Of a DNA stretch of 64,000 nucleotides, positions 1-64,000 are shown one piece after another; position 1 is the first letter of the stretch, and the number at the start of each line of letters is the position of its first letter. The stretch covers positions 1,024,001-1,088,000 of the forward strand of contig OY781066.1 of the NCBI GenBank assembly GCA_963676395.1, in the 5' to 3' direction. The translations under genes and the position numbers were made by a program. A model generated the notes under the pieces. It worked only from the letters and a program-made list of their open reading frames with translations, did no database searches and was not told the origin of the DNA. The stretch is from a bacterium. Lineage in GTDB: Bacteria > Fidelibacterota > Fidelibacteria > Fidelibacterales > Fidelibacteraceae.

Positions 1-2
1 CA

Positions 3-593
3 AGAATTGTACTAATTCAAGAGTATAAAAAATTTAAAGAAATAACCAAAAACACTGAAACCGTTCATTATGGCATTGGCATAAGATGGATTATTAATAT
101 TCAAAAACTCTGCTCATCGGCAAATATTTCATCTTTGCCGATGGTTGCGGCATCAGGTCAATTTAATTATGTTAATGCTTCTGCTCGATTTGAAGTAAAC
201 GGCATATCATCACAAGAAATAACAAAATTAATTCCTGCGCCAAAAGATTTAACAACTGAAACTTTTTTTGAATTAAATGAAGCATTTATTGCAATAAAAG
301 AAAAAATATGGGCTCCCGAAACAAGTATTACCCCAAAGATATTGGGAGTGTATGCGGATTATCAAAATGAGCAAACATCCCTGTTTGAAGAATCAATTTC
401 AATAGCACACGCCTTGAATTGTATCGCCAAGGGTAAAAAACTTGAAAAAGCAACCTTGGGCATCACAGATAACTCTTTAATTGATCAAATTAAAGCAGTG
501 TACATGGAAATTACCAACACAAACGAACTAAATAAAACTATCACCGAGGCTCAGAAGAGCAAAGCAAAAAAATATTTATCAATTATCCCATAA
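3..593 (+). CDS. Hypothetical protein, 5'-truncated by the window edge
   Basis: The frame of ORF 135..593 is open back to position 3 (RIVLIQEYKKF...YGIGIRWIINIQK...). No family recognised. Confidence 0.7.
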   Translation, partial: RIVLIQEYKKFKEITKNTETVHYGIGIRWIINIQKLCSSANISSLPMVAASGQFNYVNASARFEVNGISSQEITKLIPAPKDLTTETFFELNEAFIAIKEKIWAPETSITPKILGVYADYQNEQTSLFEESISIAHALNCIAKGKKLEKATLGITDNSLIDQIKAVYMEITNTNELNKTITEAQKSKAKKYLSIIP

Positions 594-669
594 TTCCTTT
601 TTAATAAAACTGACACCTTCTTTAACACCAATCAATGATAGTCGGATTAAAATAAGTAATTTATTTTTT

Positions 670-703
670 TAACAAAGGGTTGAAAACATTCAACCCTTTG
701 TTA
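670..703. terminator. Perfect 15-bp inverted repeat, probable bidirectional intrinsic terminator
   Basis: TAACAAAGGGTTGAA-aaca-TTCAACCCTTTGTTA, giving TTTGTT tails on both strands. Confidence 0.75.
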
Positions 704-740
704 TTGCCTATATTTTTCGTACGCGTTACTCGTCACGTCT

Positions 741-788
741 TTAAGTTTTCACTTCCCTCACTACATCAATCACCATGACGTTTACCTA
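741..788 (-). pseudogene. Decayed duplicate of the last 16 codons of citF
   Basis: The minus strand reads *VNVMVIDVVREVKT* versus the citF end WVDGTVIDVVREVKR*. 741-774 matches 1958-1991 at 30/34 nt. Confidence 0.85.
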
Positions 789-824
789 ATGAATTGTGAG
801 AACCTAACTCAATCTAAAAACTTC

Positions 825-865
825 TTGTATTGTTTTACCATACTATTGTATATTAACACCATACA
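825..865 (+). promoter_or_regulatory. Sigma70-type promoter of the MNT-HEPN operon, overlapped by two tandem operator-like palindromes
   Basis: -35 TTGTAT (825-830) and -10 TATATT (849-854). TGTAT-N9-ATAC(T/A) occurs at 826-844 and 847-865. Confidence 0.6.
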
Positions 866-875
866 TTAGAGGCGT

Positions 876-1493
876 ATGAATACTTTAGCTCAAATACTTT
901 CATCAAATACCCGTGCAGAATTCTTCCGTCTGCTTTTTGGACTGAACCAAAAAGAATATTATTTGAGAGAACTCGCAAAATGCTCCGGTCTTGCCATCGG
1001 TACGATCCAACAGGAAGCGTTGAAATTAGAAAATCTTGGTCTGATCCATAAACGCAGAGACGGCAATCGTACTTATTTTAGAGCAAATACAAATCACCCC
1101 ATTTATATGGAAATCCACCGTCTTGTCCTTAAAACGACCGGACTTCGGGATGTTCTAAGATCATATTTGTCTGATAATACAATCCGGTTTGCTTTCGTTT
1201 TTGGATCCATTGCATCTGGGAATGAAAAACCCAACAGTGATGTAGACCTTTTTATCGTGGGTGATATTGGACTTAGATCTCTAAGTAAATATTTGCTGGA
1301 ACCCAGTCAAACAATTGGACGAGAGATCAATTCATATACCATCAGCAAAAAAGAATTAACGGATAAGATCAAACAAAATGATCATTTTATATCAACAGTA
1401 ATCAATTCACAAAAACTTTTCATCAAGGGAGACGAAAATGAGTTTAAGAAATTGGTTGAAAAATGGCTGGCTCAAGCCACATCAGACAAGTAA
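876..1493 (+). CDS. Winged-HTH + minimal nucleotidyltransferase (MNT), putative antitoxin
   Basis: N-terminal ArsR-like HTH (YLRELAKCSGLAIGTIQQE). GS-x10-DxD motif FGSIASGNEKPNSDVD. Confidence 0.85.
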   Translation: MNTLAQILSSNTRAEFFRLLFGLNQKEYYLRELAKCSGLAIGTIQQEALKLENLGLIHKRRDGNRTYFRANTNHPIYMEIHRLVLKTTGLRDVLRSYLSDNTIRFAFVFGSIASGNEKPNSDVDLFIVGDIGLRSLSKYLLEPSQTIGREINSYTISKKELTDKIKQNDHFISTVINSQKLFIKGDENEFKKLVEKWLAQATSDK

Positions 1494-1878
1494 GCAGGAA
1501 ATTGAAAATTTATTCAATATTGTAAAGCGTGATCTAGAGGATGCGCAAAGACCGGATATTTCTGCAGATTGGAAATTTGGAATTGCCTATAATGCGACAT
1601 TAAAATTATGTACCATCCTTCTGTATATCAAAAATTATAAACCAGAAAAGTCCTATACCCATTATCGAACAATACAAGCGTTACCACTAATATTGGGTGA
1701 GGAAAGATCTGATGATACTGCTTATCTTGATGCATGCCGAGTAAAAAGAAATATTGTTGAATATGATTATGTGGGCAGTACATCGGAAACTGAAGCGGAA
1801 GAATTGATCAAGTTTGTGAAAGAACTTCGGTTTGAAGTTCAGATTTGGATAAAAAAACATTACCCGGAATATCTTTAA
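1438..1878 (+). CDS. HEPN-domain protein, putative toxin partner of the MNT
   Basis: Helical HEPN pattern (AYNA..K, H...IQAL, RxKRNIVEY). Overlaps the MNT gene by 56 nt. Confidence 0.8.
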   Translation: MSLRNWLKNGWLKPHQTSKQEIENLFNIVKRDLEDAQRPDISADWKFGIAYNATLKLCTILLYIKNYKPEKSYTHYRTIQALPLILGEERSDDTAYLDACRVKRNIVEYDYVGSTSETEAEELIKFVKELRFEVQIWIKKHYPEYL

Positions 1879-1910
1879 AGACCAATCCAGTCTTGAAATT
1901 TGATAAATAT

Positions 1911-1941
1911 AAAAAAGGGGCCGGATATACCCGGCCCCTAC
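1911..1941 (-). terminator. GTAG-REP-like hairpin acting as citF terminator
   Basis: Minus strand GTAG-GGGCCGG-gtatat-CCGGCCC-CTTTTTT. Confidence 0.7.
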
Positions 1942-1957
1942 ATTTTACATCTTACGT

Positions 1958-3511
1958 TTAACGTTTCACTTCCCTTACCACATCAATCACCGTGCCATCC
2001 ACCCATTTGATGGCGGCGACGACCTTATCACCCAATTCAGGCTTCTGCGGTTTTCCGCAAATGCGCTCGGCTTCTTCTTTGAGCTCTTCGATGGTCTTTA
2101 ATGGCAATCCGGAATCCTTGACCTTATCGATCAAATCCTGGCGTTTCGGGTTGATCGCGATCCCGCGTTCGGTCACGATCACATCGACCAATTCGCCGGG
2201 CCCCACCAGTGTGGTAACCTCATCACAAATAATCGGAATGCGGTTTCTGAATAACGGCACCGGTAAAATGGTGCACTTGGCGAACAGGCAATTCTGCCAA
2301 CCGCCGATACCGTGCAACATGTAGCCATCGGAGTGTGTGACAACATTACCGTTAAAGTTCACATCCACTTCGGTGGCACCCAAGATCATTACGTCCATCA
2401 TGGTCGTAAAATTACCTTTGGCGTGATAATCGTAACAGTGGAAAATAGAAATATCGGGATGTTTCTGCCGGTTCTCACGCATAGAGCGTACCGCTTCGAG
2501 ATCGAAGGTCTGAGCATCCAGCATATAATCCAGACAACCGTCTTCGAGCATTTTTGCCGAATACTGCGTGGATCCGCCGACAGCAAAACGTGCTTTGATC
2601 TGGCGTTCTTTTAACATCTTATGAAAATAAAGTCCGATAGCCAGCGAAGTTCCCCCGGCGCCCATCTGGAACGAAAATCCATCCTGTACCAAGCCGGCGG
2701 CATCACAAAATCTGGCTGTTAGTTCAGCTATTAATAAACGATCCGGACTCTTGGTGATCTGCGTGGTACCGGAGACGATCAGTTCGGGGATGCCGATTTT
2801 GTCCATCTCAACCACATAATCAACATAGTTACCGACAATCTGCATAGGGATAGCCGGAAAGGGAACTATATTATCCGAAACAACAATCACCTTATCGGCA
2901 TACTGATAATCGGCCAAAGCATAACCCAAACCGCCACAGGCCGACGGGCCGTCCAGTCCGTGTCCGTTCCCAAAAGGATCCGCTGTGGGGGCTGCCAAAA
3001 CCGCAATATCAATTTCCACTTCGCCATCCTGAATGGCCTGATAGCGACCACCGTGCGAACGAAGCACACCCATACCCTTCATTTTCCCTTCGGACGTAAA
3101 GCGGCCCAATGCTCCATTCATCGAACCTTCGATATGATGAACCACGCCACTTTCAAGGTGTTTTATAATATCTTTATGGCAAGGAAAAGATGCCGAAGGC
3201 AGCCAAACAAGATCTTTGACGCCCATTTCGGCGGCAATATCAAATACCTGATTAGCAATCAAGTCGCCATTACGTAAATGATGATGAGTGGAAATAACCA
3301 TCCCGTCTTTCAATCCGGCCTTGATCAGTGCGTCTTTCAGGGAGTCAACCCGTTTATCTCCATCGGCCGGAAAATCTATTGCTGTGGTAATTGTGGGTGC
3401 GTGTTTTTTCCCACTTGGTCGATGTTTTCCAACGCCCATAAAGGGGACGACTTTTTCTCCATTGATCTCGGTCGGCACCATTCTACCAACTGCATTTTTG
3501 ACCATTTTCAT
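1958..3511 (-). CDS. citF: Citrate lyase alpha subunit (citrate:acetyl-ACP/CoA transferase)
   Basis: Motifs STHHHLRNGD, LRSHGGR, FQMGAGG, GIGGWQ, VDVIVTERGIAINP. Lies next to citE. Confidence 0.95.
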   Translation of the reverse strand: MKMVKNAVGRMVPTEINGEKVVPFMGVGKHRPSGKKHAPTITTAIDFPADGDKRVDSLKDALIKAGLKDGMVISTHHHLRNGDLIANQVFDIAAEMGVKDLVWLPSASFPCHKDIIKHLESGVVHHIEGSMNGALGRFTSEGKMKGMGVLRSHGGRYQAIQDGEVEIDIAVLAAPTADPFGNGHGLDGPSACGGLGYALADYQYADKVIVVSDNIVPFPAIPMQIVGNYVDYVVEMDKIGIPELIVSGTTQITKSPDRLLIAELTARFCDAAGLVQDGFSFQMGAGGTSLAIGLYFHKMLKERQIKARFAVGGSTQYSAKMLEDGCLDYMLDAQTFDLEAVRSMRENRQKHPDISIFHCYDYHAKGNFTTMMDVMILGATEVDVNFNGNVVTHSDGYMLHGIGGWQNCLFAKCTILPVPLFRNRIPIICDEVTTLVGPGELVDVIVTERGIAINPKRQDLIDKVKDSGLPLKTIEELKEEAERICGKPQKPELGDKVVAAIKWVDGTVIDVVREVKR

Positions 3512-3533
3512 CTATCTGATCTCCTTTAAGGAA

Positions 3534-4724
3534 TTATACTTCTTCCGCCAATTCCATCACACGAAGTGCACGCTTAACTACCGGCGGATCGATCATTTTT
3601 GATCCAACAGATACAACACCCAGCCCCTTGGCTTCGGCTTCTTTAAAAGCATCCACGATCTTCCTGGCTTTTTCAATTTCTTTTTCAGTCGGCGCAAAAG
3701 CCTCGTGAATTACCTTGATCTGCCTGGGATGAATACACCCCATTCCATCAAAACCAAGTGCCTTCGACGCCAAGACATTCTCGCGAAGCGCGGCCATATC
3801 GGATACATCCGAAAAAACCGAATCAATAGCTTGAATACCATTCGCTTTAGCCGCATTCACCAGCATACAACGTGCAAAGAAAGTCTCATTCCCGTCCTTG
3901 GTTCGAGGTGAGCCAATGTCCGCGGTATAATCTTCCAAACCAATGGCTAAACCAATCACATTTTTCGATGCGGCGGCGATCTCATAAGCTTTGATCACTC
4001 CTAAGGCCGATTCAATGATCGGCATGATCCAGACTTCATTTTCAATATTGTTTTTATCACGAAGGTCCTGAATACGTTTATCCACAGCCAATAACTGTTC
4101 GGGTGTTTCGCATTTTGGCAAAAGGATCACATTGGCATGATGCGGAATCACGGCATCCAGGTCTTTTAAACCACGCTCACCCTGATTGATACGCACCATA
4201 CGTTCGGCACCATAAAAATCAACTGCTCGCAAAGAGTTACGAACCAACAATCTCGCTTCATCTTTTCTATCGGGGGCAACAGAATCTTCAAGATCAAGAA
4301 TAATTCCATCACCACTATGCAAGCCGGCATTCAGCGCCAGCTTAGGCGTATTCCCGGGTAAATATAAACGCGAACGTCGCATTCTTTCACGGGCGGTTCC
4401 CGAAGTATTTTGCTCAAGCATTTCAGGTAAATATTCCACATCGGTATCAATCAATTTTTTAATACATGCTTCCAATCTGGCCGTAATAACATAATCGGGG
4501 GCACCGTTATCATCAATGGTAATTGAAGCGTGATCAATCGAAAAAGTGTCCAATACTTTGTTGATACTCTCTCTGATCAAATTTTCAAATAGAAGTTTGA
4601 CCTTAGAATTGACGGTAATATCGCGACCGCCGCTATTTGCTAGCGACAGGCTTATCTTACAGTCTGAACGGTCAGCTCTTTCGTGTTGTCCGGCATACGC
4701 GATTTTCACATCAAGCTCCTTCAC
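3534..4724 (-). CDS. citE: Fused citrate lyase acyl-carrier (CitD) + beta subunit (CitE)
   Basis: The N-terminal ~95 aa are CitD-like (AG...RSD, I.NSKV..LF, IDDNGA.D.VI.ARLEA). The C-terminal part is HpcH/CitE (RRSRLYLPGN, LDLEDSV, IES, GLED, CIHPRQI, MIDPPV). Confidence 0.9.
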   Translation of the reverse strand: MKELDVKIAYAGQHERADRSDCKISLSLANSGGRDITVNSKVKLLFENLIRESINKVLDTFSIDHASITIDDNGAPDYVITARLEACIKKLIDTDVEYLPEMLEQNTSGTARERMRRSRLYLPGNTPKLALNAGLHSGDGIILDLEDSVAPDRKDEARLLVRNSLRAVDFYGAERMVRINQGERGLKDLDAVIPHHANVILLPKCETPEQLLAVDKRIQDLRDKNNIENEVWIMPIIESALGVIKAYEIAAASKNVIGLAIGLEDYTADIGSPRTKDGNETFFARCMLVNAAKANGIQAIDSVFSDVSDMAALRENVLASKALGFDGMGCIHPRQIKVIHEAFAPTEKEIEKARKIVDAFKEAEAKGLGVVSVGSKMIDPPVVKRALRVMELAEEV

Positions 4725-5025
4725 AATTAGTCATTATTATTACCATATAGATTACAAAAGTTTTACCTGATTGGGTATTTATTTTTCAATAAACCCAACT
4801 TTGCTCTAGAGATTCGAAGAAAAAGCAAGGGACATATCTCCAAAAATAAAAAATGGTGTTTAATACAAATACAAGCAGGGTATCCATTTAAGTCTTACGA
4901 CCTCTATTTATAATTTTTATTAATTGCCAACCTCTTCTCCTCAATTATTAATTGAGTCTTGTTAATCTCTACTTTTTCCTTTATTTTTGTCTAGCATTAT
5001 AAACAGCAGGCGGACTTGAGGTAAT

Positions 5026-6999
5026 ATGGAAAAACATAACATCACCATTCTCATTGTCGATGATACAGCGGCCAATCTACAGATCCTAACGTCGATCGTA
5101 ACCAGTGAAGGCTATAACATACTATTAGCTCAAACCGGAGAAGAAGCCATAAAAATTGCGAATGATTATCATCCCGACATTATTCTTCTTGATGTAATGA
5201 TGCCTCAAATGGATGGTTTTGCTGTTTGCCGCCAATTAAAAGCCAACCCTGCCACTCGCCCTATCCCGGTAATCTTTGTAACCGCCAGAACAGATGTTGA
5301 AGCGGTAGAAAAAGGTTTCGATGTTGGTGGTGACGATTATGTTCCTAAGCCATTTAATGATCGAGTGCTTCTTGCTCGACTCAAAAACCACGTAGAACGT
5401 TTTCAAAGAGAGCGTGAATTATCCATTAACCGCGAGCGTTTAAATACAGCTCTTGATGCTGCCCAAATCGGTTCGTTCACCATCAAATTACCGGAAAGAG
5501 ATTGGATTCCCGATGAACAGTTACGACGCTTATTCGGTATTGAAAGCGATGAAAACAGCTATGACCTGAATACATGGTACGACCAGATCTTAGATAAAGA
5601 CAAGGAAAATACCATTCTCAAGATCGAGCGTTGTATTGCAAAAAGCACATTCAGCAAATTTGAATTCCGCATTAAAAACAAACAAGATGACATAAAATGG
5701 TTTCGCTGCTCAATGCAGGTCTCCGAACGAAACGAAAAAGGAGAAGCCGTTCTACTGGTTGGTGTAAATGTAGATACAACCAAAGAGCAGAACATGCTTG
5801 AAACCATTCGCAAGCAAGAAGACACCCTGGCACAATCAAGAAAACTAAAAGCGATGGGACAATTAACCGGCGGTATTGCTCATGATTTCAATAACATGCT
5901 AGCCACAATTTTAGGTTTCTCCGAATTGCTGGCCGATGAACTTGAAGACAATGAAGAGCTGAGCTATTATTGTAAAAACATTACCGACACATGTGAACGG
6001 GCAGCCGCCTTAACAAGTCAGCTCCTTACTTTTTCCAGAAAATCCGGTAATATTACCACAGTTATTGATCTACACGCCCTAATTAAAAACACGCTGGAAT
6101 TATTACGTCACTCAATTAGTAAGAACATTGAATTAAAATATGATCTGAAAGCAAATGAACATTTCATTCTTGGAGAAAACTCTCCTTTACAGAACATACT
6201 CCTGAACATGGGATTTAATGCTCGTGACGCAATGGGTGATAAAGGCTCTATCATTATCAGCACACAAAACGTAACCTTTAATGATGAAGAAGCCAAAAAA
6301 ATGCCTATGGAGATCAACGCCGGTCACTACATTTGCATGGATGTACGCGATACAGGTTCGGGTATGAAAAAAGAAGTACTTGATAAAATCTTTGACCCAT
6401 TCTTTACAACTAAAGGTCAGGGTAAAGGAACCGGTTTAGGATTATCATCCGCTTACGGTACTATTAACGCACATAATGGATCTATTCGTGCGGAGAGTGA
6501 AATTGGTGCTGGTACGGTTTTTCATATTTACTTTCCTCTCACGGATCTCAAACCGAAACAAGAAGTCCAAGCCGGTAAAGTTGTTAAAAGTGAAAATATT
6601 GAAGGTGGTTTGGTTCTTGTTATCGACGATGAAGTTGCCATTAGAAAGATGCTGTGCAAAACCCTCGAATATGTTGGTTATGATGTGATCGAAGCTAAAA
6701 CCGGACGCGACGGTATAGATATTTACCAAGAAAAACAAGATAGTATTACAGCTGTCATTTTGGATGTGATCATGCCCGAAATGGACGGAGTTGCGGTTTA
6801 TCGTGAACTCCGGAAGATCAACCCGGATGTTAAAGTGCTTATTTCCACCGGCTATGCCAGCAACAAACAAACTCTCGAACTGGAGAGCATGGGCGTTCTT
6901 GGCTTTTTACGTAAACCATATCGTCAAAGTGATCTTGTCTCAGCGGTCAATGCCATACACGAAGACAAACTATTACCTGAAAATGACAAATACAGATAA
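5026..6999 (+). CDS. Cytoplasmic hybrid histidine kinase (REC-PAS-HisKA-HATPase-REC)
   Basis: IVDD..LLDVMMP, H-box GGIAHDFNN, N-box NARDAM, FTTK-GKGTGLGL, and a C-terminal REC (VIDD/LDVIMP/KP). Confidence 0.95.
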   Translation: MEKHNITILIVDDTAANLQILTSIVTSEGYNILLAQTGEEAIKIANDYHPDIILLDVMMPQMDGFAVCRQLKANPATRPIPVIFVTARTDVEAVEKGFDVGGDDYVPKPFNDRVLLARLKNHVERFQRERELSINRERLNTALDAAQIGSFTIKLPERDWIPDEQLRRLFGIESDENSYDLNTWYDQILDKDKENTILKIERCIAKSTFSKFEFRIKNKQDDIKWFRCSMQVSERNEKGEAVLLVGVNVDTTKEQNMLETIRKQEDTLAQSRKLKAMGQLTGGIAHDFNNMLATILGFSELLADELEDNEELSYYCKNITDTCERAAALTSQLLTFSRKSGNITTVIDLHALIKNTLELLRHSISKNIELKYDLKANEHFILGENSPLQNILLNMGFNARDAMGDKGSIIISTQNVTFNDEEAKKMPMEINAGHYICMDVRDTGSGMKKEVLDKIFDPFFTTKGQGKGTGLGLSSAYGTINAHNGSIRAESEIGAGTVFHIYFPLTDLKPKQEVQAGKVVKSENIEGGLVLVIDDEVAIRKMLCKTLEYVGYDVIEAKTGRDGIDIYQEKQDSITAVILDVIMPEMDGVAVYRELRKINPDVKVLISTGYASNKQTLELESMGVLGFLRKPYRQSDLVSAVNAIHEDKLLPENDKYR

Positions 7000-7867
7000 A
7001 GAAAAACTCTCTTTAAACGAAGGCCGTTTATCATTATTCGGCAATATCCTTCTTTTTGGGATAAAGCTTTGGGCCGGTTTAAGCTCAGCATCTTCCGCCC
7101 TTATCGCCGATGCATGGCATACCTTATCGGATTCAATTTCTTCATTGGTGATCATTATTGCCGCAAAAATATCAAATAAAAAGGCTGACAAAGAGCACCC
7201 TTTTGGTCACGGTCGTGCCGAATTGATTGCCGCTCTGATCGTTGGTGTTTTACTATGTATGATCGCTCTGGAATTTTTCATTGAAGGTATTCATCGTCTC
7301 GGTGAACAACAAGAAGCGCAATATGGCATTCTTGCGATTGTAATTACCTTGGTTTCCGTTATTGTAAAAGAACTCATGGCACAATATGCCTTATTTGCTT
7401 ATCGCAAATGCGAATGCCTCTCACTCAAGGCTGATGCTTGGCATCATCGTTCAGATGCTATTTCTTCATTGGTTCTGCTGGTAGGTGTGATCTTTGGTAG
7501 AAGTATCTGGTGGATGGATGGTATATTGACTTTGATTGTCTCTGTACTCATTACTTGGACAGCCTATCATATCATTCGGGATGGCGTTAAACCTCTGATG
7601 GGGGAAGCACCGGATGATGAAATGCTGACCTACATTTCAAATACTTGCGACCAAATTTTAAATACCCCCTGCGATGTACATCACTTACACCTGCATCGTT
7701 ACGGAGATCATATTGAGATTACCTTTCACCTTCTTCTTCCACCTGACATTTCCTTAAAAGAAGCACATGATCTAATCACGAAGATCGAACATCATTTACG
7801 AAAAGATAAAAATATTGAGGCAACCATCCACCCTGAGCCACATGCGCCGAAGGAAAAACAATCATGA
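6983..7867 (+). CDS. Cation diffusion facilitator (FieF-like)
   Basis: ADAWHTLSD, HPFGHGRAE, ADAWHHRSD, IHPEP. Start moved to ATG 6983, which overlaps the end of the kinase gene. Confidence 0.9.
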   Translation: MTNTDKEKLSLNEGRLSLFGNILLFGIKLWAGLSSASSALIADAWHTLSDSISSLVIIIAAKISNKKADKEHPFGHGRAELIAALIVGVLLCMIALEFFIEGIHRLGEQQEAQYGILAIVITLVSVIVKELMAQYALFAYRKCECLSLKADAWHHRSDAISSLVLLVGVIFGRSIWWMDGILTLIVSVLITWTAYHIIRDGVKPLMGEAPDDEMLTYISNTCDQILNTPCDVHHLHLHRYGDHIEITFHLLLPPDISLKEAHDLITKIEHHLRKDKNIEATIHPEPHAPKEKQS

Positions 7868-8262
7868 AAATTAAATTTGACATGATCGGGCTTTTTGTAT
7901 CTGATTTAAAAAGATCGGTTGAATTCTATCGTGATGTTGTTGGGTTAGAGATCGACTGGACAGGTGAAAGACCTTATGCCGAATTCAAGCACGAAGGTAT
8001 ACGTTTCTCGATGTTTGAACGCAAAATGCTCCCTGATTTACTTAAACAAGAGCCTACCTTTCCATGCGGCTTAAATGGCACATTTGAATTGGCATTAAAT
8101 GTCGGAAAACCAAAAAATGTTGATATTACTTTCGAATCTATGGTCGCTAAAGGTGCTAAATCTGTATATACCCCCCGTAATGAACCATGGAACATGCGAT
8201 CTGCCGTCGTGTTGGATCCAGATCACAACATAATTGAAATTGCATCTGATTTCTGGAAATAA
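7864..8262 (+). CDS. VOC/glyoxalase family protein
   Basis: LFVSDL..SV.FY, EPWNMRSA...DPD.N.IEI. ATGA overlap with the CDF gene. Confidence 0.9.
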   Translation: MKIKFDMIGLFVSDLKRSVEFYRDVVGLEIDWTGERPYAEFKHEGIRFSMFERKMLPDLLKQEPTFPCGLNGTFELALNVGKPKNVDITFESMVAKGAKSVYTPRNEPWNMRSAVVLDPDHNIIEIASDFWK

Positions 8263-8289
8263 TCATAAATAAATTTATTAATTCATCAA

Positions 8290-8330
8290 ATAAAAAAAGA
8301 GCAAATGATAACACTTGCTCTTTTTTTTAT
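8290..8330. terminator. Bidirectional intrinsic terminator between convergent genes
   Basis: AAAAAAAGAGCAA...TTGCTCTTTTTTT. Confidence 0.85.
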
Positions 8331-8367
8331 TAATACAAATTTTTGTCAGCGCACATAGCGCAGCGAA

Positions 8368-9339
8368 CTATTTTTCTTCCATCATTTCAATTAAGTAAGA
8401 CTCAATTGTTTTTCTTGTTATCTCTTTTTCATCAACTTCCTTAAGAAGAGAGATCTGTTTACTTAATATAATACTTTCATCCATTTTTTTGACAACGATA
8501 TCATAATAACCGATTTCTCCGTCAACCGCTATATAATATTTACCCGTATAGTTTGCCTTCAATCTTAAAAGTTGATTTTCAGTTGACTCCATTACCTCAA
8601 GTGAATCAACACTTTTTGAATATCTCAATTTATGGCCCAAACTGTCATACAGAGCAGCGATGGCCTCCATATTAGACATCACATGAAAGTTATAAGTGGA
8701 ATCTTTTTTAGCAGAAAATTCGAATATATCCCTATCATGGTAACTTAAAGAATGTGATTGTCTGGCATCTAAAGTGATTGTTGTGGTATCTACAGTAACA
8801 CTATCAATTTCATAACTATCTTTTTCCATATAGTTTAGCCAACTATCGCGGGGAAGACTTCCAATATATTCTTCAAATTTTGCTTCGATAGATAGTCCAG
8901 GTATATCCAAATGATCATCCATAATCTGATACAACAATGATAATTCGCCATCACTACTTAGATCATATGCCACACCAAAAGTATCGGTCGGCAATAATGA
9001 TGAAAGAAGCTCCACTCCTACTACGCTAAGATATAAAGAGTCTTCGGAAACGATAATATCGGAACCCATTCCCACCATACCAAAAATTGGAGATGATGTT
9101 AAATTCATATATAACGCCAACATCTCATCATTAACTTCCATAACAGGACTGGAATAATAATTGTCAAATCCCGGATAAAAATTAATTACATCGGTTTCGT
9201 AACCAGTTTCGTAACCTCGTAGAATCTTCACCGTCAATGAAGATAACGCCCATTTGCCTTTAATGGAATTTCCATTTTCAGGAACCACCATACAACTAGC
9301 AATTAATACAACCAACAGTAACATACTTAGTTTTTTCAT
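8368..9339 (-). CDS. Hypothetical lipoprotein, possible C-terminal PPC-like beta domain
   Basis: Signal peptide with lipobox LIAS-C. The C-terminal region has DRD.F.F and G.YYI.V patterns. Confidence 0.7.
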   Translation of the reverse strand: MKKLSMLLLVVLIASCMVVPENGNSIKGKWALSSLTVKILRGYETGYETDVINFYPGFDNYYSSPVMEVNDEMLALYMNLTSSPIFGMVGMGSDIIVSEDSLYLSVVGVELLSSLLPTDTFGVAYDLSSDGELSLLYQIMDDHLDIPGLSIEAKFEEYIGSLPRDSWLNYMEKDSYEIDSVTVDTTTITLDARQSHSLSYHDRDIFEFSAKKDSTYNFHVMSNMEAIAALYDSLGHKLRYSKSVDSLEVMESTENQLLRLKANYTGKYYIAVDGEIGYYDIVVKKMDESIILSKQISLLKEVDEKEITRKTIESYLIEMMEEK

Positions 9340-9494
9340 ATTTAATCCTTTTGTTTATTACAATTCAGTATAATATATAGTGATATTTCATAATTTCAAT
9401 AACTTTTTTATAAATATCATACAACAATCCAAAGTCATTGTAATGGTGAAAAATATAAATCTTCGAAATAAGCTAAAATATTTTAACGAGAATA

Positions 9495-10649
9495 TTATTC
9501 CCAGGTACGTCTTGTATGAAATGATTCATATTCTTTCTTGTCGGCCTCGGGAATATTTAAGAGAGGAAATTTTCTTCGAAGATAATTGGAAAACATATAA
9601 TCCAAATCCGGATTATCTTCAGGAGAGAATCCCATAACCTGCTCCCAAACATCGGCATCTTCCATACAAAAATAAATAAACAAATCTTCACCGCCATATT
9701 TTCGCAAACAGTTATATAAATGCTTATAAACCTTTACTCGCAATGGTTTAAAATAGCGCTGTTTATTATCATTACCGCGAATCATTTCACCGTCTAGCAG
9801 ATCAGTCTTAGGGAATTTATCTCTTACCTTGTCTGCCATTTCGGGCGGAAAACGCAAAGATCCAATGGATATCCAGGCAATACGTGAGGGATCGGCATGC
9901 ATAAACAAATCTCTGACCAATTCTTCATAATCCTTTTCCCAATCTTCATAGATCAACATGGGGTCAAAATGAAAACCTGTCATAAACCCGGCTTTTTGTA
10001 CTTTTTCCAATCCCATCATGCGTTGTTCAAATGTTGCTGCTCTAAATTCATGTTTACTAATACGATCCAGAGGATTCAGCGACCAGGAAATCACAGTGCG
10101 ACCTTTATGCTCGCTTCCCAGCAAATGGTCTACTTTATCTGATTTTGTTTTAAGTTCAAGGATCATATTGCTTTGTTCGGCAGCGTAATCTATCAATTCG
10201 GGACCCGCTTGTGCAATATCATCAATAGCCAGGCTATCAGCCAGCTCTCCCGTACCAACGCGAAAAAATCGTCTCGGTTCTTGAGAAATTCTCTCACTTA
10301 TCATCGTCTTAAGATCATCAAGATTGGAAAAAACAGTCAACAAGGGATTATTTAAATAATACTGTAAAATACAATAAGTGCAGTCGAAAGGACAATTGGT
10401 TGCCTGATGTAAGGTCCAGTAATTACAACAGATATAAGGCTCTGCCGTACCGGGGCAGACTTTAAAATGCTGACCTTTAGCGAGCGTAATAAATACATTA
10501 TGCTTCCCACTTTTACTCTCTTTTTCAAACAAGGCTTCCTTTGCTTCCTCGGTATCGGGGATTATGACCTCTTCCGCTCGGGGATAAGCCTTCCTAAAGC
10601 GCTGAGCCATGATAGTATTTTCACAACCTTGTGTTAGATATATGATCAT
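9495..10649 (-). CDS. Spore photoproduct lyase-like radical SAM protein
   Basis: CPGT..Y.CC, CPFDCTYC (CxxxCxxC), GTGE..DSL, ELKTKS, SWSLNP, FHFDP. ATG at 10649 lies 2 nt after the dnaE stop. Confidence 0.85.
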   Translation of the reverse strand: MIIYLTQGCENTIMAQRFRKAYPRAEEVIIPDTEEAKEALFEKESKSGKHNVFITLAKGQHFKVCPGTAEPYICCNYWTLHQATNCPFDCTYCILQYYLNNPLLTVFSNLDDLKTMISERISQEPRRFFRVGTGELADSLAIDDIAQAGPELIDYAAEQSNMILELKTKSDKVDHLLGSEHKGRTVISWSLNPLDRISKHEFRAATFEQRMMGLEKVQKAGFMTGFHFDPMLIYEDWEKDYEELVRDLFMHADPSRIAWISIGSLRFPPEMADKVRDKFPKTDLLDGEMIRGNDNKQRYFKPLRVKVYKHLYNCLRKYGGEDLFIYFCMEDADVWEQVMGFSPEDNPDLDYMFSNYLRRKFPLLNIPEADKKEYESFHTRRTWE

Positions 10650-10651
10650 AA

Positions 10652-13600
10652 TTATTTTAACCAAACATTATTACCGCCCAATACTTCCCGAAGCTTATCA
10701 ATCATTTCGGGGGCGCCGTTTATTCCAAAACCGGCAATAAAACTCATGGGATCTCTCTGATCCGGATAAGTCAAATGTATATATAAACGCTTGTTTCCGG
10801 GATATTGCTTAATAATATCCTTGATCTGTTTTTGTTTAAAATCAAAAGTATCATCTTGTGAAAATCGCACATGAACAGTTTTGATCATTTTTTCACGCAA
10901 ATTTGATAAAGGCATCGCAGAATTCATAAATACTGTAACTTGATTATCACGTTCACGGTCGATCTTCAAGGCACCTTCTATAAATACCCTTGAATCTTCC
11001 TTGAGTAATTCTTTGTGATCGTTGAAAGATCTAAAAGCAAGAACAGTAAGTTGATTATTCAGTGATTCCAATTGAAATCTTGCGTAGGGCTTGTTCTTTT
11101 TATCGTAACCCACCATAAAGCTTTTTATTAAACCACCGATCTTGATCTTTTCCGGAAGTGGCCCGTCTAGATCACTTAATACCTTTTCATTTGAAAAAGC
11201 TTCTAGCTCATCGCGATATTTTTCCAAGGGATGACCGGTTAAATAAAAACCGATGAATTCTTTTTCTTTTTCCAGCTTTTCCTGCTCATCCCAATCAGGA
11301 AGTTCTTCCAAAGTAGGTTCATTAATAACTACCTGGCCGGTCGCAGCCCCAAAAAGTGAAACCTGAGCAGCCTGTTTTTCTTCCTGGAAACGCTGTCCAT
11401 ATTTAATTGCCAGATCTATGGCTTTAAATTTTTGAGAGCGATTACCTTCCAACTCATCCATAGCTCCGGCATAGATCAGTGCTTCAAATGTTTTTCGGTT
11501 TACCGTTCGCAGATCAACTCGGGAAGCCAAATCAAAGATAGACTTGAATTCATCACCTTCTTGACGAGCGCGCGCAATCTCAGCCGCTGCTTTTTCACCA
11601 ATACTTTTTAAAGCTGACAGTCCGTAGGTAATATCACCGTCCAAGACTGAAAAATAGGCTGTAGAGGTATTAACATTTGGAGGTAAAACTTTCAGATCAA
11701 TATTTTTTGCCTCGTTTACCAACTCAACAACGCGCTTGATCTCACCACGCTCTGATGTCAGGTTAGCTGCCATAAACTCTGCAGGATAATACGCTTTAAG
11801 GTAACCGGTTTGGTAGGCAATATAAGCATAAGCCACAGAGTGACTTTTATTAAAACCATAATTCGCAAATTTAATCAAAAGGTCAAAAAGCTCTGTCGCC
11901 TGTTTTTCTGTCAAGCCGCTTTTTTTACAACCATCTTTGAATTCCGCTCCCATCTTTTCCATCACTTCGAGCTTTTTCTTGCCCATAGCTCGGCGTAACA
12001 TATCCGCTTTAGACAGAGGGAAGCCCGCAAGATCGGAGGCTACACGCATCACCTGTTCCTGATAAACAATAATGCCATAGGTAGGTTTAAGGATAGGTTC
12101 CAGGAGCGGGTGTAAATATTCGAGTTTTTCTTTGCCATGTTTACGACGAATATATGTAGGAATATTCTCCATAGGACCGGGACGATATAAAGCATTCATC
12201 GCAACAAGATCATCTAAGGCCGAAGGTTTCAACTGCTTGAGGTATTCCCGCATACCACCGGATTCAAACTGAAACAAACCAAATGTTTTACCCTCTGAAA
12301 ACAACTTAAAAACCGCTTCATCATCTAAAGGGATCTTATTGATATCAAATTCAATCCCTCGCATTTTTAATAGATCAAGTGTGTGTTTCATCACGGTTAA
12401 TGTACGCAAACCCAGGAAGTCCACTTTCAACATACCCACCTGTTCCAAACAACCCATATCGTACTGAGTGGTCACATCATCACGAGTAGATTTGAACAGT
12501 GGAAGATAATTCATCAGATCGTCGGGAGCAATTACAACACCGGCAGCATGAATACCAACCTGGCGATTCATGCCTTCCAGCACATTGGACATTTCCCAAA
12601 GCTTTTCATAGTCTTCGTTTTCATGAATAAGTGTTTCAAGATCTTTATTCAGTTCTTCGGCATCTTTAAGTTTTTTTACTCCTTCGGGAATAGCTTTAGC
12701 AAACTGATCACCCACCGAGTATGGCATGCCCATGACCCTGGCAATATCTCTAACAACCGCTTTAGCCTTCATCCTCCCAAAGGTAATGATCTGAGTCACC
12801 GAATCTTCACCGTAAAAATCTTTAATATAATCAATCACCTCGGGACGGCGTTCATAACAAAAATCAATATCAATATCAGGCATGGTAACACGCTCTGGAT
12901 TCAAAAAACGTTCAAAAAGCAGATCATAATCCAACGGATTGATCGTAGTAATATCCAAAGCATAGGCTACAATGGAACCGGCAGCCGACCCACGACCCGG
13001 ACCGACCGGGATATCATTATTTTTTGCCCAACGAACAAAATCCTGAGTAATCAAAAAGTAACCCGGAAAACCCATTTTCTTAATAACTGAAAGTTCGTAA
13101 TCTGCTCGTTCCTTGACCTCATCACTTAGATCTTTTGAGATCTTTTCTCGCAATCCCTCATAAACAAGAAATCTTAAATATTCATCGGGATCATCTGTCC
13201 CGGCATCCTTGGGGATAGGGAAATTTGGCAAATGGTAAATCGTTTTTTCGGGTAAGGGATTAAAATTACATTGATCAGCAATTTTAACGGTATTTTCCAA
13301 AGCCTCGGGGACATCTTTAAAAAGCTCTGCCATTTCTTCATAGCTTTTATAATAAAATTGATCATTGGCATAGCGCATACGATGTTCATCTGAAATATTA
13401 TTTCCGGTACCAATACACAGCAAGGCATCATGTGCTTCGTAATGATCCTGTTTAGCATAGTGAGAATCATTGGTACAAATCAGCGGAATACCGGTTTCCT
13501 GAGAGATTTTGATAAATGCATCGTTGACAATGTCTTCTTCGACCATACCGTGACGTTGTAATTCAAGGTAAAAACGACCATCAAAAATCTCATTGTACTC

Positions 13601-14086
13601 CAATGCAATCTCTTTGGCTTCGTCGTAACCTTTCTTGCGTGCAGCAACGGCAGCTTCACCCTTAATACAAGCTGAACAAGCAATAATACCTTCGGAATAT
13701 TTACGTAACAATTCTTTATCAACACGTGGTTTATAGTAAAAACCTTCCAGATAACCATAAGATGATAGGCGGATCATATTTTTATAACCTGTCTCGTTCA
13801 TCGCAAGAACAACCAGGTGAAAATATTTTCCCTCATCTTCTCTAATGCTGATTCTATCGTGACGAGAACCCTGAGCAACATATAATTCACAACCATATAT
13901 AGGTTTTATATCATGTTTCTTGGCTTGATTTGCCAATTCAATAGACATGAACATATTGCCGTGATCAGTGATCGCCACAGCAGGGAAACCCATTTCTTTT
14001 GCGTTTTGAACAATAGTGGAGACCTTTTGAGCCCCATCTAAAGTGGAATAATCGCTATGTGTGTGAAGATGAACAAAATTCGCCAT
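10652..14086 (-). CDS. dnaE: DNA polymerase III alpha subunit
   Basis: PHP domain HLHTHSDYS, GPGRGSAAGS, PDIDIDF, HAAGVV, YGFNKSH, OB fold. Start set at MANFVHLH. Confidence 0.98.
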   Translation of the reverse strand: MANFVHLHTHSDYSTLDGAQKVSTIVQNAKEMGFPAVAITDHGNMFMSIELANQAKKHDIKPIYGCELYVAQGSRHDRISIREDEGKYFHLVVLAMNETGYKNMIRLSSYGYLEGFYYKPRVDKELLRKYSEGIIACSACIKGEAAVAARKKGYDEAKEIALEYNEIFDGRFYLELQRHGMVEEDIVNDAFIKISQETGIPLICTNDSHYAKQDHYEAHDALLCIGTGNNISDEHRMRYANDQFYYKSYEEMAELFKDVPEALENTVKIADQCNFNPLPEKTIYHLPNFPIPKDAGTDDPDEYLRFLVYEGLREKISKDLSDEVKERADYELSVIKKMGFPGYFLITQDFVRWAKNNDIPVGPGRGSAAGSIVAYALDITTINPLDYDLLFERFLNPERVTMPDIDIDFCYERRPEVIDYIKDFYGEDSVTQIITFGRMKAKAVVRDIARVMGMPYSVGDQFAKAIPEGVKKLKDAEELNKDLETLIHENEDYEKLWEMSNVLEGMNRQVGIHAAGVVIAPDDLMNYLPLFKSTRDDVTTQYDMGCLEQVGMLKVDFLGLRTLTVMKHTLDLLKMRGIEFDINKIPLDDEAVFKLFSEGKTFGLFQFESGGMREYLKQLKPSALDDLVAMNALYRPGPMENIPTYIRRKHGKEKLEYLHPLLEPILKPTYGIIVYQEQVMRVASDLAGFPLSKADMLRRAMGKKKLEVMEKMGAEFKDGCKKSGLTEKQATELFDLLIKFANYGFNKSHSVAYAYIAYQTGYLKAYYPAEFMAANLTSERGEIKRVVELVNEAKNIDLKVLPPNVNTSTAYFSVLDGDITYGLSALKSIGEKAAAEIARARQEGDEFKSIFDLASRVDLRTVNRKTFEALIYAGAMDELEGNRSQKFKAIDLAIKYGQRFQEEKQAAQVSLFGAATGQVVINEPTLEELPDWDEQEKLEKEKEFIGFYLTGHPLEKYRDELEAFSNEKVLSDLDGPLPEKIKIGGLIKSFMVGYDKKNKPYARFQLESLNNQLTVLAFRSFNDHKELLKEDSRVFIEGALKIDRERDNQVTVFMNSAMPLSNLREKMIKTVHVRFSQDDTFDFKQKQIKDIIKQYPGNKRLYIHLTYPDQRDPMSFIAGFGINGAPEMIDKLREVLGGNNVWLK

Positions 14087-14312
14087 AAGTCGCCGGAAGT
14101 TTAGCATTAAAAACAAACAATTCGAACTCAAATGTAAGCAAGAGGAATTAAAAGGCGAAAGGATTTCTTGGAATAAAGGATGTTTTTTTAGCTGTACTAA
14201 AAAATAATTTGCTCCATAATATTTAAAGTGTAATAAATCAAATTTTCCTCAGCCAGAAAACTTAACAAGCCATATTAAAAACTATTTATTTTGTGACTAT
14301 TTAGTGTTTTAT

Positions 14313-16787
14313 TTATTCACTGGTACCCAAAGAGTTAAAGCCATCACCATCTAAAGCATTAATACTTCGTTGCCTTTTGTAATTGTTGATCTTTAATGAT
14401 AAAGACAAAGATATCTTTGGGATTGCACTGGAACTTTCAGTATAGGTATATGTCGTTGGTGTGTAGTATTCAACTTTAGTGGAGCTTAAGCCCAAAAAAT
14501 TACTGGCAGATAAGCTGGCAGATAACTTACCTTTTAAAAAATCGTGACTCAAACTAAGGTTGGGCATTAAACCCATTGTAAACGAACCTTGGAGCGTTGT
14601 GATTTTCGGCATGTATATTAAAATGATTTGAATGCGGGTTTTTGTTGGCAAAACAAATGAGCTTCTCATATTGGCTGAGTAGCTCATTGTCTCTTTTGAG
14701 ATATCTTCACCCAACAAGGTCCCTTCAATTTTATGATAATATATATTTCCCGACACATTAAGCCTCCACCAGGAAAAAAGATTTAAATCTACCATCGTAT
14801 AAACACCTAAAGACTGATCTTTGCCAACATTTTCGTAGCGGCCCAAAATAACATTTTCATCTTCTTGATAGAGGGTTTGAATTCTTTCAACCCTATCGCT
14901 ATTACGGCTATAATAGGTATTTAATGAGAGTGAACATTTTTTAAAACTCTTTTGAATACTTAAAGAATATAAATCAATCATTTCCGATTTTAGCGCCGGA
15001 TTACCAATACTGACATGATATGCATCCTGCCAAGTATAAAACGGTTGCAACTGATAAGCAGATGGACGTTCAATCCGCCTTGAATAGGATGCCATTAAAT
15101 TTATATCACCGGGTAAGAGGTAAGATAAATGCAAACTTGGAAATACATTTAAACTATCAACAACAAATACAGAATCAACGGCATCACTATTGATCTCTCG
15201 ATAAGTATATTCTGCACGAATTCCGGGCTGAAAACCCAATTTCCCAATTTCTGTACTGTAAATACCAAAAGCTGACATGGTATTTTGTTTATATGCCGTC
15301 AGATTAGAAAACTGTTCTTGTAAAATATAATTTCTTGTAGAAGCCTCATAATCATAAACGTTTTTCCCGTCACTTTTCCAATTAAAATTTACACTGGCTC
15401 CTGTCTCGAAATATGAACTACTTCTTAAAGGGCGCTTATAATTGAACTTTCCATTAAGGCTGCTCGTGGGCCCCAAATCAATTGACCATTTTCCTCCGGT
15501 CGTATCTCCAAATTCATCAAGCAAAATATTTCTTGTTTCCCTGTTCGAATTTTGCTCTGAATACGATGCGATAAATTTCATTTGATGCTTAACAGAGGAA
15601 GATTTTCTTTTTACATCTGTCGTTGTAGATTTTGAATTATTGTTCTTTTCTTTTTCTGGAAAGGTATGCGAATAATCCACGACTGCATTAAAGATCATGC
15701 CACGACTCAAAGAATTATCATAATTCATATAATTTTGAGTGTTGAAAACCGTTCCATTTATAGGATCTTTATGAATTACAGTAAAATCTCTCATATAAGA
15801 TCTTACTGAATTCCGGGGACTATAATTCGTTGAGAAACCTATGACATCATTTTTTGTGAGATGCCAATCTAAACCACCTTTAATGCCTCCACCATAGCTT
15901 TTACTCTCCCTAATACCCTCAGAAATATTATTTACCGTTGTGTCGGCCAAATACAAATAGTGATCTCTAAAAGAATCCGATAGATTTTTCCCTAATCTAT
16001 AATCCAAGGAAAGGTAAGTCGAGATCTTTTTATTCCGATAACTTAACAAAGCCGTGCCGCTCATATTGTTTGTGCCCCCCCTTAATGAAGCCAAGCCACT
16101 AATTCCTTTAAGTTTATTGCGCTTTGTTACAATATTAATAACACCGCCTCCACCTTCGGCTTGATATTTGGCCGAAGGGTTAAGCATAATCTCAATATTA
16201 TCAATTAAATCTGCGGGGATGGTCTCAAGAGCGTTTTGAGGTTCAAGTATAGATGGACGCCCATCTATCATCACCGTAAAGCTTGAGCTGTTCAGTAATT
16301 TTACTTTCCTGTCAATATCCACGATCACAGTGGGGACATTTTCAAGAATATCAATCGCTGTACCACCTCGAGCCGAAGGGAATTGCGTTGCGTCAACCAC
16401 CTGCTTATCAATTTTATAAGTGATCGCTGCTTTCTCTGCCTCGACAATGACATTCTCCATTTCCACCAAGGCAGGATTTAAATGAATAGCACCTAACTTG
16501 ACTTTTTCACTGTCGACAATAATATTATCTACTTGTTTTTTTTCATAACCCATGTATGAAATTACAAGATAGTATTTACCTTCAGGTAGATTAAATATGC
16601 GGAAACAACCATCAACACCTGACATGGTTCCGGTTTTAATTGTTTCACTTTCTTTTTCATAAACCGCTATATTAGCAAAATCTAAAGCTTTTTTCGTTTT
16701 ATTATCTTTGACCACACCAGAAAGTGTCGCAGCTGACAAAACAGAGACACTTATGAGAGCAAATATAAATAAATTTTTAATCTTCAT
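14313..16787 (-). CDS. TonB-dependent outer-membrane receptor with N-terminal CarboxypepD_reg-like domain
   Basis: Signal peptide, plug (IEIMLNPSAKY.AEG.GGVINIVTK), barrel motifs SYSRRIERP and GNPALKSE. Confidence 0.9.
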   Translation of the reverse strand: MKIKNLFIFALISVSVLSAATLSGVVKDNKTKKALDFANIAVYEKESETIKTGTMSGVDGCFRIFNLPEGKYYLVISYMGYEKKQVDNIIVDSEKVKLGAIHLNPALVEMENVIVEAEKAAITYKIDKQVVDATQFPSARGGTAIDILENVPTVIVDIDRKVKLLNSSSFTVMIDGRPSILEPQNALETIPADLIDNIEIMLNPSAKYQAEGGGGVINIVTKRNKLKGISGLASLRGGTNNMSGTALLSYRNKKISTYLSLDYRLGKNLSDSFRDHYLYLADTTVNNISEGIRESKSYGGGIKGGLDWHLTKNDVIGFSTNYSPRNSVRSYMRDFTVIHKDPINGTVFNTQNYMNYDNSLSRGMIFNAVVDYSHTFPEKEKNNNSKSTTTDVKRKSSSVKHQMKFIASYSEQNSNRETRNILLDEFGDTTGGKWSIDLGPTSSLNGKFNYKRPLRSSSYFETGASVNFNWKSDGKNVYDYEASTRNYILQEQFSNLTAYKQNTMSAFGIYSTEIGKLGFQPGIRAEYTYREINSDAVDSVFVVDSLNVFPSLHLSYLLPGDINLMASYSRRIERPSAYQLQPFYTWQDAYHVSIGNPALKSEMIDLYSLSIQKSFKKCSLSLNTYYSRNSDRVERIQTLYQEDENVILGRYENVGKDQSLGVYTMVDLNLFSWWRLNVSGNIYYHKIEGTLLGEDISKETMSYSANMRSSFVLPTKTRIQIILIYMPKITTLQGSFTMGLMPNLSLSHDFLKGKLSASLSASNFLGLSSTKVEYYTPTTYTYTESSSAIPKISLSLSLKINNYKRQRSINALDGDGFNSLGTSE

Positions 16788-17063
16788 ACATTTCCATATA
16801 CCTACCAAAATGATTACTTTACAACAACTGACTATTTAATTTAAAAACATACTAATATCATACCTAACAAAAATAATATTTGTTCCTCGTAAATACACGT
16901 AATCTCGACAACCAACTTCCAATTATAAACCGGATCTGTTTCTATCTTCTTACTTCGAGCTTCCGAATTTATCTTGTATATCCTATTTTAAACAACTATT
17001 TTAATCCTTCAAAAAATTAACTATTGCATACCCGCTCAAACGATCCTTTAGGGAGGGAATCTT

Positions 17064-18785
17064 ATGAAACGTTTTGCAAGTATAGACTTTTTACGTGGCT
17101 TTGCCATCTTCATGATGCTTATTTTGCATATGGTCAGTCATATTATCGATGTTGACACGCTAACGGCTGATATGTCACAAGTCAAATTCATTGAATTATT
17201 TCTCATGATCTTACTACCCTTTGGCGGTGGCCTGGCAGGTTTTTTTCTTATGGTATCTGCTATGGGAAATACGGTCAGCATGGAGCATGAGTTACAACGC
17301 AATACGGCAGGCAATGTTGTTGCCACCCGGCAGGTTGTCGGTGGATTAATTCTCCTCTTTTTTGCCATGTTGGTGGAGGGTTTGATCGGTTACCATGGTG
17401 CGGTAGGCGAAAACATCCATGAAGCATTGATGGCCGCCTCAAACCCTGCAATTGGCACTCACTCCTGGAGTTGGGATATTGCCACTTGGCGTTTTAATCA
17501 CTTCGAAACCATCCACACCATTGCCTGGGCGATCATTATCAATGGCTTGATCCACGGCATTTTGAGCTCAAAAGAAAAATATCGCGACAAAACAAAGCTT
17601 ATACGTACTTATATCATTATGGCTATCGTTGTATTGGTTCTTACACCGCTTATCTGGGGACTTGTAAAAGTTATTTCCCCCGGTTATCCCGCTCATCTTG
17701 GAAACTATTATCATTCGTATCCTCGTATTGGCGTTGATCCTTTCGGTCGCTTTGTTGCGGTTTTCTTTTTACAACCTCTTGCGGGATACCCCGAACCGCT
17801 CTTTCCCTATCTTGCAGCATCCTTTATTGGGACGATCTTCGGCATTTTCTTGACCATGCCAAAAGAACAACGAAAAGTAAAACTCTTTACAAAAACAACC
17901 CTGCGTATCGGCGTAATCATGTACTTGATTGGACTCGCAGGTCTCATCGCAAATATCATTTATGTTATCAACACAAAAGGTTTTGATGCCGGCTTGGATG
18001 TTTACATGCATATCTGGGATCATCGTGGATGGGTGCCCGAATTACGCGGCACACCCTGGCTGGGATGGTATTTCCAGTTCATGATCCTGAATGGTATGGG
18101 CATCCTTATTATTATGAGTATGCTTCGAATGGTTGAATTGCGGGGAATTGCCAAAGCATTTGGAAACAAAACACGCTTTATACGTCGATTTGGCTTTGTT
18201 GCATTTACCAACTACACAATACAATTCATATATTACATTGCGGCTTTTATTGCCGTAGACTGGGTCTTTGGTAATGTATACGGACCAAATGTCGGTCTTT
18301 GGGGTGAAACCATTTTGACTATTATCATCGGTATAAGTATGATGTATCTTATAAATATTCTTTGGGAAAAAGCACGTTTTGCCGGATCGCTTGAATGGAT
18401 GGTTAAACAAACAAATTATTTGTTCAATCCTGTACGTCGCAAAATTCTTAAAGAAAAAGGAATTAAGTGGTATCAAGCAGGTCTTCTTAATGTAAAAGAC
18501 GGTCTTTATGATGCTAATTGGGTCAATATTGTAGAAACCCATGAAATAGATCACAGTAAGGGTGAGGAATCTATTCTTGCAAGAAAACTTGCGCAAGTTG
18601 GTATCGTTTTCCCTTTCTACGCATACGTGAGTTACTTTATAGCAAAATTAGCCAAGAAAACCGAAGGTGAAACAAAAGAATATAAACATGCTATTATTTG
18701 GACAACCGTCATCATTATTATCGTCACACTCTTTCTTTTGGCTTCTTTCTTTATCTCACCGGCCACATTGGGTATTAGCTTATAA
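17064..18785 (+). CDS. Polytopic membrane protein, HGSNAT/DUF1624-like (putative acyltransferase)
   Basis: N-terminal RFASIDFLRG.AI..M...H motif, about 12-13 hydrophobic segments, P.FPYL and GSLEW. Confidence 0.7.
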   Translation: MKRFASIDFLRGFAIFMMLILHMVSHIIDVDTLTADMSQVKFIELFLMILLPFGGGLAGFFLMVSAMGNTVSMEHELQRNTAGNVVATRQVVGGLILLFFAMLVEGLIGYHGAVGENIHEALMAASNPAIGTHSWSWDIATWRFNHFETIHTIAWAIIINGLIHGILSSKEKYRDKTKLIRTYIIMAIVVLVLTPLIWGLVKVISPGYPAHLGNYYHSYPRIGVDPFGRFVAVFFLQPLAGYPEPLFPYLAASFIGTIFGIFLTMPKEQRKVKLFTKTTLRIGVIMYLIGLAGLIANIIYVINTKGFDAGLDVYMHIWDHRGWVPELRGTPWLGWYFQFMILNGMGILIIMSMLRMVELRGIAKAFGNKTRFIRRFGFVAFTNYTIQFIYYIAAFIAVDWVFGNVYGPNVGLWGETILTIIIGISMMYLINILWEKARFAGSLEWMVKQTNYLFNPVRRKILKEKGIKWYQAGLLNVKDGLYDANWVNIVETHEIDHSKGEESILARKLAQVGIVFPFYAYVSYFIAKLAKKTEGETKEYKHAIIWTTVIIIIVTLFLLASFFISPATLGISL

Positions 18786-18805
18786 ATTCTTTTTATAAAC
18801 AAAAC

Positions 18806-18832
18806 AGCCGTCATGTATTTGGCGGCTTTTTT
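18806..18832 (+). terminator. Intrinsic terminator
   Basis: AGCCGTCA-tgtatt-TGGCGGCT-TTTTT. Confidence 0.8.
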
Positions 18833-18937
18833 ACTTTGTTCAATTCTCATTTGCCGGTTTTAAATCTCTGATGACCGTTTACCGTTCACCGGCAACCGAT
18901 TTCTTGCTTCCGACTATTGTTTTCTGTAACTTAAGTC

Positions 18938-20515
18938 ATGAGAAAAATATCCTTCGTATCAATATCTATCATTTGCACCCTCCTTGTTTTGCTGATCGGC
19001 TGTGCCGCCGAAATGGCTCCGGGCGGGGGACCCTCCGATAAGACACCACCTGAACTTATATTACAAAACATATCTGATGCATCCGTCAATACTGACCCAA
19101 AACAAACATTTTTGTTTACGTTTTCTGAAAAGTTGAATTCTGATGTTATTAAAAGAAACGTAAGCCTTTTCCCAATAAAAGAAAATGTCTTTGATGTGAG
19201 TTATCGAAATAAAACCATTGCAATTTCACCTGTCCAAAGCTGGGAAGACAGCACTATTTATACATTGATCTTTGAAAAAGGGATAAGTGATCTACGCTCA
19301 AATGCTCTTAGGGCGCCAATTCAATTTACTTTTTCCACCGGAGATCAAATACCCAAAAACATGATCAATGGAAAAATATTTAATCTCCCATCAAACAAAA
19401 CCGCTAAGATCTTTTTAAGCCGTGTGGTCCAAAACGCTCCCCAAATTATTTCAAAGCCGGAATATTTTACTCAAAGCGATAATGAAGGAAATTTTTCTTT
19501 TTCATATATGCCGGCAGATACCTTTTATATTGCGGCTTATATAGATGAAGACAATAGTAACAGTTATAAAGAAACCTTTGACTTCCCCTGCATTCCCGAA
19601 TCAGAATATATTATCCCGGACACATCCGGTAATACTTTTCGCCTTCAAGCCGTACCCGATAATTTTGCACAAGCCAGGTTGATACGGGCGCAAAGCATAT
19701 CCCCTTGGGAAAGCGAATTGTCATTTTCAAAAATTCTCTCAGATAATACATCAAAAGAAAATATCACACTTGAGGGCATGTCGATCGACACAATAATAAT
19801 TAAAGATAAAACTATCTCGCTCTACCATGCAGAAGCGAAAGATAGTCTTCTAATAACATATTCAGGGTTAAATGACCAATTAAATGTTGAACTTGACGAC
19901 AGTAGCTTTTATATCATGATCGAAAAATGGGAAAACGATTATTATCAGTTTAAACAAATGGAGACTGCATTAAGAGTATATCCTCACCTTGGCTTAAAAA
20001 AACTTTTAGGAACTTTCCAATCTCAAGATACTACAGAAATTTCCCTGACTGAAACCTTACCGGGTTTTTATTCATTACCCGAAGTAAAAAAAGAGAAAAA
20101 AGGAAAACTTATTCTGGATCTTTCGAAGAATATGGTCCAAGAAACCTCAAGCTCCGACAGTATATATAATATTGATCTCAAACTGCCGACGAAACCAGAA
20201 TATGGTCGCGTATTGGCTTATTGCCAAGAAAAGCAAAACCCTCATGTCCGGTTTGTTCTGGAAAACAAAAAACAAAAATACGAAACAATAGCAAACGGTC
20301 AAGATATTCTATTTAATGAAGTTTTGCCGGGAACATATACACTAAAATACTATGTTGATAAGAATGCCGATCTAAGGAGAAACTATGGATCTTTAACTCC
20401 CTTTAAAAGCCCGGAATTCTTATTCTTTCTTGATGAAAATATTGATGTAAAAGCACGTTGGGATACAGAGTTAACCGATCCATTCAAGATTGAGATTGAA
20501 AACAAAAAACAATAG
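18938..20515 (+). CDS. Ig-like (Big_5) domain lipoprotein
   Basis: Lipobox LIG-C followed by A...P.GGP.DKTPP, F.FSE, and G.Y....D.N repeats. Confidence 0.85.
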   Translation: MRKISFVSISIICTLLVLLIGCAAEMAPGGGPSDKTPPELILQNISDASVNTDPKQTFLFTFSEKLNSDVIKRNVSLFPIKENVFDVSYRNKTIAISPVQSWEDSTIYTLIFEKGISDLRSNALRAPIQFTFSTGDQIPKNMINGKIFNLPSNKTAKIFLSRVVQNAPQIISKPEYFTQSDNEGNFSFSYMPADTFYIAAYIDEDNSNSYKETFDFPCIPESEYIIPDTSGNTFRLQAVPDNFAQARLIRAQSISPWESELSFSKILSDNTSKENITLEGMSIDTIIIKDKTISLYHAEAKDSLLITYSGLNDQLNVELDDSSFYIMIEKWENDYYQFKQMETALRVYPHLGLKKLLGTFQSQDTTEISLTETLPGFYSLPEVKKEKKGKLILDLSKNMVQETSSSDSIYNIDLKLPTKPEYGRVLAYCQEKQNPHVRFVLENKKQKYETIANGQDILFNEVLPGTYTLKYYVDKNADLRRNYGSLTPFKSPEFLFFLDENIDVKARWDTELTDPFKIEIENKKQ

Positions 20516-20553
20516 AATTATATTACACGGCTATAAATATTAATGAGGAAAAC

Positions 20554-21648
20554 ATGAAACACTACTATAGTGTCATTCTCGCCGGCGGCGTTGGAAAACG
20601 CTTTTGGCCTTTGAGTAAAAAAAGTCATCCCAAACAATTATTAGATATTGTTGGTTCTAAAAGTATGATCAATTTAACGATTGATCGATTAAAAACACTA
20701 ACGCCTTTAGATCATATATTTATTATGACCAATGCAAACATGGCCAAAATGATCCTTGCACAAAACGATGAACTTAGTTATGACAACTTTATCATCGAAC
20801 CATCGGGCAAAAATACAGCACCGGCAATTGGTCTGGCGGCACACCATTTACTAAAAAAAGATAACCGTGCCATCATGGGATTATTTCCTGCTGATCATTT
20901 GATTACTGATATTGATAATTTTAATAAAACCGTTTCTTCGGCTATCAAAGCTGCCACAATACATGAATCACTATTTACTTTTGGAATAAAACCCACATAT
21001 CCTGCCACAGGATACGGTTATGTACAGGTAGATAAAGACATAGAAATAAATGTATCTCCGGGAACCAGTGACGCACAAATCTTTAAATCAAAAACTTTTG
21101 CAGAAAAACCAGATATTAACACCGCAAAACTTTTCCTGAAATCAGGAGAATTCTTCTGGAACAGTGGCATGTTTGTGTGGAAAGCTCAAACCATTATAAA
21201 TAAGATCAATAGATACCTCCCGGAAACTGGCGATATTCTTAAAGACATATCAAAGCTCATCGGCCAGAATAACTACGAGAAAGATGCAAAAAAATTGTGG
21301 AAAACGATTACACCCATATCAATTGATTATGGTGTGCTTGAACAATCTTCACGAATTAATGTTGTAAAATCTGATTTTGACTGGAATGATGTTGGTAGTT
21401 GGGACACTGTTTATAAGATAGAAGATAAAGATAAAAACAAGAATGTTTTTAGATCAAAGGGCTTAATGCTTAGATCAAGTGGAAATTATGTTTACAGTAA
21501 TGATCTGAAAATCTTTGCATTGGGTGTTAAAAATCTTGTGATCGTTGAGAGCGAAGGCGCATTGCTCATTATGCCTCGTGCTGAAGCGGAAAACATCAAA
21601 GAGATTGTTGATTCTCTGCCCGTAATTGGCGAAGAGGAATTATTATAA
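20554..21648 (+). CDS. manC: Mannose-1-phosphate guanylyltransferase
   Basis: LAGGVGKRFWPLS..PKQLL, EP.GKNTAPA, PADH, TGYGY, FAEKP, WNSGMF, WNDVGSW. Confidence 0.95.
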   Translation: MKHYYSVILAGGVGKRFWPLSKKSHPKQLLDIVGSKSMINLTIDRLKTLTPLDHIFIMTNANMAKMILAQNDELSYDNFIIEPSGKNTAPAIGLAAHHLLKKDNRAIMGLFPADHLITDIDNFNKTVSSAIKAATIHESLFTFGIKPTYPATGYGYVQVDKDIEINVSPGTSDAQIFKSKTFAEKPDINTAKLFLKSGEFFWNSGMFVWKAQTIINKINRYLPETGDILKDISKLIGQNNYEKDAKKLWKTITPISIDYGVLEQSSRINVVKSDFDWNDVGSWDTVYKIEDKDKNKNVFRSKGLMLRSSGNYVYSNDLKIFALGVKNLVIVESEGALLIMPRAEAENIKEIVDSLPVIGEEELL

Positions 21649-21899
21649 TGAAAGCAAAAACCATACTGGAACATATCACAAAATTTATGAAAGAAAATGA
21701 TTTTGATGTAGTTTTTGGGAGGGGTGCCTTTACCGGCGGACATTGTATTATAAATGAAAATCGTGTTATTGTCGTTAACAAACGTGTTCCGGCCGAAGAA
21801 CAGATTCGCGTGCTTTCAATGGTTATACATGAATTAGATATGGATTATTCAAATTTACGTAAAGAAGCTAAAGAATTTGTGGATAGGTTTGTGCAATAG
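21648..21899 (+). CDS. Small conserved hypothetical protein
   Basis: Translationally coupled to manC (TAATG). G.F.GG.C...VVNKR motif. Confidence 0.75.
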   Translation: MKAKTILEHITKFMKENDFDVVFGRGAFTGGHCIINENRVIVVNKRVPAEEQIRVLSMVIHELDMDYSNLRKEAKEFVDRFVQ

Positions 21900-21936
21900 T
21901 TTTATTCAAAACTATAATCTTGAATTTTAAAATATC

Positions 21937-21963
21937 GGGGTGCAATAAATTTGTACCCTTTTT
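21937..21963 (+). terminator. Probable intrinsic terminator
   Basis: GGGGTGCAA-taaat-TTGTACCCT-TTTT. Confidence 0.6.
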
Positions 21964-21985
21964 ATTTTATTAAAAATCCCGGATC

Positions 21986-22020
21986 AATAATAAACCGGAT
22001 GCTGCATATCCGGCCCCTAT
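21986..22020 (-). terminator. Hairpin/terminator of galE-glpQ, REP-related
   Basis: Minus strand ATAGGGG-CCGGAT-atgcagc-ATCCGG-TTTATTATT. Shares TAGGGGCCGGRTAT with the citF hairpin. Confidence 0.55.
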
Positions 22021-22063
22021 GTAATACACCCGCTTATTATATAATAGAAATTATTCTTTCGCT

Positions 22064-22771
22064 TTAAAAACCCGAACGCGCCTTCACCAGCTTCTCGGGA
22101 TAATTTGTAAAAAATCCATCTACACCGTCAACATATAAGATCTTGGCTACCTTGGGGTCATCAACCGTCCACACATAGACCTTTAATCCATAATCGTGCG
22201 CCAGGTCTATCCACTTTTTCTTAACGGTCCGTACATTATAATGAACAGCAATGGGCTGAAGCACTTTTACTCTTTTCTTTATTTTCTTAGGCCTTCTGTT
22301 GTACAAAAGCGCCGTAGATATTTCGGGACAAATTTCATGAAAGCGTTTTAATTCTTTGTAATTAAATGAGGAAATAAAAAAATTCTCTGCCTTCCATTGC
22401 CCGGTTCGTATCGCATTTTGTATAAGCATTCCGGTCGGAACGGACGTTTTCTTTGATTTCAATTCAATATTCAAATCAATATTAGCATCAAGGTGTACCA
22501 GCATTTCTTTAAGGGTAGGAATTGTTTGCCCTTTGCCCGCATCTAATTTTTTCAAACCGGCTAATTTCCGCTTTTTAATTTTACCTTTAGCGCCCGTTAT
22601 CCGCTTCAATTTGCTATCATGAAATACCATAATTTCACCGGATTTACAAATTTGGACATCACATTCAATTGCATCCGCCTTTTCTTCAACAGCCTTGCTA
22701 AAAGCCACTAAAGTGTTTTCCGGTTCGCTACCTGAAGCTCCACGATGTGCAATAATTGGGATTTTATGCAT
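22064..22771 (-). CDS. Glycerophosphodiester phosphodiesterase (UgpQ/GlpQ family)
   Basis: IAHRGAS..PENT, IECDV, FHD, NIELK, VWTVD, FTNYP. Confidence 0.95.
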   Translation of the reverse strand: MHKIPIIAHRGASGSEPENTLVAFSKAVEEKADAIECDVQICKSGEIMVFHDSKLKRITGAKGKIKKRKLAGLKKLDAGKGQTIPTLKEMLVHLDANIDLNIELKSKKTSVPTGMLIQNAIRTGQWKAENFFISSFNYKELKRFHEICPEISTALLYNRRPKKIKKRVKVLQPIAVHYNVRTVKKKWIDLAHDYGLKVYVWTVDDPKVAKILYVDGVDGFFTNYPEKLVKARSGF

Positions 22772-23777
22772 AACCGTTCGGGTTTTTACTTTGCCAGTTC
22801 CATGAATGCTTTACCATATCTTCGAGATTATAACTCGCCTCCCATTTTAGCATTTTTTTTGCTTTGCTAACGTCTGCATATGAACTTGCAATATCTCCGG
22901 GACGTCTTTCAATCAATTTATATGGTATTTTTATGTTATTTACTCTCTCAAAAGCATGCACAACTTCCAATACGGAATTCCCTTTGCCGGTACCCAAATT
23001 ATAGATCGCAGGAGCACAAGATTCCTTGGGACCTTGTAATGCCTTAACATGTCCATCGGCAAGATCCATAACATGGATATAATCCCTGACTCCCGTACCA
23101 TCCGGTGTAGGATAATCATGTCCAAAAATCTTTAATTCTTTAAGTTTTCCAACCGCAACCTGAGCAATAAAAGGCATTAAGTTATTGGGGATGCCATTGG
23201 GATCTTCTCCAATCATACCACTTGGATGAGCGCCCACAGGATTAAAATACCTTAACAGAGTAACACTCCATTGCGGGTCAGCAACTTTAATATCCGTTAA
23301 TATTTTTTCAATAAATAATTTTGTTCTGCCGTAAGGATTTATTGCCGAGGTGGGATAATCTTCAACAAAGGGCACATCTTCATTCATGCCATATACTGTG
23401 GCAGATGAAGAAAATACAATATTTTTAACACCGGCCTCAAACATTGTTTCACACAACACTAAGGTACCGTTAATATTATTACTATAGTACATCATAGGTT
23501 TAGCGACCGATTCACCAACCGCTTTATAACCGGCAAAATGAATGACCGCATCAATCTTATTCTCATAAAAGATTCTTCGCATTGCTTCTTTATCACAAAC
23601 ATCATTCATATAAAACTTAACGTGTTTTCCAGAGATCTCATTTATGCGCTTAACAGCCATTTCCTTACTGTTGGTCAAATTATCTACAATAATAACATCA
23701 TATCCGACTGCCAGCAGTTGGGTGCAAGTATGGGATCCGATATATCCGGCCCCTCCGGTTACAAGTATGGTTTTCAC
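22764..23777 (-). CDS. galE: UDP-glucose 4-epimerase
   Basis: TGGAGYIGSHT, FAGYKAVGES, SSSATVYG, YGRTK, LRYFNPVGAH, DGTGVRDYIHV. Confidence 0.97.
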   Translation of the reverse strand: MKTILVTGGAGYIGSHTCTQLLAVGYDVIIVDNLTNSKEMAVKRINEISGKHVKFYMNDVCDKEAMRRIFYENKIDAVIHFAGYKAVGESVAKPMMYYSNNINGTLVLCETMFEAGVKNIVFSSSATVYGMNEDVPFVEDYPTSAINPYGRTKLFIEKILTDIKVADPQWSVTLLRYFNPVGAHPSGMIGEDPNGIPNNLMPFIAQVAVGKLKELKIFGHDYPTPDGTGVRDYIHVMDLADGHVKALQGPKESCAPAIYNLGTGKGNSVLEVVHAFERVNNIKIPYKLIERRPGDIASSYADVSKAKKMLKWEASYNLEDMVKHSWNWQSKNPNGYA

Positions 23778-23990
23778 GCTGTCTCCTTAAATGTGGAATA
23801 AAATATTATTTTCAATCTTGATTTCCAAGATTTTACAAGCTTTATTTAAATCATTACATGTCGTATTCTACAACTTTGGAATTTTTTTACATGATTTTCT
23901 TAGCTGTGCCTAAATAAGTACTATAATAGAAAGCCAAAAAACAATAAACCTAAACACTGAAACTATCTTTAATGTTATTTATTGTTCAAA

Positions 23991-24012
23991 AAATGTGACC
24001 TGCATCACACTT
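23991..24012 (+). promoter_or_regulatory. CRP/FNR-family-type binding site upstream of comM
   Basis: AAA-TGTGA-CCTGCA-TCACA-CTT, close to the E. coli CRP consensus AAATGTGA-N6-TCACATTT. Confidence 0.75.
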
Positions 24013-24061
24013 TAAAATCTGCTATTTTTTTAGCAGTATTTTTATAGTATTTTTTGTTGGG

Positions 24062-25603
24062 ATGAAAACAATTACGCAATGCTTTTCTGCGGCTTTACAC
24101 GGGATCAAAGCCTACGAGGTCACGATTGAGACTCGCCTAGACCGATCTACACCCAAATATTTTATTGTCGGATTAGCCGAAAAAGCTGTTAAAGAGAGCT
24201 TCTCAAGAATGCTTTCTGCCATAAAATCCAGTAATTATCGAATGCCGGGGTGTAAAATCACTCAAAACCTGGCTCCCGCCGATATACCTAAAGTCGGAAC
24301 GGGGTTTGATCTTTCTTTGGCTCTCGGACTTCTAGCCGGTGGTGAGATAGTTGATGATGAACGCTTGCAAGATTTTATCTGTATTGGTGAGTTAGCCTTA
24401 GATGGTACAATCAGACCTTCAAAAGGCATCCTCCCCATCGCTATAGGTATGAAAGATTTCAATCAAAAAAATTTGATTGTACCCAAAGTCAATGCCCGAG
24501 AAGCTGCAATGCCGGGTTTTTGCACCGTTTGGGGAGCAGAGACGCTCACCGATGCGGTAAATATTATTAATGGTCAAACCGATATTAAACCTGAATCCGT
24601 GGATATTAAAAGCTTCTTTAGAGGGGGCGAAAACCATCAGGTAGACTTCAGTGAAGTCAAGGGACAAGCGCATGTAAAACGCGCTCTGGAAGTCGCTGCG
24701 GCCGGTGGTCATAATATTGTACTCATCGGCCCTCCCGGCTCCGGTAAATCAATGCTTGCAAAGCGATTCCCAACCATACTTCCCGACCTTACTTTGCAAG
24801 AAGCGATGGAAACAACTGCGATCTACTCCGTAGCAGAAGACATTTCGGAAACCAGCCTGATTACCCGAAGACCGTTTCGATCACCACATCATACCGTATC
24901 AGATTCAGCACTGGTGGGTGGTGGCAGAATACCACGTCCGGGAGAAGTAAGTCTTGCCCATAATGGCGTGCTCTTTCTTGATGAATTCCCGGAATTTAAA
25001 AAGAATGTGCTCGAGGTTCTTCGACAACCATTGGAAGATGGGCAAGTTACCATCAGTAGAGCTTTAACCTCCCTGACGTATCCCGCATCATTTATGCTGG
25101 TTGCGGCCATGAATCCCTGTCCCTGCGGTTATGCCAGCGACCCGGATCATGATTGCTCGTGCAGTATCGGTCAAATACACAATTATCTTGCCAGAATTTC
25201 CGGACCATTGTTAGATAGAATAGATCTCCATGTAAATGTACCGCCCGTCAGTTATGAAGAGATCAGTAATAGAGAAGATAGCGAAAAATCGGCTTCTATA
25301 AGGCAAAGAGTGTCAACAGCAAGAGACATTCAAACACAACGATTCAAAAACTATAAGCGAGTGCATTGTAATGCTCAAATGGCAGCAAGAGATATAAAAA
25401 AGTATTGCGAATTGAATGCCGAGTGCAGAGATTTGTTAAAGGTGGCAATTATACGTTTAGGCCTCAGTGCTCGTGCTTACACTCGAATCCTGAAAGTGGC
25501 TCGCACCATAGCAGATCTTGAAGGAATAGAAAATATAAATGCTTCGCACATTTCAGAAGCAATCCATTATAGGAATTTAGACCGACACGAAGGATTGTAT
25601 TAA
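24062..25603 (+). CDS. comM: ComM/YifB Mg-chelatase-like AAA+ ATPase
   Basis: N-terminal Lon-like domain (NLAPAD..K.G..FDL), [47 protein letters not shown]. Confidence 0.95.
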
Positions 25604-25673
25604 TACATCATTTCCTACCATGTCTAGCCTTAACAAATGAAGAAAAGTTGACAATTAAATTAAGGCTTAAAAT

Positions 25674-25704
25674 AAAAAAGGGTGGTCAACCGACACACCC
25701 TTTT
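25674..25704. terminator. Bidirectional terminator between convergent genes
   Basis: AAAAAAGGGTG-GTC-aacc-GAC-a-CACCCTTTT. Confidence 0.75.
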
Positions 25705-25721
25705 ATAATAACCAGACAAAA

Positions 25722-26582
25722 TTAATAAATCGATAAGCCCATAGTAAAACTTGAGGTTGCCAAGTAATTCTCGCCATAACGCTGATTACTTTCACTCCAA
25801 TTTCTATCAGGATATTGCGATTCACCTTTTGAAGTGCCTCCAAGAAATCTCAGATTGGCAAAAACATCCAAACCGGGAATAAGTGTATATCCTGCCCTTA
25901 AAGACGCATCAAGCAGTGAGCCTTCAAACGCAAAACTTGCTCCATTAATGATAGCGGATGATGCATATAATCCGGTCACATCAAAACCAAGAAATGCTCC
26001 CTTTTTAAAATTGTATCGACCACTGACATGTAATGAAGGTACGGGACCCACATTGTTGGCAACTGTCATTTTTTCACCATCTAATGCCTTAAATACTATA
26101 TTGGCATTACGAGCCTGTAATGCAACGCCGGCCGCAATATTTAACCTTTCATTATTCACAAAAGCGTAAGAATAAGTAACCCTGTAAAAAGGGAAACCAT
26201 ACTTAAGTTCCATAGGTGTTCCCGCTGTAAAGGTTATACTATCCATCATAACATCTTCTTTAAATGTTACGTTGCTAATAATTGTCAAAGGTTGATATAG
26301 CAGAGATACCTTATGTTTTTTATTAATTTCCACATTTGCATTGTAGCGATCAAATGGAAACAAAATATCCTGTCCACCTTGTTTTACAAAATCAAAACGT
26401 GTGGCTCCTTCTTCTGTTCTACCTGTTTGAAAGGTGTGGCTTAACACACCAAGCAGACCCGTTTCTATATCAAAAGATATTGTCACATTCTTGTCTGAGT
26501 TATTAATCAATGTCTTTTCAGATGCCATGCCAAATGAAAAGATCAGAACCAAACTCAAAAATATTTTAACAAAATTCTTCAT
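25722..26582 (-). CDS. Hypothetical exported protein, probable outer-membrane beta-barrel (paralog B)
   Basis: Signal peptide, amphipathic beta strands, C-terminal ...GLSIY. Confidence 0.75.
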   Translation of the reverse strand: MKNFVKIFLSLVLIFSFGMASEKTLINNSDKNVTISFDIETGLLGVLSHTFQTGRTEEGATRFDFVKQGGQDILFPFDRYNANVEINKKHKVSLLYQPLTIISNVTFKEDVMMDSITFTAGTPMELKYGFPFYRVTYSYAFVNNERLNIAAGVALQARNANIVFKALDGEKMTVANNVGPVPSLHVSGRYNFKKGAFLGFDVTGLYASSAIINGASFAFEGSLLDASLRAGYTLIPGLDVFANLRFLGGTSKGESQYPDRNWSESNQRYGENYLATSSFTMGLSIY

Positions 26583-26597
26583 ATTATCCTCCGTTCA

Positions 26598-27455
26598 TTA
26601 ATATATGCTTATACCGATAGTAAAGGATGATGTAGATAATACATTTGATGTATAAGATTCTGTAGCTTCGGTCCAAGTCCGTTCAATATATTCCGAATCA
26701 CCTTTCGCAGTACCTCCAAGAAATCTTAGATTTGCAAATACATCTAAGCCTTTACGCAAAGGATAGCCTACTCTGAAAGAAGCATCCAAGATTGATCCTT
26801 CAAAAGAGAATGTTGCACCATTAATAAGCGCCGATGATGCGTATAAACCGGTAGCATCAAGACTTAGATATAAACCATTATCAAAGTCATATCGCCCAAA
26901 TAGGTTGATTGCCGGAACGGGACCAACATTCTGACTGACCTCCATTTGATCGCCGGAAACTTCTTTAAATACAATGGATGCGTTTCTTGCTTGCAAAGCC
27001 AAACCGGCGGCCAATTCGAGATTTTCATTATTTAAAAATAAATATGAATATGTAAACCTGTAAAATGGAAATCCATATTTAATCTCCATCGGCGTGCCAT
27101 CAGCAAAAACCGTTCCATCAATCTGTACATCATCTTTAAAGGTAACATTGCTTATGATCTCAAGAGGTTGATATAAGAAAGACAATTTATGCTTATCGTT
27201 TATTTTCAATCCTGCTACATAGCGATCAAAAGGATATAAGTTATCCTGACCGCCTTGAGTAACAAAATCAAAAGAAGTTGCCCCATCAACTGTACTACCA
27301 GATTGGTAAGTATGTGCTAAAACACCAACTAAACCCGTTTCAACTTCAAAGTTGAATTTCACCTTTGAACCGGAGGTGTTGATCAATGAGTTTTCTGCAA
27401 AGAGGGGAAAGGTTAACAGTGAGAGAGCCATACCAAGAATGATTAATCGTTTCAT
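26598..27455 (-). CDS. Hypothetical exported protein, probable outer-membrane beta-barrel (paralog A)
   Basis: SD AGGAG before MKRLIILG, signal peptide. Colinear with paralog B and ends ...GISIY. Confidence 0.75.
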   Translation of the reverse strand: MKRLIILGMALSLLTFPLFAENSLINTSGSKVKFNFEVETGLVGVLAHTYQSGSTVDGATSFDFVTQGGQDNLYPFDRYVAGLKINDKHKLSFLYQPLEIISNVTFKDDVQIDGTVFADGTPMEIKYGFPFYRFTYSYLFLNNENLELAAGLALQARNASIVFKEVSGDQMEVSQNVGPVPAINLFGRYDFDNGLYLSLDATGLYASSALINGATFSFEGSILDASFRVGYPLRKGLDVFANLRFLGGTAKGDSEYIERTWTEATESYTSNVLSTSSFTIGISIY

Positions 27456-27694
27456 ACTTCGCTCCTTTTTTAATGTATTGTTATAATTAACAATCACTTA
27501 TAAAGAATATTTTTCCACTCGTGTTCCCGAATAATAACAATATACACTATTTTGTTAATTTAATGTTATTATTTTTACCAAAGTGACTGATATTCATTTT
27601 ATTGAGTTTTCCCGCATTCACCAAAATTGTTGTCATTGAGTAGATCAACAAGTATATTGAAGTATAAAAAATATAGTTATTCCAGGAAGTCAAC

Positions 27695-28543
27695 ATGAAG
27701 TATCTCATTAGCTTATTATCACTCTTTTTTCTTACATCCTGTTCGCCGGAATATAAACCTGAAAAAGACCTCTCCTTATATGAGTTAAAAAGCAAAGTCA
27801 ACCATGTCAGCATCTATCACTTCAAAGCCTATGAAGAAAACAGCGAAATAAAAAAAGGCAAGAAAGATCTTAGCGGAGAGCAAGATAAAACTATTTCCTT
27901 TAACAAAAAGGGATTTATTACGCAAATTTACTTTTACGGACAAAGTGACAGTTTAGATACCAAAGTAATTCGAGAGCTTGACGACAAAGGAAATTGTTTA
28001 AAAGAATTAAAATATAATGCCAACGAACAACTCATCGGCGAATGGAATATGACATATGATGAACGTGGTCGTAAAATCCAAAAAGGACGACTTTTAAATA
28101 ACGGTAATATATTCAATTATGCTTTCTTTCATTATGACGATAAAAACAGATTGATCTCAAGAAAAGATTTTTTATATCTGGATTCTCAGCTATATGATTC
28201 TCTTGTATGGACCTATGATAAACGGGATCGTCAAGTCACAGAAGAAAGGTATGGATACCGTGGTAAAACAAGCATGACGAAATTATCATATATCGGTCAA
28301 AGCGAATTAGCAGATTCATTATTTCTATATGACAATAAGGGGGATCTTGCAAATATTATTTTGATAGAATACAATAAACAGGGGCACATGACTAAAGCTA
28401 TTCAATATAATGCCGACACCATCCTTATCGCCAACGTAGAAATCGATTACAAATACGACTCTAAAAAGAACTGGATTAAAAAAACTCAATTCTTTAATCA
28501 GAAAGCTCAACAAATCATTGAACGCAAAATTATTTATTATTAA
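27695..28543 (+). CDS. Hypothetical lipoprotein with YD/RHS-like repeats
   Basis: Lipobox LTS-C. Repeated Y-D-x-x-G/N/D units and C-terminal YKYD..NW.KK...IERKI.YY. Confidence 0.75.
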   Translation: MKYLISLLSLFFLTSCSPEYKPEKDLSLYELKSKVNHVSIYHFKAYEENSEIKKGKKDLSGEQDKTISFNKKGFITQIYFYGQSDSLDTKVIRELDDKGNCLKELKYNANEQLIGEWNMTYDERGRKIQKGRLLNNGNIFNYAFFHYDDKNRLISRKDFLYLDSQLYDSLVWTYDKRDRQVTEERYGYRGKTSMTKLSYIGQSELADSLFLYDNKGDLANIILIEYNKQGHMTKAIQYNADTILIANVEIDYKYDSKKNWIKKTQFFNQKAQQIIERKIIYY

Positions 28544-28558
28544 AGCAAAGGAGATAAA

Positions 28559-28768
28559 ATGAACTCAAAATTATTAAAGATCATTAATCCATTAATGGGT
28601 CTTGCCTTATTTACTGTAATCGTGGTTTTAGCGATCATGAAATTCGGTGAAGTCAGCAAAACACTCGTAGAGATACATGAAATTGCAGGTTACTCATTTA
28701 TTGCCTTAATCCTCATCCATATTTTTCTTAATAGAAAATGGTACAAATCTCTTTTTAAGAAAAAATAA
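28559..28768 (+). CDS. Small two-helix membrane protein (DUF4405-like)
   Basis: SD AAGGAG. IH...G..F..L..IH..LN..W motif. Confidence 0.7.
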   Translation: MNSKLLKIINPLMGLALFTVIVVLAIMKFGEVSKTLVEIHEIAGYSFIALILIHIFLNRKWYKSLFKKK

Positions 28769-28833
28769 AATGTTTTCGGGAACTCCAAACTAAAATCCGC
28801 TTATACAGCTGATACACAAAGGAGGAGTACGTC

Positions 28834-29874
28834 ATGAAGAAGATAGCATTTTTTGATACCAAACCTTATGACAAGCGTTCATTCGAAGAAGTAAATAAAA
28901 ACTTTGGATTTGAAATTAAATATTTCAAGGCGCATTTGCGCGAAGAAACACTTGAATTAACAAAAGGCTTCGATGTCGTATGCGCTTTTGTAAATGATGA
29001 GATCACTGAACCGGTTTTGAATTATCTAAAAAATCATGGAATTGAGCTCATTGCTATGCGCTGTGCGGGTTATAATAACGTCGACCTAAAGGCGGCATAC
29101 AATAATGTTCATGTCATGCGTGTACCTTCCTACTCTCCATATTCTGTAGCTGAACATGCGGCAGCTTTAATTTTGGCATTAAACCGAAAAACACATCGAG
29201 CCTTCTATCGAACCAGAGATAACAACTTTTCAATTGACGGATTAATGGGATTTGATCTTTATCAAAAAACAGCCGGCGTTATTGGAACGGGCAAAATTGG
29301 TCGTATTATGATTGACATTCTTAATGGTTTTGGCATGAAGGTGTTGGCTTATGATCTATACCCCAACGAAGACCATGCAAAAAAACACAATTTTGAATTC
29401 ACAAACCTTGATACCTTATACAAAGAATCAGATGTCATCTCCCTACATTGTCCATTAACACCGGAAACCCATTATTTGATCAACGACGATGCTATTAAGC
29501 AAATGAAAGACGGGGTCCTACTTATTAATACCGGGCGCGGACAACTTATCAATACTAAATCATTGATACATGGCCTTAAATCAGGAAAGATTGGCGGTGC
29601 CGGTCTTGATGTGTATGAAGAAGAAGCCGATTACTTTTTTGAAGATTTTTCTTCTTCAACGATCTCAGATGACATTCTTGCAAGATTAATGACATTCCCA
29701 AACGTTCTCATCACTTCTCATCAGGGATTTTTTACCAAAGAAGCACTGCATAATATCGCAGAAACAAGCCTTCAAAACATCAAAGACTTCTTTGAAGATA
29801 AACCCCTCCATAATGAAATTTGCTACAAACGAGATGGAAATTGTGTAAAACCCGGAAAAAACCGCTGTTTTTAA
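28834..29874 (+). CDS. ldhA: D-lactate dehydrogenase (D-2-hydroxyacid dehydrogenase)
   Basis: MRCAGYNNVD, PSYSP.SVAEHA, GTGKIG, SLHCPL, INTGRG, LDVYEEE, TSHQGF. Confidence 0.9.
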   Translation: MKKIAFFDTKPYDKRSFEEVNKNFGFEIKYFKAHLREETLELTKGFDVVCAFVNDEITEPVLNYLKNHGIELIAMRCAGYNNVDLKAAYNNVHVMRVPSYSPYSVAEHAAALILALNRKTHRAFYRTRDNNFSIDGLMGFDLYQKTAGVIGTGKIGRIMIDILNGFGMKVLAYDLYPNEDHAKKHNFEFTNLDTLYKESDVISLHCPLTPETHYLINDDAIKQMKDGVLLINTGRGQLINTKSLIHGLKSGKIGGAGLDVYEEEADYFFEDFSSSTISDDILARLMTFPNVLITSHQGFFTKEALHNIAETSLQNIKDFFEDKPLHNEICYKRDGNCVKPGKNRCF

Positions 29875-30101
29875 GTCAGAAAACACTTCTCCATTATAGA
29901 ATCTAAAACAGTAATCGAAATTCAATATTCGAAATTAACTGAGAAGGTTGAACATTTTTCTGCGAAAATGCTATGTAAAGACAGGTATCCCATCACCGCT
30001 TATGACTTTTTTCCTAAATTTCCAACACTCTCCTCTTTGCTAATGCCGTAGAAAAGCAGACAATTTATAATTCGTAATTATTTTTTTCTTAAAATTGTTT
30101 C

Positions 30102-30130
30102 TTGTCTCTTGACATTGTAAGTAGTATTTT
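30102..30130 (+). promoter_or_regulatory. Sigma70-type promoter of the P-loop protein/membrane protein pair
   Basis: TTGTCT-17 nt-TATTTT, with SD AGGAG downstream. Confidence 0.5.
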
Positions 30131-30158
30131 ACTGTTTAGAATTTTTTAGGAGTAAATT

Positions 30159-30878
30159 ATGAACAAGCATTTTGAGATTATTATTCTCATGGGACGCCCC
30201 GCAGCGGGAAAATCAGAAGTAATTGATTATTTAAAGAAAACACCGGTTAATGAACGCCTGGATCGCTTTCATGTTAACAATTTTGAGGAAATTGATGATT
30301 TCCCAATGTTGTGGACTTGGTTTGAAGAAGATGCCATTCTTGAAAAGATCATGAACAAACCTCGTGTCCATTCCGATTCAGATGGTTATTTTCTACACGA
30401 CTATCAATGGAATCTTTTGATCGAGCGAATTTCTTTTGAATATCAAAAGAAATTACGTGACGAAGAATATGCAGAAAACACAACAACTATTCTTGAATTC
30501 AGCCGTGGCTCTGAACATGGCGGCTATGAATCAGCTTTCCAATCTTTGTCTGAAGACATTCTTAAAAAAGCATGTATCCTTTACATAGACGTTCCCTATG
30601 AAGAATCACTTCGTAAAAATCGTCGTCGTTTTAACCCTGATCGCCCCGATTCAATTTTGGAACACGGTTTACCCGATGAAAAAGTTGAACGACTTTACAA
30701 AGAGATAGACTGGGAAACATTTAAAGGTGATGATCCCGAATTTATCCATTTTGGTGACCACAAAGTTCCCTATGTTGTTTTAAATAACATGCCGGAAGTA
30801 ACGATCTATCCAGAAAAACTAGGTCCTGCTCTCGAAGAACTGTTTACTAAACTTTGGGATATTAAAAACAAAAAATAA
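30159..30878 (+). CDS. Uncharacterised P-loop NTPase, nucleoside/nucleotide kinase-like
   Basis: Walker A GRPAAGKS after a hydrophobic strand, ILEFSRG, and lid-like ILYIDV..EES.RKNRRR. Confidence 0.75.
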   Translation: MNKHFEIIILMGRPAAGKSEVIDYLKKTPVNERLDRFHVNNFEEIDDFPMLWTWFEEDAILEKIMNKPRVHSDSDGYFLHDYQWNLLIERISFEYQKKLRDEEYAENTTTILEFSRGSEHGGYESAFQSLSEDILKKACILYIDVPYEESLRKNRRRFNPDRPDSILEHGLPDEKVERLYKEIDWETFKGDDPEFIHFGDHKVPYVVLNNMPEVTIYPEKLGPALEELFTKLWDIKNKK

Positions 30879-30888
30879 CGAGGTAATT

Positions 30889-31926
30889 TTGGGTAAATCA
30901 AAATTCGCACAATTCTTATCAAACAACAGTATATGGGGCTTTGCTTTTGGTTATTTTGCTTGCTACGTCCCTTACAGTTTGCTTACAAAGATCATGAGCA
31001 AAGGGTTGCTCCCATCTTTAGATGGTCATGGGCTTGCAGGCTTCTCCATTCTACCTGTAACGGCTATTGCAACACTTCTTACGATGATTATCGTCATCTC
31101 TGTTTTGGGTTGGTGGAAGTATGCCAAACATTCAACAGTGTTTGGTATCTCAATACCTCATCCCACAAAGTGGACATTACTATCAGGTATTTTCACATCT
31201 CTGATCATTGGTACTACCACACTCGCTTATACCTTTGAAGGTGTCAGTATTGTATTTGCCATGCTTCTAATGCGTGGTGGTGTATTAATTATTGCTCCCA
31301 TTGTTGATACATTGACAAAACGTCATGTTAGATGGTTCTCATGGATTGGTCTTTTAGGTGCATTATGTGCGCTTCTTGTGGGAATTGCCGGAACAAAAGA
31401 TTTTAACATTCCTGTTATGCTTGCTGCTGTTATCGCAGTATATCTTTTCTCATACTTCATGCGTTTTCAGTTTATGAGCAAGAATGCTAAATCTGATAAA
31501 AAAGAAGTAAATCTTAGATACTTTGTTGAAGAACAAATGGTTTCCACTCCTGTTCTTGTGATCTTCCTCGCCTTAATGACTTTGCTTAAAGGTGATGTTG
31601 GAGAAGCACTTAGAATGGGTTGGACAATACACTGGGGACAGCCTTATCTATGGGCACTATTGCTGATAGGTATGCTTTCGCAAGGAACCGGTTTCTTTGG
31701 AACTTTGGTATTTCTTGATAAATCAGAAAATGCTTACTGCATACCCGTCAACCGTTCCTCAAGTATTCTTGCCGGTGTTATTGCATCGTTTCTATTGTCA
31801 CTCTTTCCCAATCAGAGCATGCCGGGCACGTCTCAGTTGATTGGAGCAGGTATTATTATTATATCTATCCTCTTCCTGACTATCCCACCTGTTCTTCAGG
31901 CAAGAAAAGACAAAGCAAAGGTGTAA
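30889..31926 (+). CDS. Ten-helix membrane protein, DMT/EamA-like transporter
   Basis: About 10 hydrophobic segments in two halves. TTG start with SD GAGGT, 10 nt after the kinase-like gene. Confidence 0.65.
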   Translation: MGKSKFAQFLSNNSIWGFAFGYFACYVPYSLLTKIMSKGLLPSLDGHGLAGFSILPVTAIATLLTMIIVISVLGWWKYAKHSTVFGISIPHPTKWTLLSGIFTSLIIGTTTLAYTFEGVSIVFAMLLMRGGVLIIAPIVDTLTKRHVRWFSWIGLLGALCALLVGIAGTKDFNIPVMLAAVIAVYLFSYFMRFQFMSKNAKSDKKEVNLRYFVEEQMVSTPVLVIFLALMTLLKGDVGEALRMGWTIHWGQPYLWALLLIGMLSQGTGFFGTLVFLDKSENAYCIPVNRSSSILAGVIASFLLSLFPNQSMPGTSQLIGAGIIIISILFLTIPPVLQARKDKAKV

Positions 31927-31944
31927 TTAAAAACCTAATATATT

Positions 31945-31974
31945 AAGCCCCGGAAATCAATCCGGGGCTTTTTT
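31945..31974 (+). terminator. Intrinsic terminator
   Basis: AAGCCCCGGA-aatcaa-TCCGGGGCTT-TTTT. Confidence 0.9.
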
Positions 31975-32100
31975 GTTTATCATATTGCACCTCCAACAAA
32001 TCTTCAAACCCAAATACTTTTTCCTTTTAACTTTTTCCTTTTAGCATGAATCATTTTATATTCCCGTGTTATTTGAATTTTACACACACAGGAGTTTAAC

Positions 32101-32718
32101 ATGATTTTAACAGACATTTTGGTCATGATTCTGGCATATCTGATCGGTTCGTTCCCTGCTGCATGGGTCTTGGGGAAGATCTTTGGGGGAAAGAACTATG
32201 ATATCCGCCAGCATGGCAGTGGTAATGTCGGCACAACCAATGTTATCAGAAACCTTGGCTGGAAAGCGGGTTTGGTAACCTTTTTACTTGATGCGTTTAA
32301 AGGTTTTGCCGTAGCCTTTTGGATGCCACAGCTAATTAGTCAGGAATTTGAAACAGCTAGAGTTATTTTAGCCACTATCGTTCTTATTGGACACACGTAT
32401 CCCATCTATATTAATTTTCGTGGCGGGAAAGCCGTTGCAACTACAGCTGGTATTATTTTTGCATTCCGTCCGGAAGTCGGGTTGTTTTGTCTGGCAATTT
32501 TTATCATTGTTGTTTTACTTTCAAGACAATCGGGGGTTGGTTCAATATCGGCATCTATTGCCTTTCCAATAGCGAACTTACTATACAAATATGCATTTAA
32601 TATGGAAATTTCCAATCAAATGCTATGGTTCAGTATTCTTCTGCCACTCTATATTATTTTCACACATCGTGAAAATATTGCAAAGATTATACGCAAAGAG
32701 AATAAAAAGGATTTTTAA
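32101..32718 (+). CDS. plsY: Glycerol-3-phosphate acyltransferase PlsY
   Basis: YLIGS.P, DIR.HGSGN.G.TN..R, D..KG, GH.YP, FRGGKAVAT, HRENI. Confidence 0.95.
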   Translation: MILTDILVMILAYLIGSFPAAWVLGKIFGGKNYDIRQHGSGNVGTTNVIRNLGWKAGLVTFLLDAFKGFAVAFWMPQLISQEFETARVILATIVLIGHTYPIYINFRGGKAVATTAGIIFAFRPEVGLFCLAIFIIVVLLSRQSGVGSISASIAFPIANLLYKYAFNMEISNQMLWFSILLPLYIIFTHRENIAKIIRKENKKDF

Positions 32719-33105
32719 ATGCTAGAAGTCGTTGCCGGGATCATAATAAGTGATAAGGGTGTCCTGCTCTGTCAACGACATCATGATTCTCGTCGATTTC
32801 CTTTAAAATGGGAATTCCCCGGTGGAAAAGTTGAAGCCGGGGAATCACCCTCTCATGCCATTGTTCGAGAATTGCATGAAGAGCTTGGAATAAATGTTAA
32901 AAAAACCAAGCTTCTCTTCGACTATCAATTTGCCTACCCGAACGAGGAAGCTATTCATTTGTACTTTTATAATATTCTAAGCTACTCGGAAAAAATCCAA
33001 GATCTCCAATTTGAAAAAATTGAATGGGTCTCAGCTGAAAATCTTAAAGCATATGACATCCTTAAAGGTGACATGCCTTTTCTTGATCTATATTTTAATT
33101 TTTAA
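32719..33105 (+). CDS. Nudix hydrolase, MutT/NudG-like
   Basis: Nudix box WEFPGGKVE.GESP..A..RELHEELG. Confidence 0.9.
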   Translation: MLEVVAGIIISDKGVLLCQRHHDSRRFPLKWEFPGGKVEAGESPSHAIVRELHEELGINVKKTKLLFDYQFAYPNEEAIHLYFYNILSYSEKIQDLQFEKIEWVSAENLKAYDILKGDMPFLDLYFNF

Positions 33106-33107
33106 GC

Positions 33108-35498
33108 TTAATCTTCTATCAGTCTTAATCTTCCATTGAAGAAAGAAATAAGTTTAACTCCGGAGTTAGAACGCGGTCGTTCCGGTAAGAATTCGATCTT
33201 ACGAATAATTCCCGGTGATTCTTCCAGATCTCTTAATTTATTCGATATTTCCCTAGAGGTGTTTCCACCGCTTTCAATAATCTTCATCAAAAGTGTCATG
33301 CTTTCATAACCATAAACATGAATACGACCAGGTTGGATATTGGTTTTTTGAGTGAAATTCTTTGAAAAACGACGCAATTCAATACTTCGTGAATTCCAAT
33401 AATAATCGCTGGCAATAATCATCGAATCAATATTGTTCTTATAACGTTTTAATATACTTTCGTTATACCAATTCCCATCTCCTAACAAAAATGCATCAAA
33501 TCGATTTCTTGCCCATTGAGGAGCAATATATTTTATATGACTTTGTGGAATAGGAAAATATACGGCATCAATGCCATAATTCTCATAAGGAAAAATAAAT
33601 GGGAATAAAGTAGAATCAGTTTCTTTTAACAACCATAAAGCATCAATAGAATCCATCTCAGCCAATTGTTTTTTTAGGGAATCGATCAAAATAAAGTTTA
33701 TGTAAGGTTCAAGCTTATTTGTATCCAATACAATCGGCGCAAAATAATAGTCACCTAGATAACTTGAATCAATGCGTACAGTATCCAATTCATTTAACAA
33801 GCAAGACATCTCAACTTGTAAAGGATCCTCTATTTCATCTAAAAGTATACAAATACTATCTGTGATCAGTGTATTATAACGTTCTTCGACTGTAACTTGC
33901 TCTGACAGCCAATTCTTTGCATGCTCTTTAAGCCTGGTAAAAATTGAATCAGAAGCCATAATCGAATCATTAGCACTTTCCCCATATATCATCACTTCAT
34001 AAATCGCCGGATCATCAGGCCACAGTTCTTCAAGAATAAAAGTCGTATCAATTATAATTACGGTATCTTCTACAGTGGAAAGCAGGTACAGAGAATCAAC
34101 AAAAGAACTATCAAATACCAGACTATCTACAAAAATACTATCCATGATCGCAAACTCTAAACTGTCTTGACTGCTGGTATCTATCTCAAAAAAGCCATTC
34201 TCTTTGGATTCCAAATATCCTTCATAGTAATTAAAATATTTCGGCAGATACTCAGCATCATCTTTTAGTTCTTTAAGCTTGCTGTTAATATTACTGGGAG
34301 TGCCATTATACCAAACATTGTATACAATTTCAGCACCATTGCTTTCTACCTTTTTAGTAAAAGCATTTGTGATATCAATACCATATTCTGTAGATGGTGC
34401 CACAACGGCAAGACGTTCAAATTTCAAGGTGTCCGTAGCATAATCGGCCAAGACCTTTGCTCGTTGTTGCTGTTCCGGATTCAACTGAAAAATCGAAGAT
34501 CCCATTTCAATTAAGTTATCAGCCGTTGCGGTAGGTGCAATTAAGGGAACGCCCGCATATTCGCAAAGCGGAGCCATTGAAACGGCCATTTCACTGGTTA
34601 AAGGACCAATAACAGCAGTGATATTCTGCATGTCCAAAAGAGATTTAAGATTGACCAAACCGACTCGAACATTACTTTCGGTATCTACAATCACCATGTT
34701 CACACGTTTTTTACATTTGCTCCTATAGGATTCAAATGCAAATTTAATGCCTTCTAGTAGTTGATTTCCGGATTTTGCATAACGACCGGTTAATGGTAAA
34801 ACGATTGCAATGTTAATCTCGGGATCCACGTTATTCTTGCTTTTATTAAAATATTTGTGAAGGTCTTTATATTTTTCAATAAAGGGAACCGTACTTAAAT
34901 CACCTTTAACTTCTTGCAGCATTCTTTCTGCGTCGGCAAAATCACCTGAAATAATATCCTTTTCCGCCCAAAGAAGTTTATGATATGTTAGAGACTGAAT
35001 ATTAACAATAAGAGGTGCAAGCATTTCCAGGTCACTGGGTTCAAGGTAATGTCTTGAAAGATCCCAACAGAAACTCCTACTATCTTCACGTAATTCGGGA
35101 TCATCTGTGTGAGACAAAACACGAATAGCAGACAGATAAGCAGGATAATATTGTTTTTTCATTGCCAGGGCTTTGCCTCTCTCAAAAAGCACATCGGGAT
35201 AATAACGACTAGCTTGAAAACGTCTTTCAAACTCTCGGCTATCGTAAACAACCTGATCATAATTACCCAACTCATAATCACATTTTATAAGCATAAATAA
35301 AGAAACCGCAGCAAAAACATTGTCACGTGGAGATTCGGAATCATACACATTCCTAAATACTTCATGCGCTTTTTCGTAAGCACCACGTTGAAAATGCTGT
35401 ACACCTAAATCTACTGTCTTTCGCTGAGCAGCAAATGAAAAAGTAAAAAGCAATATGAGTAATAATAATTGTCTGAAGATCTTGTTACGTCGTTTAAT
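33108..35498 (-). CDS. TPR + periplasmic-binding-fold (LpoA/LppC-like) exported protein with acidic insert; start uncertain (ATT 35498 or TTG 35453)
   Basis: N-terminal TPR-like helices, IAIVLPLTG, VIGPL.S, APTAT, and a C-terminal YGYES segment. A complete signal peptide exists only if translation starts upstream of 35453. Confidence 0.8.
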   Translation of the reverse strand: MKRRNKIFRQLLLLILLFTFSFAAQRKTVDLGVQHFQRGAYEKAHEVFRNVYDSESPRDNVFAAVSLFMLIKCDYELGNYDQVVYDSREFERRFQASRYYPDVLFERGKALAMKKQYYPAYLSAIRVLSHTDDPELREDSRSFCWDLSRHYLEPSDLEMLAPLIVNIQSLTYHKLLWAEKDIISGDFADAERMLQEVKGDLSTVPFIEKYKDLHKYFNKSKNNVDPEINIAIVLPLTGRYAKSGNQLLEGIKFAFESYRSKCKKRVNMVIVDTESNVRVGLVNLKSLLDMQNITAVIGPLTSEMAVSMAPLCEYAGVPLIAPTATADNLIEMGSSIFQLNPEQQQRAKVLADYATDTLKFERLAVVAPSTEYGIDITNAFTKKVESNGAEIVYNVWYNGTPSNINSKLKELKDDAEYLPKYFNYYEGYLESKENGFFEIDTSSQDSLEFAIMDSIFVDSLVFDSSFVDSLYLLSTVEDTVIIIDTTFILEELWPDDPAIYEVMIYGESANDSIMASDSIFTRLKEHAKNWLSEQVTVEERYNTLITDSICILLDEIEDPLQVEMSCLLNELDTVRIDSSYLGDYYFAPIVLDTNKLEPYINFILIDSLKKQLAEMDSIDALWLLKETDSTLFPFIFPYENYGIDAVYFPIPQSHIKYIAPQWARNRFDAFLLGDGNWYNESILKRYKNNIDSMIIASDYYWNSRSIELRRFSKNFTQKTNIQPGRIHVYGYESMTLLMKIIESGGNTSREISNKLRDLEESPGIIRKIEFLPERPRSNSGVKLISFFNGRLRLIED

Positions 35499-36252
35499 AG
35501 TCTAACCCCATGTTTTTAATATCTTCAAATCTATCGTAAGCGGTCAAATTAAACTGTACCGGCGTTACTGAAATATAATTGTTTTTTAGCACAGTATCAT
35601 CAATTCTTTCATCTTCTTTTCCTTGACGCTTCACACCCGTCATCCAATAATATATTCTATCTTTGGGGTCTTTGCGCTTTTCAAAAGCCTCCTGCCAATG
35701 CGCCATTCCCTGCTCAGTAATTTTAACACCTTTGATTTGTGATGCATCTTTTACATTAGGCATATTTACATTAAGCAAAACACCTTTTGGGCTTCCCTTT
35801 TCAAGAATGGTTTTCACCAAGTGCCGGACAAAAGGTAAAACAGGCTCCCAACTGGGATTATGAAAAGTATCAAGACTCAATGCTATGGCGGGAATCCCGT
35901 TAAAAGTTGCCTCTGCCGCAGCTCCTACGGTTCCCGAATAAATAACATTTAATCCCGAGTTACTACCAAGATTTATCCCGGAAATGACCAAATCGGGTTT
36001 TTCGGACAAAATTTCAGTCAAGGCAAGCTTTACACAATCCGCGGGTGTACCATTTACTGCAACACCTTCAAATAAATCAGTCTTAACATTTCGCACTTGG
36101 ATAGATCTATCAAGCGTTAAGGCATGAGATACCGCAGAACGTTCACCGTCAGGAGCAACCACATCAATTTCAGCGATATCCTGAATTGTTTCATAAAGCT
36201 TATTGATACCCGGAGCAAATATTCCGTCATCATTTACAAGTAAAATTTTCAC
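35494..36252 (-). CDS. surE: 5'/3'-nucleotidase SurE
   Basis: ILLVNDDG..APG, VVAP..ERSA.S, GTPADCV, SGIN.G.N, YSGTVGAA.E. Confidence 0.97.
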   Translation of the reverse strand: MKILLVNDDGIFAPGINKLYETIQDIAEIDVVAPDGERSAVSHALTLDRSIQVRNVKTDLFEGVAVNGTPADCVKLALTEILSEKPDLVISGINLGSNSGLNVIYSGTVGAAAEATFNGIPAIALSLDTFHNPSWEPVLPFVRHLVKTILEKGSPKGVLLNVNMPNVKDASQIKGVKITEQGMAHWQEAFEKRKDPKDRIYYWMTGVKRQGKEDERIDDTVLKNNYISVTPVQFNLTAYDRFEDIKNMGLDY

Positions 36253-36695
36253 TGCTTCTGTATCTCCATTGTCATGATCAGCGCATCTGCCTGATCATAT
36301 TGATAATATTTTTTTCGTCTTCCCACTTGCTTGAAATTATTTTTTTCGTAAAACCTGATTGCACTTAAATTATTCTCATTTACCTCTAAGGTAATAAAAG
36401 CCGCATCATGCTGTCGACCAAACGCCAGCATTTTGTCTAACAACTTCTGAGCCAAGCCTTGCCTGCGACAATGTTCATCTACAGCAATGTTATTTAAATG
36501 CATTTCATCGGCAATTAGCCAAAAACAAACATATGCTTTAATCTTATCGTCAACTAATGCTACCCAGTTATGAGATGTTTTGGTATACAGCTCAAAGTAA
36601 AAATGCATCTCTGCCCAAGGTTCATAAAAGGAAGTTCTTTCAATCCTCATTACCTCAAAAACATCGTCGGCATGCATATTGCGAATGTGGACCAT
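36249..36695 (-). CDS. rimI: RimI-type N-acetyltransferase
   Basis: GNAT motifs NIAV...RRQGLA, LEV...N..A..FY, GRRKKYY...DA..M. Sits in the tsaE-tsaB-rimI context. Confidence 0.9.
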   Translation of the reverse strand: MVHIRNMHADDVFEVMRIERTSFYEPWAEMHFYFELYTKTSHNWVALVDDKIKAYVCFWLIADEMHLNNIAVDEHCRRQGLAQKLLDKMLAFGRQHDAAFITLEVNENNLSAIRFYEKNNFKQVGRRKKYYQYDQADALIMTMEIQKQ

Positions 36696-36697
36696 GA

Positions 36698-37342
36698 TTA
36701 CTCAGACTTCCATTCCTTGGGCTTATAAGCCATACCATATTCCAACACCAACGAATCATAGTCAGTACCGGCACTTTCATTTTTATATTTCAAATAGTAA
36801 TCGGCCATCATTGAAGCCATAATATCCTGCTCAACAATAGGAATGTTTTCCACCTCGGGTAAAGGATCATTACAAATGATCTGCGTACAATCAGGATACC
36901 ATTCGGCTATATCTTTAATTTGACCATAACGGATCTCTATTTCGCTAACAGGATCATGATATGCTGCCGTATAGATATAATCTTTATGTGAACGAATGAC
37001 CCATAAAGGTTTATTGCGAAGATCTGCTTTGTTCAATGTTGCATCCATATATGCTGTCATGGTATTTACTCCGGCCAGAGGAATACGATGAGGATATACC
37101 AACCCTTTTGCAAAACTCATACCTATCCTTAACCCGGTAAAAGAGCCGGGGCCGGCAGAAACAACCACAGCTTTAAGCTTTGGTACTCTAATTTTCTGTT
37201 CCTGAAACAGTTGATCGACAAGTCCGACTAATTTTTCAGCATGTACTCGAGCTTCTTTTAAATGAAGCTCAGCTATAAGCTCTCCATTCTCATGTAAGGA
37301 AGCACCACAAATTAGGGATGACGTTTCTAATGCCAAGATCAT
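36698..37342 (-). CDS. tsaB: t6A biosynthesis protein TsaB
   Basis: ILALETS, HAE.L, GPGSFTGLRIG..AKGL. Confidence 0.95.
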   Translation of the reverse strand: MILALETSSLICGASLHENGELIAELHLKEARVHAEKLVGLVDQLFQEQKIRVPKLKAVVVSAGPGSFTGLRIGMSFAKGLVYPHRIPLAGVNTMTAYMDATLNKADLRNKPLWVIRSHKDYIYTAAYHDPVSEIEIRYGQIKDIAEWYPDCTQIICNDPLPEVENIPIVEQDIMASMMADYYLKYKNESAGTDYDSLVLEYGMAYKPKEWKSE

Positions 37343-37786
37343 TTATAACTCCAATTCTCTGGGCGAACGGACCTCGATCCGACGCTCTTTATCATCAATA
37401 TACTCTAAATGCAATTCTATCGTATCATTCGGGACATGAGGTCCAATCTGCTCAGGCCATTCAATAAGCACAATACCGTCTTTTACCAGATACTCCTCAA
37501 AGCCCAGCATAATAATCTCATCAGGGTGTTTAATACGATAACAATCAAAATGAAAAATAGGAAGATCACCATAATACTCATTAATAAGCGTAAAAGTAGG
37601 TGACGTAGCTTCCTGATCGGCCTTTAAATATTCACACACACCTTTTGTGAATGTTGTTTTCCCCGCAGCAAGATCGCCCCAAAGTGTGATCACATCGTTG
37701 GCTTCCAGTAAAGCTGCAAACTTGCGACCAAAGGCTATTGTTTCTTCGGGAGACTCGGTTTTTATAATGTAAGTATGCTTTTTCAT
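37343..37786 (-). CDS. tsaE: t6A biosynthesis ATPase TsaE
   Basis: GDLAAGKTTF, SPTFTLINEY, HFD.YR, LIEWP. Confidence 0.97.
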   Translation of the reverse strand: MKKHTYIIKTESPEETIAFGRKFAALLEANDVITLWGDLAAGKTTFTKGVCEYLKADQEATSPTFTLINEYYGDLPIFHFDCYRIKHPDEIIMLGFEEYLVKDGIVLIEWPEQIGPHVPNDTIELHLEYIDDKERRIEVRSPRELEL

Positions 37787-39351
37787 CGTTTTGGACTCAA
37801 TTTTGCAACAGGTAGGATCATTTCATCCATGGAAATACCACCATGCTGAAATGTACCAGGATATTGTTTCTCGTATTTTTTTATATTGTTCGGATATAAA
37901 AAGAAATAATCGTCTTTAGCAAAGATATAAGTACTGGTCAAATTTGTTTGAGGCAATCTGTATCGGGCGGTATCTTTTACAAAAACCGCGGCTTTACTGG
38001 AGACAACTAAATTTCGTCCGCTTTTGTATCGAACCGAGTCTGTTGAATCTCGGTCAGCCTTTACAACTGACCCTTTGTTCACCCTGATACTACCATGATC
38101 CGAAGTGACCACAACTTCAAAACCTGCGTCTCCCGCTTCTTCTATAATACGACGAAGGTATGAGCCTTCCATCCAATTTCTTACAACATTTCGATAGCCG
38201 GCTTCATCCGGTACGATCTCCATTAATACATCGGAGGCCGAACGCTTATGCGCAAGAATATCCACAAAATTAGCAACCAAAACAATCAGATCATTATTCT
38301 TGATATCGGAAAAACGATTTGCAAGATTATCGCCGTATTTTGAATCGGATACTTTATGAAATGAATGTCCTTTTTTTAAATGTAATCTTTCTTTCCTTAA
38401 ATAATCGGTGATCAACTTATCTTCATAGCGGTTCATGCTTTCTTCGCTATCGGGATTTGCATAAAGATCAGGATATTTGACATTAATGGCATCCGGGTAC
38501 ATCCCGGCAAAAATTGCATTTCTAGAGTAAGGTGTTGCCGTAGGTAAAATTGAAATATGCGAATTCAATTCAACGTCAAATTGATTATAGAATAACGGTG
38601 CAACAGCCAACCAATGATCATACCTAAGACAATCGATTAGCACAAACAACGTTTTTTTCCCTTTTTTAAGAAGAGGACTGACAAACTTATCAAGCACCTG
38701 GGGTGACATAGGGACATCGGGCGAATGTTGTACCCAGTCTACATATTTATCACTAACCAATCGTTGGAATTCTTTGTTTGCGGATTCATGCAATTCATTT
38801 AAAAAATGTTCAAGATCATACTGAGTATTCTTTGCAAATTCTATACGCCAACTTGCGATCCTATCATGAATTGTAGACCATCGCTCCAATGAATTGATCC
38901 CTTCGAACAATTCCATAGTTACATTTTGGTAAAAGCTCATAAATTCGCGAGCTTTAACTTCTCGGGATATATCGGCTGAATCTAAATTCTTCTTTAAGGA
39001 CAATAAAACTTGCGAAGGGTTGATGGGTTTGGTGAGGTAATCAGATATTTCTTTACCAATCGCATCCTCCATCAAAGATTCTTCTTCGTTTTTTGTGATC
39101 ATGATCGCCGGCATACCGGGACGAAGTTCTCTGATTTTTTCCAGAACCGCTAAACCATCAAGCCCGTCCATCATTTCATCTAAAAGAGCGGCAGATACAT
39201 ATTCATGCTTAATAATTTCTAAAGCATCAACACCATTGGTCGCTGTTTTCACTTCGTATCCCTTTTCTTCAAGGAACATGATATGCGGACGCAACAATTG
39301 AATTTCGTCATCTACCCATAAAATCGTATGTTTGTTCGTGTTTTCTGTCAT
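37783..39351 (-). CDS. porX: PorX-like response regulator (REC + PglZ/alkaline-phosphatase domain)
   Basis: ILWVDDEI..L.PH, MITKNEEE, IDCLRYD, SILPTATPYSRNAIF, SDHG, FQHGGIS. Lies upstream of tsaE, as in Bacteroidota. Confidence 0.88.
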   Translation of the reverse strand: MTENTNKHTILWVDDEIQLLRPHIMFLEEKGYEVKTATNGVDALEIIKHEYVSAALLDEMMDGLDGLAVLEKIRELRPGMPAIMITKNEEESLMEDAIGKEISDYLTKPINPSQVLLSLKKNLDSADISREVKAREFMSFYQNVTMELFEGINSLERWSTIHDRIASWRIEFAKNTQYDLEHFLNELHESANKEFQRLVSDKYVDWVQHSPDVPMSPQVLDKFVSPLLKKGKKTLFVLIDCLRYDHWLAVAPLFYNQFDVELNSHISILPTATPYSRNAIFAGMYPDAINVKYPDLYANPDSEESMNRYEDKLITDYLRKERLHLKKGHSFHKVSDSKYGDNLANRFSDIKNNDLIVLVANFVDILAHKRSASDVLMEIVPDEAGYRNVVRNWMEGSYLRRIIEEAGDAGFEVVVTSDHGSIRVNKGSVVKADRDSTDSVRYKSGRNLVVSSKAAVFVKDTARYRLPQTNLTSTYIFAKDDYFFLYPNNIKKYEKQYPGTFQHGGISMDEMILPVAKLSPKR

Positions 39352-39565
39352 TTGGCTAATTTACTCCTAAAATTGATTGATACAAAGTGATTTGCGCAGG
39401 ACTGTTGTATTTATTCAAGGGGTCAATTCTTTGTTCCCGAATCCTAAAAAGTATATAATCTGATGCCTGGAGCTATTGAGCTCATAACCCACATACTTAT
39501 TTCGATTTATCTTTGTCGATTTGTATTATTTGCGTAATATATCTTTTGGTAAACACGGATAACTA

Positions 39566-40528
39566 ATGGGTAAACTGTCTAATCCTCCTGTCTTTCAGGG
39601 GTCCCTCAGCAAAAAATCGTATTTTGAAGGTTGGTACATAAAATGTCTCAGCGATGACCTCAGTTCGTCCATAGCTTTTATTCCGGGCATTTCGCTCGGC
39701 AAAGATCCGCATGCATTTATTCAGATTAATCGCTCAGATAACCAAAGCCAATATTTACGCTTCCCGATAGACTCATTCACATTCGAAAAAAACATGTTCG
39801 CGGTAGCGATAGAAAACAACTACTTTTCTGATCGTGGACTAAAGCTTTCTTGCAGAAACTCCGATATTTCTTTAACCGGCGAATTGGTGTTTGACAATGT
39901 TCAAACATATCCTTCCCGTTTTTTAGCACCCGGCATCATGGGGGTATTTACCTACATCCCCTTTATGCAATGCTACCATGGCGTCGTATCTATGCGTCAT
40001 CGCATCAAAGGTGTATTAAGTATCGATGGTGAAGATCTAGGCTTTGAAAATGGTATTGGCTATATAGAAAAAGACTGGGGCCGCTCATTTCCGGAGTCCT
40101 GGGTTTGGATGCAGGCCAATCCTTTTCAAGATTCCGAAACTACTTTTATGCTTTCTATTGCAAAAGTCCCTTGGATGGGTGTATGGTTTACCGGCATGAT
40201 CGGATTTTTAAACGATGGAAAAAACACCTACCGCTTCGCTACCTATCTGGGTGATAGCGTTTCTTTTCTGGAAGAAGATGACGGTGGTGTTTATATTCAT
40301 GTTAAAGGACCTAAATATCATCTTCGTGTCTATGGTGAATTCGGTGAAGGTGGTGCGCTGCTCGCCCCCACAAAAGGACAAATGTCGCGCACTATCAAAG
40401 AAAGCTTAAATTCCACCCTACATGTAGAACTTACCGATAAACGCCATAATGTGATCTTTCACGACACCTCACATATTGCAGGTTTGGAAATTTGCGGTGA
40501 TGTTGAAAAGTTATGCCCAAATCAATAA
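39566..40528 (+). CDS. Tocopherol-cyclase-family protein
   Basis: YFEGWY.K, AFIPGIS, GIMG.F...PFM.CYHG..S, GYIEKDWG.SFP..W.W.Q. Confidence 0.85.
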   Translation: MGKLSNPPVFQGSLSKKSYFEGWYIKCLSDDLSSSIAFIPGISLGKDPHAFIQINRSDNQSQYLRFPIDSFTFEKNMFAVAIENNYFSDRGLKLSCRNSDISLTGELVFDNVQTYPSRFLAPGIMGVFTYIPFMQCYHGVVSMRHRIKGVLSIDGEDLGFENGIGYIEKDWGRSFPESWVWMQANPFQDSETTFMLSIAKVPWMGVWFTGMIGFLNDGKNTYRFATYLGDSVSFLEEDDGGVYIHVKGPKYHLRVYGEFGEGGALLAPTKGQMSRTIKESLNSTLHVELTDKRHNVIFHDTSHIAGLEICGDVEKLCPNQ

Positions 40529-40531
40529 AGC

Positions 40532-41866
40532 TTATTTTACTTGCATAGTTAATTGTACCCCTTCGGATCGAATCAGAATTCCAATGATCACTTTTTCAAA
40601 TTGATATTCATAAACCAAATCCAAAAACATGCCTTCGTTATATCCGGCTTTGCGAATGGAATAACTCGAGCAACTTAAGGGGCGTAAATAATAAAGATCA
40701 CTTTTTGCTCCTGCACTTTGACTAACCTGAACCAACAATTTATTTCTGCTATTTACATATGAAACACGACAAAAAGCAGTGTAAGAATAAACATCAAACA
40801 CATTATTTTGTATCTGGACAGCTAATTTAATTTTTTTACTAACCTTTGCTTTAATTCCAAATTTTAATATGATCTGTTGACGATATTGCCACTGCAATAA
40901 ATAGGGAAAATCATCAGAATTGCTTAACTCGGCACGGTATCTGTAATTGCATGCGACACTCATATTGATCTTTTTGTATCGTGCAGATAAATCAACCAGA
41001 ATTTTATCTTCACTTACTCTTTCACCATAAACTCTGGTCGCTGACATTCTTAGTTTTACACGAGTTTTCTCACAAGATATTCCCGCAGACAATCCGTATC
41101 CTCCCGCTTTTAATGCCGAACCCCACTTGCTATCACTTTTTAATGCTTTAAAATTCTTTCCCAGATACACTGAAGATAAGTATAGCTTTACCTTCCTTTC
41201 ACGATAAAATAAATCACTCATCAGGTGGTTCACTCCAAACTCGCTCAACGAAAGATCGATCCCTAAGCGACAATTCTTTTTAGCATACTGAAAATAACTT
41301 TCGATGGTACAGGTATCTAAAAAATATATAAATGTACCGGCATTTATATTATTGTGATCATAATTAATTCCACTTACATATCGATCGTCCCAACGAAAAA
41401 AACTCAAACTAAGATCTCGATAGCAGCCTCTTATAACAACTATATCCTTATGATAAAAATTATTTTGTATTCTGCATTTTGCTTTGTACAAACCAACATT
41501 TGTTGTCGGATCTGCCGTAAAACCCATCATTGTATTTCCAAGCAAAACCCCACAAGCAATATGTGGCAATCCATGTCCACGCATAATCGAAAAATATTTT
41601 CCTTCGTATGCAAACGAACAACAGTGCTTAATACCACTCCCATCTCCCTCACTTAATTGATAAAGATCAAAATGTCCCCGACTAATGTGGGCTTTTGCAC
41701 GGTATAGCAGCTGTTCTCCCATCGTTAAACGACAACTTAACTGTCCCATATCTTCTGTTTCTTGAAAAAACTGCTTTGATAATAATTCCGGGTATAAATC
41801 ATTCTGTGCATTTGCAAACCAAAAAACCGGAAGCAGGTAAAGTATTCTCCAATACTTAAAGAACAT
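40532..41866 (-). CDS. Hypothetical exported beta-strand-rich protein, resembling the barrel part of FCB 'helix-hairpin-helix/ComEA-like' outer-membrane proteins
   Basis: Start at MFFKYWRIL (signal-like, overlaps the upstream stop). Amphipathic strands. The segment G..PH.ACGVLLG recalls the GDY...GQGL.L motif of that family (from memory). No HhH motif seen. Confidence 0.55.
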   Translation of the reverse strand: MFFKYWRILYLLPVFWFANAQNDLYPELLSKQFFQETEDMGQLSCRLTMGEQLLYRAKAHISRGHFDLYQLSEGDGSGIKHCCSFAYEGKYFSIMRGHGLPHIACGVLLGNTMMGFTADPTTNVGLYKAKCRIQNNFYHKDIVVIRGCYRDLSLSFFRWDDRYVSGINYDHNNINAGTFIYFLDTCTIESYFQYAKKNCRLGIDLSLSEFGVNHLMSDLFYRERKVKLYLSSVYLGKNFKALKSDSKWGSALKAGGYGLSAGISCEKTRVKLRMSATRVYGERVSEDKILVDLSARYKKINMSVACNYRYRAELSNSDDFPYLLQWQYRQQIILKFGIKAKVSKKIKLAVQIQNNVFDVYSYTAFCRVSYVNSRNKLLVQVSQSAGAKSDLYYLRPLSCSSYSIRKAGYNEGMFLDLVYEYQFEKVIIGILIRSEGVQLTMQVK

Positions 41867-42629
41867 AAGCCAATACCAGTTTTTCACCAAAACCAAGATA
41901 CGAATGCTCTGTGAATTCCAGCAATAAACACCATGATCGTATTTTAAGCTGACAATTGACACATAATTGGGTGGAGTGTAATCTATATTTTGCCGCGCAA
42001 GAAAAGCAATCAAAAGGTTTGTAGCTTAGACCGATTCCGGGATCCCAGGCCAAAGATCTATACTTGTTAACATCCAAACTTAACTTTAATTTGGGAAACA
42101 GATCCACAGAAGCATAGGCGCCGATCCTTGCATCGTTTATATAAATGGCGCTGTCAGTGGGGAAACTTAAAAAATCATAGGTATAAATCCCGATCTTCCA
42201 GTGTTCTTGGGGCATTATTTCTAAAGCCGATGAAACAGAGCCTTGATGTTTGTAATCTATACCATATAAAAATGAACACGTGTAATGAACGTGAATACCG
42301 GCATAAACTTGCTTTTCATGTAAAACCGGAAAACCCAAAGTTATTTTATGGTTTGACATCAGGGGATGAATTTGACTTTTTATTGAAACATCCAGTCCCG
42401 TCCATCCGGCATAAATTAGTGCTTCGTGAACATCATATCCGTGATATACCGGCGACCAAAGTGTAACAACTGCAAAAGAATCTGGATACAAACATGGACT
42501 TTCTGGCAGGCTCAGAATATCATCGTTCCCACCTAAGTGCATATCATTTGAGATATTCCAGGAAACGGCAAAAATAAACACAACCTGTACTAAGCACAGA
42601 ATGAAATATGTCAGTTTCGTCCCGCTCAT
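41856..42629 (-). CDS. Hypothetical exported protein, probable outer-membrane beta-barrel
   Basis: Signal peptide (MSGTKLTYFILCLVQVVFIFA), amphipathic strands, C-terminal H.YLG......Y pattern. Confidence 0.6.
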   Translation of the reverse strand: MSGTKLTYFILCLVQVVFIFAVSWNISNDMHLGGNDDILSLPESPCLYPDSFAVVTLWSPVYHGYDVHEALIYAGWTGLDVSIKSQIHPLMSNHKITLGFPVLHEKQVYAGIHVHYTCSFLYGIDYKHQGSVSSALEIMPQEHWKIGIYTYDFLSFPTDSAIYINDARIGAYASVDLFPKLKLSLDVNKYRSLAWDPGIGLSYKPFDCFSCAAKYRLHSTQLCVNCQLKIRSWCLLLEFTEHSYLGFGEKLVLAYVL

Positions 42630-42636
42630 TTCAAGC

Positions 42637-42665
42637 AAATTACGTTTTGTAAGGCTTCAAGTCAA
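42637..42665 (-). promoter_or_regulatory. Sigma70-type promoter, leaderless
   Basis: Minus strand TTGACT-17 nt-TAATTT-7 nt-ATG(42629). Confidence 0.65.
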
Positions 42666-42677
42666 TGGCTTAAATTG

Positions 42678-42699
42678 AAGTGTGACCTGCATCACATTT
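42678..42699 (-). promoter_or_regulatory. CRP/FNR-family-type binding site, second copy
   Basis: Plus strand AAG-TGTGA-CCTGCA-TCACA-TTT. The 16-bp core is identical to 23994-24009. Confidence 0.75.
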
Positions 42700-42743
42700 C
42701 ATAATTAAGAATTGTATGCCCATATGAATTGAGAATTTAACTT

Positions 42744-44453
42744 CTATTTTCGTCTCTTGGACTTTGGCTCTTGTCGTTTACGCTCGCCTTGCGGTCGGTG
42801 CCACATCATCATGCCGAATTGTTTAAGCTTTTCTTTGGCTGTGCGAGGAACATACACTTCTTCCCCGGTGAGAGGATGAAAACCGGTGTAATACATAGCG
42901 GTAGCAATGGTCATGGGTGTTGGATAAAAGTCAGCTGCCTGTTGCAATTTATGTCCCGACCCCTGTAGTTGTTTTTTTAACACAATCATATCTTCATCGG
43001 TACAGCCGGGATGTCCCGATATAAAATAGGGAACGATGTATTGTTGTTTCCCTGCCCTTCGGGAGAACAGGCGGAACTTCTCCAGAAAACGTAAATAGAC
43101 CTTACCCGAAGGCTTATTCATCATCCGAGTAACATTATCCGTCAAATGCTCGGGAGCTATTTTTAAGTGACCACCCGTATAGGTCGTAACCATTTTTTCC
43201 ATTGATCTTTCATCTTTCAGGGCAAGATCATGGCGCAAACCCGAGGCAATATACACATGCTTTATTCCCTTTACCTCAGAAGCCTCTTTCAATAATCTCA
43301 CATAAGCTTCCTGGTCTTTTACCACCAAGTTATCACAGACCTCAGGAAAAAGACAATTCATCTCTTTACAACCGCCGATCTTACAATGAATCCCATACAT
43401 ATTGGCCGTTGGGCCGCCTATATCCGTGATCGTACCCTTAAACGAAGGATCATTCGACATTAATTTTACCTGCTCGATCACCGATCTTTTGGAACGACTT
43501 TGAATGCGCGGACCCTGGTGAAAGGTAATAGCGCAAAAGGAGCAATTTCCAAAACATCCTCGATGTGCCGTGATTGAATCTTTTATTTGATCAAATGCAG
43601 GGATCTTTATTTTGTATTTTGGATGGGGGCTTCGTGTGTATGGCAAAGCGTACAGCTCATCCATTTGTTTCGTACTCATAGGCTTTGCCGGCGCATTAAT
43701 CTTTAGCAACTGATCTCCGTGGCGTTGATATAGATCCTTTGCATAGGGAAACACTCTGTTTTCGTAATGCAACTTGGTCATGCGATTAAAAGCCTGCTTA
43801 TCTTTTTGCACAGTCTCAAAGGATGGCAGTTCAATACCCTCTTCCTTTTGATCCACGCGAACAACCGTTCCGAAAACATTCTGAATATCTCGAATCGCTT
43901 CACCGTCTTTTAATCTTGCCACAACATCTATAATAGCTTGCTCACCCATTCCATACACAAGCAGGTCTGCTTTGGAATCTATCAATATCGATCTTCGAAC
44001 TTTATCGGTCCAATAATCATAGTGAGCCATGCGCCGAAGGCTGGCCTCAACACCACCTAAAATTACCGGTACATCTTTATAGGCCGAGCGGATAAGATTT
44101 GTATAGACAATTGTTGCCCTATTTGGACGTTTTCCGGCTACTCCTCCGGGCGTATAGCTGTCCTCTGAACGCTTTTTATGATTAACGGTATAATGTGAAA
44201 CCATTGAATCGATATTCCCTGCGGTGACGGCAAAACAAAGGCGAGGCATCCCTAAAACCATAACACTTTCTTTATTCTGCCAATCCGGTTGATCAATGAT
44301 CCCGACCCTATAACCCTCGTTTTCCAAAACACGCGCAATAATAGCAGCGCCAAAAGAGGGATGATCAACAAAAGCATCACCCGATACGATAATTACATCG
44401 CAGTGAGACCAACCCAATTTTAGCATTTCGTTTTTTGTAGTAGGGAAAATCAT
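42744..44453 (-). CDS. ygiQ: YgiQ/UPF0313 radical SAM protein
   Basis: GDAFVDHPSFG, AGNIDSMV.HYT, GGVEASLRR.AHYDYW, RGCFGNCSFCAI..HQG, APEH, FYPTPMT. Start set at MIFPTT. Confidence 0.92.
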   Translation of the reverse strand: MIFPTTKNEMLKLGWSHCDVIIVSGDAFVDHPSFGAAIIARVLENEGYRVGIIDQPDWQNKESVMVLGMPRLCFAVTAGNIDSMVSHYTVNHKKRSEDSYTPGGVAGKRPNRATIVYTNLIRSAYKDVPVILGGVEASLRRMAHYDYWTDKVRRSILIDSKADLLVYGMGEQAIIDVVARLKDGEAIRDIQNVFGTVVRVDQKEEGIELPSFETVQKDKQAFNRMTKLHYENRVFPYAKDLYQRHGDQLLKINAPAKPMSTKQMDELYALPYTRSPHPKYKIKIPAFDQIKDSITAHRGCFGNCSFCAITFHQGPRIQSRSKRSVIEQVKLMSNDPSFKGTITDIGGPTANMYGIHCKIGGCKEMNCLFPEVCDNLVVKDQEAYVRLLKEASEVKGIKHVYIASGLRHDLALKDERSMEKMVTTYTGGHLKIAPEHLTDNVTRMMNKPSGKVYLRFLEKFRLFSRRAGKQQYIVPYFISGHPGCTDEDMIVLKKQLQGSGHKLQQAADFYPTPMTIATAMYYTGFHPLTGEEVYVPRTAKEKLKQFGMMMWHRPQGERKRQEPKSKRRK

Positions 44454-44512
44454 GCTGTAATCTAATTGATAATAAACAAAGGACAAAGGACAATTAAGAA
44501 GCAAGGAGATAC

Positions 44513-44536
44513 AAAAAAGGGTGAATTTCTTCACCC
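44513..44536 (-). terminator. cysS terminator
   Basis: Minus strand GGGTGAA-gaaa-TTCACCC-TTTTTT. Confidence 0.85.
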
Positions 44537-44562
44537 AATCACTCAATAGTTATTAAAATAAA

Positions 44563-45975
44563 TCAGTTTTTAATTTTAAATCCCGTACCATCTTTACGAT
44601 CTACTAACTCAATACCCATGGCATCAAGTTCATCACGGATGGCATCGGCTTTTGCCCAATCTTTATTGGCTCTGGCCTGTTTACGTTCTTCGATCTTTTG
44701 CATGATAAACGCTTCATCAACACCGGCCTCTTTTTCCTCACGAAAAAAAATCACGCCTAACACACTGTCGATTTTCATTAACACTTCACGAATAGCTTCA
44801 GCATCTGCTTGTGTGTATGGGGTATCACGATGAATACGATTTAGTGCACGAACACCATCAAATACCGTACCGAGAGCTCCGGAAATGTTCAAATCATCAT
44901 CCATGGCATTTTCAAAATCTTTCAGCATTTTATCCAATGCCATAGCGATTTCAGCATTCGGCGTGCCGCTTTTAGCCTGATCAAGCTCAAACAAGAGATC
45001 TTCAAAACGTTTGAGCGTTGCCGTTGAAGCTTCAAGCATATCAAGATTAAAATTTAGTTTTTGACGATAATGCGTAGTCAGTAAAGTATAGCGAATAGCG
45101 GCAGGAGAATACCCTTTTTCAAGCAAACCGTCAATGTACATAATATTGCCCAAGGACTTACTCATTTTGGTATTATCCCAAAGCAAGTGCTCACAATGCA
45201 ACCAGTAATTTACAAAAGGCTGGCCGGTTGCACCTTCGCTCTGCGCAATTTCATTTTCGTGATGAGGAAATAAATTGTCCACTCCGCCGGTATGAATATC
45301 AAAAGTTTTACCGAGATACTTCATGGACATAGCCGAGCACTCAATATGCCAACCGGGACGACCTTTACCCAACTGAGTATCCCAAGCCACATTGCCATCT
45401 TCAGGTTTGTATGCTTTCCAAAGTGCAAAATCATTAGCAGATTCCTTTTCGTATTCATCGGAATCCACACGGCCACCGGTGCGCATTTGGCCCATATCAA
45501 GTCGCTGCAATTTTCCATAATTTTTAAATGCGGCAATCTTAAAAAAGATATTCCCATCTTCCACCTGATAAGCCAAGCCTTTATCAAGAAGGGTTTGAAC
45601 CAGATCTACCATTTCGGGAATATGGTCCGTAGCCGCGGGATATATTTCAGCACCTTCAATATTTAATTTTTTGAGATCAGCAAAAAATGCCTGTTTATAT
45701 GTCTCTGTAAATGCTTTAATTGTTGTTTTCTCTTCAGCAACCTTGCGAATGATCTTATCGTCCACATCAGTAAGATTCATTACCTGAGTGACGTTAAAAC
45801 CCTTAAATTTGAGATAACGTTTTAACAGATCAGCAAACATGAAAGCACGCAAATTGCCGATATGCGGATAATTGTAAACGGTAGGACCGCAATTATAAAT
45901 ACCCACCTTTCCCTCATGCAGGGGTTTAAAATCTTCTTTTCTTCGGCTCATTGTGTTATAAAATTGTAAAGCCAT
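44563..45975 (-). CDS. cysS: Cysteine--tRNA ligase
   Basis: CGPTVY..HIGN, TDVDDK, DFALWK, GRPGWHIECSAM, FPHHENE, KMSKS. Confidence 0.98.
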   Translation of the reverse strand: MALQFYNTMSRRKEDFKPLHEGKVGIYNCGPTVYNYPHIGNLRAFMFADLLKRYLKFKGFNVTQVMNLTDVDDKIIRKVAEEKTTIKAFTETYKQAFFADLKKLNIEGAEIYPAATDHIPEMVDLVQTLLDKGLAYQVEDGNIFFKIAAFKNYGKLQRLDMGQMRTGGRVDSDEYEKESANDFALWKAYKPEDGNVAWDTQLGKGRPGWHIECSAMSMKYLGKTFDIHTGGVDNLFPHHENEIAQSEGATGQPFVNYWLHCEHLLWDNTKMSKSLGNIMYIDGLLEKGYSPAAIRYTLLTTHYRQKLNFNLDMLEASTATLKRFEDLLFELDQAKSGTPNAEIAMALDKMLKDFENAMDDDLNISGALGTVFDGVRALNRIHRDTPYTQADAEAIREVLMKIDSVLGVIFFREEKEAGVDEAFIMQKIEERKQARANKDWAKADAIRDELDAMGIELVDRKDGTGFKIKN

Positions 45976-46026
45976 GTTTCTCCTCTAATAATTCAAAAAG
46001 ATACAAATTTTATGTACCTGCATATT

Positions 46027-47019
46027 CTATTTATTAATTAATGCATCGTTTATGATCATCATCAACAACTCAGGGAAAGAGATCCCCAATGCCTTGGCTG
46101 ATTTTGGCACCAAACTCGATGCTGTCATACCCGGCAAGGTATTTGCTTCCAACAAATAGATATCACCTTCAGGAGTCATTCTAAAATCGACTCGCGCGTA
46201 ATTTTTCAAGCCAAGAATATTATATACCACAACCGCGTTTTCCTGCATCCGCAAGGTATCTTCGGGAGATAAATTGGCCGGAACATTATATTCCGTTTTA
46301 TCCCCCATATATTTTGCTTTATAATCATTCACGCCATGAGGGTTTACCTCGATGATCGGATAGGCCTCACCTTTAATCACTGGCACATTGTATTCTTTAC
46401 CCGGAATAAATGACTCAATAATAACTTCTTTACTATATTTTAAAGCCTCTTTTGTTGACTCAAATATATCTTCTTTTGTCTGTAGAATGCTTAAGCCCAC
46501 GGAAGACCCGGCATCGTTTGGTTTAATCACAAGAGGGAATTCCACTTTTTCGGGACGATGAACAGCCTCGCGATGGATCTCTTCTTTCGCACATTTTACT
46601 CCAACACTTCTTGCCAATATTTTTGTTTTAAGTTTATCCATAGCAATTGCAGATGCTTCAAAGCCTGAACCTGTATACGGGATTCCCGCCATCTCAAGAA
46701 TTGCAGAGATCACACCATTCTCTCCGTTTCCGCCATGAAGAGCATTAAAAACAATATCGACTTTTTCTTCTTTTAGAAAAGCGCTCAACTCAATAAAAGG
46801 CTGGTCGCTTAAATTTACCATAGCCTCAAAATCCATGTCCTTCATTGAAAAGTTTTCAAGCTCATTCAAAAACTGATCCATTTTTTCCAAAGGTGTTGAT
46901 GGATCCAAGTATAACACTTCGTGACCTAATTCTTGTAAAGCCTTGCCAATAGCCGAACCGCTGGCCATAGAAACAATTCGTTCGGGAGACGCACCCCCAA
47001 GGAGAACACAGATCTTCAT
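46027..47019 (-). CDS. ddl: D-alanine--D-alanine ligase
   Basis: GG.SPER.VS, ALHGG.GE.G, MDK, KP...GSSVG, DY.AKY, RVDF, EANTLPG. Confidence 0.95.
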   Translation of the reverse strand: MKICVLLGGASPERIVSMASGSAIGKALQELGHEVLYLDPSTPLEKMDQFLNELENFSMKDMDFEAMVNLSDQPFIELSAFLKEEKVDIVFNALHGGNGENGVISAILEMAGIPYTGSGFEASAIAMDKLKTKILARSVGVKCAKEEIHREAVHRPEKVEFPLVIKPNDAGSSVGLSILQTKEDIFESTKEALKYSKEVIIESFIPGKEYNVPVIKGEAYPIIEVNPHGVNDYKAKYMGDKTEYNVPANLSPEDTLRMQENAVVVYNILGLKNYARVDFRMTPEGDIYLLEANTLPGMTASSLVPKSAKALGISFPELLMMIINDALINK

Positions 47020-47576
47020 TAGTCTTTATCCCTTAGCATTATTATTCTGTTAACAGCATCCTGCAAGTTGCTGACATAAGTAAATGGAATACGCTCTCGA
47101 GCAAGCGCTTCTCTGGTGATCGGTCCCCAACCTTGTGAAACTAAAAAGAAGGGTATATTTAAAAATTTTGCAACCAACGCATCGGAATGGCTGTCTCCAA
47201 CATAAACCGCTTCTTTCATATTTACACCATGTTCACGGATGGCTTTCATGAACATACCCGGATTAGGTTTTCGGTTAGGACAACGTTGCTCTGCCCGGTG
47301 TGGACAAAAATACCAATCTTTGATCTTCCCTCCGGCAGACTCGGAATGTGCAACAATATGTTCAAAAATTTCTTCGGCATCCTCATATTTTATCAGGCCT
47401 TTCCCTACACATGCTTGATTCGATACAACAAAAATATCTATACCCGCATCGCTAAGTTGCTTTATAGCATCAGGCACATCCGTATGCATTCGGATTTCAA
47501 AAACCGAAAGCACATAAGTTGGATCATCAACATTAAGAACACCATCTCTGTCTAAAAATACCGTTGATATTTTCAT
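47019..47576 (-). CDS. gmhB: HAD-IIIA phosphatase, GmhB/HisB-N-like
   Basis: FLDRDGVLN, VSNQ, CPH.....C..RKP.PGM, VGD..SD. Confidence 0.8.
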   Translation of the reverse strand: MKISTVFLDRDGVLNVDDPTYVLSVFEIRMHTDVPDAIKQLSDAGIDIFVVSNQACVGKGLIKYEDAEEIFEHIVAHSESAGGKIKDWYFCPHRAEQRCPNRKPNPGMFMKAIREHGVNMKEAVYVGDSHSDALVAKFLNIPFFLVSQGWGPITREALARERIPFTYVSNLQDAVNRIIMLRDKD

Positions 47577-47759
47577 GATTGAAATTTATTGTAAATAAAG
47601 ATTTAAACAAAATAAAATCGTAAGTCCTAATTTACCTCACACAATGGTATGAAGTAAGCCCGGAACAAAACTAAATTTTATAACGTAATGTGAAAACAAT
47701 TGCGTATTTAAGAACAAATGCAGATATTTATTTGAATGAATAAATGATAGGAAAGAAAA

Positions 47760-47960
47760 ATGAAAGAATTCTTTGCGATTGCGCTAAGTTTATTAATGCT
47801 ATTCAGTTTTGGCATTGAAATCGATTTTGGTGACAACTATAATTTCCCCGATTGGGTTGATTGTATTTTACATCCGCAACGAGAATCTGCCATTGATATG
47901 ACGATCGAGCCACTATACCAATTCAGCAAAACCCATCTGGTGCCTTTGTTTAAACAATAA
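47760..47960 (+). CDS. Small hypothetical exported protein
   Basis: SD-like AGGA and a signal-like N-terminus, 66 aa. Confidence 0.5.
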   Translation: MKEFFAIALSLLMLFSFGIEIDFGDNYNFPDWVDCILHPQRESAIDMTIEPLYQFSKTHLVPLFKQ

Positions 47961-48049
47961 TTGTTAATCTGTGATCAATTGACCGAAAACCTGCAATCAG
48001 CGGGAACGATAATAGTTGAGTTAACATATTAAAAAAACGCGAGGCTTTT

Positions 48050-48565
48050 ATGAAAAAGACATTACTTGCCCTATCCTGCATTGTCGTATTACTTTTATCT
48101 TGTGATTTTCACCCGGATGATACAAATAACATGACCAATGAGGAGCACGCCATTATATCTGCCGTGTTAGATAGTATCAGATACCAATATTCGCCCACAA
48201 ACGTTGATGTTTATGACTTAAGCTCTACAAATACCAATTGCTCTTCATTGAATATTGCCTTCGAAATAGATAGCATTGAAACCGACACCCTGCTTAACAT
48301 CTATTATGACGCCAACAGACTACAATACTATCTTAATAGAGATAAGCTTCCCGATTATATAACTCTAAAAGACAGGGATGAATCAAACCCCTATACAGGT
48401 TATCTCTCCTTTACTCGCCCGGGTATAAGTGAAGACGGTTTAATAGCTGTCGTTGAATATTCTTGCATGGGGGCCCCACTTGCAGGAGCGGGATATGCTG
48501 TTTTACTAGAAAAACATTCGGGCCAATGGCAAATGATCTGGCATAAAATGATGTGGATCTTTTAG
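48050..48565 (+). CDS. Hypothetical lipoprotein
   Basis: Lipobox LLS-C. C-terminal F.RPG.S.DG..A.V......PL.G.G...LL.K..G.W motif. Confidence 0.75.
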   Translation: MKKTLLALSCIVVLLLSCDFHPDDTNNMTNEEHAIISAVLDSIRYQYSPTNVDVYDLSSTNTNCSSLNIAFEIDSIETDTLLNIYYDANRLQYYLNRDKLPDYITLKDRDESNPYTGYLSFTRPGISEDGLIAVVEYSCMGAPLAGAGYAVLLEKHSGQWQMIWHKMMWIF

Positions 48566-48716
48566 ATAGTTGAAAATCGAAGGTTGAAACTAAGTTATAG
48601 CTAAAATAAAAGCGCAGATTACGCCTTTTCTTACCTTAATGATTTATTTTGTATATTATCATATTATTTAATATATTACATAGACAGCAAATAAACATTA
48701 TAACAAAAAGTACAAT

Positions 48717-49064
48717 ATGAAAGCGATTAAAATTTGTTTTTTTGCATTAATGATATTCTGTTTAGGTTCTTGCTCTTGGGAGCCCAATAATTCAAGCTAT
48801 CCCGCCTGGTTATATACCAAAATATTAGCATTGGAAAACGACAGCACCTATTCTTGCGTTGGATCAATCTGGAGATATGAATATGAGGGTGAATATGTGT
48901 TTTATTTTTCTAGCAAATGTGCTGACGGAATGACATATCTATACAATTACGAGGGGAGTATTATCGGCTCAGCAGGTGGATTTACCGGGATACAAACCGG
49001 TGTTATTCTAAATTTTTGGGGGAAGAAAGAAAATGGCGTCAAGATCTGGCCCGATGAAGATTAA
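48717..49064 (+). CDS. Hypothetical lipoprotein (DUF6970-like)
   Basis: Lipobox LGS-C. P.WL..KI, Y.YEG..V.Y....C.D....LY...G......GG.TG. Confidence 0.7.
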   Translation: MKAIKICFFALMIFCLGSCSWEPNNSSYPAWLYTKILALENDSTYSCVGSIWRYEYEGEYVFYFSSKCADGMTYLYNYEGSIIGSAGGFTGIQTGVILNFWGKKENGVKIWPDED

Positions 49065-49112
49065 TCACAACTGTTTATTGCTCAACTTACTAAAATAGGA
49101 AAGGAATCTAAG

Positions 49113-49748
49113 ATGAACTACCAAAAGTTTAAAGGAAAATCCCGTTTCCGTTTAGAATTAGCCATCGTTATTGTTTTGGCTTTAGTCGTGCTACTGGTAT
49201 TTGTTTTTCCGCGCTTCGATAGAGAAAGCAAAATTGAAAAAGAAGCATCTATTGTATTTGTTGAATCCATCGACATCCCTCAAGTTAAATTACAAAAAAT
49301 GAATTTACCAACCCCTAGACCTGTAATCCCAATTATGAGCCCGGAACCGGATCTTGATATTGACAGCGAATATCTTGACAGTCTTTTTAACGTTGACGTA
49401 TATAAAAACACACCGCCACCTCCCCCTTTGGCAGATTATAGCGAAGATACCGTCATCTTTGTCCCATATGACGAGGCGCCGGAAGTTATTGGTTCAATTG
49501 CAGATTATATTGTTTACCCCCAAACAGCCAAAGACGTCGGAATCGAAGGTACTGTAATTGTTCAGGCTTTCATTGATGATAAAGGTATCGTAAAAAATTG
49601 TATTATCATGAAAGGTTTACCCGGCACTGGACTAGATGAGGCAGCCAAAAACGCTATAATGAAAACCAAATGGAAACCGGCTTTGCAGCGTGACCGAAAA
49701 GTTGGTGTGTGGATCGCTATACCGGTGACGTTTAAATTAAATAAGTAA
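49113..49748 (+). CDS. tonB: Energy transducer TonB
   Basis: N-terminal TM helix, Pro-rich linker, TonB_C (YP..A...GIEGTV.VQ.FID..G, LDEAA..A, V.V.I.IPV.F.L). Confidence 0.9.
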   Translation: MNYQKFKGKSRFRLELAIVIVLALVVLLVFVFPRFDRESKIEKEASIVFVESIDIPQVKLQKMNLPTPRPVIPIMSPEPDLDIDSEYLDSLFNVDVYKNTPPPPPLADYSEDTVIFVPYDEAPEVIGSIADYIVYPQTAKDVGIEGTVIVQAFIDDKGIVKNCIIMKGLPGTGLDEAAKNAIMKTKWKPALQRDRKVGVWIAIPVTFKLNK

Positions 49749-49951
49749 TTGATAATACTGTTGGGAACGGTTACTCTTTATTCCATTGAATTTTGTCTGG
49801 AAGACATTTTTATCATCATGTTATAAACCGGTGGATAATGCAAACTGGTTAAAAATGCTCAAAGCCAATACAAAATCCTAGACGAATACACTTTATAAGT
49901 GCATAAGAAATTAATAATGATGTTCTTTAAACAGAATTAAAGGCTATTAAT

Positions 49952-49980
49952 TTGCATTTATTCCATTCCACCCGTATCTT
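49952..49980 (+). promoter_or_regulatory. Sigma70-type promoter of the cotH-like gene, leaderless
   Basis: TTGCAT-17 nt-TATCTT-5 nt-ATG(49986). Confidence 0.6.
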
Positions 49981-49985
49981 TTAAC

Positions 49986-52316
49986 ATGAGAAAACACATC
50001 ATTCCTATCGTCTTCTTGATGATCTTATCATTACTATATGCTCACGAAAGTGACCTTATCTACCAATCCAATAATATTGCCGATATCCATATAACTGTAA
50101 ACACTAATGCACTGACATGGATATATAACAATGTAGACAGCGACTCATTGCATCTTTCAAGTATTCGATATCAAAATGATTCACTGGATATCAGTATGGA
50201 TTCAGTTGGCTTTCGTCTTCGGGGAAATACCTCAAGAAATGCTGCCAAGAAATCATTCAAATTGGATTTTAATCAATTCGTCCCGGGCAGAAAATTATCC
50301 GGTGTAGAAAAGCTTAACTTGAAAGCCGAACAAAATGATCCCTCTTTAGTCCGTTCAAATTTTGCTTTTTCGCTCATGGAAAAAATTGGATTAGAAGCTT
50401 CAAGATTATGCTATGCTCGAGTATATATCAATGATAATTATATGGGGCTCTATAATATTATCGAACACATCGATGAAAACTTTTTGAATTATCACTTTGC
50501 TAATAATGATGGTAATCTATATAAATGTTTATACCCTGCCGACTTAAATTATTATGGACCGGATCCGCTATACCATCCCAATGCGGCCTGGGATCCCAAC
50601 CGCCCTTATGAAATAAAAACCAACAAACTTGAAAATGACCATCGTCAATTAGCTCATTTAATTGATGTAATAAATCACACGCTTTCCAGTGATTTAATGG
50701 ATTCTTTGGAATCTGTATTACAGGTCACAGATTTCATAAAATATCTTGCCGTTAATATCATGACCGGTTCCTGGGACGACTATAGATATCTTAGAAATAA
50801 TTATTATTTATACTACGACATTGACCTCGCAAAGTTCAGGTTCATCCCTTATGATTATGATAATACTTTTGGTATTGATTGGGTAGGTAGCTCTAATTGG
50901 GGAGACCCTAACTGGGCTCGCATCAACATGTATTCCTATACGGTCATGGATTCCGACGGCAGGCCCTTATCTGAACTTATTTTTAATACCCCCGAATACC
51001 GCGACTTGTTTACGCACTTCATTCAGTTTTATACCAACAATGTATTCAAAGAAGATCAATGGACAGATTATGGCGACAGTATCAAAGCCTTAATTCGTCC
51101 CGATGTGGTGAACGATACCTACTATCCTCGCGATCATGGTTTTAATATGAGTATTTTTGACGATTCTTACGATGAAGATCAACGATACAGGCATGTTGAG
51201 CGAGGTATATATGAGTTCATGCGAAAACGCCGGCAAACAACTAATGGGGATATTAACTGGCGTTATGCGGCGCCATCTATTTACCGACGGGACATAGAGC
51301 AAATTGGTACAAGCCTACATTTAGATCTTTCTGTATTTTCTGCCGCTGGTATCAAGAGTCTGGAATTAAAACTTTATGATGCAACTAGCAATGAAAATTC
51401 AAGCATTGCCATCAACATGGACCAGGATAGTCAAAGCAATTTGGTTGAATTATACGACCGTTGGACTTTAAGAACCCAAGTTGAAACCAACGATCATTAT
51501 TATAAGATCGTTGCAACAGATATAAATAATCAAGTCAGCACTTGGCCTCGCAAAGGCTTTCTTGAACTAAAAGATAGAAGCCATATATACAATTCTCTTT
51601 TCATTAATGAGATCATGGCTAAAAATGATGCCAGCATTGCTGATCCTGCAGGAGACTATGATGATTGGGTGGAAATCTATAATGCTTCATCACAGAGCAT
51701 TGATATGGAAGGCATGTTCCTGAGTGATCGAGAAGACAGTTTGGCAAAATGGGATTTCCCGGAGAACACCATCATTCATGCCGGAGATTATTTATTGATC
51801 TGGTGCGATAAAGATGGCGATCAGCATCAGGATGGTTTACATGCAAATTTCAAACTTTCCACCTCCGGAGAATACATTTCACTCACAGATAAAGACTCAA
51901 TCACCGTCATTGATGAAATACACTTTCCTGCTCTAAGTTCAGATGTTTCATATGGTCGAAATTTAGATGGTGGTGACAATTGGATTACTTTTTCAATTGC
52001 TACACCGGGAGCAACGAACAATGAAACCGACATTGATGTGCTTATTCCCATGACAACTGCTTTATTCCCCAACTACCCCAACCCTTTCAACCCAAGAACA
52101 GCGATTAGTTATCAGCTGTCAACTGCCAGTAATATCGAAGTGAATATTTTCAACGCAATGGGAAGAAAAGTCCATACATTGGTTAATAATTATCAACAAG
52201 CCGGTGTGTACAAACATAATTGGGATGCCTCTCACTTAGCTTCGGGGATATATCTGGCTGTTATGAAAGTAGATGGCTTTGTGTTTGGAACACAAAAGAT
52301 GTTGCTAGTCAAATAA
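49986..52316 (+). CDS. Secreted CotH-kinase-family protein with lamin-tail domain and T9SS-like C-terminal domain
   Basis: RLRGNTSR..KKSFK, IEHID, GNLYK, DDY....NNYYLY, IPYDYDNTFG. LTD: INEIMA.N..DWVEIYN. CTD: NYPNPFNP...LASG.Y. Confidence 0.9.
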   Translation: MRKHIIPIVFLMILSLLYAHESDLIYQSNNIADIHITVNTNALTWIYNNVDSDSLHLSSIRYQNDSLDISMDSVGFRLRGNTSRNAAKKSFKLDFNQFVPGRKLSGVEKLNLKAEQNDPSLVRSNFAFSLMEKIGLEASRLCYARVYINDNYMGLYNIIEHIDENFLNYHFANNDGNLYKCLYPADLNYYGPDPLYHPNAAWDPNRPYEIKTNKLENDHRQLAHLIDVINHTLSSDLMDSLESVLQVTDFIKYLAVNIMTGSWDDYRYLRNNYYLYYDIDLAKFRFIPYDYDNTFGIDWVGSSNWGDPNWARINMYSYTVMDSDGRPLSELIFNTPEYRDLFTHFIQFYTNNVFKEDQWTDYGDSIKALIRPDVVNDTYYPRDHGFNMSIFDDSYDEDQRYRHVERGIYEFMRKRRQTTNGDINWRYAAPSIYRRDIEQIGTSLHLDLSVFSAAGIKSLELKLYDATSNENSSIAINMDQDSQSNLVELYDRWTLRTQVETNDHYYKIVATDINNQVSTWPRKGFLELKDRSHIYNSLFINEIMAKNDASIADPAGDYDDWVEIYNASSQSIDMEGMFLSDREDSLAKWDFPENTIIHAGDYLLIWCDKDGDQHQDGLHANFKLSTSGEYISLTDKDSITVIDEIHFPALSSDVSYGRNLDGGDNWITFSIATPGATNNETDIDVLIPMTTALFPNYPNPFNPRTAISYQLSTASNIEVNIFNAMGRKVHTLVNNYQQAGVYKHNWDASHLASGIYLAVMKVDGFVFGTQKMLLVK

Positions 52317-52431
52317 TTCATATTCAAAATCCTTGGAAAGACATAAAGGGATCGGGAACCTCCAACCCTTTTGTACACCTCCCACTTAAAACAATACTCG
52401 TTAATAAATTGCGGCTTACCGAACATTTTTC

Positions 52432-52476
52432 TTGACATCCTCCGAACCTTATCATATTATTACTATAAGCTTAGTA
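52432..52476 (+). promoter_or_regulatory. blaI promoter with palindromic operator
   Basis: TTGACA (52432)-17 nt-TATTAT (52455), immediately followed by TACTA-N6-TAGTA (52461-52476). Confidence 0.75.
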
Positions 52477-52502
52477 GATAAACGAACACCTACGGAGTAA
52501 TC

Positions 52503-52895
52503 ATGATAAATAAGAATAAACTGACCCCGGCAGAATGGGAGATTATGGATGCGATCTGGAATCTTGGTGGTACGCCATCTGTGCGAGAGGTGCTTGAGCA
52601 CACCTATCCAAACGGAGAAAAGGCATATACCACCATCCAGACTTTGATGAACCTCTTGGAAAAGAAGGAACTGTTAACGCGTAAAAAGATTGGCTTGGTA
52701 AATTTTTATACAGCCACTCGACAACGTGAAGACATGCTCCAATCAGAAACCCAACATTTGATATCACGAGTTTTTAGAGGCTCGGCTCCGGCTCTTGCAA
52801 ATTTCCTCATCGCGGAGGAGGATCTTTCCTTGGATGATATCAAAAACATCAAAGCGCTTCTAAAAGAGAAAGAAGCACAGTTAAAGGAGAAGTAA
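52503..52895 (+). CDS. BlaI/MecI/CopY family repressor
   Basis: LT.AEWEIM..IW, YTTIQT....L.KK, F.GS...L, LS..DI. Confidence 0.93.
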   Translation: MINKNKLTPAEWEIMDAIWNLGGTPSVREVLEHTYPNGEKAYTTIQTLMNLLEKKELLTRKKIGLVNFYTATRQREDMLQSETQHLISRVFRGSAPALANFLIAEEDLSLDDIKNIKALLKEKEAQLKEK

Positions 52896-52896
52896 A

Positions 52897-54852
52897 ATGA
52901 TCAACTTACTTAACTCCTTCGCCGAAGTTTGGATGGAATATTTCGGCTATGCCATCCTTCAGAACACGCTCTTTCTCGCCGTGATCTTTTTGGCTTTGTA
53001 CTATTTGCGTGAAAAAAGCGCACGTGTACAATATGCCGTGGCGGCATTGGGACTTATCAAACTTTTGATACCTCCCTTCATGCCATTTACGATCCGTGAA
53101 GCCGCGACGGCGGCTTCTTCGGTCGGCTCAGTTGCAGTTGGTGATATTGCCATAACACCAGCAAACATCACAGTCAGTGCTCCCTCGCTTTCGCTTGGCA
53201 GTATTTTACTCTTACTTTGGGCATTTACTGCAATACTAATGCTGAGTGCTACCTTGGTTTCCACCTTAAAGCTTCGATGGTACTTGCGCAAGGCTCAATT
53301 CATCTCGCGCAATGAGATCGATGGAAAAACAGTTGATATTTTCCGCTCTGAAAATATTTCTGTACCTATGAGCGTTGGACTATTTCCCAACAAAGTCTAT
53401 GTCCCCGAACTTTGGGACACGCTCAGCGCTGAGCTAAAGCATTCGCTGCTGCGACATGAAGTGGCTCACATTAAGCGCAAAGATGGTATTTTAGGCGCAT
53501 TGCAAACCCTTGCTCAAGCCTTATATTTCTTTCATCCGCTTGTCTGGATGCTCACCGGCAAAGCTAATGAATTCCGCGAAATGGCCTGCGATGACATGGC
53601 AGTTGACAATTCGGATGTCACACCCATTGTTTACTCCCGTTGCCTCGTCCATGTGGCAGAGCATATGCTCCCCTCTTGGAGTTGTTCCTCCGCGTCCACG
53701 CTCATTAAACAGAAAAACAAACTTTACACTCGCGTGAACTATCAAGTGAAGGATAAGAAAATGAAAAAATTAAATAAGAATAAATCTCGATTGATTTGGA
53801 CCTTACTACTGGTACTTATTGTGCCTCTTTCATGGTATTGCAAACAGCCGGACGCTGTAGCTGGCCTAAAAAACAAAGACACCGGCAAGATCTATGGCAA
53901 AGTCATTGATGAAACTACAGGTGAAGCTCTTGTTGGAGCAAATATTATAGTACTCAACACATCTCAGGGTGCCGCTTCAAATGAAAAAGGTGAGTTTTTT
54001 GTATCAGAACTTAAACCGGGAAAACATGATATTAGATGCTCAATTATAGGTTATTCTGAAATCGTGATCAGTGGCATAAAAGTGGAAAACAGAAAATCAA
54101 CAGCACTTAATTTCAAGATGAAACCGGCTGCGATCACGGCCGAAAAAGTTGTGGTATTAGCAAAACCTAATTCGATTTCTATGCTTACATCACCTGAAAA
54201 AACAGCAGAACCGGAAGATATTGAGGAAAATTTTATTCCTTACGATACCCCTCCTTTGCCCATAGGTGGACAAGCTGCAATTGCTAAAAACATACGCTAC
54301 CCCAAAAAAGAAATGGATGCCGGTATTGAAGGAAATGTTCTAGTTCAAGCTTATATCGATATAGATGGTCATGTCAAAAAGACGAAAGTGCTCAAAGGGG
54401 TTTCAAATACAGGACTGGATAAAGCTGCAGAAGACGCTATAAAAAAAGTTAAATTCACCCCTGCAAAGCAACGCGATAAAGATGTTGAAGTTTGGGTTAC
54501 CATTCCGGTCCAATTCAAATTAGATAAACCCGAAAAAAAAGTTAAATTTATTCCTTATGATCAGCCTCCTGTACCGATTGACGGCACAAACGGCATTTCT
54601 AAATATATTGTCTATCCTAAAAAAGCGAAAGAAGCTGGAATAGAAGGAACGGTTGTTGTACAAGCAGAAATCGGTGTTGACGGTTTAGTTAAAGAAACTA
54701 TCATTCTTAAAGGTATTCCAAACAGTGGTTTAAACGAAGCCGCTAAAAAAGCTATTGAGCAAGTTAAATTCTATCCGGCCAAACAACGCGATAAAGATGT
54801 CGCCGTTTGGTTCACGATCCCGGTTGAATTTAAATTAGATAACAAAAAATGA
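52897..54852 (+). CDS. BlaR1-type M56 peptidase fused to a CarboxypepD_reg-like domain and two TonB C-terminal domains
   Basis: HEVAHIKRKD, FFHPLVW, REMACDD, then GKIYGKVIDETTGEAL.GANI, then two PYD.PP...YP...AGIEG.V.VQ units. Confidence 0.9.
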   Translation: MINLLNSFAEVWMEYFGYAILQNTLFLAVIFLALYYLREKSARVQYAVAALGLIKLLIPPFMPFTIREAATAASSVGSVAVGDIAITPANITVSAPSLSLGSILLLLWAFTAILMLSATLVSTLKLRWYLRKAQFISRNEIDGKTVDIFRSENISVPMSVGLFPNKVYVPELWDTLSAELKHSLLRHEVAHIKRKDGILGALQTLAQALYFFHPLVWMLTGKANEFREMACDDMAVDNSDVTPIVYSRCLVHVAEHMLPSWSCSSASTLIKQKNKLYTRVNYQVKDKKMKKLNKNKSRLIWTLLLVLIVPLSWYCKQPDAVAGLKNKDTGKIYGKVIDETTGEALVGANIIVLNTSQGAASNEKGEFFVSELKPGKHDIRCSIIGYSEIVISGIKVENRKSTALNFKMKPAAITAEKVVVLAKPNSISMLTSPEKTAEPEDIEENFIPYDTPPLPIGGQAAIAKNIRYPKKEMDAGIEGNVLVQAYIDIDGHVKKTKVLKGVSNTGLDKAAEDAIKKVKFTPAKQRDKDVEVWVTIPVQFKLDKPEKKVKFIPYDQPPVPIDGTNGISKYIVYPKKAKEAGIEGTVVVQAEIGVDGLVKETIILKGIPNSGLNEAAKKAIEQVKFYPAKQRDKDVAVWFTIPVEFKLDNKK

Positions 54853-54883
54853 TAAATTTCGAATAATAATAATTTCCAAACAC

Positions 54884-54914
54884 GTAGAGACGCGAAATAT
54901 CGCGTCTCTTTTTT
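54884..54914 (+). repeat. GTAG-type REP-like palindrome doubling as terminator
   Basis: GTAGAGACGCGA-aata-TCGCGTCTCT-TTTTT. Confidence 0.7.
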
Positions 54915-55055
54915 ATCAAGAATAAATTCATTCAAATGGCATTTTACATCGCAAAGTAAATCCCTTTCCCAAATAATTCATAATTTATAATTTCTTTGCC
55001 CTTAGCACCCTTTTCCCTATATTTCTGAAGATAAACAAATAGTCGGAGTGATCTC

Positions 55056-55445
55056 ATGCAAAAAGGATTTAAAATTTTTCTTATCATTGTGCTTATTGTT
55101 GTATTGCTTGGTGTTTTTGCTTATGTGGGTGGAACAAAAAATATGGACGAAGTCAAAGCCTATGTATTACCTCAAATTGATTTGACCACGATAGAGAATG
55201 GAACTTACGAAGGATCATGCGAGATTGGCCGTTGGGCTATGGATGTGAAAGTAACGGTTAAAGATCATCAATTCATAAACATTATTATGTCTGAAGACAG
55301 GCTCTCGAACATCACCCCCGAACTTGCAGACACTTGGAACGATGAAATTTTATTTATAGATGATCCTTCATTTGATGCTATCAGCGGTGCGACCATTACA
55401 TCAAAAGCATATATGATAGCTATCACAAATGCGCTAGAAGAATAA
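55056..55445 (+). CDS. Membrane-anchored FMN-binding domain protein
   Basis: N-terminal TM helix, GTYEG, V.VTV, flavinylation motif DAISGAT.TS. Confidence 0.9.
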   Translation: MQKGFKIFLIIVLIVVLLGVFAYVGGTKNMDEVKAYVLPQIDLTTIENGTYEGSCEIGRWAMDVKVTVKDHQFINIIMSEDRLSNITPELADTWNDEILFIDDPSFDAISGATITSKAYMIAITNALEE

Positions 55446-55460
55446 TATCACCTGATTTCT

Positions 55461-57704
55461 ATGCGCAAACATCTTCTTTTATTCATTATACTTTGTTTTC
55501 TATTGATATCCTGTAAAGATGTCTCTTATAAGGTTAATATTATTCCTTTTCCCAAAAAAATTGAACTCAACAAAAGACACTTTACTTTAAACAACAAAAC
55601 AAAGATCAATATTTCTAATGATTCGGATAGTTTGAGATTAATTGCAAATCTTTGCGCTGAACAACTCAACTCTCTTACAAATATTTCCCCGGACATTATT
55701 TCGGGAGATATCGACAACAATGTTATTTCATTTAATCTTATCGATAATAAAAACATGGGTAAAGAAGACTATCAAATCAATATTGATCGTCATTGTATTA
55801 AACTTAAAGCAGTAAGTACAAAGGGGTTATTCTATGCCTTTCAAAGTTTAAGACAATTATTACCAAATAATAAAATAGAACAGAGATCAAAGTGGAAAAT
55901 TCCCGGAGTATATATTGAAGATTCTCCTCGTTTCCCCTGGAGAGGTATGACTCTTGATGTCGCTCGGCATTTTATGCCGAAAGATATCGTAAAACGTTAT
56001 ATTGATATCATGTCATTTTATAAAATGAACATTCTTCATATTCATTTATGCGATGATCAAGGTTGGCGTATAGAGATCAAACAATACCCTATACTTACAG
56101 AGAAATCAGCTTGGAGAATAGATCATAATGGCAGCATCTATGGTGGCTTCTACACACAAAATGACATTAAAGAACTGATTGAATATGCGGCTCAAAGAAA
56201 TGTCGAGATCATCCCTGAGATTGAAATGCCCGGCCACGCAACAGCATTGCTTTCCGCCTTCCCGGAAATCTCATGTAAAGGTCAGGAAATTGCCGTCTCT
56301 AACTCATGGGGTATCCACGATAACACGATCTGTCCCGGAAAGGATACCAGTTATACGATCTTACAAAACATTCTTTCAGAGATCATTGAATTATTCCCCT
56401 CAAAATATATTCACTTAGGTGGTAATGAAACAAAATATAATTACTGGAATCAATGCTTAGCTTGCAAAAATTTATGCACCAAGAAACGTTTAAATTCAAG
56501 CAATCGACTCCAACATTACTTCTTCTCGAAAATGGTTGATTTTCTCGATAAACATAACAAAACCATGATAGGATGGGAAGAGATTATTCGTGGTGGCCTG
56601 CCAAAAAACTCCGTCGTCCAAGTCTGGAAAAATGACCGGATTATTAATTCAGCTACCTTTATGCAACACCCGGTTATCGTTTCTCTTAATCAAAATTCCT
56701 TTTTTCATCAAAACGTATATCAAACACCACTTCACACCGTATATGAGAATCCCATCATCCCCGAAGGACTCAAAAAAGATAGGGAAAAATATATACTGGG
56801 CGGTGAATGTTGTCTATGGACGGAGTACATCACTCCAAAAACAATAGATACTTTTGCTTTCCCAAGATTAATCGCATATTCTGAAATATTATGGTCACAA
56901 AAATCAGATAAAGATTTTGTTTCATTTTATCGTCGATTAGTAGACCATCGAGATTATAAAAATTTTTATAACATACAATTTGGAGATGAAGCTAAACCAA
57001 TCAGTCTGAAAGCAGATTTTGATGCGGAGCGAAAGAAATGCTTTATCAGCATGAGCGCGGCACATAAAGATATATCTATTCACTATTGTTATTCAGATAA
57101 AACACCCTACTACTATAGCAATATATATGATAAGCCTTTGGTCTTCTCCAACTCCGGCAAACTAACGGCTTTAGCTTTTGTGGGAAACCTGCCCTACGGT
57201 GAAGCATTACATTGGCAACATATAAATCACTCAGGACTCGGTATCGAACCCTTATTACAATATGAGTACGCACCAAAATATAATGCCGGTGGTGTCTTGG
57301 GTTTAACGGATGGCATTAAAGGCAGTCTAAATTATCTTGACGGAAACTGGCAAGGTTTTAAAAGTAAAAACCTTATTGCAATTATCGATCTTAAAAAAAC
57401 TCAAACCATAAATTCAATATCAATTTCATTTCTACACAATCCAAATGTTTGGATATTTGCTCCAAGAGAAGTCTCTTTTTACACATCTGATACAGGAATT
57501 GATTTTCAACAACATGCATGTTTATCTGCAAATACACCGGAGCAATTAAATCGCATTGTAATAGAAGAGTTTTCTAAATCATTTACTAATCTCAAAGCAC
57601 GTTATATAAAGGTCACGGCGAAAAACTTAAAAAAATGTCCCGATTGGCATCCTTCGGGTGGAAATCATGCCTGGTTATTTGCAGATGAAATAGTTATTAG
57701 ATAA
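55461..57704 (+). CDS. GH20 beta-N-acetylhexosaminidase-like lipoprotein with C-terminal F5/8-like domain; catalytic motif altered
   Basis: Lipobox LIS-C, D.PRF.WRG..LDVARHF, H.HL.DDQGWR, PEIEMPGH, HLGGNE, WTE, FPR. Confidence 0.9.
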   Translation: MRKHLLLFIILCFLLISCKDVSYKVNIIPFPKKIELNKRHFTLNNKTKINISNDSDSLRLIANLCAEQLNSLTNISPDIISGDIDNNVISFNLIDNKNMGKEDYQINIDRHCIKLKAVSTKGLFYAFQSLRQLLPNNKIEQRSKWKIPGVYIEDSPRFPWRGMTLDVARHFMPKDIVKRYIDIMSFYKMNILHIHLCDDQGWRIEIKQYPILTEKSAWRIDHNGSIYGGFYTQNDIKELIEYAAQRNVEIIPEIEMPGHATALLSAFPEISCKGQEIAVSNSWGIHDNTICPGKDTSYTILQNILSEIIELFPSKYIHLGGNETKYNYWNQCLACKNLCTKKRLNSSNRLQHYFFSKMVDFLDKHNKTMIGWEEIIRGGLPKNSVVQVWKNDRIINSATFMQHPVIVSLNQNSFFHQNVYQTPLHTVYENPIIPEGLKKDREKYILGGECCLWTEYITPKTIDTFAFPRLIAYSEILWSQKSDKDFVSFYRRLVDHRDYKNFYNIQFGDEAKPISLKADFDAERKKCFISMSAAHKDISIHYCYSDKTPYYYSNIYDKPLVFSNSGKLTALAFVGNLPYGEALHWQHINHSGLGIEPLLQYEYAPKYNAGGVLGLTDGIKGSLNYLDGNWQGFKSKNLIAIIDLKKTQTINSISISFLHNPNVWIFAPREVSFYTSDTGIDFQQHACLSANTPEQLNRIVIEEFSKSFTNLKARYIKVTAKNLKKCPDWHPSGGNHAWLFADEIVIR

Positions 57705-57748
57705 TCTGCAGGCAACAGGAATAACTACAATAACAACCATTAGGTATT

Positions 57749-59368
57749 ATGAAAATTTCAGGCAACATTGTTGATGTTTTAAATGAACGAATTTACTCCG
57801 GAGTCATTGAAGTATCTGAGGGTAAGATCAAATCTATCACCGAAGACAATAATAAATATGATCATTATATCATCCCCGGGTTTATCGACTCACATATCCA
57901 TATAGAAAGCTCTATGTTAGCTCCTTCGGAATTTTCCCGTGCAGCTTTACAACATGGCACTATTGCCGTTGTCGCAGATCCTCACGAGATTGCAAATGTT
58001 TTGGGAGTTAATGGCGTAAAATTTATGATCGAGGATGCGGAGAGATCAGCATTAAAATTCTATTTTTCAGCACCTTCTTGTGTCCCCGCCACTAAATTTG
58101 AAACAGCCGGAGCAACAATAGGTCCAAAAGAAATAGAAGCTCTTTTTCAAGAATACCCTCAAATCCGCCACCTTGGCGAAATGATGAATGTCCCGGGTGT
58201 ATTAAATTCTGATCCTGATATAAAAAACAAGCTGGACATAGCAAAAAAATACAATAAACAAATTGATGGTCATGCACCCGGCATGAAAAAAACCGAACTT
58301 AAAAAATATATGAATGCCGGGATTTCCACAGATCATGAATCCATCAGCAAAGAAGAAGCGCTGAAAAAACTCGACCTTGGTATGAACGTTCAAATCAGAG
58401 AGGGCTCCGCCGCTCAAAATTTTAATGAACTCATTCTTGCAGGAGCAATGTACCCGGATAAGACAATGCTCTGCACCGATGATCTGCATCCGGATGATCT
58501 TGTTAACGGGCATATCAATATCTTGATCAAACGAGGACTGGAGTTTGGGATCAATATCATCAAGCTTCTCCGCATGGCAAGTGTAAATCCGATAAAACAT
58601 TATAATCTTGATATCGGTTTATTGCAAAAAGACGATCCGGCAGATTTCCTTCTTGTAAATTCATTGAAAGACTTAAACGTTCAGCGTTCATACATTAACG
58701 GGAAATGTGTTTACCGAAAGTCTATTCCCATATCCTTCAAAAAAAAGGTGGAAACTCCCAATATTTTCAAATGTCATGAAAAAGAAATCTTTGATTTTCA
58801 TGTTGAAGACCCTTATAAAGAATTACCCGTCATCCAAGTTCATGACAAACAGCTCTATACGTCTCGATCTCAAAAACTGATTAAAAAAGATCGCCATAAT
58901 CTTATTTCAGATACTGAAAGAGATATACTTAAAATAGCTGTCATTAACCGCTATGAAAACAAAACACCGGCAGTAGCCTTTATACACGGCTTTGGCTTAA
59001 AGTCCGGGGCGATCGCTTCCTCTGTCGCCCATGATTCTCATAATATCGTATGCGTTGGTGTAAAAGAAGAAGATATGCGTGATGCCGTCAATTTGATTAT
59101 AAAAAGCAAAGGCGGTATTTCCATTGTTTCAGAAAATGAAGGTATCTCTGAATTGTTACCTCTTCCCATAGCAGGTTTAATGAGCAATAAAAATTATAAA
59201 TGGGTGGCTGAAACCTATGCAAACCTGGATAAACTTGCCAAAGACTTAGGCTCTCCCCTCTCAGCCCCATTTATGACACTTTCCTTTATGTCCCTTTTGG
59301 TAATCCCCGAAATCAAATTAAGCGACAAGGGCCTATTTGATGGAAATAATTTTTCTTTCATCAAATAA
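57749..59368 (+). CDS. ade: Adenine deaminase
   Basis: PGFIDSHIHIESS, DPHEIANV, SCVPAT, EMMN, DGHAPG, TDHE, REGS, TDD, SVAHDSHN. Confidence 0.95.
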   Translation: MKISGNIVDVLNERIYSGVIEVSEGKIKSITEDNNKYDHYIIPGFIDSHIHIESSMLAPSEFSRAALQHGTIAVVADPHEIANVLGVNGVKFMIEDAERSALKFYFSAPSCVPATKFETAGATIGPKEIEALFQEYPQIRHLGEMMNVPGVLNSDPDIKNKLDIAKKYNKQIDGHAPGMKKTELKKYMNAGISTDHESISKEEALKKLDLGMNVQIREGSAAQNFNELILAGAMYPDKTMLCTDDLHPDDLVNGHINILIKRGLEFGINIIKLLRMASVNPIKHYNLDIGLLQKDDPADFLLVNSLKDLNVQRSYINGKCVYRKSIPISFKKKVETPNIFKCHEKEIFDFHVEDPYKELPVIQVHDKQLYTSRSQKLIKKDRHNLISDTERDILKIAVINRYENKTPAVAFIHGFGLKSGAIASSVAHDSHNIVCVGVKEEDMRDAVNLIIKSKGGISIVSENEGISELLPLPIAGLMSNKNYKWVAETYANLDKLAKDLGSPLSAPFMTLSFMSLLVIPEIKLSDKGLFDGNNFSFIK

Positions 59369-59485
59369 ATCCAATACTACTTACTATCTCAAGCTATAAA
59401 TATTATTATTTTTAGATTATATCATTTTTATTCCGGTCTTTTATACATATACTTGACCCAAGTTTATAAAATTTAAAGGATTAGA

Positions 59486-62356
59486 ATGAAAATAATCAAA
59501 TCTGTCTCAAGCTTAATACTTATACTTACCATTTCCCTTTCTGCACAAACAAATATTAGTGAAGGCAATGTATCCGGCACATGGACAAAAGCAAATTCTC
59601 CTTACCACGTAAACGGTAATATTGATATTCCCATGAACTCAACTCTTACCATTGAACCCGGAACAGAAGTATATTTTACCGACCAATATGAATTTAATGT
59701 TCACGGTCAATTAATCGCTGAAGGTACCGAAGCAGACAGTATTCTCTTTCATGCCGATTCTTTGGGTAGTCAGGATGCTTGGCCTTATTATACTGGATTC
59801 TGGTATGGTATCACCTTTCATGCAACAGATTCTACAAAACAACAAACTTCCATTTTAAAATATTGTAAAGTATCACATTGTTATGAACGCTGGATTGATA
59901 CAGGCAATGCCAGTATTAATTTTAATCGTAGATTTGGTGGCGGTATACTCTACTATAAATCTAAAATTGATCTATCGCATTCACGAATTGAACATAGTTT
60001 AAATTCTCGAAACAGCATTATTGCTATTTATTCAAGTGGTTTGATCGACTCAGTAAGAATTTCTAATGCAGGTACTATTGAGCTTTTACACTCAGAAGTA
60101 GACATTACAAACTCACTCATTAAAGGGGCTAAGGGAATTGCCCTGGATTATGCCACATCAAATATTATTAATACAAAGATCTCAAACAACAACTATTATT
60201 TTATGTCAAGTGATTTTGGTCATATTCAAGCTGAAAACTCTTTTGTCAATCTTTTAAGCTGTGAAATTAACAACAATGCCGGTATCGGTATAAATGCACA
60301 TCAATCAACGATCAACTTACTAAGAACCGACATTTCAGGTAATGCCGGCAATGGAGGATCATTTGTTGAATCTCCCACAAGTTTTATCAATTGTAATATT
60401 CGAGAAAACGGGGGATACGGGCTATTTTTTAATTCAAACACCTTGTGGAGTGATACCACCTTTATTGCCGACATCCAAAATACCATTGTTGCTAAAAATG
60501 GAGAATCCGGTATGAACTTCATCTCAAATAACGGTGCCAATATTAAAAATTGTGTTATCGCAGATAATACAAGTTCTCAGAGTTGGGGTGGCATTAAAGT
60601 TAGCAATACAGACCTCACAAACTCCGTTAATACAATCGTTATTAACAACGGAAGCAATCTAGATTTTCAAGCCGGAGGCTTGTATCGTTATTCCATCGTT
60701 CAAGGCAACTATGTTGGATCCGAAACAGATACAACGAATCTCCAGAACTATGACCCACTATTTCGCGATGCCGCCAATGGTGACTACAGGCTTAAGACAA
60801 CCGAATCTACCTATTTTTACGATTCGCCCGGAATTGATGCAGGTGACCCTGAAATTTCTGACTGGTTACTTGACACCGAAACTGCTGGTTTGGCAACATC
60901 TCGCTCCGATATAGGCGCTTACGGTGGCGCCAACAACTGGTGGAATATTGAACTCTCACCTCCTTGTCACTTTAAAGGCGATGTTGCAGGTACATGGGAA
61001 TGTGAGCGTATTTATGTAGATGGTGATATTCTTGTCCCCGAAGGCGATACACTTGACATTAGATCCTCGGTTGATTGGGTTGTTTTTACCGGCCCTTACC
61101 AAATTAAAGTCGAAGGTGTTTTACTCGCCCATGGTACAAAAAATCATGAAATTAAATTTCAAGGAACTACCGTTCCAACCATGAATTGGCGAGGTATAGT
61201 TTTTAACTCAACTAATACACGCACATCGGGAGCTTCGGTATTAGAATACTGCCGCTTTGACTATGCGAATAAAATTGGGGATGGCTTCCCTAATGGCGGT
61301 GCCCTTTGCATTTATAACTCTGATGATGTTCTCGTAAAAGACTGTTATTTTTACAACAACAATGCTCGCTTGGGTGGCGCTATCTACATAGAAAATTCAA
61401 GTCCACGCATCGAAAGCTCAACATTCAGGGCTAATGGTCGCAAACATAGTGACGAAATAGAAATATTAACATCTGCCGGTGGTGCAATGTATATAAAAAA
61501 TTCAACACCTTATATGCATGATCTTAAATTTTCAAGAAATGGTGCAAACGATGGTGCTGCCATTTTCCTGGATCATTCATCTCCAAAGATCAGTAATACT
61601 CTTATTGTTGAAAACTTTGCCTCCGGCTTTGCCGGCGCCATATTTATCAGCAATTCATCTCCTCACATTGTAAATATGACCTCTGCAGAAAATACCGCCT
61701 TGGCAGGTGGTTCATTTAGCTTAATGAACGCCAATAGCCATCCTACGGTGATCAACAGCATTATGTTCGACAATTCAAAGCCTGAAATATATATCAACGA
61801 AGGAACACCTTCTGTCACCTACTCAATTATAGACAGCGCCGGCACAAAACCGTATTTCAGTACAGGTTGTTTAACAGATGATCCTATGCTTACAGATAAC
61901 AATTCTTATCTTTTAACATACACAAATCAAAATGTATCACCGGCAATTGATGCCGGTCATCCGGATTCTTTAGATACAAAAATCGATACGTATGCCGGTC
62001 GCGGTGAAACACGAGCAGACATGGGTTATTACGGTGGTCGCCTGATTAACAACAATATTTCATCCATTAACGACGAAATTGTCAGCATCGATGATTTTAA
62101 GCTTTCAAGTAACTATCCCAATCCATTTAACCCCATTACCAATATTCCATTTATATTGGCCGCCGATGCTCATATTGAATTAACTATATATGATCTTAGT
62201 GGAAAAAAAGTCCAAACACTTGTTAACTCTTACCACACACAGGGTAACTATCAGTTTACTTGGAATGCTCAATCTCTTCCGTCCGGAATATATATGGTGG
62301 TTTTGCGAGTTGATAACTTCTTGGCAGACAGCAAAAAAATGATTTTGCTCAAATAA
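59486..62356 (+). CDS. Secreted protein with two right-handed beta-helix modules and T9SS-like C-terminal domain
   Basis: Signal peptide. Two units, each starting V.GTW...V.G.I..P...TL.I and ending SP.IDAG.P....R.D.G.YGG. GG(A)I repeats. NYPNPFNP CTD. Confidence 0.85.
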   Translation: MKIIKSVSSLILILTISLSAQTNISEGNVSGTWTKANSPYHVNGNIDIPMNSTLTIEPGTEVYFTDQYEFNVHGQLIAEGTEADSILFHADSLGSQDAWPYYTGFWYGITFHATDSTKQQTSILKYCKVSHCYERWIDTGNASINFNRRFGGGILYYKSKIDLSHSRIEHSLNSRNSIIAIYSSGLIDSVRISNAGTIELLHSEVDITNSLIKGAKGIALDYATSNIINTKISNNNYYFMSSDFGHIQAENSFVNLLSCEINNNAGIGINAHQSTINLLRTDISGNAGNGGSFVESPTSFINCNIRENGGYGLFFNSNTLWSDTTFIADIQNTIVAKNGESGMNFISNNGANIKNCVIADNTSSQSWGGIKVSNTDLTNSVNTIVINNGSNLDFQAGGLYRYSIVQGNYVGSETDTTNLQNYDPLFRDAANGDYRLKTTESTYFYDSPGIDAGDPEISDWLLDTETAGLATSRSDIGAYGGANNWWNIELSPPCHFKGDVAGTWECERIYVDGDILVPEGDTLDIRSSVDWVVFTGPYQIKVEGVLLAHGTKNHEIKFQGTTVPTMNWRGIVFNSTNTRTSGASVLEYCRFDYANKIGDGFPNGGALCIYNSDDVLVKDCYFYNNNARLGGAIYIENSSPRIESSTFRANGRKHSDEIEILTSAGGAMYIKNSTPYMHDLKFSRNGANDGAAIFLDHSSPKISNTLIVENFASGFAGAIFISNSSPHIVNMTSAENTALAGGSFSLMNANSHPTVINSIMFDNSKPEIYINEGTPSVTYSIIDSAGTKPYFSTGCLTDDPMLTDNNSYLLTYTNQNVSPAIDAGHPDSLDTKIDTYAGRGETRADMGYYGGRLINNNISSINDEIVSIDDFKLSSNYPNPFNPITNIPFILAADAHIELTIYDLSGKKVQTLVNSYHTQGNYQFTWNAQSLPSGIYMVVLRVDNFLADSKKMILLK

Positions 62357-62379
62357 TAACACCAGTTTTATAATTGCTT

Positions 62380-62415
62380 AAACCTCGCTAAGTCTTATGC
62401 TCGGCGAGGTTTTTT
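62380..62415 (+). terminator. Intrinsic terminator
   Basis: AAACCTCGCT...GGCGAGGTTT-TTT. Confidence 0.75.
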
Positions 62416-62538
62416 ATACCATTATCATAATGCTAACATTGTTTAAGTAACTGTGAGGATGAAGAAACTTAATGCTTTTTACTTTTACCATTAATCTTTA
62501 TCTTTTCTCTAGTTTGACAATGACGTGGAGTAAAAAAC

Positions 62539-63498
62539 ATGACACAATATGTACGATTACAACATTTCCCTATCTCTTTCTTTGCCATGATCTTAGGGAT
62601 GGCCGGATTTACAATAGCTTTTCAACGTGCTGAAAGTATATTAGAATTACCTTTTTCGATAAGCCCGATTTTACTCATTATAACACTGTTGATTTTTGTT
62701 GTATTTATCTTGCTTTATCTTTACAAAATGATCAAGTTTTTTCCCGAAGTAAAAGAGGAATTCAACAACCCGGTAAAACTTAGTTTTTTCCCAACCACCT
62801 CTATTTCATTATTGCTTTTTAGTATTCTGTTTTTAACAGATCATTCCAATATTTCAAAAATCTTTTGCTTCATAGGCACATTGGCCCATTTCATTTTTAC
62901 CTTGAAGATCATAACAACCTGGATACATCACGACAAATTTAATATCAAGCAAATGAATCCCGCCTGGTTTATACCTGCCGTTGGAAATTTAATCATACCC
63001 ATTGCAGGTGTATCGCACTTTCCTATGGAAATATCATGGTTTTTTTATAGTATAGGAGTTGTTTTTTGGCTGATCCTAATGACCATTTTCTTTAACCGGA
63101 TTATTTTTCATAATCCTTTACCAAACAAGCTTTTGCCTACATTGTTTCTTTTGATCGCTCCACCCGCTATTGGTTTTATATCCTATGTTAAATTAAATGG
63201 GGCCATTGACCCTTTTTCAAAAATATTATATTATTTTGCTCTCTTTATGTTCATTCTTCTTTTGACACAAATAAAGTATTTTACAAAGATAAAATTTTAT
63301 CTTTCATGGTGGGCATATTCATTTCCTATAGCAGCAATCACCATCGCAAGCCTGTTAATGTATCATAAAAGCGATATGCTATTTTTCTATTATATGGCGT
63401 ACTTCTTGTTAAGTATTTTAAGTTTAGCAATTATTGGAATTTTTATAAAAACGATTATATCAGTCTCAAAAAAAGAGGTCTGCATAGCAGAAGAATAA
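62539..63498 (+). CDS. SLAC1/TehA family anion channel
   Basis: FPIS.FA..LG..G, WFIP.VGN, PTLF.LIAPPA, F.LSWWAYSFP. Confidence 0.93.
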   Translation: MTQYVRLQHFPISFFAMILGMAGFTIAFQRAESILELPFSISPILLIITLLIFVVFILLYLYKMIKFFPEVKEEFNNPVKLSFFPTTSISLLLFSILFLTDHSNISKIFCFIGTLAHFIFTLKIITTWIHHDKFNIKQMNPAWFIPAVGNLIIPIAGVSHFPMEISWFFYSIGVVFWLILMTIFFNRIIFHNPLPNKLLPTLFLLIAPPAIGFISYVKLNGAIDPFSKILYYFALFMFILLLTQIKYFTKIKFYLSWWAYSFPIAAITIASLLMYHKSDMLFFYYMAYFLLSILSLAIIGIFIKTIISVSKKEVCIAEE

Positions 63499-63504
63499 TT
63501 TACC

Positions 63505-64000
63505 ATGTCTGATAATACACTATTTACGTCTACCACAAATCTGCCACCCTTGGCCGCACGCATGAGACCCCAAGAATTGGACCATTATGCCGGACAAGAA
63601 CATCTGATTTCTGAAGGAAAGTTCATTCAGAATATGATCAATTCAAAATCACTTTTTTCTTTGGTACTCTGGGGGCCTCCCGGGACAGGCAAAACCACAC
63701 TAGCACGTATTATTGCTAAAAATGTTGACGCTGTATTTTATGAGCTTTCAGCGGTTTCTGCATCCGTTAAGGATGTGCGCGAAATTATTCGCAAAGCGGT
63801 ATCGCATCAACACATGGGTAAAAAGACTTTATTATTTATTGACGAGATACATCGTTTTAATAAAAGTCAGCAAGATGCCCTGCTCCATGCCGTGGAGAAT
63901 GGTGAGATCGTAATGATTGGCGCCACAACCGAAAACCCTTCATTTGAAGTGATATCTCCCCTGCTTTCCAGATGTCGTATATTAAAACTTCAGGCACTGG
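63505..64000 (+). CDS. rarA: Replication-associated recombination protein A (RarA/MgsA), 3'-truncated by the window edge
   Basis: Not in the ORF track. Translated by hand: MSDNTLF...PLAARMRP...GQEHL...LWGPPGTGKTTLA...FIDEIHRFNKSQQDALL...IGATTENPSFEV. Confidence 0.95.
   Translation, partial: MSDNTLFTSTTNLPPLAARMRPQELDHYAGQEHLISEGKFIQNMINSKSLFSLVLWGPPGTGKTTLARIIAKNVDAVFYELSAVSASVKDVREIIRKAVSHQHMGKKTLLFIDEIHRFNKSQQDALLHAVENGEIVMIGATTENPSFEVISPLLSRCRILKLQAL

Follow-up and report, generated by a model that had tools for sequence, protein, structure and literature searches.

A CRP-type box upstream of comM and of a predicted outer-membrane barrel pair: a candidate transformation and recombination regulon in a genus of Fidelibacteraceae

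The entry of DNA across the outer membrane in FCB bacteria without type IV pili is called unclear in the cited part of PMC11532111. In the open-access literature searched, neither a competence regulator for Marinisomatota nor a link between a PorV-like barrel and transformation was found. The window analysed here is a 64,000-nt stretch of a Fidelibacterota/Marinisomatota genome (GenBank assembly GCA_963676395.1, contig OY781066.1, positions 1,024,001 to 1,088,000; the genome is termed G000). It carries the same palindrome upstream of comM and of a gene pair encoding predicted outer-membrane barrels. A sequence-only reading of this window had taken the two boxes as signs of a candidate natural-competence regulon under a CRP-family activator. 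Which protein would bind these boxes, which other genes carry them, and what might the barrels do?

The boxes and their promoter geometry

The 16-mer TGTGACCTGCATCACA occurs at 23994-24009 and 42681-42696. The two copies are the sole perfect TGTGA-N6-TCACA matches in the window and the only copies of the 16-mer in the genome. Each read in its own gene's direction, both boxes are AAATGTGA-N6-TCACACTT, with oppositely oriented spacers (CCTGCA in the comM box, TGCAGG in the barrel-pair box). The features concerned are as follows.

23991..24012, plus strand: CRP-type box of 22 bp upstream of comM (PWM 31.7, joint top score)
24048..24053, plus strand: predicted -10 of comM, TATTTT, 46.5 nt from the box centre
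24062..25603, plus strand: comM (YifB-type AAA+ helicase), 513 aa; Pfam PF01078, PF13541, PF13335
40532..41866, minus strand: barrel B, 444 aa, predicted outer-membrane barrel of about 24 strands, overlapping the end of barrel A
41856..42629, minus strand: barrel A, 257 aa, N-terminal hydrophobic helix and predicted 14-stranded PorV-like outer-membrane barrel
42637..42642, minus strand: predicted -10 of the barrel pair, TAATTT, at the in-phase position
42660..42665, minus strand: predicted -35 of the barrel pair, TTGACT, 23.5 nt from the box centre, with a 17-nt spacer to the -10
42678..42699, minus strand: CRP-type box of 22 bp upstream of the barrel pair (≤1 mismatch in 16/17 genus loci)

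The box centres (24001.5 and 42688.5) both lie 46.5 nt from the -10 hexamer (TATTTT at 24048; TAATTT at 42642 on the minus strand), and 60.5 nt (comM) and 59.5 nt (barrel pair) from the ATG. A Shine-Dalgarno sequence was searched for upstream of both ATGs and was absent. The shared 16-mer, the distances of 46.5 and about 60 nt and the missing Shine-Dalgarno sequences had all been noted in the sequence-only reading and were confirmed. The weight that it placed on the boxes being identical was lost. Five pairs of the genome's 25 perfect sites share a spacer, and at least one such pair arose with P = 0.86 in simulation; because identical pairs are expected among 25 sites, the identity of the two 16-mers is uninformative, and it was rejected as evidence. 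One-mismatch boxes in the window alone were also at chance level (3 vs a mean of 2.2). The comM promoter has a poor -35 position (TTTTTT, 24025-24030), and its transcript is likely leaderless, with the ATG 8 nt past the predicted -10.

Genome-wide, 25 perfect sites were found, whereas the other spacer lengths of 1-30 nt average 1.55. Nineteen of the 25 lie outside called ORFs, though ORFs make up 90% of the genome, and the motif comes close to the CRP consensus of E. coli. Of the 40 top sites, 22 have a -10 hexamer at a distance of 46.5 nt from their centre. In the 80 flanks of these sites, TAnnnT at +46 was counted 23 times (other offsets: mean 2.5, maximum 7), and TT[G/T] at +23 likewise 23 times. 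The +46 phase recurs in six other genus genomes (34/194 flanks, mean 4.4). The remaining 18 top sites, among them the one upstream of gerW-crp, have no -10 at +46; at recA, dprA, and uvrD the -10 is found one turn (10 nt) further, at +56. A box-like site upstream of priA shows both arrangements, 57 nt from the ATG with the -10 at +46 (3/10 scorable genomes) or 67-68 nt from the ATG with the -10 at +56/57 (7/10); the variants across the genus are a one-turn shift of the box.

Most boxes sit entirely upstream of the -35 at a fixed phase, which from the sequence is activator geometry. The promoters would be of the sigma70 type, with the palindromes upstream at a fixed helical phase, and several target transcripts would be leaderless. 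A box-bound CRP dimer would recruit RNA polymerase in a class I-like manner from about -58.5 or -68.5, centres deduced from sequence on the assumption that the -10 begins at -12. The CRP site of the lac class I promoter is at -61.5, so that the deduced centre is 3 bp off the E. coli class I value.

The box is a property of this uncultured genus, in counts that come from related genomes and are therefore non-independent samples. With ≤1 mismatch it precedes comM at 20/20 genus loci vs 0/10 outside the genus, and barrel A at 16/17 vs 0/11; it precedes comEC at 19/20 vs 0/6 and recA at 18/18 (≤2 mismatches; 11 with ≤1) vs 0/12. It is present upstream of crp at 17/17 genus loci, and with ≤1 mismatch upstream of dprA at only 4/13. 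Perfect boxes number 3-37 per genome (median 17) in 22 genus genomes vs 0-7 (median 3) in 19 others. The same box was not found at orthologous promoters in other genera; the 11 barrel-pair loci of other genera have the pair and lack the box.

The likely binding protein and the target genes

The boxes are likely bound by the single full-length CRP-family protein of the genome, encoded at the following position.

G000:C1:1854210-1854887: the only full-length CRP-family protein

Its recognition helix (T/S-R-E-T/S-V-x-R) aligns with SRETVGR of E. coli CRP. The helix reads RESVCR in G000 and RETVSR in most relatives, with the equivalents of R180, E181, and R185 kept. The recognition helix is the same in CRPs outside the genus, where boxes are not enriched; therefore, the helix alone does not prove the binder. 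The equivalent of Arg82 in the cAMP phosphate-binding cassette is Ala or Cys in 13/13 aligned genus CRPs vs Arg in 10/10 outside, and the genus CRP has gained cysteines. A second HTH_Crp match was set aside as a truncated gene beside an hcp fragment, without a full cNMP domain. A full Sxy was not found: the genome (95% complete) has no TfoX_C, and TfoX_N occurs only in an unboxed 127-aa ORF. CRP would act without cAMP or full Sxy, its activity perhaps set by its own level, through the box upstream of gerW-crp, or via its many cysteines.

Targets with an in-phase -10 in G000 are comM, the barrel pair, the comEC operon (whose third gene encodes an RNase HII-YraN fusion), DUF2851, priA (with a GIY-YIG gene and mutS2 behind it), scpA (recN is next but one), and topA, together with ssb (+47) and dprA, recA-recX, and uvrD (+56). 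As background, 61 of 1844 genes (3.3%) have any such box upstream. The genome also encodes comEA and comF; the upstream regions of comEA (123 aa, behind dnaJ), comF, and radC were checked and contain no box. The regulon, as read from box positions, extends beyond competence. Boxes precede lptB-rpoN, genes for T9SS-tailed proteins, a lipoprotein and a CYTH cyclase, hydrogenase genes, rex, and mobile-type and other genes (transposases, four-helix IVP, ORF6N, Phd, GIY-YIG). Five nearest-gene assignments (dNK, yebC-ruvC, PEPCK, radA, and rpsT/namZ) were withdrawn because the in-phase -10 points in the other direction or the gene is separated from the box by a broken four-helix gene.

These results support, by sequence tests of orthologs, targets, and the CRP helix, the regulon first proposed from the window. 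The box before orthologs that it called for is conserved within the genus, and a CRP-family gene with a matching helix was found, itself boxed throughout the genus loci. The expectation for other competence genes held in part, for comEC and dprA; comEA, comF, and radC are unboxed, and no pilin was found. The contrary outcome that it had named, sites mainly before catabolic genes, does not describe a genome with boxes before comEC, dprA, recA, ssb, priA, and uvrD, in which no sugar-catabolism operon was identified among the 143 box-flanking proteins scanned.

What the regulon may serve

We consider it probable that the boxes are the genus-wide operator set of a CRP-activated transformation and recombination regulon. 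CRP would jointly activate comM, comEC, recA, priA, its own operon, and both predicted barrels, in a programme serving natural transformation and recombination. Another account, which we think unlikely, holds that a CRP-driven response to DNA damage or replication stress replaced LexA in the family, with comM and comEC riding along and the barrels otherwise envelope-related. Among 25 genomes of the family, one has a LexA above the cut-off, vs 14 of 16 outside, and none was found in G000; recA, priA, uvrD, ssb/uvrC, topA, and scpA are boxed, as are mobile-type genes. There is also a precedent in Deinococcus, where CRP-like sites for DdrI precede recN, pprA, and uvsE (PMC6300522) and the regulator is described as cAMP-independent (PMC12040651). 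However, uvrA, uvrB, umuC, mutS, mutL, ruvB, recR, recJ, and mfd are unboxed (PWM ≤0), and the transformation-specific comM and comEC have some of the strongest and best-conserved boxes. The damage and competence readings are compatible, and damage could be the competence signal.

The near-consensus motif and the boxes near hydG, the hydrogenase operon, the aminotransferase-PEPCK operon, and the CYTH cyclase would also suit an ordinary global CRP regulon for starvation or stationary phase, with DNA taken up for nutrition and the barrels importing another polymer. This is improbable in view of the lack of identified sugar-catabolism operons among the flanking proteins scanned, the lost cAMP arginine, an in-phase -10 that points away from PEPCK, dNK, and yebC-ruvC, and a nucleotidase-containing operon that is unboxed. 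That Rex or another repressor, rather than CRP, binds the box is very improbable. The Rex consensus TTGTGAANNNNTTCACAA has a core spacing equal to that of the box (PMC6391272), and one site precedes rex itself and is retained in G011 and G019. Yet Rex wants A after TGTGA, and this base is T or C in 47/50 half-sites and A in 3/50; only one Rex-type site (TTGTGAA-N4-TTCACAA) exists genome-wide, most boxes have the activator geometry described above, and the box is kept upstream of crp at all 17 genus loci. Rex may account for the site before rex, and perhaps for those at the hydrogenase genes, but for no others.

The proposed CRP-activated transformation and recombination regulon resembles the CRP-S/Sxy regulon of Haemophilus, Vibrio, and E. 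coli in its CRP-family factor, 22-bp palindrome, class I-like distance, and the targets comM, dprA (here at a minority of genus loci), rec2/comEC, and ssb, and differs in having TGTGA instead of TGCGA half-sites, as far as the cited parts of PMC1635313 and PMC6728893 go. It differs further in the stand-alone, unboxed TfoX_N with TfoX_C absent, the CRP without the cAMP arginine, a box about 3 bp closer than -61.5, the unboxed comEA, comF, and radC, and the phylum; a pilin and a pilus ATPase were not found in the 95%-complete, one-contig genome. This would be a second case, apparently independent, of competence genes coming under a CRP-family protein, with another ligand pocket, a shifted distance, and no full Sxy. 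Like the genus CRP, DdrI of Deinococcus radiodurans, SdrP of Thermus, and CrpPg of Porphyromonas gingivalis are cAMP-free CRP-family regulators, and DdrI shares the sites before DNA-repair genes (PMC6300522, PMC12040651). In those proteins the pocket is described as blocked by bulky residues, whereas here the arginine is replaced by Ala or Cys and cysteines are gained. The cited parts describe no comM/comEC regulon for them, and the word 'competence' is absent from the CrpPg text.

The barrel pair as a possible gate

Neither barrel was assigned to a family by Pfam, NCBIfam, or PDB sequence searches, and word-seeded homolog searches returned almost nothing; a representative search gave 30 proteins, none longer than 467 aa. 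The AF2 model of barrel A (pLDDT 82) has its best TM (0.65-0.66) to chain F of the T9SS entries 8gl6/6h3i, which we take to be PorV. At least eight further PorV-like paralogs are encoded in G000. Barrel A also matches the barrel gene that precedes the HhH-barrel gene in a phylum-wide operon (hhalign P=92.7, E=4e-7). Barrel B (AF2 pLDDT 87) begins its barrel at residue 39, with neither an N-terminal plug nor an HhH domain (no Pfam match), and its nearest folds are the FimD/PapC usher pores (Z 18.3/17.1). Its profile reaches 598-aa barrels (E 9e-6), whose genes likewise follow one for a PorV-like protein; these barrels in turn match a 675-aa HHH_3 barrel (E 1e-9). By hhalign, barrel B aligns with the HhH-barrel family (P=75.7, E=2.4e-5); its profile did not match that of the 819-aa HhH barrel when the two were compared directly (P=0.3). 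These comparisons relate barrel B weakly to the helix-hairpin-helix (ComEA-type) barrels.

It is possible, though on balance not probable, that the pair forms a DNA gate, with B as the entry pore and A as its PorV-like partner. The two barrels would then replace the pilus and secretin and pass DNA to the stand-alone ComEA and to ComEC, with integration by DprA, RecA, and ComM-YraN. If so, the boxed pair may be the long-sought gate for DNA entry in pilus-free bacteria. A wider scenario seems somewhat doubtful to us: the genus would have converted the cAMP-type CRP found across the phylum into a master competence activator that is blind to cAMP and rich in cysteines, in a family that lost LexA. 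Its regulon would expose the outer-membrane gate of pilus-less FCB bacteria, made of a PorV-like barrel and a pore of about 24 strands from the ComEA-barrel family, with DUF2851, a 360-aa T9SS-tailed protein, and a 258-aa lipoprotein as further candidates, and small mobile genes with the same promoter would fire during recombination. A regulon so sharp and conserved narrows the candidate parts to a short list that is testable in cultured FCB relatives.

RA0C_RS02645 and PGN_0421 are presumably members of the HhH-barrel family. Transformation in Riemerella and Porphyromonas requires HhH proteins (PMC8459023, PMC11532111). The pilus-less competence of Riemerella anatipestifer and Porphyromonas gingivalis shares ComEC, DprA, ComF, RecA, YifB/ComM, and an HhH protein with this genus, as well as an outer-membrane step that is not pilus-like and is called unclear. 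In contrast to the CRP-type boxes here, no regulator is described in the cited parts, and the channel proposed for Riemerella is a barrel with a carboxypeptidase-regulatory domain, partnered by a DUF5689 protein, instead of a PorV-like and an HhH-less barrel (PMC8459023, PMC11532111). The set most like that of Riemerella is the phylum-wide operon (LTD/DUF5689 proteins, PorV-like barrel, 819-aa HhH barrel, FadL-like barrel, and 5'-nucleotidase), which is present in G000 and unboxed. The 'HhH' ORFs of about 720 aa in other Marinisomatota were dropped as barrels; their starts are not barrel-like and, we assume, resemble Tex/S1 proteins. Compared with the T9SS PorV/SprA translocon, barrel A shares the PorV-like 14-strand fold and is encoded beside a larger barrel. 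However, the matched chain exceeds it by about 100 residues, and SprA is much larger than barrel B, whose size is like that of the 24-strand usher pores.

A CRP-type box and its predicted promoters

The sequence-only reading had described two identical 16-mers, one before comM and one before two unannotated exported proteins, each with a -10 hexamer at a set distance, and these elements and distances were recovered as described. The features concerned are as follows.

23991..24012, +, 22-bp CRP-type box before comM
42678..42699, -, 22-bp CRP-type box before the barrel pair
41856..42629, -, barrel A (257 aa)
40532..41866, -, barrel B (444 aa)

The genome containing the window (G000; 2.34 Mb, one contig, 95% complete) holds 25 perfect TGTGA-N6-TCACA sites, against a mean of 1.55 for the other spacers from 1 to 30; a spacer of 0 gave 13 sites. 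A position matrix built from 19 intergenic sites had the consensus AAR-TGTGA-Y-S-W-W-S-R-TCACA-YTT, and 40 sites scored at least 12 with it. Because the spacer is constrained, identical site pairs are common: five occur among the perfect sites (P = 0.86 for at least one pair by chance). Hence, the identity of the two 16-mers, noticed in the sequence-only reading, is due to chance, whereas the motif itself is not. Only 61 of the 1844 genes are preceded, within 300 nt, by a box carrying no more than one mismatch. On comparative evidence, the box is very probably the site of a CRP-family activator.

The 40 high-scoring sites have 80 flanks, and in 23 of these TAnnnT begins 46.5 nt from the box centre (mean 2.5 and maximum 7 at other offsets), with 8 more at +47; TT[G/T] begins 23.5 nt from the centre in 23 flanks. 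The resulting layout is box, -35, 17-nt spacer, and -10. In six other genomes of the genus, TAnnnT was in phase in 34/194 flanks (mean 4.4 at other offsets). A second promoter class has its -10 one turn further, at +56/57, as at recA in 14/18 genus loci and at dprA and uvrD in G000. The boxes of priA are degenerate (1-3 mismatches), with the -10 at +46 in three and at +56/57 in seven of 10 scorable genus loci (two loci were too short and were omitted). The CRP site of lac is at -61.5 (PMC6728893). Taking -12 as the first base of the -10 would put the box centre near -58.5, which is 3 bp nearer to the start than the E. coli value; a constant phase ahead of the -35 would suit a class I activator. 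The -10 and the ATG are 5-8 nt apart at comM, barrel A, priA, and the DUF2851 gene; therefore, the transcripts would be leaderless, which would account for the absent SD. In some relatives the leader is longer by about 10 nt and has a G-rich SD, with the box-to-promoter distance unchanged.

Probable targets and their conservation

In total, 143 proteins flanking 36 sites were scanned, 71 with NCBIfam and 105 with Pfam (the remaining 70-odd and those still unnamed), and target direction was set by the in-phase -10. The genes in phase included comM, the comEC operon, dprA, recA-recX, ssb (divergent from uvrC), uvrD, and topA, together with priA (followed by a GIY-YIG gene and mutS2) and scpA (upstream of recN). 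The third gene of the comEC operon encodes an RNase HII-YraN fusion (L007:7959-9011); YraN is described as the partner nuclease of ComM (PMC13663708). Also in phase were the barrel pair, DUF2851, two T9SS-tailed proteins (360 and 364 aa), a 783-aa lamin-tail protein, a 258-aa probable lipoprotein, lptB-rpoN, a CYTH cyclase, and mobile-type genes (IS200 and REP-type transposases, four-helix IVP genes and remnants, and a GIY-YIG gene). The +46 element was absent at the sites before gerW-crp, rex, and hydG. The expectation that the box precedes other competence genes was borne out for dprA and comEC, both in phase, but comEA, comF, and radC have none in G000.

The box also proved to be conserved before comM orthologs, with at most one mismatch in 20/20 genus loci, whereas none of 10 loci in other genera scored above zero (the G021 flank was judged by eye, and two genus genomes with split comM were left out). 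The barrel A box was present in 16/17 genus loci, the 17th having two mismatches (0/11 outside the genus), the comEC box in 19/20 (0/6 outside), and the dprA box in 4/13 (0/14 outside), leaving out four 5'-truncated comEC and three 5'-truncated dprA loci. The recA box lies at 94-111 nt within two mismatches in 18/18 genus loci, and in 0/12 outside at that position. Since kin are not independent, these counts indicate conservation and not repeated origin. The median number of perfect boxes was 17 in 22 genus genomes versus 3 in 19 others (reversed-pattern control, 0-3).

When perfect boxes were surveyed without bias in six relatives, the targets found again were the 258-aa lipoprotein (5 loci), DUF2851 (4), the 360-aa T9SS-tailed protein (3), and comEC, dprA, and rex (2 each). 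Variable targets in relatives were mostly small accessory genes; of the downstream ORFs, 22 were picked by hand, and 19 of these matched Pfam families: ORF6N (4), IVP (3), Phd (2), DUF4160 (2), Y1 transposase (2), one more ORF6N fragment, and single hits to RhuM, GIY-YIG, PDDEXK_3, DUF6364, and AlbA_2. Transposase, four-helix IVP, ORF6N, Phd, GIY-YIG, and RhuM genes and broken IVP remnants stand behind box-plus-promoter units (L001, L005, L008, L011, L013, L014, L023, L119-L209), and many boxes of relatives are at contig ends. The DUF2851 gene (L012:6030-7271), boxed here and in four relatives, is likely leaderless; its product, with a C-terminal Cys/His cluster, is a candidate new recombination or uptake factor.

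The probable regulator and the nature of the regulon

The single cNMP-binding protein of G000 is a 225-aa CRP (C1:1854210-1854887), whose recognition helix aligns with that of E. coli CRP. In 17/17 genus loci a box lies 602-645 nt upstream of crp, ahead of a gerW/ytfJ-like gene and inside the coding sequence that comes before it; a one-mismatch match was present in 2/12 outside loci. In an alignment of 23 orthologs from 30 loci, the Arg82 equivalent is Ala or Cys in 13/13 genus CRPs and Arg in 10/10 others. Genus CRPs carry 4-10 cysteines versus 0-2 in others, several around the pocket and C-helix (L010:5210-5887, L086-L102), and a redox or metal sensor is possible. A long branch splits the two groups with 100/100 support in an unrooted tree, which does not give the order of events. 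crp is split by a frameshift in G005 and G021; because these genomes also have split recA, dprA, and priA genes, an assembly error is likely. A truncated hcp (prismane) gene and a truncated Crp-type gene stand back to back at L012:4983-5880, an apparent deletion remnant.

Rex (consensus from PMC6391272) was excluded as the binder of most sites, since in 47/50 half-sites the base after TGTGA is T or C. The rex site itself (L029:4248-4959), kept in G011 and G019, has an A/T-rich spacer and is probably an operator for Rex that overlaps the class of CRP motifs.

The whole case is comparative, drawn from sequence and predicted structure, and it moderately favors a transformation/recombination programme as the role of the boxed regulon. 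An overlapping reading as a damage response is unlikely. In its favor, LexA scored above the cut-off in 1/25 family genomes versus 14/16 outside; the 24 genomes in which LexA was not found (family f1) include genera without the box. Against it, no box was found in G000 before uvrA, uvrB, umuC, mutS, mutL, ruvB, recR, recJ, or mfd, which were located by known motifs. The box of recG is a half site in G000 and a full site in G019. The boxed regulon would work like the CRP-S/Sxy regulon, but differs from it in the half-site, Sxy, the cAMP arginine, and pilus genes, and is best regarded as a variant. Neither a pilin nor a pilus ATPase was found in G000, and the search for Sxy/TfoX returned a stand-alone TfoX_N protein only.

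The predicted barrel pair and a phylum-wide operon

Barrel A is predicted to be a 14-strand barrel (pLDDT 82); its structure search gave the lowest E-values for OmpG and Omp33 and the highest TM-scores (0.65-0.66) for T9SS chain F entries. It aligns over its full length with the 300-aa PorV-like barrel (P=92.7) of a phylum-wide six-gene operon, which is 40-75% identical across the Marinisomatota loci examined and is also present, without a CRP box, in G000 (L263:3086-13999).

C1:1591086-1601999, -, in order: LTD-PKD-T9SS tail, LTD-OB-DUF5689, PorV-like barrel, 819-aa HhH barrel, FadL-like barrel, 5'-nucleotidase

In Riemerella and Porphyromonas, transformation requires an HhH protein, and the step at the outer membrane does not resemble a pilus (PMC8459023, PMC11532111). 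The six-gene operon resembles the Riemerella transformation genes and looks like a unit for binding, importing, and salvaging DNA. The essential HhH proteins of the two genera are presumably HhH barrels.

Barrel B is predicted to form a barrel with some 24 long strands (pLDDT 87); its nearest folds, usher pores (Z 18.3, rmsd 5.0, 330 aligned), indicate size and not function. Among 121 genomes searched, homologs were clear in 21 of the order and weak in two others; relatives that carry barrel B are labelled Neomarinimicrobiota/Fidelibacterota, i.e., Marinisomatota of the FCB group. The two weak matches, barrels of 598 aa, each follow a PorV-like gene (L360) and in turn hit a protein of 675 aa that carries an HHH_3 domain (E 1e-9). 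In profile comparison, barrel B gave a weak match to this 598-/675-aa HhH-barrel family (P=75.7, E=2.4e-5), its conserved G-x-G-x5-G-x2-L-G block pairing with the DYMLEFGQG block; the 819-aa HhH barrel matched the family about equally (P=72.6), and its direct profile comparison with barrel B gave no match. Given the weak family match and the PorV-like gene upstream, the boxed pair resembles a PorV-like plus ComEA-barrel gene pair that evolves fast and lacks the HhH domain. Basic residues occupy 12 columns in at least 70% of 38 barrel B sequences, which is compatible with a DNA path but is not proof. The pair, previously proposed as DNA-uptake components, could tentatively be a candidate DNA gate.

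Elsewhere in the window, a radical SAM gene resembling spore photoproduct lyase comes immediately after dnaE, with no box upstream (9495-14131, -). Two tandem paralogous exported proteins of about 286 aa, with no Pfam hit, are convergent with comM (25722-27455, -), and their sequences suggest outer-membrane barrels.
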